Assembly: GCA_964247055.1 (NCBI GenBank)
Contig: OZ176053.1
Location: 6,634,001 to 6,698,000, forward strand
DNA: 64,000 nucleotides
Direction of reading: 5' to 3'
Origin: Paragordius varius
Taxonomy: Eukaryota > Animalia > Nematomorpha
In this document: positions 1 through 64,000 of the stretch, piece after piece
How the letters are laid out: every line of letters starts with the position of its first letter
Numbering within the stretch: the stretch's first letter is position 1
Notes under the pieces: generated by a model
Told to the model about the DNA's origin: nothing
The model's database searches: none
The model's input: only the letters and a program-made list of their open reading frames with translations
Program-made: the position numbers and the translations under genes

Positions 1-505
1 TCGTTTTTATAGACCTATGTGATTGTTTTCTGCCAGGTTTTGTGGGAAAGGCCTGGGAGAGCTTTTAAATAAAATATAATATTGAATCTTTTTTAAAATA
101 TTATCATCACTTCCTCCTTTTATATGCCCTAACCACCTTAGTTTTTGGTTTGGATTATACGTTTTTATAATAATTTTGACTCATAACAATCTTTAAATAG
201 ATCCATGGGTTATATAGTTTAAACCAAAAAAATAAAATTATGTTATTTGATAATTAATGAAAAATTAGCAATGTATACTTGGTCATAAATGTTTGTTTAG
301 TTGAGATAACAATAAATTTGTAGGGGAAAATAACATGAGGAAATCAAAAAAACCTTACGATAGGGTTTAAGTCAATTAGTATCTGCACGATGTAGACATA
401 AATTTAAATGGTTGATGGTTTTTTTTGAATACCATCATATATCCTTTGTTTCTTTCATTTTGTTAAACTGTTTATTTTTTATTTATACTGCCATTTTAAC
501 CATAG

Positions 506-2278
506 AATAATCTGGAAGGCGATGATTTGATTTTCCAATTCGATACAGATGATATGATAAATGGTGTACAACCATATCTTTTACCTAGTCCAAACACTTT
601 TGATGCTAAAAAATTGTGCGCTGTAATCGATTTAGATGAAACATTAGTCCACAGCTCTTTTAAAGTTAGTGTTAAATAAACTTGGCTTTTTAATTTTATA
701 TTACTTCCAAATTTAAATTTCTAATAATATAATCCTTTTAATTTTCAAGCATAAAGGATAAATAGCTTTTAGCATTATGCCTTTGCCAAAAGGGCCCCTT
801 AAACCGATCAACATTTTATAAATAATTTAGGATATATTGATTTTAGTTTTATCAAATGACTGAATTGATATTATTTTTTTTGACTAGTTAAGATTTTGTC
901 TTAGGTTTTTAAAGTTTTTTTATAAATTAATTTAAATTTACTTTTTTAGCCGGTTGATGACGCTGATTTCGTTATACCAGTCACCATTGAAAACACCCTT
1001 CATCAGGTGTATGTTATGAAGAGACCGCACGTGGACCTATTCCTTCAAAAAATCTCAAGACTCTTTGAATGCATTTTATTTACAGCGAGTTTGGCTAAGG
1101 TTTGTGTTTTTTTTTCAAAAAGTTTAAGAAAACAGAAAATATATTTTTACAAATTACAGTTTATAAATATGAGTTAAACAAATGAAATGTTTATTTAAAA
1201 AGGTATTGTTGTTGTTTAATGGTAAATTTAAATGATATACCATCGATATTCAACGTTTTATGTTCTTTGTCAATACAATCATTTAGCTGATCAGGGTATC
1301 CAGATCAATCTTTTTATACAAAAAACAAATAATTATTAAACTGTGAATATATAACATATATAGTATCGTTTGAAAAATAACGTTTAAATTAATTTTATCC
1401 TACCTATATTAGTATGCTGATCCTGTTGCCGACAAGCTAGATAACGATGGCAAATATTTCCAAGCGCGATTGTTTCGTGAGGCTTGTGTCTTTTACCAAG
1501 GCAATTATGTCAAGGTACATTAAATATATTATCATTCACTCTAATTTTACAAAAGATATTTTTTGACACAAGTTTTAAATATCATATTCACATTTATTAA
1601 CATGATTAACAATATGTAAATTTTATGGATACACAGGATTTAAATCGACTGGGACGAAGCACAGAACGCGTAGTCATTATAGACAATTCTCCTGCTTCAT
1701 ATATCTTTCATCCACAGAATGCGGTATTTATACATTTTTTATATTTTTTAAGCAGTTTATATGTGCAGCTTTTCGCTTTTCGACTCAATTCGATTAGGTT
1801 GATGTGATTCATATCTAAAAGATGTTGTTAAATCTATGTGATTGTCATTCATTTTATTCAACGATAAACCGATTATGATCAATAAAAATCACTTTATGAA
1901 GTCATTATAAGATTATCAAAATAATATATTTAGTACTTTAATTCAGTTAAACAGTTGATGAATTTAAATAATTATTGCAATTGATTATCTTAATTCAGTT
2001 AAACAGTTGATGAATTTAAATAATTATTGCAATTGATTATCTTAATTTTTTAGTTTTTGTTATTATCAGGTTTTAATTTGAATTAAACTCCTTTATAAAA
2101 GTTTTATTAGTTTTTTTTATAATCCTTCCTGCTTTTATAGATTCCAATATCATCGTGGTTTGGGGATAAAAATGATCGAGAATTATTAAACATTATACCT
2201 TTGTTGGAGGAATTGCATGAGAAAAGGGATGTTTTAGAGATTTTAAACGATCATAGACGACGTACGACAGATTTGTAG
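506..2278 (+). CDS. CTDSP: CTD small phosphatase (SCP/CTDSP family, HAD-like), 5' end not found in window; exons 506-664, 950-1099, 1413-1514, 1637-1723, 2141-2278
   Basis: All introns are GT-AG, phase 0, and give one open frame: ...[19 protein letters not shown]|[11 protein letters not shown]...[13 protein letters not shown]...LFTASLAK|[10 protein letters not shown]...[15 protein letters not shown]|DLNRLGR...[16 protein letters not shown]|IPISSWFGD...TDL*. The DLDET catalytic motif is intact. Confidence 0.95.
1939..2047. repeat. 52-bp tandem duplication in CTDSP intron 4
   Basis: taattcagttaaacagttgatgaatttaaataattattgcaattgattatct at 1939-1990 and 1991-2042. Confidence 0.9.
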
Positions 2279-3182
2279 TTTTTACATTTTTAACTTTTAT
2301 TTGAAAAATTTTATTTGTCTACCTCAATACATACACATAGATATATATAAATATATTTTTATTTCACATAGTTGTAATATATGCAAAATCAAATTATATA
2401 ACAATTTTTAATCGCCCAATGCAATAATATATTATTTTACTGTATAATTTATTTTATATCTTCACTCTCACTTACAAATGCAAAATTATTGAATCAAAAA
2501 AGCACAACACCACTATGCAAACATTTATTAATTAATTTATATATTTTAGAAAAATGTACGGTTTAATATATTTTATGGTATCGAAATTATATATCTAAAT
2601 ACAATTAAGAATATTTATCATACAAAATATATTTTGAAGCGCAAAATTCAATGCAACTAAATATAATTTTAATGATGATTAGAGCTATTCTATTTTAGAT
2701 TTTTACGGCATATAGAACTCTATATAATATATTATTTATTTCATAGAATCCATATAAGTATATAATGGAAATAGTTATTTTGCATAGTTTATATACAAAA
2801 AGCATAACGATATAGATAAATGATTTAAATTACAAAAAGGTGTCAATATAATATAATTTTATGTGAATGATTTTAAATTATATAGTTATATCAAAAGTTT
2901 GATTTGGTTTCCCATTTTTATTTATACGTACATATATTTATCATAGATTTTTATTTTTTTGAATGTTTTTAATAGATGATAATGAATGTATGATGCAAAT
3001 AAATGTTTTACACTATTTCAAGTTTTTTGACACTTGACACTTAACTAGCCAAGTAATTAAATATCTAAAAACAGGGAGTGGAATCGGAACAGAACCCTAT
3101 AATACCCAATAATAATATCAAAAGGCGGTTAAAAACCTACGTTGAAATTAGAATCACGCTTCCAAATGGTTATAAACAATAA

Positions 3183-3975
3183 CAGTAGACAACAAATTTA
3201 TCTGCCATACTCGAGTTTCTTGCATTTTCTGATATTTATCAATTTAACAGTGCATCTCAATTAAAAATTATAATTTTACCTAAGAATTTTTTACAATTTT
3301 ATTTTTTATGATGCGCCCTCTTTATCAAAGTTATACTAAAAAATGTTTTTCTTTGAAAATTTAAAACTCTATGGTATTACTAATATGTTTTGCATCGATA
3401 GTTATTATTGGAGATAGGAAGCGACGAACCCGCGAGGCGAGCCTTTTTTTAAAATGATATATATTTAAATCTAATGGATGTGGTCTGTGTAAACAAAAAA
3501 GTTATTTTGATTAAAACATTTATTGCTTTTATGTCTCACAAAACAGCCATTTTTAATTTTTATATATTAAAAATTACGATCTCATCAATATTAATTGTTT
3601 TCTTTACACAGCTTATTATTTTATAAATATCAAAGACTATAAATAATGTTTGGGGTATCCGTGATGATTTATAACCATAAACTATGCTTTAGTATCCACT
3701 AGGTAAAACAATTTTAAACATTGATTTTTATTAAAAAAGCAAACCAAGAGTTGCATAATATAACTCTGATAATTATATTTAAATTATTTATATGATTTTT
3801 AAATATAGTTGTCTGAGAAAATTTTTGACTTATTTATGGGCGGAAAATTTTGACCATATAAAGCCAAATAACCTTTACATCAGATTGATTTAAATCACTT
3901 GCTACCATTGGAAAGATTTTATCTTTGGCGCTCTTTGGAATCATATAAAATACATAGCTATATATCTAAAACTTA
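3183..3975 (+). mobile_element. Truncated, diverged copy of the MITE at 45426-46538
   Basis: Starts cagtagacaacaaatttatctgcca and is colinear with 45426-46340 (shared words atgcgcc.tctttatcaaa, agtatccactaggtaaaa, aaaaagcaaaccaa, gcgctcttt.gaat.atataaaatacat). No right TIR seen. Confidence 0.75.
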
Positions 3976-6072
3976 ATGATGGGGTGTTTATTGTTTGATA
4001 ATACCTATAAACCTTTGGTTCCATGTATTTAAATTATAAAAATAATACAATATATATATATATATATATATAGTCAAAGAAGAGTCCACATTTTTTGTGT
4101 TTTATATTTTTATGTTCAGAAAAAGTAATATAAAGTTTCATTTAACATAAAGAACAATGGAACCAGAACCATTTTAAACGCTATCAAATAAAAATATTAC
4201 AAACCATTACGTCGGATTCATTCGGTTCTTTAGTATTTAACTCAATGTCTTTGTTAGCTAAGAGTTAAAAAGTCAGCCTATTCATCTCTAAACCGAAAAT
4301 GAATTATCAAATACATCAAATCAAAACATAGATAATTGATGAGTAAATAAAATATTTTATCTTAAAATTGGATAGTAACAAAAAGTTTATAGTGATGTAT
4401 TAATAAAAACTAGTTTCGTACTATTTTGATCTCTGATTTCGCGGGTCGTCATTAAACATTAATGCTAAACTATCCCGTTATTAATAGGTTAAGAGCAAAT
4501 AATACGTGATCTCTTGACGCTAACGCTTTATTAAAAACCTATCTAATCAAAGTTCCTAATTTTTAAACCCCATTACAAAAGCTTTTATTTTTTTGTAAAA
4601 TAATTTGAGGTTTCGGTTTAAAATTATCTTATTATCCTAGGTGGTTCTACCCAGCTAGATTATAACTAAAATATTAATGCACTTTAAAAACAGATTTTCG
4701 AGAAAATATGCCATGTGGAACGGCCCCGGGGCTAAAAATTTTTGCGAGGGCAGCAATATTTCAGAATGTACCGCCTAGCTAAAACGTTAACAAAAATTTA
4801 ATCAACATGTTTAAAACGAATCCCCGTCTATTGGTCTTAAAATTTATTTTAATAATGTATTAATAAATTTATTATATATAAATCGCTTCTTTAGCCAAAA
4901 TAAAAAATGATAAACCACGTTTGCTGCTTTATAGTACATATATAACATTTGTTAAAATACGGATTAAATTTTATCATGTTGATTGGCTAAAATGTGTTAA
5001 ATTTACATTATAGTTTTTTATCAAAATATTTTTTTCGGTTCTGTTTTACACGAGAAAGGAGTAAAAATATAAGTTATAAAATAAAAATTTCCTGTTTCAT
5101 ATTGATTTTGCGGTTCATATCTTATTTTTTTCCGTTATTTTTCTTCGATTACATCCTGAGAAGAGGATAAAAATTTTGCTTATCAATAATATTATTATTA
5201 TTATAATGTTAGATAATTAAAACTGTTTTAAATATATAAATATAATTCGATTATAGTTTTTGATTATTTAAGTAAAACAATACGTTAAACAATGCGCGTT
5301 TTTTTTCTTATTGCCTGAAGCGTTTCTCAGCCTTAGAGAAATAACATCGTTTATGCTGCATTCTATATTTTAATTATACAATAGTGTAGTTAGCGCAAAA
5401 TATTTTTTTTAAGTTTTTTATATATTTTTTTAATTTATTAACTTGTTTAATAAATATGGTTGTTATTATTAGCATTAATTATTTTATGTATATATATTTA
5501 TAAAAATGCGATTTTTTAATTCCATAAAAAGTTTTGACGTAAAATGTATGATGGCTAATAATTTTATTTACAAAAAAATTATGATAAAATAGCCATCACC
5601 AACGCAACACCACTGGTGATGCATTAATATTTATTTAAATGCTATGATGATGATATAGAAAAACAGAATACTAGTTTTTTTCATTCATTTTATATTTTTA
5701 TTTTTTACGTTCGAACCACAAATAAATTTTTATTTATCTATATACGAATCCGATATTCTTGCGAATTTTTTTTGGCCAATTCCTCCACTAGGGTATATAT
5801 AAAAATTATGTTTAAAATAAATGTCCATTTTTTAAAAGTACACACGCAGAAATTAGGTCAAAAGCTTTAATACTAGGTTTTATTTATAAAAAAATAATAT
5901 TTCTAAATAATTACCAACATACATCGCTAAATAATTAGTTTGCGCCAATTAAGTACACTAAGATACAAGTTAGGATATCTTTTAATTCAACCCATTTTTT
6001 TGGATTTTCCGGTTTTTTGTAATAAATAAATGTATTTTTATAATGTAGCTTGCTTGATATTAAAATTTAATA

Positions 6073-9000
6073 ATGAGCAAACAACGAGAAGAAAAATCTA
6101 AATTCAGTGCTAATTCGCCAAAAGGCAATGCGCTGCACGACCCTATCCGAAGATTGTTGATTGGAACTCCGGTTACCACATTCAACAAACGTAATAGTTT
6201 GGATATATCAGGTTAATATAAATATATACAATATACAGATTATCCTTTTGATTAATGGGTAAAAGCTTGAGTTGCATTAGGGACTTTTGAAAGCATCAAC
6301 ACGCCTTGCCCAGGGCTGACAGGGACGACATATTTGCTTATTACTGTTTATTACCGATAAAATAAAAAAACTACCATGTTATTTTTAAAACATCTCCGTT
6401 AGATTATAAAATGGATTGAATTTATTTTGTGTACATTGATTTTGTGATATTGCGCACAGAGGTTCACGATGACGAAGAAAAAGTGGTAATAAAAATGGAA
6501 AATTTGATGAATTCTTTGGCACAATTGTCGATTTTGGGTAACTCACCAGTTGTTACAACAAGCAAAAGTACAGTCAATGGTTTCAACAGCCATATTGATT
6601 CACTTAAAGGTGACACAGGGTCTAAAAACAATAATAATCACAATGACGCAAAACAAATAGATGAAATGGAAACGCTAAATAATTTTTTGTCGTGCGTCGG
6701 ATCTGGTACCAAATATCTGGGTAAAGCATATTATTATCGTAGAAGATCAGTGGTTCCCAACCTTTTTTTTACACGTCCTACCAAATTGAAAATAAAATTC
6801 TTGCACTCCCTGTCAAAAAAATCTATATTATTATAAAAATCACAATCAATATGAGATTCTTATATCTGCATTTTTTGAAATATTTTACCAAAAATTCTTC
6901 CATTTGTTTTTAGTTTTTGTTCTACGCTTTCCTTTTGGGAATCACTGCTTTAAATCAAAGGTGGGCAACAATATACATGGCCTCGCGGGCCGCACTCCCG
7001 TATCGGCTACTTTTATAATAAATATATATTAGATTTCAAACAAAAGGCTATAAAGGTTACAAACACAATAATACTACCATTTATTTCACCAATTTTTGCT
7101 AGTTCATTGCCAATATTTAAAACTATTCAAAAAATTTTTAGAAATATCATAAGATTTCGAAAATAACATAACTCTTAATGTTATATCAAAATTTAAAATT
7201 TTGGCGGCTACATATTACGGGGTTCGTTTGTTGCATATCTCTGCATAGTACTAAACTAAGCCTTGAAAAGTCAATGTTAATGTGCCGATTTATTTACAGC
7301 TGCCTAAAAATAAGATGTTCCGTTTAATATAATATTCACCAACAAATTTATAAAAGTTTATTACAAATTGTAGTGACAGAGAAAATATTTAGCATAAAGA
7401 AATAACCGCTCCCTTCCTAAGGATTTTATAATTTATATCATTTTTCCCCATTTTAGGATTCTTCCAGTAACACCCAAAATTTCCTTTTATTCATTTTTTA
7501 TTATAATTAAAAACATTGTGTTTGGTATATTTAGATCGAGCCAAAGCAATTTTCCATAAGATGTCCAACGTAGTCAAAAGTGAAGTCATTGACCCTGATT
7601 TACGGCTAAAGCTCCTAGAAATATTGGAGCTAAAATCATGCGTTGAGATGACCAAAAACAGCGATAAAAATAGTGCGAAACATACGAAGAGTAATTCGAT
7701 TAATATGCAGGTAATTTTAATTTATAAAATTATCAATTTTGATTAAAAATTTATGTATTTACTAATTAGAATGGAAACGAAAACGAATATCAAAATTCTA
7801 TTCTAGATTCTAAGCATTCTATGCTTTATACCCATGTTGCGAACGGTTATCAGAATGCTGAGGTATGTTTCTTTGTATTCGCAAACATGTTTCTATGCAG
7901 GTCTAAATTAAGATAATTTGCAGTTTACTAGAAACATATAATTTAAAAAAGCACAAAAGCTTATCCATCTATTTAGAGGTCGAAACGCCATATAAGCGAA
8001 AGAAATGCGAATCAGCTGCTAATTTATATTTTTGCTTAAAATTTCTAAAAAAATTTGATTGTTTAAAATATATAAGTCTCAAGATTCATTGGTTTTTGGG
8101 TCCAGAACATCTGTTGAAATGAATTTTGAATCAAGTTTAAAAATTAATTTAGAGTATACGTAGATAATTCAATCCAAAACATAGGAGATTTCAGTTTTGT
8201 GCAATATATACCGATATACATATTTGAAACTTCGAAATTTTTTGTTTAATACCTAAAATATTATATATGAAATAATTTAATCTAAGACCTTTAATTTATT
8301 ACAAGTAATTTTTATAATTATCAAACTATATTCCAAAAAGTTAAAATCTTTTGTTTTTCGCTTCTGGCGATTGACCCATTTTTATAAAAGAAATGATCCA
8401 CTGATCCAACTCTATTATATAACAAAGTGTGTTATCTGTCCACTTCTTGGCAGGGGCCGACAAACATTTAAGGCTTACGAGGTAGGATAGGCGTTTATAA
8501 ATTGACAAAATCTTATTTTGTTTTTATAAGTATTTTGGTATGATGCAAATTCTTTCAAATGCCACTGTTTACTAGTTAACTAATATAGCTAAAAAATTGA
8601 CCTTGTGTAATAATTTTGCATTTTTAAAACAACTTAGAAACTCTATTATATAACAAAGTGTCTTATCTGTCCACTTCTTGGCAGGGGCCGACAAACATTT
8701 AAGGCTTACGAGGTAGGATAGGCGTTTATAAATGGACAAAATCTTATTTTGTTTTTATAAGTATTTTGGTATGATGCAAATTCTTTCAAATGCCACTGTC
8801 TACTAGTTAACTAATATAGCTAAAAAATTGACCTTGTGTAATATTTTTGCATTTTTAAAACAACTTAGCATTGGTTTTAGACCTGATGAAGGTCAAATTT
8901 AAAAATACATGTTAGTTAAATGGTGCTGTTATGTCCGCCTATGTATGAAGCAATAATATTAAGATCAAGCAATATATAAATTAATATTTTAATAACCCCT

Positions 9001-12000
9001 ATTTTAATTATACATATATAAAATAATTAGTTAGACAAAACAGCCCCAGATGAATTAACGAAAACTGTATCATTTTCCGAAAGTAACACTGTAATTGAGG
9101 ACACTGCAATTATAGATGATAAGTATTGATATAAATTAGATTAAAATTTTATTTTATTCACTCCTTACTCAATTAGATTTAAATTAGTAAAGCAACCATT
9201 ACTATTACAATAATTAGACAAATAATTTTACAATCGATACCGATATATTTGACTTGATTTTTAGTTTAAGATTTAAAATTTAATGCCTCAAATTATTCTT
9301 AGAAATGATAAAGATTTAGATGACAATAATAAAACACAAGGAGGCAATAAATATGCTGTTAAAGATATCATTTATATCAAATCTAACGATGCTGGCCGAG
9401 GTAACAAATCGGAAAATAATTTTTTATTTATATATCACTATATAACATATATATTTTAATTAATTGTATATAATTTGTCTATTTAGTTATGGGGGTAAAG
9501 GGTAAGCGCATCCACCAAATTGAAGAGTTAAGTAACACGGTAGTCTCGTTTCAAAAAGGTATATCAAATTAATATTATAGTTTGCAGGGATTGTAACCGC
9601 AAATCGTTGTGGTCCTACGTATTTTTTCAAAATGGTTTGGGTTTCATTGTTTTTTGTTTATTAATTTGACTTTAGTCCCATCCTTTTAAATAAAAATTGA
9701 AAATAATATTAATGAGATTGAAAATATTTCAAAACATAAATCTAATCTAAAACAACGGTTCTGGTTCTAAAAACCACTAAATCCGGTTCCACAGAAACGG
9801 TTCCAGTTGTAATCCCTGAAATTTTGTTTTAAAAACTAATAAATTTTCTCTGTATTTTGTAATTTATTTAATAAATCATAAAACTTTCGATTGTACTTGC
9901 TATATTTTCATAAAAGTCTAAATTTACTATCAATATTAATCATAGACTTTCAAAACAATGAACGAGAAGTTACTTTGAGCGGACCCTCATCTGATGCCAT
10001 AAAGTAATTATTTCAAGGGTTTATAGCCAATTCTAACAAACAAAATTAAAAACCATAAAAAAATAAGATTTTAAACCTGTTAGAACCGTTATTGTTAAGA
10101 CTACCAAAATCTGAGTTACAAAGCTTTTAGAAAATTCAAATTTTAAAATGTAATTGTAGTTTTTATTTGATTATATTATGAAATAACCCCACGATAAGAT
10201 AAAAAATAATAGTATAAAATAAAGAGTTTCTAATTTAAAGGGTATCTATCACAATAAAATACTGGACAAGTTTCACACTCGTCTCTCCAGGGCTGACAGT
10301 GCAGTTTGTATTTCGAACTTTTATAAACTTACACATAAGACCTCGACCAACCTACAAGCTCGCCTAGAAGAGTGCTATACATAGTTAAATTTACCACTTT
10401 AAATTATACAAAACATACGTTAAGGAAGAGTATTGAAATAAATGCTTAGCCAAAAACACTTAAAACCATATCCTTTTTAAAAGAGATTTATGTTATATAT
10501 AAAAATAATAAGAAAACCGGCTATTATTTTTATGGAATTAAGATGTTCCGTTGTAAACGGGAGAAAATAGATTATTTTTCAACATTAAATATATATCTGT
10601 GATGTATTATATTTTTTTAGCAATAATTGATTAAATTTTGTATATTGTATAGACTTGCGAAAATTTTAATCAAGGAAACGATAAAACGGAATTCTTCTCC
10701 AACTAAAGTATTACTTTCTAATTGATTATAATAAAACTTGAGTTATTATATAAAAATTCAATTCGACTTTATATTTTAAGCGTTTTTCATGACACAAATT
10801 ATGGTTAAAAATTTCTAAACTAAAAAATATTTTCGAGTTATAGTAGTGTTTACTATTTATTTTTATGCTAAAATATTATTTGAATTTCTTTACCCTAGGA
10901 GTTTTTGAGCGACGATAACTTGGTATCCCTTACCAAGAACAACTATGAAATTGATGAAGAAATATTAAGCCATTTTAGATCCACACCGATCGCAGGAACG
11001 AACAAATGCAGTCATAACAGTAAAAGGACAACAAATAATTTATTTACGAATTCCAGGGCACACCATCAACATATACATGAATCATCTTGTAATCATTTTA
11101 CTTGCCCGTTCACACATCACAACGCCTTATACCATTCAAAAAATTGTCCTTATTCCGACGTCATTGACGGCGAGACACATAATTTGGCTGTTCATGAGAA
11201 GCTTTGTAATCATCATGTGAATAATAAATGTCATAAGCCAGGTGCTAACGTAATCGAGACATCGCACCCACAAAAATATCCACCAATATCATCAAAATTA
11301 TCAAGATCTATCACCCATACCAATTTTGGTAAAGGTCACGTTGTAAATGGATCAAATGGATGCCATGTTTGCGAAGAGATGCAATCATTTGCTGGTTCTC
11401 ACCACAGAAAAAGTGGAAGATTTCCCAGAAAGTCTTTTGGCGATTTAGAGTCAACCAATAATACAAATTATTCAAATTTTTCCAAATTTTCTGGATTATA
11501 CGCTAATAATGGTAATAATTCACTAAAATATGCAAAGAAATATGCATTAGATGATAGCTATCTGGATTTAAGTCGTGTCGGAAGAACAGATAATGATGAA
11601 AGCCGATATGATAATCATAAATGTCATTTATGTCACCATCACTCTAATCAAGGAACGGTCAACAAAGGAAAAAGTATTGTCGATCAGGTTTATTCCATGT
11701 ATCGTCATCAAATGGCGCAACCTCACACAAGTATAAAAGCATAAAAATTTAAAATTATATAATGAAAAAGTAATAATTTCCGAATTAGAAAATTTTTTAA
11801 TAAAGAAACACTATAGGATATGATTATGGGATTAGTTAATAAATTAAAAATATATGTTTCTAAAATAGATTCGAAAATTAAAGAGGACAAGACTCACATA
11901 TCAGAAAACTGTATGCAAAGTTTTAATGGTAGCAATGTTTCGACCGCTACAACACCCAAAAGAGATTACATTTATTATCAGAGTATGAATGCGGATCCAT

Positions 12001-15000
12001 TTAGCACACCCTCGATTTTGAAGTATTTATTGTCCAATTTTTAAATTAAATATACATCTTTTTACAATAAATAGTTGGTAAAAATGATTTTACGCTCTCT
12101 TAGCGTTCAGTTACCTTTTCATTTGCAGGTGATTAGATCTTGGGGTAGCTTTGTATTTTAGTGCTTATACTTGTAAATAAACAACGGTTTTGTAAGGTGT
12201 TTTGGTAAAATTCAATTATCACACAATGTTTTACTGCATTAGATGAAAAAGCATGTATCTTTTACAGTTCTTTTCTAGAATCCTAAATCAAACAAACAGC
12301 TGATTTTAATTAATAAATATAAATTATGATGTAATATAATAAACTTTCTATTTATTATATTTTTTTAAACAAAATAAATATTTTTTGCCTTGTTGTATTA
12401 GCGATAAAAATCTAATAGTTGAATGGGGCAAAAAAATTTGAGATGAGGAATACAATACTTTTAATTTTTTTAATGTGCCTAAAAGGTTAAACTATATTTT
12501 TTTCTGATTTGGCCCAATATCTTAAATACTTTTCAATATATTGGAATTTAAAATCGTTCTGGGATACAAAACTACTCTCATATTGCGAAAAAAAAGTTCT
12601 TTATCGTACTAATCTATATTGAGCCTTTTTTAAAAAAACTTTTTTTATATAAAAGGCAAAATTCCAATCAAGTCATTATATTATTCAGCGTTTGTTTTGG
12701 TAAAGTGTCAAATTTATTTTACTGATTCTATATTACAAAATAACTATAACCATTTGTTTACAGTCAAAACAACTCGTCGAGTCAAAAATTTAGCCCAATT
12801 ATGGCAACTCCGAATCTATTAAGCTTTCCACCCGCCATGTTCCCACCACCTCCGATGCCCCCGTTTCCACCAATGCCACCTATGCTTTATCCACCACACC
12901 CGCCTTTTTTACCATCAAATAACAATTTTAGTTGTGGGACAAATCCTATGTCTCCCACGTATCCTAAGAACACGGCGATCAGCAATAAAATAGCTAGTGC
13001 CAATAATAATGATGGTTATATGCCAAATATGGCGAGAACAACCCGACAAGATTATGAAAATGGTGGTGTGACACATAACAGTTTCAAAGGACAAAATATG
13101 CAGAACCGTGGGACCCCGGCAAAAAAATTAACACGAACTAAATCTTTCTCATCTGCCAATACAGAAGTAATATTTCATCAAAAATAAATTTCTCGCTTAT
13201 TAATATTTGAATTCATAAAATTAGCGTTGTGAATTGGTTAGGCTCTAATAATTTTCACAGATTTTTTAGCACATGGAAAATAAATATCAACTTTAAAAAT
13301 GAGTCTTCTGAAGGGGTGTTAAAGCAGAAATTCTAATAAAAGATATATTCGGTTAAACTATGCATTTGTAATTTAAACATTTTAATGTTGCAAATGAAAC
13401 CGCTTCAGAGAACAACTTCTCCGGTTATAACACAGTTTAAGTAGAATAACAACTTACCTTTATTAGAACTATTATAGGACCTGCTCTAACCCTGATTTCA
13501 AACATAAGCATCTCTGATGGTAAATCTTGGCTACACTAAGATATCTTGGTATTTGTTGAAATTCAAACAATTTTTAGTAAACCTCATTTTTTTAACATGT
13601 AATTTTATCATTCAAATATATATTTATAAATAACGCTTTTGGCTTTATTATATTAGAATACCCGTAAAGATAATTTTGATAATAACAGCGGCAAATCCAA
13701 GTACTTTTTGCAAATAGGAGACACAACTCTAACTTTGCAAGGTAAACATGAGGAAATTGTTGAAGTAAAATTTTAAATTTTATTTATTAGCTGGCCCAAA
13801 ATGTCATCGAAAAGTATTTTGAAACAAAACTCACTAAGAATGTTGGGAAGGATACCTCCTCTGTATTTCTTAGTTGTGAACAGAGTGGTAAAAAGGTATA
13901 TTCTATCATTATAATAATTTAAAGATTTATTCAATAAAATAATATTTAATATATTTATTTAAGTGGACATTAGATTCAAATAATGAAAAGGTGATTTTGA
14001 GTCCAAAAAACCTAAAAACCCAGAAGTATGATGAATCAGAAATAAAACGCAATGCATTGAATGTAAGGACCATTCTTAACATTTTTTACACTTATCTTTC
14101 CTAAATTTATTTTCATGATTAATTTTTCGGATTATTTTCTTCAATAAAAATTCGTTTTTTCAAATTTGCAAGGTAATTATTGAGAGCTTTAAGCATCATA
14201 ACAGTTTTATTTTTTGAAGAACTAGAATAAAATATTCAATATTTAAGTAGCTGGGTACAAATATCAAGCAAATTTTTTCTCAAATTTTTCATTTCTAAAA
14301 CTTTAAATATATCCTTAAAAAAATATACTTGTCAATTGTAGTCAATAATCGAAACATTTTATAGGACATTTGAGTTCATAAGTTTGTAATCTAATTGAAT
14401 GATATATAATAAGTAGGACAAATAATAGCAAATTTGGGTGTAAGACAAGATTATGTTTATATTTAAACTTATTCAAAGTAGGCCCTTATCTTAAAACGCA
14501 AACGTTAAGGGACAAACATATTTTTATAAGGTAATTATTAATTTAGAGAACTCAATCATTTCATCATAGTATGGGTGCAAATAATAAAGATTCATATTAT
14601 TACAAGAAAGGGCCCAACAAATATCACGAAGCAGAATACTTACAGTTAACTATGGAAAATAGTTTGGAGGAAACGCACAAAGAACATAATGGACATATTT
14701 TGTCCCCAATGGAAAAATATCAGCAAGGATTCTCAAAGGGTATAATTAAATTAGAGTTTTTGAAAATAATTTTTGATATCGTTTCTATCGATTTGATCTT
14801 TATTTGGCAATATTAAAAACGATTTCTATTTATCTAACTTTCTCGTTTTCAATTATCTCAATTATCCGTATTTATTGGTGAAAAAATTTATTTGATGGTA
14901 AGGAAGCACTCAAAATTCAATAACAGACCAGTTTATGAATTCAAAACGTCAGTCGTTAGTGAATCCAAATGCGTAATTTTTGCGAAAAAAAATCATACCA

Positions 15001-17022
15001 CTTGCATTTCAAGAGTTTCCTTGAACACTTCAAGTTGATCCTTGGACATTTCAAGTTAATCACTTAACACTCAAGTTGGTCCTCTAACTTTTTGTTTTTA
15101 ACCATAAATTTGCATTTATTTGTTAACCTAATTTTCTTTATTTATTATACTCATTTAAATTAATATTTTTCATTTAAAAACCGATTTTTTGTTTCGAAGT
15201 AATTTTTTCCAATTCAACAATATTTTATAAATGTAACCGTAAAATTGTATTTACTAACCCAGAAAACTTACAATTTTATTTAGAACTTAATAAATATATA
15301 CGGTTTCTGAATAATTAAAACTTGATATTTGGTTAAAGGTAGAGATGGGTGTAAAATAATAAATATATGAATAATACACGGTTTGATTGACAAAAGTAAC
15401 AAAAAAATTAGAAAAGTTGAAAGACCAACTTAAGGTGTTCAAGGACATTTTTGAAGTGCAAATGGTATATATCTATGCGCATAAATGCAGTGGATTCATA
15501 AAAATCTTTTTGTATTAATATATTTTATTAGTTCAATCAAACATATTTGTGATACGCCTTTAGGGAATCTCATTTCACTCATTTAAAAATATTAATATCA
15601 AGAGGAAAACAAAGACTTGAAAAGTTGATAAATATTAGTTTACTTACTTGGGCAAAACACATTTATAAAAAGAGGCTTTTTCACATATATGATCACATTT
15701 ATATTGTTTATGTATCGTTATAAACAACCATATATATATGCGTGCATCACGGATATAATCTAGGAAACTATCCTATCGTTTCTTGTAAAAAATTTAAACT
15801 AAAAAATTATATATTGGTACTAGATCCGTATGTTAAACCAATACCCAAGGATGTTACTCGAATAGCATACACGAAAGATTTTATGATAAAATGTGCTTTC
15901 TCACCGTTTGCACGGGCATCACCTAAAAACTTACCACAACTTTTGAGGGAAGCCTCATTCATGATAAAACCCATACCACAAGTATTTGTTAAATGCAAAA
16001 TCTAAAATAGGAATATCAATTTTTTTGTTAAACTACTGGTTTGTTTAGTCAATTGTTAATAGAACATATAACTAATTTATCAATCTTTAAACAATTTAAA
16101 TTGATATATATTATTATTTGGAAATTTTAGAAAAGCCGTTTTAAGTTTTAAACTTAATGATATTAGAGAAAGTGTTTTTATTAAAATATTTTTCCCATTA
16201 ATCGTTATTACGTTTTTTTCTAACAATGGACATGTTAAAATTTCACAAATAAATAAATATATAGCTTGAACTTTCTCAAATTTACAAATGTATATAATAT
16301 ATTGTTGTTATGAGATGACACCATGAATAAATAAAACCCATTTGATTATATATTTTATATTAGGAGCCATCATTTTATCTTAAACCCCAATTAGACAAAT
16401 ATAATTCGGGAACTATTGCTAACAAATCCAAATTGTTACATGGAAAAAATGGACAATCAAGCATCCATGGCGTTTGTGCGGTTCCAGAACCTACACCTGG
16501 ACTTTTACTGAATGGCACAGTTTTTTCTGATTGGGTTAATAATCAAAATCGTCCAAATATCATTGTAACAGGTATTTTCTATCTATCATTTGCTGACATC
16601 TTTTAGGTTTGTTCAAAAAATATTTGATTGTGTGCATGTCAGTATATATGTTATCGAAAATTGCATCATCATCTTGACTTCAGTCTTTAGTGTTAGTGCT
16701 TTTATGAGTCCTTTTTACAATTTAATTCATTTCATTAACCTTTAATAAAAAAGGAACAAGAGACTACATCATATTTTTAAAAATTTTTTTTATAAATGTA
16801 CAAGGGCAACATGCGATACAAACTCCCAAATCTCCCCATCATCCGGTCATTTATCCTCCTCCTATTTTACCACCAACGACACCTAGTCCATCGTGTGTAA
16901 TGTTAAATGGCAATCAGGTTATAAATATACCACCGCCATTTCGTGCTATTCCAAACAGTGTTAATATTGATCATACCAATGGCAATAATATGAATCATGG
17001 CGGTAAAAGAACTTTAAAATAA
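6073..17022 (+). CDS. mxt: Mextli-like eIF4E-binding protein (MIF4G-like segment, KH domain, C-terminal 4E-binding region), about 1173 aa; exons 6073-6211, 6460-6720, 7535-7710, 7770-7862, 9031-9122, 9303-9400, 9487-9558, 9946-10003, 10653-10707, 10899-11730, 11869-12022, 12764-13166, 13657-13764, 13791-13895, 13964-14062, 14547-14739, 15824-15981, 16364-16571, 16805-17022
   Basis: Phase-consistent GT-AG chain, 3522 nt in total. YLDRAK...DLRLKLLEILELK resembles the Mextli MIF4G end. KH domain: GRVMGVKGKRIHQIEELSNTVVSFQK...EREVTLSGPSSDAIKLAKILIKETIKRNSSP. RIAYTKDFMIKCAFSPFARASPKNLPQLLREA resembles the Mextli 4E-binding region. Family call is from recalled similarity; the last exon boundary is less certain. 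Confidence 0.82.
6748..7243. mobile_element. Two abutting degenerate hAT-type MITEs in mxt intron 2 (6748-6947 and 6956-7243)
   Basis: cagtggttcccaacc...gggaatcactg, then caaaggtgggcaac...ggcctcgcgggccgca...gttgcatatctctg. The TIRs are imperfect and no clean 8-bp TSD is visible. Confidence 0.5.
8408..8868. repeat. 231-bp-period tandem duplication in mxt intron 4
   Basis: Copies at 8408-8637 and 8639-8868 differ at about 4 positions by eye; each begins aactctattatataacaaagtg. Confidence 0.92.
9585..9818. mobile_element. hAT-like MITE in mxt intron 7
   Basis: TIR cagggattgtaac / gttgtaatccctg; flanks atagtttg and aaattttg (6/8 match); GGTTC/GAACC subterminal repeats. Confidence 0.6.
13765..13790 (+). 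other. 26-nt spliceosomal intron in mxt
   Basis: gtaaaattttaaattttatttattag. Retention hits TAA; removal joins GKHEEIVE|LAQNVIEKYF. Confidence 0.8.
14961..15497. mobile_element. Foldback MITE (about 100-bp imperfect inverted arms) in mxt intron 16
   Basis: Left arm gaatcc...atacca.ttgca.ttcaa...tccttgaacac.t.aagttg is mirrored by the reverse complement at about 15400-15497. Confidence 0.65.
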
Positions 17023-17763
17023 ATTTATTTTTTACTTCACCATGGTTTATCATAAAAAAAATTAAAATTTGTATATATGCATGAATTTGAAGTGGCGAAA
17101 TATATATATATATATATATATTATACATGAATTTTTTTTATTTTTTATTAGCCATGTTAAGTTATATTTTTTATTAATTGTACACACATATATATTGGAA
17201 ATCAAAGATCTTCCATCATTATTAATAACCAGTATTATATTATTAATGAAAACACACATAATTTATTTTTATTGTTTGCATAACACTTTAAATGAAAAAT
17301 AAAACGGTGAAAAGTCAAATTTTTGTATGCAATTTTGCCAAGAAAGTTCTATTACCATCCTTATATCGCCTCTTGTATATAATTTCATTTTTGGAATTTA
17401 AACAAATTAAAAAACCAAAAAAATATTTTATTATTTTATTCTCATTATATATTATATAAAAGACAAAGGAAATTGGTTTTTTTACAATGTATTATAGTAT
17501 GTGACCTGATGCATTTATTCCATTTTATGTTACATTATATTCTATACAATATGTAATTATAAACACATTTTCTAAGTTTATAATAAATAATTATTTTGCA
17601 TGGTATATATTGTACATATTTAATTTAAAATTTATATATATATATATATATACCACAAAATAATTTTTTCTTTCTTTTTTTTTCATTACAAGAAAACAAT
17701 AAAAAAGGACAGAGATGAAAAAAATAAATTTCTTTTTAAACGGGGAAAAAATGTACACAACCT

Positions 17764-19997
17764 TTACAAATTATTATTGATTTTGAAGGGGCACCTAGAC
17801 ATAACAACGGTTTCTTTATCATTAAAAGCGTATTCAGCCTTGTTATGCATAAATAATTTGCCGTCTGCAAAATAAAAACTGTCGGATTTCGTTTCGTACG
17901 GGTGATTGATCATATCCTGCTCTATAAAAATAAAATAATAGTACCCATTTATTTTAAAAAATAAGAAATGTTTAGATAACTATATACATACCATTTATAA
18001 TTCAAATTCACCATTAAACAATTCAAATTTACCATCGAACAATTCAAATTCACCGTTGAACAATTCAAATTCACTATAAATAATATAATCTTATGGCATA
18101 GTTTATTATTTTTTCAGTATTATATTAATTTTAAAAGTAATTTCTTTTTTAAATATAAAAAAATATAGGTAATTTTTAATCTTAAAAAAACATAATTTAT
18201 TTTAAAAGGCATTTGAATTGGGTGAATTTGAACAGTAAATGATATATATATTAAATTTAATATTATTTATTCCAGTATCCTGGTTAATAAATAAATGTCC
18301 ATATATAGATAACATATATATAGGAAAGGTGAATATTTCTGTTTAATATTGATGACAGAAATCAAGTGTATAGTTTTTGTGGAGCAAATTTTAAATGAAG
18401 ACACTATAAAAAATTTTACATAAGAAATAAGTTAATACAAATTTTATTTTTGCTTATTTCACAATATACCAACTTAAATAAACTTATTATATAAATGCGC
18501 ACTGTAAATTCAATGAAATCGAGATTTGGGTTAGAAAGTATAAATTAAAATGTATTATCTATAATAAATATTATATCAAATATAAAATGGGTCTCTCGTA
18601 TAGAATTCGGCATTCAATATAATAGAAATCTAAGACATAACAATATGGTTTAAAATAAACGCTTAAATAACCTATTAGGTGATATAATTAATAACCTATG
18701 CAATTTATAGCCAGGACATTAAAAGATACTTAAAAATAAACATACAGAAATTTCATTTGATTAATACACGTAAATTTTCTTAAAGTAAATTCATTTTCAG
18801 CTTTAACAGAATATATAAAGGCTAAACTTAGCAATCTTCTAGTTTTAAAGATCTTTGCAAAACTAGTCAAATAGATTAAAAATACCCAGGGTATCTTATA
18901 AAATCTAGTTGCGGTTCTTTTAAATATTATTTTTAGCCCAAACTATAGCTATAATACCAAATAGGAGCAATGTTTACTCATTGCCTGTGTAAAGAGAAAA
19001 TTTGCGTTGCTTATGTCTTAAGCTACTGAGAAAGCGGTGAAATGGAATAGATAGGGTATAAAAAAAATTCAACTTTATTTGAATATTATAAAAAGGATAA
19101 AAGAAAGGGAGCAAAATAAAGAAATATCAAGCAAAATTGAAAATGTGCACTATCGTAAACCAAAATGAGCTTTATGGATAATTTTGTCGATTTTTCACGT
19201 TTATCTCTATTGTTTAAAAATTCCAATGATAGTGTGTAGCAGCTCATTATGAAAAATTTAAAAGTTGCAAAGATTAAACAAATAATTTAAACGTAAACGT
19301 TGCTAATTTAGAAAAGGTGTGCTTAGTTTTAACCTCTCGCTTTATTATAGGTTATAAAAAAATTTACTTTGCATATTGGAAAGATATGGCATTGCATAAA
19401 TGTGTTCACATGTATTGATAGAATTCGGTATACAGTAGCCAAAAGTGAGATCAAATGATTTCAGCAGTTTTCGTTGGAAGTAGTGACGTTCAATCATTCG
19501 AAAGTCATTGATATTTTGATTAACAACAAATTCAACGCTATAATAATGAGAGAGGGCTTTACAAAGCAATTATTTATAAAAATTAATGATAACGATGGTA
19601 CGAACATGGTTACAACACACAGCAGTCATATAATGTATTACGTAGTGCCAATAACATTTATATCAAGGAATTCGGGTTTAAATTTATATCGCACTGTCCT
19701 TGATTCTAAATATTAAAATATTAATACCAAACAAATTGTGCTGTGGATTTACTTCGCATATTATCTTGTTTTTATCCAAATCTCGGATTTGAAACTTCAA
19801 AAAATCAACACCAAAAACATTTGCTTCGGGTTGACATAGAAAATCTTAACAATAAATAATTATAAACCGACAGTTGGCTGTTTTAAAGTTAAAACATTAT
19901 CTATTGATATAAAAGGTTGTTGCAAAAGTTTTGTCTCCAAATCCAGAAAAGATTTTTTATTGCACTTTAATCCTGCTACAGATTGATTATTTAACAT
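17764..19997 (-). CDS. UNC119: UNC119 (GMP-PDE delta domain lipid-binding chaperone), 212 aa; exons 19997-19868, 19844-19728, 19705-19642, 19537-19368, 17921-17764
   Basis: Spliced product: MLNNQ...[15 protein letters not shown]|[24 protein letters not shown]...|[21 protein letters not shown]|[48 protein letters not shown]...|[33 protein letters not shown]...NL*. 639 nt, all GT-AG. Confidence 0.95.
17981..18250. repeat. Small MITE-like element with 21-bp tandem units and an inverted copy, in the last UNC119 intron
   Basis: aattcaaattcaccattaaac-type unit x3.6 at 17999-18074; inverted atttgaattgggtgaatttgaa at 18211-18232; TA-rich flanks. Confidence 0.6.
19706..19727 (-). other. 22-nt spliceosomal intron in UNC119
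   Basis: Minus strand gtattaatattttaatatttag. Retention reaches TAA; removal joins HNLF|ESRTVRYKF (phase 1). Confidence 0.88.
19845..19867 (-). other. 23-nt spliceosomal intron in UNC119
   Basis: Minus strand gtttataattatttattgttaag. Retention gives GGT TTA TAA; removal joins KQPTV|DFLC (phase 1). Confidence 0.88.
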
Positions 19998-20198
19998 ATT
20001 GATTTAACTCAAAATAATAAAAATATGTCTAAAAAAATTAAAGGAATCTTATATCGAAATTGTAACGAAAGGTTTTACTATAAAACAAGTTTGATAAGTA
20101 TGACAATAAAAAAATAATTCCGGCTCTCTAATTCAATTGATGCATAGAATTTTTTATAATCCCATCATAACCTTTTGGGGTAGTTTTATATCCTAGAG

Positions 20199-20344
20199 CA
20201 GGGCTTCTTGACCCCATTTATGATTGCGAGTTTATTAAAACCCCAACAAATATAAAAGAAAAATTGGGCATATTTTTGCATAGGATTTCCAAATTTTTCG
20301 CGGGCCGCACAAAAATTTTGGAGGACCGCGTTTGGCCACTGCTG
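20199..20344. mobile_element. Short Charlie/hAT-type MITE
   Basis: Right end gcgggccgca...gaggaccgcgtttggccactgctg; left end cagggcttcttgacc; flanks tcctagag and gactaaag (5/8 match). Confidence 0.5.
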
Positions 20345-20714
20345 GACTAAAGGATAAATATTATATAAATTAGGGTAAAATTTATTTTTAAGATCCAAAT
20401 GAAGTGTCAAATGACCTTTGAGATAAAAAATGGTATATTTTTATAAATTGTATTATTTCATCCGTAACTATAGATTTTATAAGTTAGCCGCAAATATTCG
20501 TGCGAACCATCAATAAAATATCTCCCAAAAAATAGACCTTTTAAATAGTAAGTTATTAATGATTGAGGAATAGATTGGAAAAATTGTCATTCAATAATTG
20601 TGTTTTTATAAAAAAAAATGATATCCTAATATTATGCTGATAATGGTTAAAAGTTATTTTTATATCCTGTTTTGATATTTATCATCCATATTGATACCGT
20701 TTCTATTAAGTAAG

Positions 20715-20826
20715 AAAACGTTTTTATTGATTGGGAAAATGTTTCGATTGACTGGAAAAACGTTTCGTTTGATTGGAAAAATGTTTCGATTGACTGGAAA
20801 AAAGTTTTTTTTGACTGGGAAACGGT
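20715..20826. repeat. 21-bp minisatellite (about 5 units)
   Basis: ttga(t/c)tgg(g/a)aaaa(t/c)gtttcg(a/t) units start at 20727, 20748, 20769, 20790, 20811. Confidence 0.9.
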
Positions 20827-21003
20827 ATATATAAATTTAGAAATCGCTGTGAAACATATAAAAATAAATTGAAATTCGCACACAATGTTATAGCATTGTT
20901 TTTATTATAGTTTCAAAAAAAGTGAGTTCTGACCGTCTTAATTCTCTCGAATATATCCAAGCAGTCGCGTGGTAAATATTAAATTAAAGTTTACGTTAAA
21001 AAA

Positions 21004-23130
21004 TTAATGAGATGGATATGCCTGTTTTTTATTGCATAACAAATCAAATCTTGGTGTTATGTTTGAAACTGCTGGACGTAAGTCCTCCTCAACATTTTTC
21101 TCGCTGAACGATATTGGAATTTAATGTGTGTTAAAGCTGAGAAAATAATTTAACATAAATATGCAGTGTTGAATGGCAGAAGTACATTTAACGCTATATC
21201 GGCGATTGTGGAAAATTCAGTTCTTGTTCCGATCCAGAATTCAGTCAAGGGCTTTTTTTTGGAATTGTAAGTTTTAAGTTTGAACACGAAAGCTCACTAA
21301 AATCCTCTTTGAGGTTTAAGTGGCAGACGATCATTCTCACTTAACACTTGGGTTCAACAGGCTTTATAGTCCTTGGACTCAAATTAGGGTAGTTGGATAC
21401 CCAGGCCTGTTTTAAATCAAATACTTTAAAAAGTATGGAAAACGAAATGGCAAAATTTTGCACTTATATAACATTAATAAACCGAAATTTATAAAAAAAT
21501 TGTATTCAAAAATACTTTATCTTACTTATTTTAAGCTAAAACAAAAGGTAAAAATTTCGTCAACGTGACATGTGTGAAATGGTAAAATTTAAAAATAATA
21601 CGAAATAAACCGCTTTTCTCTCTCTCTCTCTCTCTATCAATGTTAGATAGTTTAATAAAAAATAAGCTTTAATTTTACCCTTAACACTTGGATACAACAC
21701 ACTCATTTTAGTCCTTCGATCCTAATTGGGGTAGTTAGATACCCCAGGCCTGTTTAAAAATAAAATTCTTTAAAAAATATGGAAGGAATCGAAACCATGG
21801 CAAATTTTTTCACTTATCTAACATTAATAAACCAAAATATATAAAAAATTGTATTTAACACTTGAATACAACACACTCATTTTTGTCCTTCGATTCAAAT
21901 TGGGGTAGTTGGATACCCCAGGCCTGTTTAAAATCAAATAGTTTAAAAAGTATGGAAGCAATCGAAATATAACATTAGTAAACCGAAATATATAAAAAAT
22001 TATATTTAAAAATACTTGATATTATTTATTTTGAGCTAAAACTGAAAGGTAAAAATTTAGTCAACGTGACATGTGTCAAATTGTAAAATTAAAAAATTAT
22101 ACAAACTAAACCGCTTTTTCTATTTTTATCAATGTTAGATGTAATTTATATAAAAAATAAGCTTTAGTTTTACCATTAAAATTAAATGAAGACGATATTT
22201 TGCAAAATTTTTGTAAAATAAAAATGGCGTCGAAGTAGTTTGAGGTGGGACTTTTTTTTCAAAACAAAATTTTATCAAGATATTTTGGCATATTTATATA
22301 ATATTTATCAGTATAGAAGCATAAATTTAAATTGGGACCGTTTCCTTCAGTAGTTTTTTAAAAATTTTAATTTAAATTTAGTCTGGGGTATTTAGATACC
22401 CCAATTTGAATCAAAGTGTTAAAAGTACTTGATATTACTTATTTTAAGCTAAACCCAAAAGGTAAAAATTTCGTCAACGTGACATGTGTCAAATTGTAAA
22501 ATTGAAATCAAACTAAACCGCTTTTTCTATTTCTATCAATGTTAGATGTAATTTATAAAAAAAATAGCTTTAGTTTTACCCTTAAAATTAAATAAAGACG
22601 ATATGCGTCGAAGTAGTTTGAGATGGAGCTTTTTTTTCAAAACCAAATTTTATCAAGATGTTTTGGCATATTTATATAATATTTTAAATTGGGACCGTTT
22701 CTTCAGTAGTTTTTTAAAAATATTAATTTAAATTTAGTCTGGGGTATTTAGATACCCCAATTTGAATCGAAGTGTTAAAATTCAAAGAAGACACTATTTT
22801 GCAAAAATTTTGTAAAATAAAAATGGCGTCGAAGTAGTTTGACATGGAATTTTTTTTCAAAACAAAATTTTGTTAAGATATTTTGGCATATTTATATAAT
22901 TTTTATTAGGATAGAAGCATAAATTTGAATTGGGACCGTTTTCTGTAGAGTTTTCTATAAATATAAATTTAAATTTAGCCTGGGGTATCTATATACCCCA
23001 ATTTGAATCAAAGTTTTAAGCCAATCCAAAACGGCTTTTGAATCCAAACTATTTTTTGAAAATTAATATTTGATATAATATGTCCGAAACTGTATTTTTA
23101 GCGCTTTTAACAGATCTACAATATGCAATA
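21004..23130 (-). pseudogene. C-terminal fragment of a hAT (Buster/Charlie, ZBED5/SCAND3-like) transposase, interrupted at 21341-23019
   Basis: Minus strand KPLTEFWIGTRTEFSTIADIALNVLLPFNTAYLC*IIFSALTHIKFQYRS...NVEEDLRPAVSNITPRFDLLCNKKQAYPSH* (stop 21004-21006), with stops and frameshifts. The upstream part WIQKPF lies at about 23030-23046. Confidence 0.85.
21341..23019. mobile_element. TTAA-flanked piggyBac-like non-autonomous element with internally duplicated ends
   Basis: TTAA at 21341-44 and 23016-19. Left-type ends ttaacacttg at 21341, 21681, 21855; right-type ends ccccaatttgaatc(a/g)aagt.ttaa at 22422, 22778, 23019. Subterminal palindrome ggggta-N6-tacccc. Confidence 0.75.
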
Positions 23131-23699
23131 AAAGTTTTACAATGTAGTTTTTTCGAAATAACACCTATAATTTTGTTGATAATATTTATCAGGATTATTT
23201 CGGTTTTAAGAGATTGAAAAAAATAAATCTACATTTTTACGAATTCTATAACATCTTCTGATTCATAGTAAATTTATACAAGATATTATACTGTCGGAAT
23301 AGAAATTCCGGTATGAGTCTTTCCGAAAGATTTGATGATCTATTATTCTACGGATTGTTATTTTTATAATAATAATTTTACAAGTTAAAAAATATTTATT
23401 GTAAAATTATATTTTTAAGAAGCCATGTGCTAGAGGATTTGAAATCGAAATAAAAAGTATATAAGGTATTAGGCGGATTATCAAAATATGCTTTCTTTAG
23501 CCTTAGGTATGCAAAAAAAACTTAAACATGTAAAATTGTAAAAAATTCTTAAACTAATTTTCCTGTTTTTTTCTTTTAATATTTAATACAATTTACAAAT
23601 AACTATATTATACTGGAAAATGTATATTTAACTTTATGATCAATTCCGTAAAATACGAATTGAATAGCAATATAATGTGACATAAGCAAAAAGACTTGA

Positions 23700-24170
23700 C
23701 TTAAGTGTTTTTTTTCACCAAACTCTAAGTGTACTCTTACGGGCTGTAAACTTGTTCAACATGCCACGGTTGACTTAGAATTTAGATACGACTTTTTTAT
23801 CACCCCTTCACAAAATTTTGCCAACATTTATTATAGAAGTGTGCATTTTTTAAAAATATTTTTCATTGATATAGAAAACTACCATATATTCAAGTTTTAT
23901 ATCGCCAAACTCGTTATTTTTGAGTTTTTTAAGAGAACTAGCCCATTTTAGCCTAAATTGGAAATTTCGAAGCCGACATACAAAGATTAAAATTCTAAAT
24001 TATTTTGCTAATATGTGGTTTATAATATATTAAAGTGATATTTTTGAAATAAAGTAGCTTTGCCAAAAATTTTTGTTTAACATATGCGTAAATTTCGCGC
24101 TTTTCTGATATGGAGCACAATAAGAGATAAATTTATGGTATCAATAATAAGGGACAAAACCAAAAGTACC
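23700..24170. repeat. Fragment of a palindromic AT-rich repeat family also at about 48000-48865 plus 53541-53745, 58680-59430 and 60010-60830
   Basis: aagagaactagcccatttta (about 23931) is the reverse complement of taaaatgggctagttctctt (about 58852). Shared words include aaatcgcaaaattagc (48097, 58697) and ttattccaaaaaat. Boundaries are approximate. Confidence 0.6.
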
Positions 24171-24204
24171 ATAATAACTGATACATTTTCTTATCGTATA
24201 TTTA

Positions 24205-25880
24205 CTAGCTGACTCTGTCACGCTTCGCTGTGACGTAGTCTCATCGATAATTATTATTAATATTAAATAGAGGCAATGGAGATAAAAAATAATAAAAAAC
24301 ATATTCAATATAGAGATTGTCTAATTATTCTTTTACGGGTTTTTGCATAGGCTCAAATATTGTTTACTCGAAATTGACCACATTTAAACTGTATTAAAGT
24401 TAATATTCAACTATCATTGGATATATTTTAAGATTTTCGTTTTACGAAATCATGGTTAAAAGTTTTATTTTGAAAATGTGTTCACACAGCTGGGATCAAG
24501 GGAATAAAAAATAATTTTTGGTCATTTTTTAAAGAAAAAAATATTATACAAATTTCCCAGAAATGTGTTTAACTGAACTCGTATGGCTTCTGAAGTTTTG
24601 TGAAAATTAGCTCCAAAACCACGTTATTTTTGTATGGCGTCTCGGTTTCAAACCGGTAGACCCCTGGCCATAGGCCTATATGGAAAAGCGCTAAGTAATA
24701 TTTTTTGCCTATAGGGAAAATATTTGGAATCATCTTGATACCATCGTCTCATGGCCATTCGCAAAAATACCTCACCACTAAATAATCGTTAAATGATGGT
24801 GTATTTTAGGGCATAAAGGCCTCAAATTAACGGCCAATAAAAAAACGCCTGATCTTTTTTACCTAGTTACGGATAATATTTCCAGCTTTTAATGAGCTTA
24901 GATGGCTTCATAAGTTTTCTGTAAATTAGGTCCAAAAAAACGCAATTTCTATATAGTGGCCCAGTTTTTGCTACCCCAGCAGGTATAATTTTTCCGGGTA
25001 GTATTTCAGCCTTATCAAACTTATGTGGTCTGATAGGTTTTCTGAAAAAATCCTAAACAACGCACTTTCAATATGGTGGCGCAGTTTTAGGCGGGTAGCT
25101 CCCTACCCAGAGATACAAAAAGAACGCTTGATTAAAATTTTTGCCTTTTACGGAGAATACCTGGAATCATGATTGATTCCATATGTTCTCATTAGTTTTT
25201 GGAAATATTGCCTCAAAACTAAAAAATCTTTCTATGGTGGCGCATCTTTCAGGGCGTGAAGCTAATTAGCGGCTAATCGAAAACCGAACGACTTGCCTTG
25301 TTACAGAAAATATTTTAAGCACCCATTGAACTCATTGGCTTGAAAGCTTTTCTGAAATTTAGTTACCAAAGGCGCATCATTTCGTTGTGATGGGGCAGTT
25401 TTTAGCGGGTATCTTCCTTACACAGCAGCTAATATAAAAAAACGCACAACTAAAATTTTTGCCTTTTAGCAGGGAATAACTGTAATCCTTTCGAATTTAT
25501 ACGGTCTCATACCTTGGGCGAAAAATAGATTCAAACAATTATTTTTGTGAACTTTTTTTTGAAAAATATGGCATTTTACGGGGAGAGCTGGTTAAAAGAG
25601 GGCCAAAATTAGATAAGCGAGCTAACTATGTACGGCGCAATCGAAAAAAAGTAAAAAGGATCATATTTAAAATCGATTAACACATTTTCAGGAGTCTCAA
25701 AGACACGATTTTTCTGGAATTGTCTTATAAAAAACCCCGTTTTTTACAGGGGGTGGGCGTGAACTGGGGGTCTAGTTCAAAAAAGAACGAAGCCATTGTG
25801 GAAGCGTTCATTAATTATGGGTCTACCGGTTCCGGTAACAGATCATAAAGCCACTACTTTCCATTTTAATAAATCTATGA
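24205..25880 (-). mobile_element. Non-autonomous Helitron with internal diverged tandem repeats
   Basis: Minus strand A|TC...CTAG|T (CTAG at 24205-08, TC at 25880). Hairpin gtcacgc-ttc-gctgtgac at 24217-24234. 25400-25880 is homologous to 31815-32344. Confidence 0.72.
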
Positions 25881-26071
25881 TTATCAGAATCCCCGATTAA
25901 CACTGTGTAATATATATAGTTATTTTCTTGGAAATTTTTTAAATCTTTTTGTATATGTTTTTTGGTTATTGTTGGTTTTTGTCATATGAATTACATCTCA
26001 TGGTTTACCAATTCTTAATCTTAAAAATCAATACAGCATTATTTATATTTTTTGTTTAAATAAACCATCAT

Positions 26072-29000
26072 ATGCCGAGCGAAAACGGTACATCCGAGGA
26101 ATGCGTTGAGTTAAATCGTAGAGAAACATACAATGGATATAAAGAAGATATTGACGAACAACTAACAGATGTTTTATGTGATGTTCCTTCCAAAGGTGTA
26201 TCTTTCCTGAAACCGTGGTTGCCTATAACGTCGCCAGGATATATTCAAGTAGTCTTTTATGGATTTTAATTTGGCTTTAATTATTGTTAAAATTATATAT
26301 TTGTTACCCATAATTTCAAAGCAGATTATTGATAAATTTTAATTTACATTTTATTTAGGAATATAAAATTGAAACACCTTATGGATGCTCCTTGAATGTA
26401 GCTGTTCAGGGAGATCGAAATAAGCCGGCAATATTGACCTACCACGATATCGGATTAAACCGTAATTTTTTGCATATGAATTTATATTTTTTAAATAAAA
26501 ATTCAATTAATCACGTAATTTTATATTTGTTTAGCATGTATGAAAAAGATGTTGTTTTTTCTTTGCCATAAGTAATTTGTAAAATTTCAATATAAAACCA
26601 CCAATGTATGAATAAAATAGCAATATAATTAAAAAATGAAAAGAACATATATTTTATAGTCTATCTAAATATTATTTTATAAGGGTTGACATTAATTAAA
26701 TAACTTCATTTATCTTGTAACATTAATAAATAAATTTAAAGTTATATGTTTGTTTTAAGACTTTGATTTGAAAATTCAACAAAACATTTATTAAGATTTT
26801 ACGCATGATAATTTGTTTAAGGCTTTTACATTATTAAAAAATTTCACCTTTTTTATGTAATTTTAATACTGCTCCTATTCATCATCAACTCTAAGTTAAA
26901 TTTACCAGCTTTTTAAATTATCTATTTTCTAAGCTTTATATTAATGCTCTATTTTTAGACGTAAGTCAATTCCAACACTTTTTTTCGTACCAAGATATGA
27001 GTATAATGTGCAAACATTTTTGTGTTTACCATATCGATGCACCCGGACAAGAGGAAAATGCGGGACTTATCTCATATCAGTAAGTAATTTGTTTAAGAAA
27101 TTTCTTTGTGTCAGTCACTTTTTTTTATTATTTTTCTTTCAAGTTTGCTTTCTTTATCAAAGAGAATGTTTATGAAAATTTTTGATTTCAATATATATAT
27201 TTTGTATATTTGGATGAATGGATAATTATTACTATCACACATTAATCTGTCTGCATTTGTCACAAGATTTTGGCATATATTATATGCACTCTCAACGAAA
27301 TTCACAAAAAAGAAATATATTTTTTTCGGAAATTTAATTATAAACAAAATTAATTCTCTGTTTTTTTCATCTAAACTTTATTACAGAATGTGGTTTATTT
27401 AATGATAAAACTAAGTGACTTATTAAATGACGATAAAAGAAGTTGCCGCTTTACTCTAATTTAATGAATATATTATGTTTATACAAAAAGTTTTACGTGA
27501 AAAGTTTAGTTTAATGATAAACATTGTCTAAAATATTTAAATGCTTGCAATTGCAAAGCGGAATAAAAAAATTAGAATATTTCACAAATAAAAAAACCGA
27601 AAAATAAAGTTACATTTTTTTGTTTCATTAACATGAAAATTTTATGTTTTGGATCGAAATTGGATGTAAATTAGAAATCAAATTACTTTTTATGATATTT
27701 AGATCCTGTAGTATTGGTAATAATGTACATTTATTTAACCATCACAGTACATATCGAATGGAAGATATCTATTAAAAAAATTTTTAACCAAATTATTTTA
27801 CGACTGTAATGCCCGAAAATGCACATTTTTTTAGTTAACTAAAACTCTTTAATTGTCCTATTTTCAAGCTATCACTTTGAGGTATTTGCATAAAAAACAA
27901 TTTATTTTAAATAATCCTTAAAATATATACTTTCTATATGGGTGATCGATGAATTCTATCACTATATAGTTTTAACGGTTTAAATAGAAAGCCATGCATT
28001 CTTTGGTATTACAAATGTAAAATTATTTCAGTAAATGAATTTTATATATAATATTACAGTCATGTATCCTTTATTTTATCAGAAATTTATTTTCTTTCGT
28101 TAAATGGGTATAAATATTTGTTAAAGAATGGAAAAAACAAGAGGTATTAACAATATCATATTCATCAAAAAAGTATAAGAATACTACCATAAAGCTCTTG
28201 TTTTTTCCATTTTTTACCAAATATTTATACCAACCCATTTAACGAAAAAAAATAAATTTTTGATAAAATAACTGTATATGTATATATATAAAGTCCAAAA
28301 TGTTGCATCCTTCCAACATCTCCTTCACCACAAACAAATGATGATTCTTTACCCACAAACAACAATGGTAACGGAGGAGAAATGCAATCGATGAATGAAG
28401 TCTTATCAGATAATACTTTCATTAACGATAGGGACGAGCAAATGATAGCAAAAGATTCGGGTCAAAAATCAACGGATCAAATTAAATTGATTGAAAGTGG
28501 ACAGCCTAGCCCTGGTCAAAGTTGTAAAACTGCTCAGGGTACAACATAGATATAATTTTTTTTACATTTTTGGCCAAAAAAAGCATAAAAGTTTTACACC
28601 GGAATCGGAACCAAAGTTGGTATACCGGTTTCAGCTGGTATTTTTGTCTCTCGTTTGCGGTTTAATTCAATGTTTTAAACAGCGATTTTGGAGAGATAGA
28701 TTGTTATTTACGTTACTATTTACCTATAATTAGAGAAAAGTAATTAAAAACACAAAGGTATAAATGTTTAATTTTTTGTTATTATTGAAAAAATTCAAAT
28801 GTACCTGTAATAAATATAGAATATAAATTAATTATTTTTAAAGAGATAAAACTTTAGGTTTTTTGGTTTTGTAACAATGGAATCTTTTTTTGTTTTTTTA
28901 ATTTAAAAAGGTTCGTTTTCGATCCCTAGTTTGAGTTTGTTACCTACATCACACCAGTCAGGCTAATATTTCCATAAAAATTTGGCATTGGTAAACATTA

Positions 29001-32000
29001 ATAAGCACAAAGTCGCATATATTATTTAATTTTTTGATTAAAATGCGGAAATTAATTATAACAAAAATATTTAAAATTTTGTAAACACCCTCAATATTAT
29101 GTTTTATAATTAATATTTAGATGGCGGAAGAACTGGCCAAGGAGTAAAAAAATCAATTTCCAATTTCGGTGCTAAAAACAGAGGTTTACTTTTATATTAC
29201 ATTTTCAAATAAAATATTGGATTGCAAAATTATTTATCTTTGAATGACATTTATGTATAAAATTTAAAAACAATTTATAAAATGAATAAACTATAGATAG
29301 TACACATTTAAAGTTAATACTTTACAACACACCAATTATAAAAAATCTTTTTTAATATATTAACTTGTATTCGCCATATTTTTTTGGTCTTGTGATAAAT
29401 ATCATTGAAAAAATAATAATTTGATAGTTTTATAAAGATTTCGTCATGTGTTTTTTTTCCTAATTTTATGGATTAATTAACAAATTTTTTGTAAACCGTT
29501 GTTATGTTTAAAATATTTAAAATTTAAACAATCTTTTGACTTAATTATATATTATTCATTTTTTTATCTCAATGCAAATTTTGCTATGATTTTAAATTTA
29601 TTACGTTTTTAGTTTATCGCAAGAGTTTTTTTAAAATCAAATAAAATCCATGTGGTGTATTATAATATATTAAGGCACAGAAATATTAATATAGAATTTG
29701 CCATAAAACATTTTTTTATTTTTAAGGCAATAATAATTATTCTATGGTCACAATAAATATCAAGTTTAATTGTATTTTCTTTATTGAATCGTTATTTGAG
29801 TTTCAAATTACTTTATGTAAACAAAATATAAACATTCCTAATCAAAAAATTTAATATTGCATCACAAAGTGGATGTAAAATATTTTATATGGTAAGGAGC
29901 GTGTTTTGTAGACATGGCAAAATAGCTTGCTTACAGCCGACTAAAAAATATTATTTAAATTTATACTGTGATAATTAAAACATTTGTTTTAAACTAATTT
30001 TGAAATTATTTGTATAGCAAAAATATATGAATAGCATAAAATTTTGATCAAAGTGTATTTAAAACAAAGTGGGAAATATTAATTTATATTAATGATTTAC
30101 AGTATGCATTTTAATGGTTGCTTATTTTACACTATAGTTGGGAAATTTGCACCACAAGAGTGTATGGAAAAAAGAAAGGAAATGTTGTTTTTTCCATACA
30201 CTACTGTGTTACAAATAGCCCTACTATAGTGTGAAATATGCAACATTAAAATGCATACTGAATATAATAAATTATTTATCGCATAACGAAAATGGGTTTA
30301 TTTATATGTTCTGTCACATATATGGAAACTTGAGTGTTATCAAATTTATATTTAATTAATAATAACGCGCCTTAACAAATTCTAGATTATGAAAACGGTA
30401 ATTCCATTGCATCAAGATCGGCATCTCTAAGCACATCATCTGTTGGTTCCTTATTCAGTTCTCTGTGGAATTCATTTGGTACCAATCAAAACACCAACAA
30501 TACTATAAACTCAAAGTAATTTTTTACTATTTTTTGGTTTTTAATGTATTTATGGGAAACATGACTTATAGTCAGCTTTGATAACTAGCTATACAATTAA
30601 TGAAATTTTTAATTTTTTATCAAATGAGTTTGACTTTACTAACATAACTAAAACCGATTTCCTTTAATTCATATATTTTATATTAATTGACTGACTGATT
30701 ATGATTACAATTGACCTTTTATATTTATAAAAGGTCATATTGCTTATTAAGTCTAGATATTATATATAACTACACTTTATAATGATACTTTAGTTCAACT
30801 GTATGTGCTTACCCAACCATGGATGAATTGGCCGATATGATTACGTGTGTCATCAAACGTTTCAAGTAAAATATATATTAAAACATATTTACAAAGTGCT
30901 AATTTATATTATTTGCATGTTAGATATTGCAGTTAATATTCCTGCTAAAAACCAATGATAATTCTCTTTGCTTAACATATTATTTAGTTAAATTAGAGTA
31001 TTTTTATACATAAATATTGGTCTCATTTGTTGTCATTGCTTTTGCATCATGATAGGCAATGTGGAGCTTTAGGCATACATTTATTTAAATTAATCGGCTT
31101 AAATTTAATATAAGCTTAGGTTTCAAAGTTTGTTGGACAATTTTAAATAAAAATGATTTCAGCACAACTTTTTAATTCATAAAATGTTGGGTATGGTTTT
31201 TAAAAATTATTTTAAGCTAATTACTTGGGCAAATTGAGTATGATGGCCATTATTCACATATCTTTTATAGGTAGAAAAATCACCTACTATTGAATAAAAT
31301 TTATAAATATATATATACTAGCGTGAATCTCGTGCTGCTACGCAGCCCGAGGAAGTCCTTCGGACTTTGGGGGGGAGGGGGAGTTCGAAGTTTGGATTTG
31401 AATGGGTCTACCGGTTTTCCTGTACCAGATCACAAAGCCAGCATTTTCCATTTTTATAAATATATAGATTACCATAAATAATGTATTAATATCCATATAT
31501 CTTTTAAAATGGCATTTTACGGGGGTAGCGGGTAAAAAGAGGACCTAAATCAAAAAAGTGACTCGACTATGTTCAGCGCGATCAAAAATAAGTAAACAAA
31601 ATTCATATTTGAAATTGAATGGTCCAACTCGTTCTCAAAAAAATTGACTTAACCCATTTTTCACACGGGGTGGGCCCGAACTGGGGACCTAATTCCAAAA
31701 AAGGGCGAAGCTATTGTCGGGGCATTCATTAATGATTATATTTTTTTGATATTTGGATTTGATTGGGTTCACCGGTTTTCCGGAAACAGATCACAAAGTT
31801 ATATGAAAAATCAGTTTTTAGCGGGTAGCTCCTTACCCAGCAGCTATCATTAAATAAACGGTGGACTAAAATTTTTGCCTTTTAACAGGGAATACGTGGA
31901 ATCTTTATTGAATTTTTACGGTCTCATACCTAGGGCGAAAAATCGATTTGGAAAATTATTTTTGTGAACTTCGTTTTTTGAAAAAAATGGCATTTTACGG

Positions 32001-34127
32001 GGGGAGCGGGTAAAAAGTGGGCCTAAATCAAAAAAGTGACTCGACTATGTTCGGCGCAATCGAAAATAAGTAAACAAAAATCATATTTGAAATTGAATGG
32101 TCCAACACGTTCTCCGGAAAATTGTCTCAAAAACACGATTTTGTGGACTTCTGTTTTTTTTAAAAAAAACGTTTTTCATACGGGGTGGGCCCGAACTGGG
32201 GGCCTATTTCAAAAAAAGCGCGAAGCTATTGTCGGGACATTTATTAATGATTATATTTTTTCGACATTTGGATTCTATTGGGTCTACCGGTTTTCCTGTA
32301 CCAGATCACAAAGCCAGCATTTTCCATTTTTATAAATATATAGATTTTCACATTATATACAGAAATTCAATTTTTTCAAAACACCCACATATAATTAGTT
32401 ATATTTTCACAACTTTAAATGCTAGGCTAATTGTTCTTTACCTTATGGTGTGAAGATTTTTTTTCTTTATCATCTGCAAAATTAATTTAAACTAAAAATA
32501 TCCAAATCTTGTTAATACTTCTGTAAATTAGTGAAATTTATACCCATGATTCCATTGTATAATTTTAACATTTTTTAATTTTTTGGAAACCGCTCCTCTA
32601 TAGGCTTACATTAATTATTCATTCCAAATTTAACCTTTGATTGTGTTTTTACCAATTTTATGTTGAACTTCCAATTATAAATCCATCTTTGTCTAAATGT
32701 ATTAAATTTATGACAAACAACAAATTAAATCCAGATTTTATTAGTATTGAAGCAAATTAATTAATCTTCAAAGACGGTGTTTATTTCTATAATATAAATG
32801 TCCTAATTATTTCTTTATACTTAGATAGGTGGAATATTTTTACTTAAAGGCTTATATATGAATGCCGTTTTTTATTTTGATACGAATTCTAAAATAATTT
32901 TTTTATACAATTACAGTATTGCTAGCTTTGTTGGATTTGGAGTTGGTGCCGGAGCCAATATTCTTTCACGATATGCGGTATGGAATTTCTTTAGTTTGTC
33001 ATTTATTGTTATAAAAACAGAAAACTTTAATCTTAAATGAAATAATCCCTGTATAATTAATTTAATTTTGCTAGCTTTTAATACTTCCAACTCTTTTTTT
33101 CAATGGCTGATTGTAATAATGCTAGATAAAAATAATTGAAGTATAAAAAAATTGAAATAGAAATTATATTTAAATTTTTTTATTAGTCATTGACAAAATT
33201 ACTTTAATAAAGTAAAAAAATGGTGATTTTTAATATTCAGTTTGTTATTTTTAGAGTCATGTATCCTTTATTTTTTCAAAAATTTATTTTTTTTGTTTAA
33301 TGGATATAAATATTTGGTAAAGAATGGAAAAAACAAGAGCTCTCTGCTATTTCCTATACTTTTTGGATGAATATGATATTGTTACTCTTGTATTATACCC
33401 GAATAACAAAAGAAAATAAATTTTTGATAAAATAAAGGATTCATGACTATAATACACACCATTAAATTTCTTAAATATTTTTAGATAAATTCTACCATAT
33501 ATTTTCGTTTGACAATTAGTTAAAAAATCCGAATCGAGTTGAAGCCCTGTTTCTCCTTAATGCAAATTGTAATGCTGCTGGTTGGTCTGAATGGGGTTAC
33601 CAAAAGCTGAACACTTTTTACTTGCGAAAAAATTCTTTGACAAATTTCACTCATGAATACCTTTTGTGGCATCATTTTGGAAAGGTTTTATATACCCAGT
33701 AATTATATGGACAAAACGTAAATAAATATAAAGACAAACATACTTTTTTGAACATTAATTTTTGCCTTCTAAATTATTTAGTTAAAATTTTAAAATGCAT
33801 AATTGGTCGTGTTACCAATACATATCTCTATTTTAAACTTTGCAGTTTCAAACTATGATTTTTAATCATTATAAATTAAAATTTAAAAAGTATCATTGTT
33901 TTTTAGAAAAAAATATTTGTCGTTAAAGATTGACGTTTCGTATAATATCTTTTTTACTGTAATTTTGGTGCTAATGTTTGATAATAGGATAATTAATTTT
34001 TGTATACCATAATAATCTTTAGATGACACCAGAAAAAAATTCTGATCTTATCAATGCGTTTCGGGAATATTTTATGTCGCATATTAACAATCAAAATTTG
34101 GCCGGTTTCATCGATAGTTATGTAAAG

Positions 34128-34164
<37 letters not shown>

Positions 34165-36464
34165 TTTTAATAATATCAAAATACATTAAAATGAATACAA
34201 AATCTAATTATTATGTTAATGTCTGGCATTAATTTATCAATTGGTTTTTATTTTTTTTATCATCCAATCAATCCATCTTTTGTTTTTATAATAAATGATT
34301 GCATAATTTTTATTGTTTAGACGTTCAGATTTAAGTCTCACAAGAACAATTGGACCTGATTATTTGGTATCCAAGGATGGGAACAGAAAAACTCCTCTAA
34401 AAAATTTTGAGTATTTTTTTCATTTATATTAAACTTTGTAAATTTGTACGAAATTGTGCCGTTAGAACTAAGTCATCTAAAAATGTCTTAGTATCGTTTT
34501 TTATTTTTTATAGTATAAAATTTAACTTATTTTTGCATTTATAGTTGTCAAGTTATGATTATTGTGGGCAATGAATCTCCGCATTTGGAAGATTGTGAAA
34601 ATATGTTTTCCACTTTGGAGCCAAATAATTCAGCATGGCTTAAAGTATACATATTTACACTTTTTCATTATTAATCCTATGTAATTATGTGAGTTTTTTA
34701 CGATAGGTTTTTTACTAAATTGACTTTTTTAGTATAAAATTGTCACATTGGTTAACAAAAGAAAACTGAGAAAATTTTAATATAATATGAAGTCATAATT
34801 TGAACATATATTTAAAATTTACTCTATATGCTGGTTTAAATTACTTTTTGAGTTTTTTCATAAATAATTTTGTATATGGTTTATATAATTACAATTTTAA
34901 TATCCATTATTTCGTAAATTTTTCTTATTAATACCTTTTAATATTTATTGATTTTAGGTTTCGAATTGTGGTGGTATGGTTTTGGAGGAGAAGCCAGATA
35001 AAGTTGCTGAAGCATTTAGATTATTTCTGCAAGGGCTAGGATACAGTATGTTCATATATTTTAAATGATTAAAAATTTGTTATAAGTCAAACAAAATATA
35101 AATTTAGGAAAAATATATTTGTTTGATACCGACTGCCTTAATTTATTAGGCCACTAAAATTTGCAAACTCAGAAAGATCACTTATACATTTTGACCTATA
35201 GGTTTTATTTTATAATTGGCCCCTTATATCTTATAATTAGATATGATTTTTTTAAATAACTCATTATTCTTCCAATTATCAAGTTCCTCATTTGAATCAA
35301 GAAGCTATTAATCACACAAAACGGAATGAATTTGCAAAGTATCGCTCCTTGTCAACTAATACACATAACCTAACGCCCAATATTAGTTGTGCAAATCCGT
35401 TGGCTTATCGTAATTCGGTTCATGCTAACACGATTCATTTAACCGGCGGAAACGCTGGTAAAGTTTCAGCAAAGGCTATGACCCTTCCACCTATAGAAAC
35501 TCTCGGCTCACAAAGTAAATTTTTTTTATAATAATAATAATAAAGAATGAAAATGGACTAATAGGACTTGGTATAATATAATCAAATATTAATTGATTAG
35601 ATCAGGGGTGTCCAGCCGCGGTCCTCCCATATGTGCGACCCGGAAAAAAATCCGAAATCCATATTTTCTAACATATGTTCACAAAATCGTATTATAGTCG
35701 ATCTAATCGGCAAAGAACTAAAAAATTGTTATATTGCGTTGGCATTTTACAGTCTTATGTTTGAAATATAAATATATTTAAAATGCGGCCCGCTCGGTTT
35801 TGAGTCATAAATGCAGCCCGCAAAGCCATTTGTCTTCGACACTCTTGAACTAGTTGATTGTTAGCACTCAACAGTATGACACAAATATTTGACAGGTAAT
35901 TTTTTACATATAAATATATCCAACTTTGTATTCCCATTAATTTTCAATTTAATTTGATAACATCTTTTCAGGTCATTTTACGGTTTGAGTTATTAGAAAA
36001 GGGGTGGACAAAACATAAACAATCAGTGTTTTTAATAAAATATCAATTTGCTATAATTATCATTATTTACCATATAAATCACAGATATCCACCCATCATC
36101 TGTAAATGCAAACGATGCACAGCGATCAACAAACTTAGCTGGCGTTAGCAATAAGAAAAGTCAAATTCTTAAAGTAATTGACGTACCCGACCTGGTTTTA
36201 GAAGCAATTAATACGGCAAATCATCATCATGCGCAGATTAGGAAATCTCCTATGTCAGGGGATCAGAATATTACAGTTGCATCTTCAAATAATTCTCCCA
36301 TCACGACCTCATCCCCTAACAATTTACCACCTCCAAATGAAATGTTAAATAAAGACACTAAAAATATTTCCACTGATGAAAATCAAATAACAGATGATTT
36401 AGATATTACAGCTCTCCCGAACACTGATCAAGTTAGGTTGCTTTCACCCAATGCAATAGCCTAA
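26072..36464 (+). CDS. NDRG: NDRG-family (Ndr, inactive alpha/beta-hydrolase) protein, about 709 aa; exons 26072-26248, 26359-26461, 26959-27079, 28294-28538, 29121-29183, 30386-30515, 30794-30865, 32917-32977, 33520-33684, 34023-34126, 34321-34410, 34545-34644, 34958-35045, 35284-35514, 36085-36464
   Basis: EYKIETPYG...KPAILTYHDIGLNH, HFCVYHIDAPGQEE, YPTMDELADMI, VGFGVGAGANILSRYA, EYLLWHHFGK, NLAGFIDSY, CQVMIIVGNESPH, SNCGGMVLEEKPDKVAEAFRLFLQGLGY. Phase-consistent chain of 2130 nt. Exons 4-6 and the last two exons rest on phase and open frame only. Confidence 0.9.
28057..28271. mobile_element. Hairpin MITE (TA-flanked, Tc1/mariner-like), copy 1, in NDRG intron 3
   Basis: ta|cagtcatgtatcctttattttatcagaaatttattttctttcgttaaatggg with an inverted partner at 28235-28271; homologous to 33254-33449. 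Confidence 0.7.
31318..32344 (-). mobile_element. Composite non-autonomous Helitron in NDRG intron 7 (one 3' end, two 5' ends)
   Basis: CTAG at 31318-21 with hairpin ctcgtgctgc-tac-gcagcccgag at 31329-31351. An identical 5'-end block ends ...aaatatatagat at 31468 and at 32344. Internal 478-bp-period duplication (31509/31987). Confidence 0.8.
33254..33449. mobile_element. Hairpin MITE copy 2, in NDRG intron 8
   Basis: ta|gagtcatgtatcctttatttttt...aaaataaaggattcatgacta|ta, about 45-bp inverted arms. Confidence 0.75.
35603..35847. mobile_element. Charlie/hAT-type MITE in NDRG intron 14
   Basis: caggggtgtccagccgcggtcc...gcggcccg...ttcgacactcttg; flanks gattagat and aactagtt (5/8 match, TAG core). 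Confidence 0.65.
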
Positions 36465-36656
36465 ATTATTTTTGTGCATGTGTCCTTTTTATTAAATACA
36501 TCGGATATAAAGGCAATATTATTTGGTTAGTATTATTTTGGGAAACCGACACTCCATTGTTATATATATATATATATATGATTCTTTCCTATTTTGCAAC
36601 ATTTTCTATGGCTTTTATTTGACTTCAATATTCCAATTTTTGTTGCTTATACTTTT

Positions 36657-36699
<43 letters not shown>

Positions 36700-38908
36700 T
36701 TTTTAATGCTTTCAATTTGTTTTTCAATGCAGCAAAAGTTTTTTATTTACCTTTTGTGCAAAGCAGCAATCGAATCTCAGAAATGTATAGTGATGATAAT
36801 TACTATTTTATCATCGCTCTCATACTAATGAAAACAAGGTTAATATAAAACATATATCCAACAATATAATCCACCACATTGTCTTCATATATTAAATATT
36901 AATACTCCTCCTCCGCAAAAAATATTTTAAATTAAAAATTTGTAATATAATTACATCATATATATTGGATTTAACAGTGTTTATTAGTCTTTAATATAAT
37001 TATTAAAACATAACAATATTCGTGTAATGTATGTGTGCAAAGCAATTTACACAATTAAACCTGTATTTTAATTTATTATATAAATTTTTTAAGCTTTGGT
37101 TGTATATGTATTATAAACGACAGTCGCTTTTTAACGGAATAAACGGCTACAATTATCGATATCTGGGTATAGGATTAACCCGTGTAATGATTTTTATAAC
37201 CGCCATATTTGTTAGTCATATTTTTACAAACTAAAATATTTATATTATCATATAGAATATTCCTCTTTTTTTATGATTTTTTGTTCGAAATTTTTGTTTT
37301 GCAAATAATCTTGTCAAGCTTGGACTTCCTGTTAAAATCGCTCTCGGTAGTTTTAAATTAGTTCTCAATACTTTTGTTTTAAAATTGTGATTATCTCAAA
37401 AACATCCTAGTTAATATATATTACCTGAATCCCGAACTTTTTTCGATCCTTGTTTACATTTCATTTTTTATATTCAGTTCCGAGTATCGTTTGCGTTAAA
37501 ATCGTTATAAAGTTCCAGTTATAATTTTAAATATTTGCCAACAATAAAATATTATAGCCAAATACCACTTATCACGAAAAACACAAAAAATTATATATAG
37601 AGGTTATTGTAACGAAAATTTATAAGAAAATATAATTAAAACATAGTTTGTGAAAGCGACACCAAAAAAACTTAAAAGGCCGAAAAAGTATTTTTTTTGT
37701 CTCATAGAGGTTTGAATGTTTAAGTAATATTAGTTAAAATTATGAAAGTAATACCGATAAAATTTACATACTATTTGACATTGATATTTAACTCGAAATA
37801 ATTATATCATAATAAATAATATAGTGCTAAAATCACTCTTAGGACAGCAAACGATTCGTGGGCCGCGGTTTTAAATTATTCGTTGTTCATAGGTCGAGTT
37901 ATTACAAAATAATCTAATTATTAGTAGGCTTTCTGATATATTATATTGATGATCGCGCGCTGATAAAAAAAGTCAACCACATTAAAAGGACCCCATTGAA
38001 AGTTTTTTTCGGTTTAATATGTTTATCATACATGACTGTTTTTGAAAAAAATCAAATATTTGGTAAACAATGAATTAATTTGGTATATGTTGTTGGAATA
38101 TTGGTGACAAACAAAAGTTGAATTACGAAAAACTTTTATAAAATTACTAGCGTCATTATTTTTAAAATTGTATGTCAGGTGCAAATATTCATTCCTCAAT
38201 TAGGTTAATGATTCCCAAAAATACAAAAGTTATATTTGAAAAAAAATTACACCCATAAAAACAGTTTGACCCATTCTTTAGCATTATAAGCTGATATTTC
38301 TCCTTCCTGGATGTTATATTATCCTTAAACTTTAGTTTAATATTTATAGGTGATTAAAACTGAACTGTGTTAAAGGAATTGGAATAGCTATCTTTCGAAA
38401 GTAGGAAACTTAATTGTTTTCATAATCAATATGGTATAAACCTAATTTTCAATATTATTCTATGGCTAAAAATAAAATTTGGTATATTGTTGATTTTTCG
38501 CAAATAAGTAAAAACCGAATTTTGGGTTGTTTACTCAGAACCGTTATAAATATTTTGTTTCTGTAAATTCGAAAAAATAGAAATTTATTTGATAGATAAC
38601 CCATAAGATCGAAACCCAATCGAAACATAAACCATTTGATTAAGAAGCCTTTTTATAAAAATATTTGGAACCGTATCCAGAGAAAAAAATAATGGAACAG
38701 GAAAAATTAAAATAGTTTTATCACTATCATTATCTATCCTGGTATACATGCGCGCAGTAAGATGAATTTGTAAGAAAACGCAAAAAATATTTAAAATCTA
38801 TTTTTATATCTTATAATTTAGTTAATGAAAAACAACAAAGCATTATTATGCAAAGAAGGCCGTAGGATAAAATAAACACACATCTGGTTATTTGACTAAT
38901 TCAAAAAA

Positions 38909-40217
38909 ATGGACGGTGATACTATAACCTATTATTATTGGCCGCAATGTTACTTCTGCCAACGAGTATATGTTTAATAATTTAAAGGTAACTATCGCTT
39001 TAAACGAAAAAAATATACCACATAATGAGAAAGTTATTAGATTGTTAAAATTTGAAAATTTTGAACCAGAATTCATCAAAAAGAATCCTCTTTGTTTGGT
39101 CCCGGTGATTGAGGATCATGGTAATTTGATAAACGAATCTGATCGTATTATTGACTATCTTGAAAATAAGTTTCCCGAAAGTAAATTTAATAAAAATATG
39201 TACAGCTGTACATTTATACCCGGATAAATCTCAGACAGTTGAAAGAGAATCGATTGAAAAATTCAAGGAATTAATATCTAATGCACCTTTATCAGCGATA
39301 CATTTTGGTTGTCAATTGGATCCAGAATTTAGGAAGCATGTTAAGATGGATACCGAAATGATAAATGAATATATTAGTAAAAATTTATGCATATCTCTAA
39401 TTAGCTGTTTTTTTGTCAAATATTTTATAATTTCAACCTAAAAAATTATGCTGCTTATTACAAATTATTTTTTAACTTAGATATTGTGAGGAATAAAGTA
39501 AGTCACTTGAAGGATATGAAAAAATTGTATCCACAATTTGCTGAGATATATGACAAGAAAATCAAAATATCACAAAACATGAATATTGATAAGTACGCTT
39601 TTGAAATAGATGAGAGTATTGAAAATATGAAAAAAACGCTATTGGTCATCGAAAAACAATTGGCGAAAATGGACTCTGGTATGTTAGCTAATTTTTTTTA
39701 TAATCGAACACATTTTATAATACAGAACTAATATAGACAGTAAAGATAATACATCATTTTTTATATGAAGAACCATATTTTTAGACCCTTTTTAAATATT
39801 TTATTATATTAGGGTATTAAATATATAAAATAGATGGTAAAACAGACATCTCCATCACTATTTTTTATTTCAATCATACTTTTATAGGTCATTTAGAAAA
39901 AAATGGTATCTTTATAAACAATGTTTGTAATTTACCATTTATTCCATAAAGTTTTTTGTTAATGCATAATAGAGGGTAAAAAATGGCTGTGCACATCCAA
40001 TTTCTCGGTCGCTGATGTCTATCTCATACCCTTGTTGCATCGTTTGGATATTATGGGCATTGCAAATGAGTTGTGGGGACCTATGGATAAAAATCCACAG
40101 ATGCCTCACATTGCAAAATATTTCAAGGAAGTTATGAAGCGACCAGCAGTTATCAAAATGATACCGCAATATAAGTATGCCATATTACATAAATTAACTG
40201 TTGCTTTTATAAACTAA
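38909..40217 (+). CDS. GDAP1: GDAP1-like glutathione S-transferase family protein; exons 38909-38965, 38988-39180, 39206-39376, 39481-39678, 39973-40217 (3' end uncertain)
   Basis: MDGDTITYYYWPQCYFCQR|VTIALNEK...PEFIKKNPLCLVPVIEDHGNLINESDRIIDYLENKFPE|TVHLYPD...ISNAPLSAIHFGCQLDPE (GDAP1-type long alpha4-5 loop)...|EGKKWLCTSNFSVADVYLIPLLHRLDIMG...YFKEVMKRP. Confidence 0.88.
38966..38987 (+). other. 22-nt spliceosomal intron in GDAP1-like gene
   Basis: gtatatgtttaataatttaaag. Retention gives GTA TAT GTT TAA; removal joins CQR|VTIA (phase 0). Confidence 0.88.
39181..39205 (+). other. 25-nt spliceosomal intron in GDAP1-like gene
   Basis: gtaaatttaataaaaatatgtacag. Retention ends at TAA 39225-27; removal joins KFPE|TVHLYPD (phase 1). 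Confidence 0.88.
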
Positions 40218-40790
40218 ACTTTAGTTAAAGAAATAAATTTACAAAAAGTTTAAAATGAATAAGCATAAATTGTGTGAAGTTAAGCAGTGTTCAAAGATTT
40301 TTTTGATGAAGACTCGCTGTTTAATAAGAAATATCAAACCATAAAAACATTTTTAATTCATATAATTATATGGTCTCTAAACGTAAAGGAAATGGAACAT
40401 GAATTCCATATTTTAAAGTCTAACTGGCTGTATAGAAATACAACTATCTTTTAATATGGTTAACTTTTACTTTTTCAATTGTTGTTATATAGATATTTTA
40501 CGCTTTTTTAAACCTGAATATATTTTATATCTCCTTTTGTAGAATGGGCGTCCTTGGTACCGATTAGTTATTATTGTTTCACCAAAAATTGCAATCCACA
40601 CTTTCTGTTTAGTCAACTTTTTATTTTAAATGTGATAAATTTATTTGCATTTATTGCTCAAGGCGGCATTTATGTTTTATTTTATTAGCATATTTAATTT
40701 AATATATCCTTAATAAAATTTAATAAATTAATACAACGTTGGTATGTATTTTATCTTTAGCTTTCGTTTGATAATCCTCACTCTATATGA

Positions 40791-43515
40791 CAGGGGTGGC
40801 CACACTTTTTTTGTCGCGAGCTTTTTTTTGGCTTTTTTGTTAAAAAAAGAGTTCGCGGTCACCCAGAAATATTTATCAAAAAAACTCAATCAACACTTTA
40901 AATGATGTATATACCTGCTTATTAGAGTGACTTGTTTAAACCATTTTAAAATTGTAATTTTTTTATCTAACCAAATACAAAAATAATTTTAATTAAAAGA
41001 CAACGGGTTATTAACTACCTTAATTTTTTAACCAACATAAAACACTTCAAAATATTTATTTACTAAATTTCTATTATATGAAATTTTACAATATAAAAAT
41101 TTAAACAATGCATTTGAAATTACAGGGGAGAATACATTATGATACAAAAAATAAAAGAAATAAAAAAATAGCATTCCAATTTAGAACCATAATTTGAACA
41201 TAAATAAGAGTACATTAAAATTGTATCAGTTTTAATTCTATCCACATATTTTTTAGTAAATCGGCTTTTTCCTAAGCGAAAATACAACTCGATAAACATC
41301 CATATTTAATAAAGAAAAAATATTTAAAACGCCCGACTGCGAAAAAATTCAGAAAGTTTATCTAAATTAGGTTCAAATGAAGTCAAAGCAATTCTCAAAC
41401 ATGATTCTAAATGTTTATTAGTTAATTGTGACCTCTGTTTAGTTTTGATAGCATTCATAATTGAAAAAGCTGATTCACATAAATATGTGGATCCAAAAAA
41501 AGAATTGAATAATGCAGCGGTTTTCCAAATATGGGGGTATTTATCTTTATTTATAAATTTATATATATCTGATCCTAATGATTTTAGATGGATATCGCAT
41601 TTAACATTTTAATTCCTCTTCCAACTCTGCTAAATTTGGTACACCAAGAAAGTGGCTGAGTTTTTGAGCAATATATTCAACATTATATTATTATTAAATG
41701 GGCATGATAAAAAAATAGCGATGTCTTCAAGTTTATTTATAGATGAAAATCGTTTTTCAAAATCATTAATAAGCAGACCAATATCATCTGCATATTTTTC
41801 AAAAGAGAGATTCTCTATTTTTTCAGACACCGCTGCCAGATTAAAAAAATGTTTTAAATCTCGGTTTTTTAATTGTGTTTCTACTACTGTTAGTGTTTCC
41901 TTAAAAGATTTTAAAGCACCCATCATATCCATTATTGTTTTATCTTTTCCTTGTAATTGTATGTTTAATTTATGCAATTTTTCCGTGATATCGCATAAAA
42001 ATGCAAGATCAAGCAGCCAATCTTGATCTTTCAATTCAGGGTATGAAAATTTAGAATTCTCTAAAAAAATTTCTATTTGTGGTAAAAGTTGCCTAAATCT
42101 AATTAAAAATGCGGCACGACTCAACCACCTTACATCAGTATGTAATAAAAGTTCTCCATATTCCACGCCGCACTCATTTAACAAAATTCGAAATTGGCGG
42201 CGTGACAAGCTTTTGGTTCGAATGGCGTTAACAATTTTAAAACAGGGGTTCATTACATGATGGTATTTTAAAACTTTTGAACATAAAACTTGATTATGGA
42301 TTATACAATGGTAATCAATGAACTTGGGAAATGCACTTTGATTTTTACATAAAGCGATAAAGCCGTTGTTAACGCCAATCATAGCTGGAGCTCCATCAGT
42401 AGTTATAGATGTGAGTTTTACGATGGGAAGTTTCGTATCTGTGATAAATTTTATAAAAAGAATCAAAAATATCCTGCCCTCTGGTTCGTTAGTGGAGAGG
42501 TATTATAGTTAATAATTCCTCCTTTGCAGATAACTAAATATCAGAATATAAAAATGCATAATTGGGCGATTCCAACATAATCGGTGGACTCATCGAGTTG
42601 CAAGGAAAAAAAATACAGTTATTAATATTTTCATGTAAAATTTCATCAAGATTATTACTAATATCTTCAGCCCTGCGCATAACGGTATTTCTCGATAAGC
42701 TTATGCTTTTAATAGCTGTCATAATATTATTTTTGTTATCAAAATTTTCAAATAAAATATCACAAGCGCTAATAAAGGCTTCTTTAAATATTTCACCATC
42801 TTGGAATGGCTTATTGTTCCGAATGAGTATTTCCGCTACCTTGAATGAAGCAATCGTAGCATTTTTATAGTCTTTGTTGTATTTAAGTATGCTATTTTGT
42901 GAGGCGGATAATTATTCTTTTAATTCCTTTACTTTAATGTTGCGTTCTTGAGTTTGTAAGGGGTAGTTTTTGGAGTAATGTGGATGCAGAGATCTATAAT
43001 GTCTTTCAATATTTGACTTTTTGGGCAAAGCAACAGTACTATTGCATATTAGACAGGTGCATGTTTCATTTATCCTAATAAAAAAGTATTCATGCTCCCA
43101 ATCTTTCTTGTATCTGTACAACTTTTTTTGGCTCATTCTAAAATATAAGTTTTAAAAACCTACTTTTGGTGTATCAAATCAAATCTAACTTCACGATTAT
43201 GCTTCTGATTTATGAATAAGCTTTGCTCAAAGTTTTGATATATTCAAGGGAAATGACTGATTTTAAGTTTTAATGCAAATGCTCCAAAATATATGAATTA
43301 AAATTAATAAAATAATTTTTTTACACCCTTTTCTTAGACGTTTTTTTTTAATTTAAACCGTATTTTTTTGTATTTTAAATTTAAATTCGCTCAGAAGTAG
43401 CCAACTATCCGAAAAAAATCAATAAAATTTTTTTAAAAAAAATATTTTCAGGCGGTCACTTTTTGAGTTGTCGCGGTCACGAAAGTGACCGCGGTCACCT
43501 CGTTGGCCACCCCTG
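40791..43515 (-). mobile_element. Full-length degenerate hAT DNA transposon (Charlie/SPIN, GTF2IRD2-like transposase), 2725 bp
   Basis: 12-bp perfect TIR CAGGGGTGGCCA / TGGCCACCCCTG; 8-bp TSD ctatatga / ctatatgt (7/8 match). Confidence 0.93.
41324..43136 (-). pseudogene. hAT transposase pseudogene
   Basis: BED-like CLIC...RHYRSLH, in-frame TAA at 42912-14, NKPFQDGE, SLSRNTV, frameshift to LQLDESTD, ITTDGAPAM, HCIIH, VRWLS, GSTYLCESAFS. Several stops and frameshifts. Confidence 0.92.
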
Positions 43516-44099
43516 CTATATGTGATTGATGCTTATAAATCCTATTTCTAAAACATTTGTTAAATACGCTCAAATATTTAAATTAGCTACTTTAAGCAAA
43601 TAAATTTTGCAGATTCGTGTCTCTTCTTTTAATAATTGAAACAATGTAGGTTGAAATAGAGATCGCTTTGCAAAAAAATGACTTTCTCAAATCAGAAAAG
43701 TTAATGTAATTTAATATACCAGTTTCTGCAGTGAAAATTTAAATAAAATAAAGGCATTATTATATGATGGCTGTTATATATTATATATGTATGTGCGTAA
43801 AACTAAAAATAAATTATCTGGTAAGTAGTCATCACCCCAACGCTTAAATTAAATGTTTTAATCGCCCTAACTTTCTGTAATATATTTTTTAAAATTATTG
43901 GCAAAATATTACTTTTTTAAAATGTTTTGTATTTGAATGGCGTTGAGCTTTTTTTAGGATTTAAATTATAATACATTAATTTTTTCTTAATTATAGATTT
44001 TATTTTATTGCATTTTTAACTGCTTATAAAGTTATTTTTTCACTTTCTCCATACCTAAAAAACTGGTTAATCTAATTTTTATCATTTGTTACAGTAGAT

Positions 44100-44340
44100 T
44101 TTAACAAATAATTTACAGAAGATTCCAATTTTTCTTTTTTTGTGCAGAATATTTGTCCATTTAGCACTACTAACCTTTTGGGGTGTTTTATATTCCAAAG
44201 CGATTTAAAATTTGAGCATCTTGAAAATATTTAAGGTATTGGCCGAATCTTTAATTAGCTTTTAAGGCGCATGATTAACTTAATTGCCGCCTTTTTTCTC
44301 TAAATTTTTGTAAATCGCTAATATATAGGCAAATAAATGT
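44100..44340. repeat. Dispersed repeat, inverted relative to a copy at about 62880-63130
   Basis: The reverse complement of 44190-44260 (aataccttaaatattttcaagatgctcaaattttaaatcgctttggaatat) matches aataccttaaattttaagatgatcaaatttcaaatcgctctggaatat at about 63030-63080. Confidence 0.65.
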
Positions 44341-45425
44341 ATATTTTGGGTAAAAATGTATATAATCAACTTAACCTTTAAGGTTGACAATGACAATAGC
44401 ACGGGGTACACCCCTTCGTACAATTGGTGAACCAATTGTCAGAGTATCGTGAGCTATATGTTGATAAGAGATAAGTTTTAATAAGATAGTAAACGTTAAC
44501 AAAAAAAACAATAATTTTACCGAGCAAACGATAGCCCAAAATTATAATAATGGTTAAAAAATTAAAATAAATAATTTATTATAAGAACGGCTTATCTTTG
44601 GTTTTCCTGTGGCATAGGTACTGTTCCCCTAAACAAATGAAGTTTTACGGGAGACCCAACTTTTATTATAAAAGGATTCATTTCCGAGTTCCCGTACAAC
44701 TTCATCACGGTAATAAGTCTCTTTAGATGGCACTCTTTACAAATGGAGAGTCATCGATATTCCTAAAGTATAAACTAAAAAATGTATTTGATCTTTGGTG
44801 TGTTCTTCTCATATATAAAAGGCAGACGATTTTGACCGATCGCCTAACATTTAAGCATACAATAATTTGATATATATTGATTTAAAATCAGCAGTTTTTT
44901 CAATCGTATTTTGAAGTTGTCCCACTTTTTAAAATAAGCTTTTTTATAATACAGAATGTTTAATAATTAAATTTTAATTAAAATAAATTATAAAACAGCA
45001 GTTTATTTACAAATTTAGGCTTTATATAGAAAGCTACCATAATATGTCTTCGTACATGGACTATTAAATGTTAACACTAACATTTACAAGGAACGACTAT
45101 ATAGCAATTGTGAAGCATAATTTCATTATTAAAAACTACCTAAAATTTAATATACGCCATAAATTTATCATATTTCTTGTTGATCTTACTTTACTATTGC
45201 CAACTAAATAATAAAATAACGTTAAAAATTTGAAAGATATATGCAAGTCGAAGTAAAATTGTTTTTTTATCAGTTTACATAAGCCTCGGCATTAAATTGG
45301 GGAATAACTCTGCTTATTAATTTTTGATTATTCTCATAATTATTTACTCAATTAGTGGTAAATATAATAAAACATTTTTAAAAATTTATTTATTACCATC
45401 CTTAACCCATATGTTTTTTGGATAA

Positions 45426-46538
45426 CACTGGACAACAAATTTTTCTGCCACTCGAGTTTTTTGCATTTTCTGATATTTAGTATCATTTTAACAATAAATC
45501 TGAAATAAAAATTATAACTTGATGGAAGAATTTTGTATAATTTGATTTTTTTGATTATGCGCCTTCTTTATCAAAATTTTACTAAAAAATGTTTTTCTCT
45601 GAAAATATACAAGGAATGCCCATTTGTAATATATCATTCAAAAGAGAAAAACTCTATAAAATGCATACTAATATGTATTACATCGACAGTTAATACGGGA
45701 TACAAAAAGCGACAAACGCGCGAAGCGAGAGCATTTTTTTTAATAATTATTATATTTTTATAACTAATATTGAAAATAGCTTAAACTTTGTTTAGACAGT
45801 GATGAATGTGTAAAAAAGATAACACAAGAAAGTTTTTTTGATTACATTTTTTTATTGCTTTTATGTTACTCAAAACAGCCATGTTTAAGTTTTTTGTTTT
45901 TTAAAAATTACCATCGCATTAATATTAATTTATTTTCTTTACGAGGCTGATAATTTCAAAATTTTAAAGATAAAAACAAAGTTTAAGGTATTTTTGATCT
46001 TTTATAGCCATTATGTAATAAAATTTACAGTTATAACTATGAATTTTAGTATCCACTAGGTAAAATATTTATGATAATAATAATTTTTATTAAAAAAGCA
46101 AACCAAAAGCTTTTTCAAACATTTTTTTTAAATTAAAACTAATATAACCCTAATAATTATATTAAAATAATTTATATGATTTTCAAATTAGTTTGTCTGT
46201 GAATCTTGACTTATGTAAGGATTGAAAATTTCGACCATTTAAATCCAACTTTTACATCCGATTGATTTAAAAGACTTACTACCATTTAAAAGTTGCAGTT
46301 TTTTGCGCTCTTTCGAATGATATAAAATACATGACTTCATATCTTAAACTTTTAATTTTCGAAATTTCGAGTTTAATGTTAAATCGGATCCAAAAATTAT
46401 CGATAAACTCTAATATAAAAAAATTCTTGCATGCTTATACCAATTTTCTTTTCAGATATACTAATTATGTACTTTAATGATATAAATTTTATATTTACAA
46501 GAATGGCAGTTAAAAAAGTTAAAATTTGTTGTCCAGTG
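45426..46538. mobile_element. Tc1/mariner/pogo-type MITE, about 1.1 kb
   Basis: 18-bp TIR cactggacaacaaatttt / aaaatttgttgtccagtg followed by TA on the right (left flank reads aa). No coding capacity seen. Confidence 0.8.
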
Positions 46539-47018
46539 TAATCAATGTATGAAACATGATTATTTGTTTAAGCTATATTGATAAAACATTCAAACGGGGA
46601 ACTCTAAATCTATATATATTTATATATATTTGATATGGGATAATAAAAATGTAGATAAAGTGCGCAACCAAAACCGATAACGTAAATCAAGTTCATTAAC
46701 CTTAACATATAAATATCGGTTTCTCAAAACTCGGTAAAAGCAAAACAATCAACTCAACTTTATTATGATTTTTTTATGTATAAAAATTTTTTTTAAGGTA
46801 TATACGTGCGTATGTTTAGATTCATAGTGTAAAAATGTTAAAATATCAAAATAATATCGGTTTAAGTTCAGACATCCAATATCGTCAAAAACATTTTTTT
46901 GTTAGCCCATACCTAATATCGATTTACGAAAAAAACAATTATTACGCGTTAAATGGGTATTCAATCATATATAAGTTTAAAAATATTTTTAAATTTTAAA
47001 AATAATTTTTTTAATTCC

Positions 47019-50000
47019 ATGCATGTTTTAATTAATATTTTTTATGATATCCTGGTTATTTTGTGTTCTGTTGGTAGCGCGAATTCCTTTTCAAACGATT
47101 TACCCAATGACATTCCGTTGATCCCTAATTTTAATCCTGAGACTCAGGTAACACGCAATTAGGGCTCAATTCGTATTCGAAATAGAGTCAAACCTTTTTT
47201 ATGCAACTTATTTTAATAGCCATAAAGATTCTCAAAATAAATAAAAGGAGAAATTGGTTGATAAATGTTGTTTTTTGATATATATATATGTGAAAATTTC
47301 AATATTCACGTCTTTTCGATTGTATAATAAGTATATTGTATATTTACTCGGAAAAATGGATAGAAAAATTAAAACTTCGAAAGAATAGGCATTAAATTAC
47401 TGTGAAAAAGCCGTTTTTTTAAAGATATCTCACATTTTACATCGACCAATATCTGTTGATAAATCTAAAATTAGAAATTTTTTAATAAAACATTCTTTGT
47501 CCGGCTAACGCACATAAAACGATTTTTATATTATAATTTATTTAAATTTTATCACATTTAAAAAAACCAGGGAAAATAAGCGAATAACAGAATAAGTAAG
47601 TATATATATTGCGAAAAAGTTATTAATTATTGTAAAATAGCATATGTAAAGAGAATTATTATTGGCGAATAATAGCAAAAAGTGAAAAAAATAACTAGCC
47701 AATTATACTGCCCTTTGTTGTACATGCTATTTGGAAATTAATCACTTTTTAGCAATGTATACTTACTCATACTGTCATATTTCATATGTAATAGAATAAA
47801 ATTGTTCTTTTTTAGTTAATTTCATATATCATAAAGTACTTTATAAGTTGGTATAGTTTTTGGTAGAAAACTAATGGAAATCAGTTTTTATCTAAATAAA
47901 CTATATTAAAAAATTCGGACTTGCATGTTTGAAATATGATATAAAGTTTAATAAATAAATTGTATATTTTATAATTATACTATTATGGAGTGCTATATAT
48001 TTTCTGATAGAAAAGTGCATCAAAATTATCATGGTTGTTTTGGGCTTTACGAGTAATTAAAAAGGTCTAATCACTTTTGGGAATTTTGAAAAATTCAAAT
48101 CGCAAAATTAGCATAAACCTAGATTAAGTTTTTTGGTGAAAGCTAGAAGTTTATTCCAAAAAATATCATTAAAAATCATAAACTATAATTAGGCAAAAGA
48201 ATAATTTATAAAATTTTAATTTTTTGATTGTCCGATCCCAATTTTCAATTGGCTTCTTTAATAATGTAAAAATAGTGAAAATTCCGAGATTGCACATATG
48301 CTAGATTATGACATCAAAAATAATAATAATGAAAAATGCAAACTTCGTTTTGAGTAAGAATTTATGGTGTTTTGGATATTGGTGAAAACGGTGTAAAAAC
48401 ATTTTAAGGTATTGTAAAATACAATTTCTTTAAAATTTGATGATGCCAAACATTCTATCAACTTAGAATTTTGAATGAAGGATGTATTTGTCTATAAAAT
48501 TATGTTAAATATAAAATATGACTTTTACATAAGTTTTCTCAATGTATACGAACCTTCTACTCAACATTCTGAAGTAATAGAAATGTTCAGCCTCGTCTAA
48601 ATAGAAAAAGTATATTAATAATATCTTATTGCTACCGTTTTCACCAATATACAAAACACCGTAGAATACGCTAACACAAAATTTTGCTAAAAAAAACTTT
48701 TGAAACAAAATGTGCATTTTTTCGAAAATAATTTATTTTATATTTAAATCTAGATAGTCTAATATTATAACCTGCAATCTCAGCTTAGAAAACAAGCCCA
48801 TTTTGAAAGAGGCTAAATATATAAAACTTCCGGACCCCAAATAAAATCTAAAATTTATTAAAAAATGTTATGTATAATAACTTATTTGTTTTTGTTAACT
48901 TAACTCAATTAATCTTATTTTAGTTACCATTGAAAATATAATTTGTGCATAATACACCTTTATACTTGTTACGCTAAAAATGTATATTATCTTGGTTGTG
49001 AATGCTTTTACCTAAATAATGTAATATTGAACCTTATGCAAATATATAACTTGTGAATGCTTTCATCTAAATATTGAAATATTTAACCTTATGCAAAAAT
49101 GCAACCTCGCTCTAAAACTATATATAATGGAACATAGTTTTTTTATGATATAAAATAAATTCCTTTTTTCCACTTATTACATTTGACGCGGTCGATTTTT
49201 GTTTTTTGTATTACGTTGTATTCATTATTATGGAAAAAATAAGTATTGAAAGTTATAAAATCAATAATAATTTTACGGAATATATTAAATATTTACGAAG
49301 AAATTTAGTAATTAAAGGAATACAGGATAATAATGAAAATATTAAAGCCATCTTTCTTGCCCAATCCGGTATTGATAACATTTCTAAAATGGAACAATTC
49401 TTTTACCCCGTTAATATTGAAAACATATCTTGGGAGGAGATTTATGAAGCTGGGGTGAAAATATTTCAGCCAACCAAAAATACTTTTTTATCCCGATTCG
49501 AATTTTTTAGAGCGGAACGATTAGCGGGTGAAGGATTCTTGGAATTTTTTATAAGACTCAAAAATATGGCCGCTGCATGCGAATTCAAAGGAAACGTTGA
49601 CGAATTAATACGGGACGTGTTTATATGTGGGTTGAAGGAGAAAAAACTAGAGACTGAACTGCTGAACAGGTACCCAAAGGCATTAGACAACGACATACCA
49701 GTGGGATTAAATAAGGTTCTAAATCTGGCATTAGCGTATGAAAATTCTCACCTGGAAGGGAACTCAGTGAGAGCAATATATAATAATGAAAGTATTAATA
49801 ATGGTAATAATAATGGTATTACTAATGGTAATAATAATGAAACTTTTAATGATGGTAGTATTAATAATAATGAAATATATCTGGTAAGACGCAAACCTGT
49901 CGTAAAATCGTGTTTTAAATGCGGTCGCGCCCACAAATACGGATGCTGCCCAGCGTTTGGGAAGGTATGTTTCAAATGTCAGGGTAGAAATCATTTCGGA

Positions 50001-53000
50001 AGCCAATGCCAAAACAAATATGCTGGCAATAACAGGTATGTGAATAATATCGTAAATAAACCTAAAATAAATGTAAAAATAAACTCAACCCACGTCGAAA
50101 TGTTATTCGACACGGGGGCCGACATATCTTTAATAAATTTTAGCACGTGGGTTAAAATAGGAAAGCCTAAAATAAAACCCATTTATTTTAACATAAACAC
50201 TTATGATAATAATCCTTTACACATAATAGGAGAGACAACTGTAACTCTTGAATTAAATAAATTAAAAAAGATAACAAAATGCTTTATTACGAAGAGACAT
50301 CTTCCTCTAATATTTGGCATGGATTGGATCCAGCTATTCAATATCTCATTGCCTAACGAATTATATATTAATAAATTATATCACACAAATGATATTTACA
50401 ATAAATTTAAGTCTTTATTTGATAACAAATTGGGTTGTTGGAAAGGAGAACCCATAAAGATATTTTTAGAAAACAATAGTAGGGGACGGGTATTTCCGGC
50501 TAGAAGGGTTCCCTTGGCCTTACAAGAGAAATTAAGTGAAGAGATCAAAAGGCTAGTATCCTTAAAAATTATTGAACCAGTAGACCCCAAGCAATCTAAA
50601 ATTTGTTGGTCCAGTCCTATAGTAAACGTATTAAAGTCAAATAATGAATTAAGAATATGCGCAGATTTTAAAGTGTCCATAAACAAATACATTAAAACAC
50701 CTCAATATATAATACCCACATTTGATGATTTGATTTCCAAAATTTCACATGGTAAGACGTTTTCAACATTAGATTTAAAAGATGCTTATCTTCAGATTCC
50801 AGTGCATCCGGAATCTCAAAATCTTCTCACAATATCCACACCTCTTGGGTTTTTTAAATATACTAGGCTCCCTTTTGGTCTGTCGTGCGCACCTAGTTTT
50901 TTCCAACAAATCATGGATGAGCTATTAGGAGATTGTAAGGGAACAGCGGTCTATTTAGATGATGTAATTGTTACGGGGGAAACGGATGAGGAGCATTATA
51001 GAAACCTAACACAAGTATTTGAAAGATTAGAACGAATGGGTCTTAAATTAAAAAAAGATAAAATAAAGCTTTTTCAACAGGAAGTAGAATATTTGGGGTT
51101 TACTATATCAGAAAAAAGTATAAAACCAGCGTGCAGTAAGATTAAAGCCATTCGCGAGTGTCCAGCCCCTAAAGATAAAACAAGTCTCCGTTCGTTTTTG
51201 GGCCTTTTAAACTTTCATTCACGATTTATACCTTCTCTAAATACAATTGTTAACGAACTCCATCAGCTAGCTGGTTCCAAAAAGAAATGGTGTTGGACCG
51301 AGGTACACCAAAATATTTTTGAAAGGGCGAAGCTATTAATAGGGAATAACAGCCGCCTCTTCCCTTTTAACCCCAGACTTCCCCTTATTCTAGAAACGGA
51401 TGCATCTGGGGAGGGGTTTGGGGCCATTTTGTCGCACAGAACGTCGGAAGGTAAACGACCCATTGCATATTTTTCAAAAAAATGTTCCCCGGCAGAAAAA
51501 AATTATTCGGTTATAGAAAAAGAGGCAAAAGCCATTGTATTGGCCCTAGAGAAATTTAAAACATTTTTATATGGCAGAAAATTTGAGATTAGAACAGATC
51601 ATAAACCTCTTATCAAATTATTCGGGCAGCAACGTGTATTAAGCGAGCTAAACAATAGTAAATTGCTAAGATGGATTTCAAAAACATCCATTTTCGACTT
51701 CAACATAATGTACTACCCAGGAACCGAAAATCTAGCAGATTCACTATCAAGACTACCAACTGAGATAACTGAAGAATGTGACAATGACGAGGATATAGCG
51801 CAGGAGGTCCGGTTGCTATGGTGTCAGGAGTTAAACTTAAACAAGGAGAGGGTGCTTAAGGAAACTATGAGCGATGAGACGTGTAAACAGATTAAAGCAG
51901 CACGAAAGACTAATGATTGGTCTCATCCGGGGGTGCAGTCCTATAAACCACTGAGGAATGATATCGAAGAATCATACGGCCTTCTATATTTAGGTGACCG
52001 CCTTATTGTGCCTCAAAGCATGAGGGTTGATGTTCTTAACTATCTTCATAAAGGTCACCCGGGTATACAGTCCATGAAAGCGTTAGGTAAGAGTGGTGTG
52101 TTTTGGCCGAATATGAACCAGGAAATCGAAAAATGGGTGCAAGGCTGCTCAAATTGTCAAAAGTCACGGTTTAACATTGCAGTAAGCCCGACGTATAAAT
52201 GGAACCCGAACACCACCGTTTGGGAGCGATTGCATCTCGATATAGCGGGGCCCGTAGATAACCTTTACTGGGTCATACTTATAGATCACTGCACCCGTTG
52301 GGTGGAAGTAGCACAGCTTAAAACAGTGAACTCGATCAGTATTTTGAAAGTTTTAGAAGGTTGGTTTGCACGATATGGCACCCCAGAGATGATCGTAACT
52401 GATAATGCGTCGTATTTTAAGTCCGGTGATTTTGAAAGAATATTAAGTTCCTCTAATATCAAGCATGTAACCTCTGCGCCATACCACCCTCGGACAAATG
52501 GTTTAGTGGAAAGGGTCATTCAAACATTGAAAACGCACTATTATATGTGTTCTGAAGTAGCAGATCCAGAACGCCGGTTAAACCAGGTACTGTGGGCTTA
52601 CAGATCAGCACATCACAATGGTATAAATGAGACACCTGCACGACTATTCCTAAAACGAAATATACCGACTCCGCTGTCTTGGATGAAAGGCAAACCAAAG
52701 GATTATATCGATGGTACCTCAGATATTATACGTGAGTTCGTTCCAGGTGAGAAAGTGTTTATAAAAAATGAGTTGGAAGCCGGTTGGCGAGAGGGAAAAG
52801 TTGTAGAGCGGACTGGATTATTGTCCTACAATATCGAAGATAGAGGTAGGGTTTTACGAAAGCATACGGATCAATTAAGAAGGCGAAAAGAAGGTCCCGA
52901 TGAACTTAAGCTAGACGACCCGAAAGAATTGGATAAGCTAGACGACCCGAAAGAATTGGAATCGGAACAACAGAATAATAATGATAATATCATAGCCACC

Positions 53001-56000
53001 CCATTGCATGGTCCTCCTATTGATGACAATATTAATAATGATGATACCAATCCTTCCCCGGATATTTGTCAAGATTTCCACAATAATCAGCAAAGTCCCA
53101 ACGGCGATAAGATTGCAGAACCCCCAAGCTTTGAAGTACCAGTGGAGAGACGCTATCCTACCAGAAACCGAAAAGCCCCTGACAGATACACAAATCACTT
53201 TTAAATTAGATAGGAGATATGTTATGTATAATAACTTATTTGTTTTTGTTAACTTAACTCAATTAATCTTATTTTAGTTACCATTGAAAATATAATTTGT
53301 GCATAATACACCTTTATACTTGTTACGCTAAAAATGTATATTATCTTGGTTGTGAATGCTTTTACCTAAATAATGTAATATTGAACCTTATGCAAATATA
53401 TAACTTGTGAATGCTTTCATCTAAATATTGAAATATTTAACCTTATGCAAAAATGCAACCTCGCTCTAAAACTATATATAATGGAACATAGTTTTTTTAT
53501 GATATAAAATAAATTCCTTTTTTCCACTTATTACAAAAAATAATCTTTATTATTTATATATAGTTTATAATATATTTTAATGATAATTTTTATAATGCGC
53601 AAATTTTGCGATTTTACGATATGGAACAATTACCATAATGGAAATAATTTTAAGTAATGCACCATGAGAACTCTGACAAATTTTTTCAGAATATATATTG
53701 TTCATCAGGATATTTTTCTATATCCTCCAATTTTGTGCAATATGTAGTTTCAAACGATAAAATTTTGATTTTTACTCATCTTAATTAAATAAGTAGCAAT
53801 AAAAGATTAGTAAATCAATGCAAAACATTATAAATAAATAAATTATTTTATGGCTGTCATTATATCAAAATCATATTCAATAAGAAATTTGTGTATGGAC
53901 AAAAAGTATATAATTAAATTGCAAATGCAAAGTAGTCATTTTTTGACATAAAAAACGAAGAATTCCCAACCACAAAAAATATATACTATATTTTAATTAT
54001 TTTTTTTGCCTTTTACAAAATTATATTAAAACTTTTTATTAGATAACTTTGAATTCGACGAAGTCTCAAAACCCGAATTCGATACACACAAATGGTAACT
54101 ATCAATGAATAATTTTATTTGTGTTTTAAAAAAAAATTATCTTTACAAAAAAAAGACTTACCTATTATCTAATTCAAGCCTCAAATATTGCCAAAAAAAA
54201 ATTGAAATAATAACATGGTAAGGTTATAATTTGTAAGATAAATATGTCTTTTTCTAAAATATTCGTAGAAATTTTCAAAAATTAGAATGAATGACGAAAC
54301 TGATTATGTTGATTATTTTAATATTAAAGAAATGTTAAAATGAATGCTAAAAATAGATTATCGTCAAATCCTATTTTGATTAAAAAATGATTACTGTTCG
54401 CAAAAACGCCGGGTTCTTCCAATAAATGATCAGCTATTCAATAATCTCAGTAATGCCCTTACTATTTATTGTAACCAATCATGTCTGAGATTATATTATA
54501 ATATATTTACATAAATATGTTTTGTATGATTTGATACAGTTGTCCAACACGCGGCCCTCCGAGATAGTGAGCGACCCGCGAAAAATTCGAAAAATTACCA
54601 AAAACCTAAATTCTATAATATGCAAAAATAATTTCAAAATCCTGATAAAATTAATAGTTCAACAAATTTTCTATAAGTTTCCAAATTTTAGCAATAAACT
54701 AGCAATAATTTGTTAAATAAATACTAGTCTCGTATTATTTACAGTCGATGCTTAAACTTTACAAATATATATATAAAATCTCATAAATTTTTTGAATACA
54801 GACCGCGAATCCTGTGTTAAACACATTCTTATCATTATTATCCTTATATAAATACTGTAGAAACCGTTAAAGAAGAATCTTAGTTAAATTTATTTATAAG
54901 ACTGTATATTGTTAGTTCTCGCTTTGCCTCCATGTTCTCTCTTTTTTAATTTATAGAGCTGTCTATGATTTTGCCATATAGTTGAATGGGTTTTCAAGTT
55001 TTGTAATTTTTCAGATATTAATAAACTTTGTGCTACCGCAAATATGTCTGTATTGTTTTGTCTATTAGAACACTTATTTTTCAAACCATAATTATTTTAT
55101 TAGTTTCAAAATGATTTGCCTAAAGTGCGTAAATTATTATGGGTATCGCCAAATCTCTTATCACACATTTTAAATTATCAACTAAGTGTTTCTAAAATCA
55201 AAGAAAACGGTTAAAACTATACCTTAAATATTTGTACTTTTTACCTTTTAAAGATCAATGAAATACCTATCAAAGTTTTCATTCTGTTTTTTGCTTTCAT
55301 AATGTCAATTTACCATTAGGAGTATATATCAGAGTAAAATTATATTTGCACACTATGTAAGAAAGTTCATCTCTTTCTATTATGTTAGGTAAAGCACCTT
55401 GACATAATTAATACTAAATTTTTGGTTTCGTTTAGGATAATTATGTATTTGATATATATTTAATATACTTTAACTTTGTAGTAAAGAAAACTCAAAAAAG
55501 AAAGTCTCAACATCCAAAGTTTTATATTGAAGCACGAATATATAAAGAATCTTCTGATGATTATCTAACTATGGAACAATTGGAAACCTATGTAATTTTT
55601 AGCGGGTTGATTTTTTTCGAAATTATTTTATTTTGACATAAATTTTTCATGATAACTTAATATGTTGGAATATTGAGTTTTATTTAAATAAAAAGGACAT
55701 ATTTTTTAAACCTTAGTTTTTTGATAAAACCTATCGTTTTGGGTTGCTAAATATGGAAGATATGCAAATCTGTAATAGTAATCAATACGTTATATGAAAA
55801 AATAAGGTGAAAATATTATTTAGCTATCTTTTTATATTTGTCTTCTATTACCTTTTGTCTTTTATAATATTATTTTTTATTATAAAACTAATTATCAGTT
55901 TTTTAAAAATTCAATAAATACATTTTATGTTTTGATTATTGATATTTTAAAATGTCAATATCTTCTATTTTTACTTTATATTTATATTTTATAACCTTAT

Positions 56001-59000
56001 TAGGTTAATGCTTTCATCAGACATCCCAGCATTGATAATGATATCAGTTTTGTTATAGTTGGTCATGAACCTTATGTAATTTTTTATTTTTAAAATTTGT
56101 ATTGTATATAATTTAAATTTAACGAATTTTGAGGGTCATTTTAAAGATAATTGCATTACACTTCTTGCACCAGTAACACAAACAGTGTGCGCGAAATCGG
56201 AAGTCATAATATATATATATTGATGAAATATTTATCCTCATAACTTTAGTTTAAGGCTTACTACTCTTTTATGGTAATTGCTTCTTATAGATTGAAAAGC
56301 ATTGGCGCACATTTTGTTATATAAACTTATTTGGTGGAAAAATGCTTCGTTCCTAAATCTTTTTAACAACACTATATTATATTTTAAGTTTTCTATGTGC
56401 GATCTCTGAAAGTGGTGGGCTAGATCAGGACTTGAATTTAAATTGTTCGAGGATGAATTTGAACTGTTCAAGGGCATTTAAAGTGTAAACGGTATATTAT
56501 GAACAATGCTAATAACGGTATCGAAACGCCTTAAGATCCGAATCTCAAAACTTCTTGCCGGCATTTTTTAAGAATCTTTTAAAACGGTTATTTGTTTATT
56601 GTGGTTAAATGTTAAAATACTTTACAAATTCAAGAGCACCAAATTTTGTATTGAATTTTAAATCACCTGCTAGTTCAGGACTGTAAAAATCTAAGCTTTT
56701 TTTCTCTTACTACAGGATACAAGTATTTGATATAAAAAACCAAAATCACTTTCCGAACAAAACTATTTAAACTCTGGGCTACAATTATGAAATGTAATCG
56801 TCTCAGTGAAAATGTAATAAGTTGTTAAATCACACTTAAAAATTTAAAAATGCAACATAAAAAATAAAAAACTATGCCAAAATCTATCTCAAATATGAGT
56901 TAACTTAGTTGAGAACCACATAATATATTTTGAGTGAAATTTGTGATTTTGATTTAAATTCGGGGTATAAATAGATTGCGATTAAAATATACTATTTTAA
57001 ATGCGCTATATAGCCCTTGGTAAAACGTTCGTATTGTTAGAAATAATATAATCTCCTTTTGGCTTATACTCATAAAATGTCATTGTTATATCCTGCTTTA
57101 TTTATCATCAAAAAAGCATTTGATTGTTGATGTAAACTTTAGATTGGCCGAGAGAACGTTTCAATAGGCTTTTTTTGGCTGGGTGGTATTTTTGATTCTC
57201 GGCTCTTTTGCGCTTACAAATATGCCCTTTGTAGGCAGTTTAAAAAGGTTGAGGGCAAATATAATTTTGATGACTAATTTAACGCGTAATATTTAATTGC
57301 AACAAAATAATAAAAATATTCTAATATTTTAGCCTTATGCGATAGATAGTTCTTTAAACCATTCCACTCAACTATCACAGTTTTGTAGAAATACGCAATA
57401 CTCACGGCGCGCGGGAAGGGAAGATGTATCAATTTTGATGTCAAAGTTTATAATATGTATTATCAAGATTAAATTTAAAAGTAAACTAACTAAGTTTGTT
57501 GAAATTTATCGTTTTTCGGCGTATTAACAGGGTTAATTGCTATTAAGTTTATTATTTTGCGAAGCTCGGAAATTAAGTTGTTATCTAAAATATATATTAA
57601 TAATTTTTATTATAACAATCCGGCGGTTTATAGTTGTGAATACGAACCTTCAAACAAAAATATAAAAAATCAATTTTTTTATATTTTAATCATGGACTAT
57701 AATGTGTCAATTAGTTATTGTAATTTTTGTTTATTGCTGCAAAATTTGGAAAGATATATTATTTGCGTAGATTTTTAAAATTGCAGTTATATTTTATAAA
57801 TAATAATTTTTATTTTAAAAAATTATAGTACTTTCCGAAATATAAGAGTGTGGTATATATTAACAATAAACGAGTTTATTTAACCCTTTACTTAACAATA
57901 AATGGTGTTAATATATGAAATAGATATAATTGAATTAATTATCATTAAAAAAATCAGTAAATTTTTAAAGGGCCATGCGGTCCCCGGGCCACGTGTTGAA
58001 CACTCCTCTCATATATATTTTTTAAATATTTATATTTGATATCGCTCTATGACAATTTTAAATTAAATATCAACAATAATTTAAAATTGATTATTATATA
58101 GTAAATGGCGGGAACATTCAACACTTGGTAAGTTTTTAATATACATATTATATTTTGCAGTTAAAATATAAGGAAATTTTTAAAATAGTACTATAAAGTC
58201 TAGCAAATAGCTTATTTTAATTACTATATACTATATTTGGGCATCAAATTAAAAAATGTCAGAGAGCGGCTCATATCATCTTTTTCGAAATTATATCCCC
58301 AACTATTACAAAATAAAGTTTTAAGCATGGTTAAAATTGTAAAATGTTGGTTAAGCAAGTTGCTAGAAATCGTATGATCATAACACTATCATCTTGTAAA
58401 AATAATTATTTGAAAATTTTTCATAACTATAAACTAAATAGCCTATAATCACCATGCACTCTTAAAATTCAAATAAGGTCTTGCTTATTATATCATAAAT
58501 TTATTAAGTTAAGTGTACCTTTTAAACTTATTAGTTTGTGAGTATTTTGGAGTTCTCGTAATATTGCGTCCAAAATCGAGAGGTATAAAGTTGATAAAAC
58601 ATATATATGATAAATAAATGTATCTGCTCATGATGCTTACTTTAAAAGCTTACGATTATAATAATGTATTACTTTTGTGGCAGTCTCGATATCGCTAAAT
58701 CGCAAAATTAGCGCCCAAGTGTTTTATAAAATTTTGGTAGAAATTAAATGCTTTATTCCAAAAAATCAAATCATATGATATACCATATTCAAAAGGCTAA
58801 ACATAAAAAATCTTTAGATGTGGGCTCAAGAAGTCATTTTTTTCGCCCTTCTAAAATGGGCTAGTTCTCTTAATATAAAGCATAAATGCCGAGATTTCGT
58901 AATAACTTTTTTTATAATATGCTAGATTATGGCATCAAAAAATATATTTTTAATAAAATGCCTTTGTTCAAAATTAAATTTTTAGCAAAATGTTAAAGTG

Positions 59001-62000
59001 TAATTCATACTTATTAAAGGCATGGTGAAAATGGTATTAAAAAACACTTTTTCTATATGATTCGACTAAGTATTTTTATCACCTAAGAATTTTAATCAAA
59101 ATTTGTTGCCCTTAAATTTTTACAAAAATTTTCTAAAATTAAAAACAAACAAACCTTTATATAGAATTTTGAGATGATAGAAATTGTGATCGAATTATAT
59201 GGAAGTGTTTATAAAATACCTTAACTTAAAGTGTTTTTATACTGTTTCCACCATGCTTAAAAATATCATAAAACTCGTTTCAGCTAAATTTTGCAATAAA
59301 TTAAATTTTTAAAGCATAATATCCCTTTTCCGGAAAATTTATTTTGTGTCAAATAGCAAATTTTTTATCGTTCAATCTCGGCCCTTTCGCCTTTTATATG
59401 GCTCATTTAAAACCGTCTAAATTGAGATTTTTGGAGCTCACGGCCAAAGTTCAAAAATTTAATGTTGCTTTGCCTTTTTATGTATTTTATTATTAAAAAT
59501 GTTTATGTAGGTTTTAAAATAAAAATTTGAACAAGTATCTTTATCCGAAATATTTGGTTTTAATTCCTAATATATAATTCGCATAAAAGGCATTTTATTA
59601 TGATCAATAAAAGATGAAAAAATAAAAAAAGTATACTTTTAAATATTTAATTCCATTTAATAAATCAAAGCTAAAATCTATATTTAAGTATAATATTTAA
59701 TTCGCTATATATTTTACTCTAAAAGCTTATATATTTGTCCATATCAATACCGAACGGGTTACTCACAAGCATATGGGTGCAAATAACTAAGTCAGTACAA
59801 AACTGATGCTTTATAATTTTTTTAAAATGCTTTTGTGTATTAATTTGATTTTTGCATTTCAAACGCTATACTTTATAAAGATTGTTGAATACAAGCTTAG
59901 AATTTATGTGTTTAACTATTATATATTGATTAGCAGCAGATATACAAAATAGCAAATCCTTATAATCAGTTCTGTCACGGTGCTGATTATGAGCTTCTGA
60001 TAATCTTACACACTGTCCACAAAAAATATCCTGATGAAATAATTATTTTGATACATAAATATATCAATATTATCAGGATGCTTTTGGTTTTGGCTCTTAC
60101 GAGTAACACATTTTTTATGTAACTTTTTTTGGTAGGTAAATGCGTTATTCCAAAAAATACTAAAATAGATCATAAACTAATATAAAAAGAAAAACAATAT
60201 TTTTTAAAAAATAATTTTTAGATTTGGGCTCTTAAAGTCCAAAGTCTTTTTGCTCTTTAATGGGATAAATGCTAAAAAAAATGTCGAGATTGCGTAATAA
60301 TTTTAAATATATGCTAAATTTCAATATCAATAATATTTTATAAAAGGTATACTTTTTTCAAAATAAAATTTTTAGCAAAATTTTGTTGGCCTACTTTATG
60401 CTATTTTGCATAATGGTAACGTATAAAAACGTTTATTTTAATATGATTTAAGAATTTTGAACAGTTCTATCACCTCAGAATTTTAATCAATTTATGTTAA
60501 ATATAGATTGTATATTTTTCACAAAATTTCACAATATAAAAGCAAATAAACCTTAATTAAAATTCTGAAGCAATAGAAATGTTCAGCATCATCGAATTAT
60601 ATAGAAAAAGATTTTTCATAATGTATTAAAGTGTGTTTATACCATTTCATAGTTTCTTAGTATCGTATGAAGTACGCTTCAACAAAATTTCGCTCAAAAT
60701 TTTTGAAATAAGTATATATTTTTAAATAAGAAATTTGCTCTAAAATTGCAATCTCGCATTTGCATTATTGCGTTAATTTTAATGGAACGAACCCTATAAG
60801 AGCAAAAAAATTGAGACTAGGTGACAAATTAAAATCTATAAATATTTTACATTTTAAATGTAGTTTATGATTTTTATTGGAATTAAGTATTTATCTTTCA
60901 TTAAAATAAATTTTATATAAAAAATGAGAGCAAATATCGCTTTCTGATATACATTACTTACCACTAAGGTATAACTCTCTTAAATCACACTAAAGGGCCA
61001 AAAAAGCACCATGTTGACAGATTTTCCTATCAATACATATATATACTGTGTGCAAAAAAAGGGTTGATTTAACGAAAGAATTTTTTTTCATGAGATAGCT
61101 TATGACCAGCGTATTTATTTGCCGCAAAAATTTTTATGTAGTTTTTATTGAGAGAAAATCGAAATCGGCAAAAAGTGAAAATTAATGATAATTAAGAATA
61201 ATTTAAAAAATAATGATAAAATTTGAAATATTATGGTTTATTATCATTTTAGGAGATATTTTCAATATAACCTAATATCATATTAGGGTTTCTATAAAAT
61301 TTCAGGTCAAAAGATGGCGTTTTTCTTTTATCACACTTAAAAGACAAAAAAAATGAATTAAACATTATAATTTTATTGGATTATTTACTACTTAAACTCA
61401 CTATTAAAATCTTAACATTCATATATTCAGGAAAATTAACTTCTATATCAAAATAAAACCAAAAATATTGTTTTTTATTTTTGCATTTTTTTGTCATCTG
61501 GTTTATGAGTATATAAAAAATTTGTACTGTTATGTAAATGAGTGGGAATTATAAAATATATAATTTATGCAAAATAAGATTTAAAAATAGTGGAATATTA
61601 ACCAAGAATCCTTACAATTTCCTGTAACATGTCTGTTTTATGACAAATTAATATTTCTATTAGGATTTACACAGATTGTTGGTAGATATTCAACTAATTT
61701 TCAATCCTATTTTGCATATATTATATACTTAATAATTCCCACTCATTTAAGAATCCAAAATAAAACAGTATAAATTTTTATACACTCATAAACCAGATGA
61801 CAAAAATTGCAAAAATAAAATCAATATTTTTGGTTTTATTTTATTAAGTTTATTTTGCTGAATAAATATGAATATTAAGATTTTAATAGTGAGTTTAGGT
61901 AGTAAATAATTAAAAAAAATTATTTTAATATAGTTTAATTAAATTATTTTGTTTTTTAAGTGATAAAAACTTGAGATTTTATAGAAACACTAACTATATG

Positions 62001-63368
62001 ATTTTAGGCTATTTATATATTGAAAATATCGCCTAAAATGATAATAAACATTAATATTTCAGATTTTATCATTATTTTTTGAATTATCCTTAATTATCCT
62101 TAATTTTCACTTTTTGCCCGATTTCGATTTCTCTCAATATTTTAAAAGCTAGGTTGTCAACGAATAAAATTTTTGCGGAAAATGAATACGCTGGTCATAA
62201 GCTATCTCATGAAAAAAAAATTTTTCGTTAAAAATTTTTTTGCACACAGTGTATATATATATATCTAAGGATGGATGTTTTTATATAGCCCGATTTTGGA
62301 CGCAGTATTATGATAGGGGACATCTTTCAAAATATTTTTTTGTATATTTGAAAAACGAATGATTTATTTAAAATTTTAAAACATTTAAACAAATGATGCG
62401 TATAACCGATCCGACTTGTGGTCATTTAATACGATCATTTTCTTGACTTGGAAAATAATTTGGTTTTTGATTTATTCAACCTTTTGTCGGAGAATGAGTA
62501 CACAAATGGTTCACTAAAAATTTAAATGATTACATTTGTTTTTCATATCAAAGAAAATGCGTAAAAATGTTACTTTACTCTCATATCTGTGTATAATTTT
62601 TTTTATTTTGTTTAACACTTCATGTTTAACTTTTGTCTAGTTTTATATTTCAGAGCTCAATTTAGTAAATAAGCTAAGGTTTTGAAAATTGTTTTTGTTA
62701 AAATTTAATTAGCAATTGTTATTAGTATTGAAAAAAGCTAATATTTTTTACAGTTTTGAGACTTCTAGAATCTAAAATTGGAACTCTTTAAAACACGACA
62801 ATATCAAGTTTTTGCTAGTAAAATGTAGCCTAAAAGCTTTTTTTAGTTAATTATTTACATTTTCTAACCAAAATATAATATTAGCCCGTTGCATTAGCAA
62901 TTAAAAAAATTAAAGCAAAAATAGCGGCGAAAAACTTTGATCTGAGGATTTTTTTACAATTTTCATTTTTTTAAATTTGTCTAATGTGCCTTAAAGGCTA
63001 AAGTAGGCATATTATAAAATTCGGCAGTCTAATACCTTAAATTTTAAGATGATCAAATTTCAAATCGCTCTGGAATATTTAACTTCAAAAGGTCATGGAG
63101 TTTTAAAATTGGATTTTCAGCTAAATTTTTAACAGCGGATAATTTTCATAAGAATCGATGGTATTTTCTAAAAATGTTTGCAAAGTTGTTACAGATTAAA
63201 TTCTTTGAGCAGATATATAATTTACCTTTATATCAATAAAGCTGAAGAATTAATATTTATAGGTGTTACTGGCTTAGCAAATTTATGCAAAGTGGATGAA
63301 AGCTGTTTTTTAGTTCATCCGAAAGGCGCAGCTACAGCTCTAACAATAGCACATGAAATCGGACATTT
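47019..63368 (+). CDS. ADAMTS/reprolysin (M12B) metalloprotease-like gene, partial model; supported exons 47019-47147, 54043-54094, 55482-55591, 56004-56075, 58102-58127, 63263-63368, with missing exons and continuation beyond the window
   Basis: KFYIE...LETY, VNAFIRHPSIDNDISFVIV (ADAMTS HPSI motif), KWRE, and GVTGLANLCKVDESCFLVHPKGAATALTIAHEIGHL (HExGH zinc motif; third His not in window). The first exon is signal-peptide-like (MHVLINIFYDILVILCSVGSANS). The first two exons rest only on phase compatibility. Confidence 0.65.
48866..49181 (+). repeat. 5' LTR, 316 bp
   Basis: tgttatgtataataac...ccacttattaca; no difference from 53220-53535 found by eye; internal 55-bp-period duplication (48996/49051). 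Confidence 0.97.
49230..53204 (+). CDS. Gag-Pol polyprotein, 1324 aa from the first ATG
   Basis: Two zinc knuckles (CFKCGRAHKYGCC, CFKCQGRNHFGSQC), protease LFDTGAD, RT LDLKDAYLQ and YLDD, RNase H LETDAS/EKEA/TDHKPL, integrase HKGH...CSNC and LHLD/VTDN/GLVER. PR-RT-RH-IN order; no stops. Confidence 0.97.
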   Translation: MEKISIESYKINNNFTEYIKYLRRNLVIKGIQDNNENIKAIFLAQSGIDNISKMEQFFYPVNIENISWEEIYEAGVKIFQPTKNTFLSRFEFFRAERLAGEGFLEFFIRLKNMAAACEFKGNVDELIRDVFICGLKEKKLETELLNRYPKALDNDIPVGLNKVLNLALAYENSHLEGNSVRAIYNNESINNGNNNGITNGNNNETFNDGSINNNEIYLVRRKPVVKSCFKCGRAHKYGCCPAFGKVCFKCQGRNHFGSQCQNKYAGNNRYVNNIVNKPKINVKINSTHVEMLFDTGADISLINFSTWVKIGKPKIKPIYFNINTYDNNPLHIIGETTVTLELNKLKKITKCFITKRHLPLIFGMDWIQLFNISLPNELYINKLYHTNDIYNKFKSLFDNKLGCWKGEPIKIFLENNSRGRVFPARRVPLALQEKLSEEIKRLVSLKIIEPVDPKQSKICWSSPIVNVLKSNNELRICADFKVSINKYIKTPQYIIPTFDDLISKISHGKTFSTLDLKDAYLQIPVHPESQNLLTISTPLGFFKYTRLPFGLSCAPSFFQQIMDELLGDCKGTAVYLDDVIVTGETDEEHYRNLTQVFERLERMGLKLKKDKIKLFQQEVEYLGFTISEKSIKPACSKIKAIRECPAPKDKTSLRSFLGLLNFHSRFIPSLNTIVNELHQLAGSKKKWCWTEVHQNIFERAKLLIGNNSRLFPFNPRLPLILETDASGEGFGAILSHRTSEGKRPIAYFSKKCSPAEKNYSVIEKEAKAIVLALEKFKTFLYGRKFEIRTDHKPLIKLFGQQRVLSELNNSKLLRWISKTSIFDFNIMYYPGTENLADSLSRLPTEITEECDNDEDIAQEVRLLWCQELNLNKERVLKETMSDETCKQIKAARKTNDWSHPGVQSYKPLRNDIEESYGLLYLGDRLIVPQSMRVDVLNYLHKGHPGIQSMKALGKSGVFWPNMNQEIEKWVQGCSNCQKSRFNIAVSPTYKWNPNTTVWERLHLDIAGPVDNLYWVILIDHCTRWVEVAQLKTVNSISILKVLEGWFARYGTPEMIVTDNASYFKSGDFERILSSSNIKHVTSAPYHPRTNGLVERVIQTLKTHYYMCSEVADPERRLNQVLWAYRSAHHNGINETPARLFLKRNIPTPLSWMKGKPKDYIDGTSDIIREFVPGEKVFIKNELEAGWREGKVVERTGLLSYNIEDRGRVLRKHTDQLRRRKEGPDELKLDDPKELDKLDDPKELESEQQNNNDNIIATPLHGPPIDDNINNDDTNPSPDICQDFHNNQQSPNGDKIAEPPSFEVPVERRYPTRNRKAPDRYTNHF
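53220..53535 (+). repeat. 3' LTR, 316 bp
   Basis: Matches 48866-49181. Confidence 0.97.
61044..62251. mobile_element. 1.2-kb foldback element (TA-flanked, CACTG-type termini) with about 565-bp inverted arms
   Basis: ta|tactgtgtgcaaaaaaa ... ttttttgcacacagtg|ta. Arms 61044-61610 and 61674-62251 share long inverted words (catgagatagcttatgaccagcgtatt; ttgtcatctggtttatgagt; aatgagtgggaattat); spacer about 63 bp. Confidence 0.9.
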
Positions 63369-63520
63369 GTAATTATTACATAATATTAATTACAATATTT
63401 GTTAAATAAGCCAGTGCATATGCCTTACCGGTTTAACTATAGAAGACGAACGAAAAGTACGTGCTCATTAATTTGACACACCATATTGTTTATTTGATTT
63501 TGAATAACATAACACTCACA

Positions 63521-64000
63521 ATGAGTCCGAACACTAGCTTCTTGTCATTCAGTAATCGAATTTTGTAATTGTAAAAAAACATTTGTCGCACCCCTTGCTT
63601 TTCCTCGGAAGTAAAATACTGTTAAATGTCATTTTACCGACATATACGGAACAAGCAACATCGATCAAATCATGTGAAAATTTCGTAAATTTAAAAGATG
63701 AAATCTTGCAAAAGAGATCTTTGGCAGAAAACTAACATCCATGACGAAAAGCAATCAGACGCCTGATGGGAAAAAATCGCAAAATGATTTGTGAAACCTG
63801 ATCCAGGAAAGGGTATCATTTTTATGCCGAATCGTAACGAGTGATGAGAAGCGGCTTTATTTGGTTAATCCAAAGTGGGAAATATCGTGTGCACCTTACC
63901 AAGGTGATTCATCAACAGCCTAAATTGCTTTATCAAGACCATGTTCTATGTTTGGTAAGATCAAAGCAGCATTGTATATTATTAACTTTTAAACCGAGAT
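63521..64000 (+). pseudogene. Degenerate mariner (Mos1-like) transposase, running off the window end
   Basis: FLCRIVTSDEKRLYLVNPK at 63819 (first catalytic Asp motif, cf. RIVTGDEKW) and KTMFYVW*DQSSIVYY*LL (cf. KTMLCVWWDQSGVIYYELL); many stops and frameshifts. Confidence 0.85.

Follow-up and report, generated by a model that had tools for sequence, protein, structure and literature searches.

We describe five GT..AG segments of 22-26 nt in a 64,000-nucleotide stretch of Paragordius varius DNA (the window), where they interrupt UNC119, a GDAP1-like gene and a third gene referred to here as 'mxt'-like. Most probably (with a probability of about 0.85), they are U2-type GT-AG spliceosomal introns of the ordinary kind, reduced in length almost to the minimum that can still work. 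The initial annotation had taken all five to be spliceosomal introns, and for four of them this is strongly supported: they appear to be genuine spliceosomal introns lying beside long, transposon-bearing ones, because their removal yields complete frames, their positions and phases are conserved, their lengths are kept in sample DNA, and the variants around them respect the spliced frame. For the fifth, a 26-nt segment in the 'mxt'-like gene, composition is the evidence.

The five segments lie at 13765-13790, 19706-19727, 19845-19867, 38966-38987 and 39181-39205, as had been proposed, and all have GT and AG ends on the coding strand (5/5). The 'mxt'-like segment is 26 nt long, those of UNC119 are 23 nt (intron 1) and 22 nt (intron 2), and those of the GDAP1-like gene are 22 nt (intron 1) and 25 nt (intron 2). 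Their earlier description as nearly pure A/T is borne out by an A+T content of 0.84-0.92, and their G+C content of 0.08-0.16 compares with 0.28-0.40 in the exons. Likewise, the expectation that retention would bring a stop within a few to about 15 codons agrees with the computed values, the first in-frame stop falling 1.7 to 14.7 codons past the donor, within the segment itself in three of the five cases and shortly downstream of it in the other two. Four of the five start with GTA, their interior is almost pure A/T, and no polypyrimidine tract is visible in any of them, five cases being too few to define splice signals. An internal TAAT or TAAA had also been offered as a candidate branch site. 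Among random A/T-rich segments of the same lengths, 79-86% would contain this motif by chance, and it is no commoner here; with a chance expectation of about 80%, we rejected it as branch-site evidence.

The UNC119 gene lies on the minus strand and has the following features, where the local UNC119 profile is one built from 12 full-length homologues:

19868..19997, minus strand: exon 1, start codon at 19997, weak match to local profile positions 258-281
19845..19867, minus strand: intron 1, 23 nt, GT..AG, phase 1
19728..19844, minus strand: exon 2, Pfam GMP_PDE_delta 1-29, local profile 284-316 (E=1e-11)
19706..19727, minus strand: intron 2, 22 nt, GT..AG, phase 1
19642..19705, minus strand: exon 3, local profile 336-356 (E=1e-5)
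19538..19641, minus strand: intron 3, 104 nt, phase 2
19368..19537, minus strand: exon 4, Pfam GMP_PDE_delta 66-121 (E=1.2e-21)
17922..19367, minus strand: intron 4, 1446 nt, phase 1, high-copy repeats inside
17764..17921, minus strand: exon 5, stop codon included, Pfam GMP_PDE_delta 124-155 (E=3.4e-9)

With all four introns (23, 22, 104 and 1446 nt; phases 1, 1, 2, 1) removed, UNC119 forms a complete frame of 212 aa, whose exons 1-5 fall consecutively on the local profile (258-281, 284-316, 336-356, 357-411 and 415-449) and in the identical order on Pfam. Mapping of the DNA runs shows repeats at very high depth across 17900-18299, in the region of intron 4.

Other genomes carry introns at the same places. 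An orthologue (P0028 in L003) has introns of 1158, 598, 419 and 335 nt that agree with UNC119 introns 1-4 in position and phase (1, 1, 2, 1), and a fluke-like genome (L004) has GT-AG introns of 33, 32 and 34 nt that agree likewise with introns 1-3; intron 2 falls in a loop whose length varies, and there the match in position is good to one or two residues. The public gene call in the fluke-like genome reads through these three short introns, and removing them raises the profile score of its product from 154.5 to 227.5 bits. In a third genome (L008), UNC119 is broken at the same profile positions by introns of roughly 0.6, 1.8 and 6.7 kb. The fluke-like protein is no nearer to the UNC119 described here than the UNC119 of other animals, and a search for close relatives with exon 4 returned only L008, a distant genome with long introns at the same positions. 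Two further loci (L006 and L007), on compact, A/T-rich and apparently non-animal contigs, were set aside.

The GDAP1-like gene lies on the plus strand, with these features:

38909..38965, plus strand: exon 1, from the gene model
38966..38987, plus strand: intron 1, 22 nt, GT..AG, phase 0
38988..39180, plus strand: exon 2, 193 nt, GST_N_3 13-73 (E=1e-12)
39181..39205, plus strand: intron 2, 25 nt, GT..AG, phase 1
39206..39376, plus strand: exon 3, best solved-structure matches to GDAP1 residues 109-146, weak (E=0.15)
39377..39480, plus strand: intron 3, 104 nt
39481..39678, plus strand: exon 4, from the gene model
39679..39972, plus strand: intron 4, 294 nt
39973..40217, plus strand: exon 5, stop codon included, GST_C (E=7.9e-8)

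Removal of its introns (22, 25, 104 and 294 nt) gives a complete frame of 287 aa. Exon 2 of human GDAP1 presumably starts at c.118, which would set the position of human intron 1. Exon 2 of the GDAP1-like gene can be aligned gap-free with residues 42-101 of full-length GDAP1, which puts the end of this exon after residue 103, in phase 1. Human GDAP1 intron 2, the one human boundary documented from a paper, lies between c.310 and c.311 (PMC5532232), and the alignment combined with this report gives the 25-nt intron the same place and phase. A search for close relatives with exon 2 yielded zero candidates. The best explanation of the matches in both genes is that the tiny introns of UNC119 and of the GDAP1-like gene, at 22-25 nt, occupy ancestral intron positions. 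In both genes the tiny introns are the first two, adjacent to each other, and the later introns measure 104-1446 nt. The statement that the same genes also hold longer introns was thus correct (104 and 1446 nt in UNC119, 104 and 294 nt in the GDAP1-like gene, 68 nt in the 'mxt'-like gene).

The 26-nt segment lies in a part of the 'mxt'-like gene, on the plus strand, that can be laid out as follows:

13657..13764, plus strand: open stretch with the exon before the 26-nt segment, weak DUF7513 (E=0.044), G+C 0.37; the exon start is not fixed, with possible acceptors ending at 13655, 13668 and 13688
13765..13790, plus strand: candidate intron, 26 nt, GT..AG, phase 0, G+C 0.08, stop after 3 codons if kept
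13791..13895, plus strand: candidate exon, 105 nt, open frame, G+C 0.37, no family match
13896..13963, plus strand: intron, 68 nt, G+C 0.09
13964..14062, plus strand: next candidate exon, open frame

The gene name mxt was not confirmed. Domain matches consist of a weak KH_1, a 4E-BP-type eIF4E-binding motif and a weak DUF7513, and nothing else; a Pfam scan of the upstream stretches revealed no MIF4G domain, and the solved-structure match of the eIF4E-binding exon is to 4E-BP1, not to Mextli. This segment is the weakest of the five cases, and the exon after it is a candidate, with composition as its backing. It is possible that 13765-13963 is instead a single 199-nt intron, and that 13791-13895 is no exon or an occasional cassette exon, an arrangement that we regard as unlikely. 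It would fit the length of 13791-13895, exactly 105 nt between two phase 0 introns, such that skipping it is frame-neutral; the initial claim that removal of the segments is needed to keep the frame therefore stands for the four UNC119 and GDAP1-like introns and holds only in part for the 26-nt segment. Also in its favor, 13791-13895 has no family match, Atlas searches with the 35-36-aa exons of this gene returned noise only, and we estimate the chance of finding 35 codons open at such composition at roughly 4-5%. Against it, G+C changes in steps from exon to segment to exon to intron to exon (0.37, 0.08, 0.37, 0.09 and 0.30), only 0.8% of the 105-nt windows in confirmed introns reach a G+C of 0.37, and the 26-nt segment resembles the four supported tiny introns in length, ends and composition.

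DNA from other samples bears on a second alternative, in which decaying pseudogenes with frameshifting insertions, or indels introduced in error during assembly, account for the segments. Errors of assembly and of polymerases often take the form of very short A/T-rich insertions, and the RNA level offers nothing contrary to such a reading: runs carrying the same species label and presumed to be RNA matched these genes only by 49 nt at 86% identity, and all remaining runs are DNA. However, both GDAP1-like tiny introns are spanned, with zero length change, by contigs of four runs that represent two samples, and in UNC119 a contig of a fifth run (X6) spans 19598-19748, including intron 2, with no difference. 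The substitutions found inside the GDAP1-like tiny introns spare their ends: T>C at 38974 in intron 1 leaves both GT and AG intact, and C>T at 39203 in intron 2 leaves the AG. The longer introns of this gene carry several indels between samples, and its intron 4 many substitutions in addition to small indels. In exons 1-4 of the GDAP1-like gene there are 11 variants, of which 9 are synonymous and 10 fall at the third codon position of the spliced frame, a placement with a binomial chance of about 1e-4; exon 3 contributes five variants, all at the third position and four of them synonymous, and all three in exon 4 are synonymous. Selection thus acts on the spliced reading frame of the GDAP1-like gene. 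Together with the GT..AG ends of all five segments, the coincidence of the positions of UNC119 introns 1 and 2 and GDAP1-like intron 2 with orthologue introns and the full-length frames of UNC119 and the GDAP1-like gene, these observations make assembly indels and pseudogenes very improbable, and we consider them effectively ruled out.

Non-spliceosomal removal, whether by ciliate-like excision of DNA in body cells, by an IRE1- or tRNA-type nuclease, or by ribosome bypass, overlaps in size with the 26-nt XBP1 intron and with short eliminated sequences of ciliates, but it is more improbable still, since the boundaries are GT..AG rather than the TA..TA of eliminated sequences, segments almost without G and C make the G/C-containing stem-loops of IRE1 sites impossible, none of the contigs from six DNA runs is without a tiny segment, and relatives carry ordinary spliceosomal introns exactly at these positions.

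If the segments are spliceosomal introns, we infer that they are removed from RNA as such and that little of the usual signal guides this removal. They would keep only a GTA-type 5' site and the terminal AG, would most likely be recognized across the intron (intron definition), and would most likely use a branch adenosine located a few bases upstream of that AG. The presence in the same genes of introns of 22-26 nt beside others of 104-1446 nt suggests that one spliceosome would handle both extremes, and this same spliceosome would also remove the long introns that hold repeats.

Myxobolid myxozoans and Dicyema are stated to be the only animals known to have introns below 30 nt; both have compact genomes with nearly all introns tiny, and the medians in the myxobolids are 22-27 nt (PMC13644364, September 2026). 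Flatworms have microintrons, with a peak near 37 nt, clustered towards the 5' end and found beside introns of about 3 kb (PMC6530080). The initial comparison, which had cited ciliates, nucleomorphs and dicyemids, was apt as far as it went and incomplete, since the relevant precedents are these myxobolids and the flatworm microintrons. As in Dicyema japonicum and in Henneguya, Thelohanellus and Myxobolus, the introns described here are canonical GT-AG introns below 30 nt (medians are 22-27 nt there; PMC13644364), sit at conserved positions between conserved exons, have a 5' signal close to GTA and a 3' AG with no clear polypyrimidine tract, and belong to an A/T-rich parasite genome. In contrast to dicyemids and myxobolids, most of whose introns are tiny, those described here are a minority beside introns of 104-1446 nt and more; moreover, dicyemid and myxobolid genomes are compact, from tens of Mb to about 200 Mb, whereas the window contains transposon genes.

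Flatworms (Opisthorchis felineus, Clonorchis, Schistosoma, Echinococcus and Macrostomum) offer further parallels. In them too, short introns coexist with long ones, the two classes forming separate peaks with that of the long introns near 3 kb, and the microintrons escape annotation programs whose minimum intron length is set high (PMC6530080); as with introns 1 and 2 of UNC119 and the GDAP1-like gene, the short introns are adjacent, lie towards the 5' ends of genes and have lost the polypyrimidine tract. Unlike these microintrons, with their peak near 37 nt and lengths of 33-34 nt in L004, those described here measure 22-26 nt, and their A/T content of 0.84-0.92 exceeds the 0.56-0.67 of fluke microintrons. 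That a spliceosome can process GT-AG introns of 15-30 nt is shown by ciliates (Paramecium, Stentor), nucleomorphs and microsporidia (cited in PMC13644364), which, in contrast, are unicellular, non-animal lineages with nearly all introns tiny.

The setting in the window differs from a compact genome in which most introns are tiny. The window contains an intact retrotransposon frame of 1351 codons and a transposase-like gene, and the visible introns of its NDRG-like and CTD-phosphatase-like genes measure about 100-480 nt. With two tiny and two longer introns each in UNC119 and the GDAP1-like gene, tiny introns are not the majority in the window. A blind scan of the window for GT..AG segments of 20-30 nt joining open frames gave 272 matches, mostly inside long open frames, and was rejected as a count of tiny introns for being too unspecific; Rfam and tRNA scans of the window gave no hits.

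At odds that we place just short of even, it is tempting to propose that spliceosomal introns below 30 nt arose here independently, for the third time in animals and for the first time in a bilaterian genome that is large and rich in transposons; they would form a discrete, 5'-clustered class, not a genome-wide state, and internal deletion of ordinary introns may add new members to the class. If true, introns could shrink to the extreme without compaction of the genome, and the flatworm microintron design would extend below the supposed limit of 30 nt. In AUGUSTUS the default minimum for introns is about 39 nt, and gene predictors with such a minimum would truncate or frameshift these genes. 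The accessible horsehair-worm genome papers nowhere mention introns, and the same tentative proposal implies that annotation may inflate the reported loss of universal genes, such that the gene losses reported for horsehair worms might in part be an annotation artefact.

A separate observation concerns GDAP1-like intron 3. In runs X5 and X12, position 39388 is joined to 39468, a possible 79-nt deletion allele that may be segregating in one sample, S3; the joined form would shorten this intron from 104 to 25 nt, with its GT..AG ends kept, and illustrates what an internal-deletion route could look like.

Five segments of 22 to 26 nt with GT and AG ends lie in three genes of the window, each exactly where the initial annotation had placed it:

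13765-13790, plus strand: 'mxt'-like tiny segment, 26 nt, GT to AG on the coding strand
19845-19867, minus strand: UNC119 tiny segment, intron 1, 23 nt, GT to AG on the coding strand
19706-19727, minus strand: UNC119 tiny segment, intron 2, 22 nt, GT to AG on the coding strand
38966-38987, plus strand: GDAP1-like tiny segment, intron 1, 22 nt, GT to AG on the coding strand
39181-39205, plus strand: GDAP1-like tiny segment, intron 2, 25 nt, GT to AG on the coding strand

Their A+T content is 0.84-0.92 in a window that is itself A/T-rich (G+C 0.22-0.36 per 2 kb), and retention of any of the five leads, as had been claimed, to an early stop, 1.7 to 14.7 codons downstream of the donor. Four start with GTA, as do the long introns of the same genes. 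The TAAT/TAAA motif had also been put forward as a candidate branch site; because 79-86% of random segments with this composition are expected to contain it, no branch site can be claimed on this basis.

From the gene models and comparisons with other genomes, it is very probable that the four segments in UNC119 and in the GDAP1-like gene are true spliceosomal introns, 22-25 nt long and at ancestral positions. The UNC119 exons form a complete frame:

19997-19868, 19844-19728, 19705-19642, 19537-19368, 17921-17764, minus strand: UNC119 exons, 212-aa frame

The introns between them measure, in order, 23, 22, 104 and 1446 nt. The Pfam family GMP_PDE_delta matches exon 2 (positions 1-29), exon 4 (66-121) and exon 5 (124-155). 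An exhaustive search with exon 4 as query yielded 150 homologues, the spliced product is colinear with full-length homologues in an alignment, and a profile made from 12 full-length homologues detects every exon as its own open stretch at consecutive positions:

UNC119 exon 1: profile positions 258-281, weak match
UNC119 exon 2: profile positions 284-316, E=1e-11
UNC119 exon 3: profile positions 336-356, E=1e-5
UNC119 exons 4 and 5: profile positions 357-411 and 415-449

The profile gap from 316 to 336 is a loop whose length differs between homologues.

The same intron positions recur in other genomes. The exon chain of the homologue P0028, rebuilt in its genomic locus L003 (GCA_045791955.2), has introns of 1158, 598, 419 and 335 nt with phases 1, 1, 2 and 1, which are those of the window gene. 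Relative to conserved residues, introns 1, 3 and 4 of the two genes interrupt the same codon (intron 1 before [Y/F]LC, intron 3 before VEF and intron 4 six residues ahead of the conserved H of HPYET), while intron 2, being located in a variable loop, can be matched to within one or two residues only. At locus L004, from GCA_000236345.1, which we take to be a liver-fluke assembly, the score against the profile is 154.5 bits with three GT-AG segments of 33, 32 and 34 nt left in and 227.5 bits once they are excised. The excised product is a clean UNC119 sequence whose three junctions, in phases 1, 1 and 2, lie where the window gene has its first three introns. In a third genome (locus L008), UNC119 is interrupted at the same profile positions by introns of roughly 0.6, 1.8 and 6.7 kb. 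Because positions agree across these three loci, and phases at L003 and L004, the 23- and 22-nt segments correspond, on this comparison, to ordinary introns in other genomes and to the microintrons of a flatworm.

The public gene call at L004 (P0095, L004:501-1172) runs through the 33-, 32- and 34-nt microintrons, in frame or with compensation; the spurious residues thus added are a concrete case of annotation missing microintrons. In the window gene, run X3 has a single DNA contig, of low depth, in which 19705, the exact first base of UNC119 exon 3, is joined to 20045. The 339 nt skipped take in exons 1 and 2 and both tiny introns and lack GT..AG ends on the UNC119 strand; a contig chimera or a structural variant might account for the joint.

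The GDAP1-like gene has its two tiny introns followed by longer ones (22, 25, 104 and 294 nt in order):

38909-38965, 38988-39180, 39206-39376, 39481-39678, 39973-40217, plus strand: GDAP1-like exons, 287-aa frame

Exon 2 matches GST N-terminal families, beginning at position 13 of GST_N_3 and thus leaving room for exon 1, and exon 5 matches GST_C. In a search of solved structures, exon 2 gave an ungapped alignment to residues 42-101 of full-length GDAP1, which places the end of exon 2 after residue 103, in phase 1; the top matches of exon 3 are GDAP1 residues 109-146, at a weak E=0.15. The clinical splice variant c.311-1G>A is listed as 'int 2', so human intron 2 lies between c.310 and c.311 (PMC5532232). 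The 25-nt intron 2 of the window shares both codon and phase with that human intron. Human exon 2 presumably starts at c.118, which would fit the 22-nt intron 1 as well.

That the tiny segments reflect assembly error, the "assembly indels" allowed for in the initial annotation, or pseudogene decay is very unlikely. Four runs under the same species label, X1 and X2 from one sample and X5 and X12 from another, are DNA, as their contigs extend across introns and intergenic regions too. Contigs of both samples span the two GDAP1-like tiny introns at unchanged length, with one substitution in each (38974 T>C, 39203 C>T) and GT and AG intact; the same contigs carry several indels in the 104- and 294-nt introns. 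A contig of run X6 spans UNC119 intron 2 with zero differences. The variants listed for GDAP1-like exons 1-4 (9 synonymous, 2 non-synonymous) fall at third codon positions of the spliced frame in 10 of 11 cases (binomial chance about 1e-4), and since every exon lies in a different genomic frame, this bias shows that the exons are translated in the frames made by removing the segments.

Between 38400 and 40600, the two DNA samples are roughly 2-4% apart in non-coding sequence, with many indels. Searched against these genes, the presumed RNA runs X7 and X9 gave a 49-nt piece of 86% identity as their only match, about 14% different in a conserved exon and probably from another species; the species label may cover several cryptic species. 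Between the samples, GDAP1-like exon 5 varies at 7 non-synonymous and 2 synonymous sites, most of the changes being conservative; in exons 1-4 the numbers are 2 and 9. The 287-aa protein also lacks a counterpart of the C-terminal membrane anchor found in human GDAP1, and this, together with the variants, suggests relaxed constraint or a further missed exon.

The fifth segment, that of the 'mxt'-like gene, is also a probable spliceosomal intron, a reading we consider well favored on composition. It is in phase 0 and is flanked by an open stretch that ends at 13764 and by another, of 105 nt, at 13791-13895; a 68-nt intron and a further exon come after the latter. As 105 is a multiple of three, skipping 13791-13895 keeps the frame too; frame restoration, on which the initial annotation had relied, proves little by itself here. 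Composition supports 13791-13895 as a real small exon: G+C runs 0.37, 0.08, 0.37, 0.09 and 0.30 across exon, segment, exon, intron and exon, and among 105-nt windows taken from confirmed introns just 0.8% have a G+C of 0.37 or more. Splicing instead from a donor at 13742 runs into a stop.

The name given to this gene, after Mextli, is unconfirmed. Pfam matches are DUF7513 in the exon upstream of the segment (E=0.044) and KH_1 at 9474-9569 (E=0.0013); a MIF4G domain was not found with Pfam in the stretches further upstream. A clear eIF4E-binding motif of 4E-BP type in the open stretch 15724-16002 (plus strand; eIF_4EBP, E=4.4e-5) best matches, among solved structures, 4E-BP1 residues 49-78 rather than Mextli, and the stretch may be part of this gene or a separate 4E-BP gene. 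A 22-nt A/T-rich GT..AG segment at 9559-9580 (plus strand), directly 3' of the KH-like exon 9474-9558, is likely a false candidate: what follows is unlike the remainder of the KH domain, which seems to pick up again near 9940, and 9559 is probably the donor of a longer intron.

The first two introns are the tiny ones in UNC119 as well as in the GDAP1-like gene. Introns of about 100-480 nt are the only ones in the visible parts of a CTD-phosphatase-like gene (506-2275) and in the 5' portion of an NDRG-like gene (26060-27080). The window also holds transposon genes:

49149-53201, plus strand: retrotransposon-like frame, 1351 codons, uninterrupted
41327-43151, minus strand: transposase-like gene, three open stretches

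Tiny introns are thus a minority class amid long introns and transposons. High-copy short repeats occupy 14900-15500 and 17900-18300, with X3 contig depth there rising to thousands.

Animal introns under 30 nt have been reported only for myxobolid myxozoans and Dicyema, with reduced GTA and AG signals (PMC13644364). Flatworm microintrons peak near 37 nt in length, cluster together and near gene 5' ends, occur alongside ~3-kb introns and are overlooked by annotation (PMC6530080). The window's tiny introns share their architecture with the latter and their lengths with dicyemids and myxozoans. A published horsehair-worm genome (G+C 26.93%, repeats 63.79%) is compatible with the window; neither its description nor two other papers on the phylum mention introns, and within the literature searched this form of tiny intron is not yet reported.

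GDAP1-like intron 3 (39377-39480) may offer a further case. In sample S3 only, one contig each from X5 and X12 joins 39388 to 39468, skipping 79 nt of this 104-nt intron at a depth similar to that at which these runs show the full-length form. The joint is a contig-level candidate, the sequence between being marked 'not known'; it has an AAATT(T)AT direct repeat at its breakpoints, and the joined intron would be 25 nt with GT..AG retained. If true, the S3 allele would be an ordinary intron becoming a tiny one, still segregating.

What the first reader, a model, noticed from the sequence alone, without database searches (positions are those of the whole stretch)
19706..19867. UNC119 has consecutive 23- and 22-nt introns, then 104-nt and 1446-nt introns
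Within one five-exon gene, intron size spans about 65-fold. The junction positions (before D-FLC, inside the variable loop, T|VEF, before the final helix) look like those of vertebrate UNC119 as I recall them. That would mean ancestral introns shrank rather than new ones arose.
Basis: partly seen in the sequence, partly recalled or inferred. Interest (0 to 1): 0.78.

Follow-up and report, generated by a model that had tools for sequence, protein, structure and literature searches.

The report
Tiny introns in hairworm UNC119 gene
An ordinary lipid-chaperone gene (UNC119) of this AT-rich, probably horsehair-worm genome has first and second introns of only 23 and 22 bases, sitting exactly where other animals, including another hairworm, have introns of hundreds to 11,000 bases. 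They look like ancient introns shrunk almost to the physical minimum, but I could not show the cutting in RNA.

Summary
A minus-strand, five-exon UNC119 gene (17764-19997) has GT-AG introns of 23, 22, 104 and 1446 nt.

All four lie at ancestral sites. Introns 1, 3 and 4 share codon and phase with orthologues that I mapped exactly in a second hairworm (Gordionus), brachiopod, horseshoe crab, acorn worm, bird, fluke, pipefish and sea anemone; the fly keeps only introns 3 and 4. Intron 2 has the same phase and the same split Glu codon as in Gordionus, Lingula, Saccoglossus and bird UNC119A, within one codon in a variable loop.

Caveats:
- Intron 2 has two in-frame 34-nt alternatives. Homology (an invariant Arg) argues against them but cannot exclude them.

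This scan has already noted the same class of 21-31-nt introns near gene starts many times elsewhere in this genome. This is one more, well-documented case, not a new discovery. A September 2026 survey knows introns under 30 bp only in myxobolid myxozoans and Dicyema.

The parts
19868..19997 (-). UNC119 exon 1 (130 nt, starts at ATG 19997; ends after the first base of a split Asp codon)
   Evidence: The first ATG after an in-frame stop. The C-terminal half aligns with the ITPEDVL..T block of orthologues.
19845..19867 (-). Intron 1: 23 nt, GT..AG, phase 1, at the pan-metazoan site in the codon before (Y/F)LC
   Evidence: It is the only in-frame GT-AG choice that keeps the conserved D-FLC-P-EAN block; the alternatives of 44-101 nt delete it.
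19728..19844 (-). Exon 2 (117 nt)
   Evidence: Pfam GMP_PDE_delta profile positions 1-29, E 1e-3. Exon 2 is 114 nt in Lingula, Limulus, Saccoglossus and bird.
19706..19727 (-). Intron 2: 22 nt, GT..AG, phase 1, splitting a Glu codon (G|AA) in the variable loop
   Evidence: Same phase and same split Glu codon as in Gordionus, Lingula, Saccoglossus and bird. This choice keeps the invariant Arg two residues before VRY.
19694..19705 (-). 12 nt (codons E-S-R-T) that would become intronic if a downstream in-frame AG at 19695-19694 were used (the 34-nt alternative intron 19727-19694)
   Evidence: A second 34-nt alternative is 19732-19699. Neither can be excluded without RNA.
19642..19705 (-). Exon 3 (64 nt), the shortest among the species compared (76-121 nt elsewhere); the acidic loop is missing
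19538..19641 (-). Intron 3: 104 nt, GT..AG, phase 2, in the Thr codon before VEF
   Evidence: Dozens of genomic ORF fragments from other animals begin R/S-VEF, which is the read-through signature of a phase-2 AG.
19368..19537 (-). Exon 4 (170 nt), the most conserved block ([16 protein letters not shown])
   Evidence: Pfam E 1e-21. PDB UNC119A/B E 3e-19. This exon is 173 nt in all nine comparators.
17922..19367 (-). Intron 4: 1446 nt, GT..AG, phase 1; contains 21-nt and 27-nt tandem repeats
17764..17921 (-). Exon 5 coding part (to TAA), with a C-terminal extension of about 15 residues compared with other UNC119 proteins
   Evidence: Pfam profile positions 124-155, E 3e-9; alignment.

Best explanation
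This is the single-copy UNC119 gene of an AT-rich animal genome. UNC119 is a beta-sandwich chaperone that binds N-myristoylated proteins. The gene's nearest annotated relative is that of the horsehair worm Gordionus.

Its pre-mRNA carries the four introns that the bilaterian ancestor already had; three of them date back at least to the cnidarian-bilaterian ancestor. In this lineage the first two have been whittled down to 23 and 22 nt. The third is 104 nt. The fourth stayed long at 1446 nt and carries tandem repeats.

The tiny ones are most likely ordinary U2-type GT-AG introns removed by intron definition. They have a minimal 5' signal (GTT/GTA), an A-rich or TAAT-like stretch with an A 8-9 nt before the 3' AG as the probable branch site, and use of the first AG.

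Shown here: coordinates, frames, splice dinucleotides, homology of the exon pieces, and identity of intron positions and phases across nine species. Inferred: actual removal from RNA, the branch site, the direction and timing of the length change, and the species assignment.
For: - Exact model and need for removal.
- UNC119 identity.
- Intron sites and phases identical to exact exon maps of Gordionus, Lingula, Limulus, Saccoglossus, Zonotrichia UNC119A, Clonorchis, Exaiptasia, Syngnathus and Glossina.
- Gordionus has 11,243 and 838 nt where this gene has 23 and 22 nt.
- Only the 23-nt choice keeps the conserved block after intron 1, and the 22-nt choice keeps an Arg invariant in all nine comparators.
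- All five exon pieces are open and conserved (45-52% identity to every comparator). Fifteen residues are shared only with Gordionus, against 0-5 for any other species.
- A second gene in the window (GDAP1-like, with a GST_N hit) starts with 22- and 25-nt GT-AG segments.
- Earlier notes of this scan report the same class across this genome, and one reports RNA support at another gene. These are unchecked by me and are leads only.
- Introns of 22-27 bp are established in two other animal lineages, so the size is physically possible: PMC13644364.
Against:
- No transcript-derived protein of this species appeared among 359 retrieved UNC119 relatives.
- Intron 2 has two in-frame 34-nt alternatives.
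- If the branch A of the 22-nt intron lies in its TTAAT, it is only about 6-8 nt from the AG, which is unusually close.
- Intron 2 lies in an indel-prone loop, so its site is homologous only to within one codon. In Gordionus and Clonorchis the loop lengths differ further.
- The TAAT/A-at-minus-8 pattern was seen in only four introns of an AT-rich sequence and is not statistically meaningful.
Confidence: 0.78

Rival explanations
1. Intron 2 is really 34 nt (19727-19694 or 19732-19699), or both acceptors are used alternately. The smallest intron of the gene would then be the 23-nt intron 1, and the protein loop would be four residues shorter.
For: Both 34-nt choices are in frame and free of stops. 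The 19727-19694 form puts Phe directly before VRY, as in most orthologues. It also gives a more usual distance between branch site and AG.
Against: These choices remove the Arg two residues before VRY, which is invariant in all nine comparators, whereas the residue directly before VRY varies (F, Y, C, S). The first AG after the branch site is normally used. Segments of 22 nt are the commonest size in the class noted elsewhere in this genome (unchecked).
Confidence: 0.13
2. The shrinkage did not happen in this species' lineage. The hairworm ancestor already had tiny introns at these sites, and Gordionus re-expanded them through transposon insertions.
For: The Gordionus locus is also AT-rich (25% GC) and its intron 1 is 11 kb. 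Earlier notes say a related hairworm often has 40-50-nt introns at such sites in other genes (unchecked).
Against: Lingula, Limulus, Saccoglossus and the bird also have 7.6-11.3 kb at site 1 and 0.4-8.5 kb at site 2. Long introns are therefore the state shared by Gordionus and the outgroups.
Confidence: 0.12
3. The gene is a decaying pseudogene, or the two segments are assembly or indel artefacts, and nothing is spliced.
For: No RNA was seen. The protein is only 45-52% identical to other UNC119 proteins, and the loop is shortened.
Against: - Five open exon pieces keep all conserved UNC119 blocks.
- Both segments begin with GT, end with AG, and sit at the exact nucleotide and phase of old introns. 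Random indels would not do this.
- The same pattern occurs in a second gene of the window.
Confidence: 0.04
4. The segments are removed from DNA (programmed elimination, ciliate-IES style) rather than from RNA.
For: Their size range resembles that of short ciliate eliminated sequences. This comparison rests on my own knowledge, not on a tool result.
Against: The boundaries are GT..AG, not TA repeats. The sites are those of spliceosomal introns in nine animals. The protein is clearly metazoan and hairworm-like.
Confidence: 0.01

Closest known systems
Ultra-short introns of myxobolid myxozoans and Dicyema japonicum (PMC13644364, Mol Biol Evol, September 2026)
   Same: - GT-AG introns of about 22-27 bp in a parasitic animal.
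- They sit at conserved ancestral positions between conserved exons.
- The 5' signal is reduced to GTa, with no real polypyrimidine tract and A residues a few bases before the AG.
   Different: - In those lineages the genome-wide median intron is 22-27 bp and the genomes are compact. Here the same gene also has 104- and 1446-nt introns, and the surrounding 64 kb is gene-poor and rich in repeats and transposons.
- In this gene only the first two introns are tiny.
- The lineage (Nematomorpha) is not named anywhere in the main text of that 51-genome survey; I did not check its supplementary species list.
UNC119 / HRG4 family (Pfam GMP_PDE_delta, PF05351); orthologue XP_065314502.1 of Gordionus sp. 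m RMFG-2023
   Same: - Five-exon structure with identical intron sites and phases.
- Conserved [16 protein letters not shown] and [10 protein letters not shown] blocks.
- Fifteen residues shared only with the Gordionus protein.
   Different: - Introns 1 and 2 are 23 and 22 nt, against 11,243 and 838 nt in Gordionus.
- Exon 3 is 64 nt, against 106 nt; the acidic loop is deleted.
- The C-terminus is about 15 residues longer.
- Only 52% identity to Gordionus, and no DNA similarity or shared neighbours within the 6-kb flanks.
Short introns of trematodes (Clonorchis sinensis UNC119, GAA55653.1)
   Same: All four UNC119 introns are at the same sites and are very short (33, 32, 34 and 38 nt).
   Different: The fluke introns are uniformly short and all above 30 nt. 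Here the sizes range from 22 to 1446 nt within one gene.

Membership tests
UNC119 (GMP_PDE_delta superfamily) | Match to Pfam PF05351 across the domain | tested here: met
   The exon pieces hit profile positions 1-29 (E 1e-3), 66-121 (E 1e-21) and 124-155 (E 3e-9), in collinear order. Exon 3 (20 aa) is too short to score.
UNC119 (GMP_PDE_delta superfamily) | Closer to UNC119 than to the paralogue PDE6D | tested here: met
   Exon 4 matches UNC119A/B chains at E 3e-19 to 2e-18, against PDE6D at 4e-4.
UNC119 (GMP_PDE_delta superfamily) | Binds myristoylated cargo, which ARL2/ARL3-GTP releases | not testable with these tools
   Only sequence conservation of the core blocks was seen. No fold was predicted, because the joined model was deliberately not built.
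U2-type GT-AG spliceosomal intron | GT at the 5' end and AG at the 3' end | tested here: met
   All four introns.
U2-type GT-AG spliceosomal intron | Removal restores a continuous, homologous reading frame | tested here: met
U2-type GT-AG spliceosomal intron | Position and phase homologous to introns of orthologues | tested here: met
   Introns 1, 3 and 4 match exactly. Intron 2 has the same phase and the same split Glu codon, within one codon.
U2-type GT-AG spliceosomal intron | Absent from mature mRNA | not testable with these tools
No transcript-derived protein of the species was found.
U2-type GT-AG spliceosomal intron | Recognisable branch site | tested here: inconclusive
   An A lies at -8 or -9 from the 3' end, with TAAT-like motifs, in all four tiny introns of the window. 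In sequence this AT-rich, that is expected by chance.
Genome-wide ultra-short-intron syndrome (myxobolid/dicyemid type) | Introns under 30 nt | tested here: met
   23 and 22 nt.
Genome-wide ultra-short-intron syndrome (myxobolid/dicyemid type) | Short introns are the norm, neighbouring introns are also short, and the genome is compact | tested here: not met
   The same gene has 104- and 1446-nt introns. The window holds long repeat-rich non-coding stretches, an intact retrotransposon pol-type ORF and few genes.

The most novel reading that the evidence does not exclude
Horsehair worms are a third, independent animal lineage with spliceosomal introns below 30 nt, and of a different kind from the other two. 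Miniaturisation to about 21-25 nt affects only the promoter-proximal introns of a gene. Downstream introns and the rest of this large, transposon-rich genome stay long, and a second hairworm keeps kilobase introns at the very same sites. That would mean intron length here is shaped by a position-dependent process, such as co-transcriptional 5'-proximal splicing or a deletion bias, rather than by genome compaction.
Probability: 0.35. Interest if true: 0.8.

Novelty: new variant of a known kind. Interest (0 to 1): 0.6.

Why it matters
Until a survey published in September 2026, introns under about 30 bp were thought absent from animals. That survey found them only in myxobolid myxozoans and Dicyema, both with compact genomes (PMC13644364).

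This gene gives a clean, nucleotide-exact case in another phylum. Two ancient introns, datable to the bilaterian and the cnidarian-bilaterian ancestors, are 22-23 nt here and 838-11,243 nt in a second hairworm. They also share the gene with a 1.4-kb intron.

The case therefore separates intron miniaturisation from genome compaction. It offers a natural pair of species for asking what sets the lower limit of intron length and why only 5' introns are affected.

It also warns annotators. Gene finders with a 30-40-nt minimum intron will break or truncate such genes. The Clonorchis UNC119 model already shows one such failure, reading straight through 32-34-nt introns.

The value of this particular finding is limited, because the scan has already noted the same class many times in this genome.

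Tried and rejected
- **Transcript-derived protein of this species.**
  - The word search with exon 4 found a single 89-aa fragment from an unknown animal contig.
  - The full HMMER search with exon 4 and word searches with a tunicate and the Gordionus full-length protein gave 359 proteins.
  - None of the 359 was more than 79% identical to any exon piece.
- **Joined model.** Exons were searched one by one by reference. For the same reason there is no structure prediction and no exact-sequence look-up of the whole protein.
- **Script that crosses junctions.** In one search a script read short stretches across candidate junctions, only to test frames.
- **Failed look-ups.** Latimeria and the short Gordionus isoform had no contig on record.
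- **Microsynteny.** tblastx and blastn between the Gordionus locus and the window matched only the UNC119 exons.
- **RNA genes.** Rfam and tRNA scans of the window found nothing.
- **Nematomorph literature.** Two nematomorph genome preprints contain no occurrence of the word 'intron'. Cunha et al. 2023 is not in the library, so I cannot say whether it mentions intron sizes.
- **Rejected readings.** Ciliate-type eliminated DNA was rejected because the boundaries are not TA repeats. Pseudogene, assembly indels and programmed frameshifting were also rejected.
- **Human DNA.** No human contig was fetched or compared. A human protein appeared in a hit list and was not used.

Full report
**What is there**

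The window is about 27% GC. On the minus strand between 19997 and 17764 lies a five-exon gene. I fixed the coordinates by reading the sequence and by script:

| Part | Coordinates | Length | Notes |
|---|---|---|---|
| Exon 1 | 19997-19868 | 130 nt | starts at ATG 19997 |
| Intron 1 | 19867-19845 | 23 nt | phase 1 |
| Exon 2 | 19844-19728 | 117 nt | |
| Intron 2 | 19727-19706 | 22 nt | phase 1 |
| Exon 3 | 19705-19642 | 64 nt | |
| Intron 3 | 19641-19538 | 104 nt | phase 2 |
| Exon 4 | 19537-19368 | 170 nt | |
| Intron 4 | 19367-17922 | 1446 nt | phase 1 |
| Exon 5 | 17921-17764 | 158 nt | ends in TAA |

All four introns start with GT and end with AG. Neither tiny segment can be read through. 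Intron 1 brings an in-frame TAA after two codons. Intron 2 shifts the frame into a stop.

**What the gene is**

I searched the exons one by one, by reference. Exons 2, 4 and 5 hit Pfam GMP_PDE_delta at collinear profile positions: 1-29 (E 1e-3), 66-121 (E 1e-21) and 124-155 (E 3e-9). Exon 4 matches solved UNC119A and UNC119B chains at E 3e-19 to 2e-18, against PDE6D at 4e-4. The gene is therefore UNC119, the chaperone of myristoylated proteins, and not its paralogue.

For the same reason there is no fold prediction and no exact-sequence look-up of the whole product.

**Which organism**

Earlier notes of this scan call this genome 'probably a horsehair worm', on mitochondrial and other grounds (unchecked by me). 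My own test ran as follows.
- The full HMMER search with exon 4 led to a protein of Gordionus sp. m RMFG-2023 (G. montsenyensis), XP_065314502.1.
- In an alignment with nine species, the window's exon pieces share 15 residues exclusively with Gordionus, against 0-5 for every other species. Overall identity is 52% to Gordionus and 45-50% to the others.
- That supports a hairworm affinity, but a distant one. There is no DNA similarity and no shared neighbour within the 6-kb flanks.

**Are the intron sites ancestral?**

I fetched the genomic loci of annotated orthologues. A script reproduced each annotated protein exactly from GT/GC-AG exon chains. For the fluke I located the introns by eye.

| Species | Intron 1 | Intron 2 | Intron 3 | Intron 4 |
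|---|---|---|---|---|
| This window | 23 | 22 | 104 | 1446 |
| Gordionus (hairworm) | 11,243 | 838 | 1954 | 593 |
| Lingula (brachiopod) | 7655 | 714 | 1018 | 823 |
| Limulus (horseshoe crab) | 9703 | 376 | 9814 | 913 |
| Saccoglossus (acorn worm) | 11,278 | 8511 | 1206 | 2073 |
| Zonotrichia UNC119A (bird) | 9350 | 921 | 701 | 1421 |
| Clonorchis (fluke) | 33 | 32 | 34 | 38 |
| Exaiptasia (sea anemone) | 143 | absent | 133 | 1981 |
| Syngnathus UNC119B-like (pipefish) | 287 | absent | 101 | 789 |
| Glossina (fly) | absent | absent | 73 | 2126 |

- **Intron 1** is phase 1 in the codon just before (Y/F)LC, in the same alignment column in every species that has it.
- **Intron 3** is phase 2 in the Thr (Met in the fluke) codon before VEF, in all species.
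- **Intron 4** is phase 1, six residues after the L-S/T of the loop, in all species.
- **Independent support for introns 3 and 4.** Dozens of short ORF fragments called on genomic contigs of other animals begin 'R/S-VEF' and end '...S/G-K'. These are the read-through signatures of a phase-2 AG and a phase-1 GT.
- **Intron 2** lies in the variable acidic loop, so column identity cannot be expected. It is phase 1 everywhere. Exon 2 is 114 nt in Lingula, Limulus, Saccoglossus and bird, and 117 nt here. The split codon is Glu (G|AA or G|AG) here and in Gordionus, Lingula, Saccoglossus and bird.

I take all four sites as inherited: three from at least the cnidarian-bilaterian ancestor, and intron 2 from at least the bilaterian ancestor. 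No human DNA was fetched, and no nematode was examined. The fly has lost introns 1 and 2.

**Shrinkage**

At sites 1 and 2 every comparator except the fluke has 143-11,278 nt and 376-8,511 nt. The other hairworm has 11,243 and 838 nt. The parsimonious reading is that old introns shrank about 490-fold and 38-fold relative to Gordionus, on the branch leading to this species. Re-expansion in Gordionus is the less likely alternative. Exon 3 is also the shortest seen, at 64 nt against 76-121 nt. A deletion that removed the 3' part of intron 2 together with the start of exon 3 is a possible single cause, but this is inference only.

**Are the exact tiny junctions right?**

I enumerated every in-frame, stop-free GT-AG pair around each junction.
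- **Intron 1.** Only the 23-nt choice retains the conserved D-FLC-P-EAN block. The alternatives of 44, 77, 86 and 101 nt delete it.
- **Intron 2.** Two 34-nt alternatives exist (19727-19694 and 19732-19699). The 22-nt choice keeps the Arg two residues before VRY, which is invariant in all nine comparators. The 34-nt choices lose it. I favour 22 nt but cannot exclude 34 nt or alternative use.

**How it probably works**

- The tiny introns look like minimal U2-type introns, with 5' ends GTT/GTA and 3' ends TTAAG/TTTAG.
- There is no pyrimidine tract beyond the general T-richness.
- An A lies 8-9 nt before the 3' end, in a TAAT-like context.
- The same features hold for the 22- and 25-nt introns at the start of the GDAP1-like gene at 38966-38987 and 39181-39205.
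- With four cases in sequence this AT-rich, the pattern has no statistical weight.
- The published description of the myxobolid and Dicyema tiny introns is similar: a reduced 'GTa', a bare AG, and a few A residues upstream (PMC13644364).

**RNA evidence**

None was obtained.
- No transcript-derived protein of this species was among the 359 UNC119 relatives retrieved.
I could not check it.

**Comparison with what is known**

A paper of September 2026 surveyed 51 metazoan genomes. It states that introns under 30 bp occur only in myxobolid myxozoans and Dicyema japonicum, and it links them to parasitism and genome reduction (PMC13644364). Its main text names no nematomorph; I did not check its supplementary species list. 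Two nematomorph genome preprints never use the word 'intron'. Cunha et al. 2023 is not in the library.

The present case differs from the published kind in three ways.
- The same gene keeps 104- and 1446-nt introns.
- The surrounding window is gene-poor and full of repeats and transposons.
- The tiny introns are the first two of the gene, as earlier notes of this scan also report for other genes.

**Standing of the finding**

This scan has already noted the class repeatedly on other DNA of this genome (s1-298866, s1-310047, s1-326603, s1-248844, s1-373472 and others), so this is a further instance. Its added value is a complete site-by-site comparison across nine species and a direct orthologue contrast within the phylum.

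Noticed in passing
L002:8001-8800 (Clonorchis sinensis DF144056.1, protein GAA55653.1): The deposited fluke UNC119 model is one uninterrupted 672-nt ORF. It reads straight through three real introns of 33, 32 and 34 nt, two of which change the reading frame. It then stops inside the fourth intron (38 nt) and misses the last exon. Removing the four GT-AG segments gives a normal UNC119 protein.
   Followed up: yes
window 17764-19997 (the UNC119 gene as a whole): Hairworms are reported to lack most ciliary genes (Cunha et al. 2023, as cited in PMC12094185). Yet UNC119, best known as a carrier of lipidated cargo into cilia, is kept intact here and in Gordionus. This fits its non-ciliary roles (for example PMC6179904) and may show what UNC119 does without cilia. 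I did not look for ARL3, ARL13B or cargo genes.
   Followed up: no
window 38909-39440, plus strand: A GDAP1-like gene (exon 2 hits GST_N, E 1e-13) also starts with two tiny GT-AG introns: 22 nt at 38966-38987 and 25 nt at 39181-39205. I checked only coordinates and frame, not whether these sites are ancestral.
   Followed up: partly
window 21330-23020: Upstream of UNC119 lies a cluster of at least three direct and several inverted copies of a 150-400-nt AT-rich repeat. The repeat shares a core (GGGGTAGTTGGATACCCCAGGCCTGTTT), which suggests a MITE- or SINE-like family.
   Followed up: no
window 20715-20822; 17999-18074; 18147-18206: Three minisatellites: 21-nt units, 5 copies, in the UNC119 upstream region; 21-nt units, 3.6 copies, inside intron 4; and 27-nt units, 2.3 copies, inside intron 4.
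   Followed up: no
window 49206-53204, plus strand: An intact 1332-aa retrotransposon ORF with RVT_1, RT_RNaseH, Integrase_H2C2 and rve domains. The domain order is that of an LTR (Gypsy-type) element. I did not look for the LTRs.
   Followed up: partly
window 41630-42466, minus strand: A 278-aa ORF that looks by eye like the C-terminal part of a transposase, but it has no Pfam hit at E 0.01.
   Followed up: partly
L001:6070-8364 (ENA ERZ25067582, contig ctg12293, 1.5 Mb): An unidentified animal contig (38% GC) in a metagenome assembly carries UNC119 exons 4 and 5. They are split by an intron of about 2 kb at the same site as here. The upstream exons are not within 6 kb.
   Followed up: partly
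L003:17554-18391 (Gordionus OX940784.2): RefSeq isoform X2 of Gordionus UNC119 (P0276) reads on past the exon-2 donor and replaces exon 3 with non-homologous residues. It is probably an intron-retention or alternative-donor model rather than a functional isoform.
   Followed up: partly
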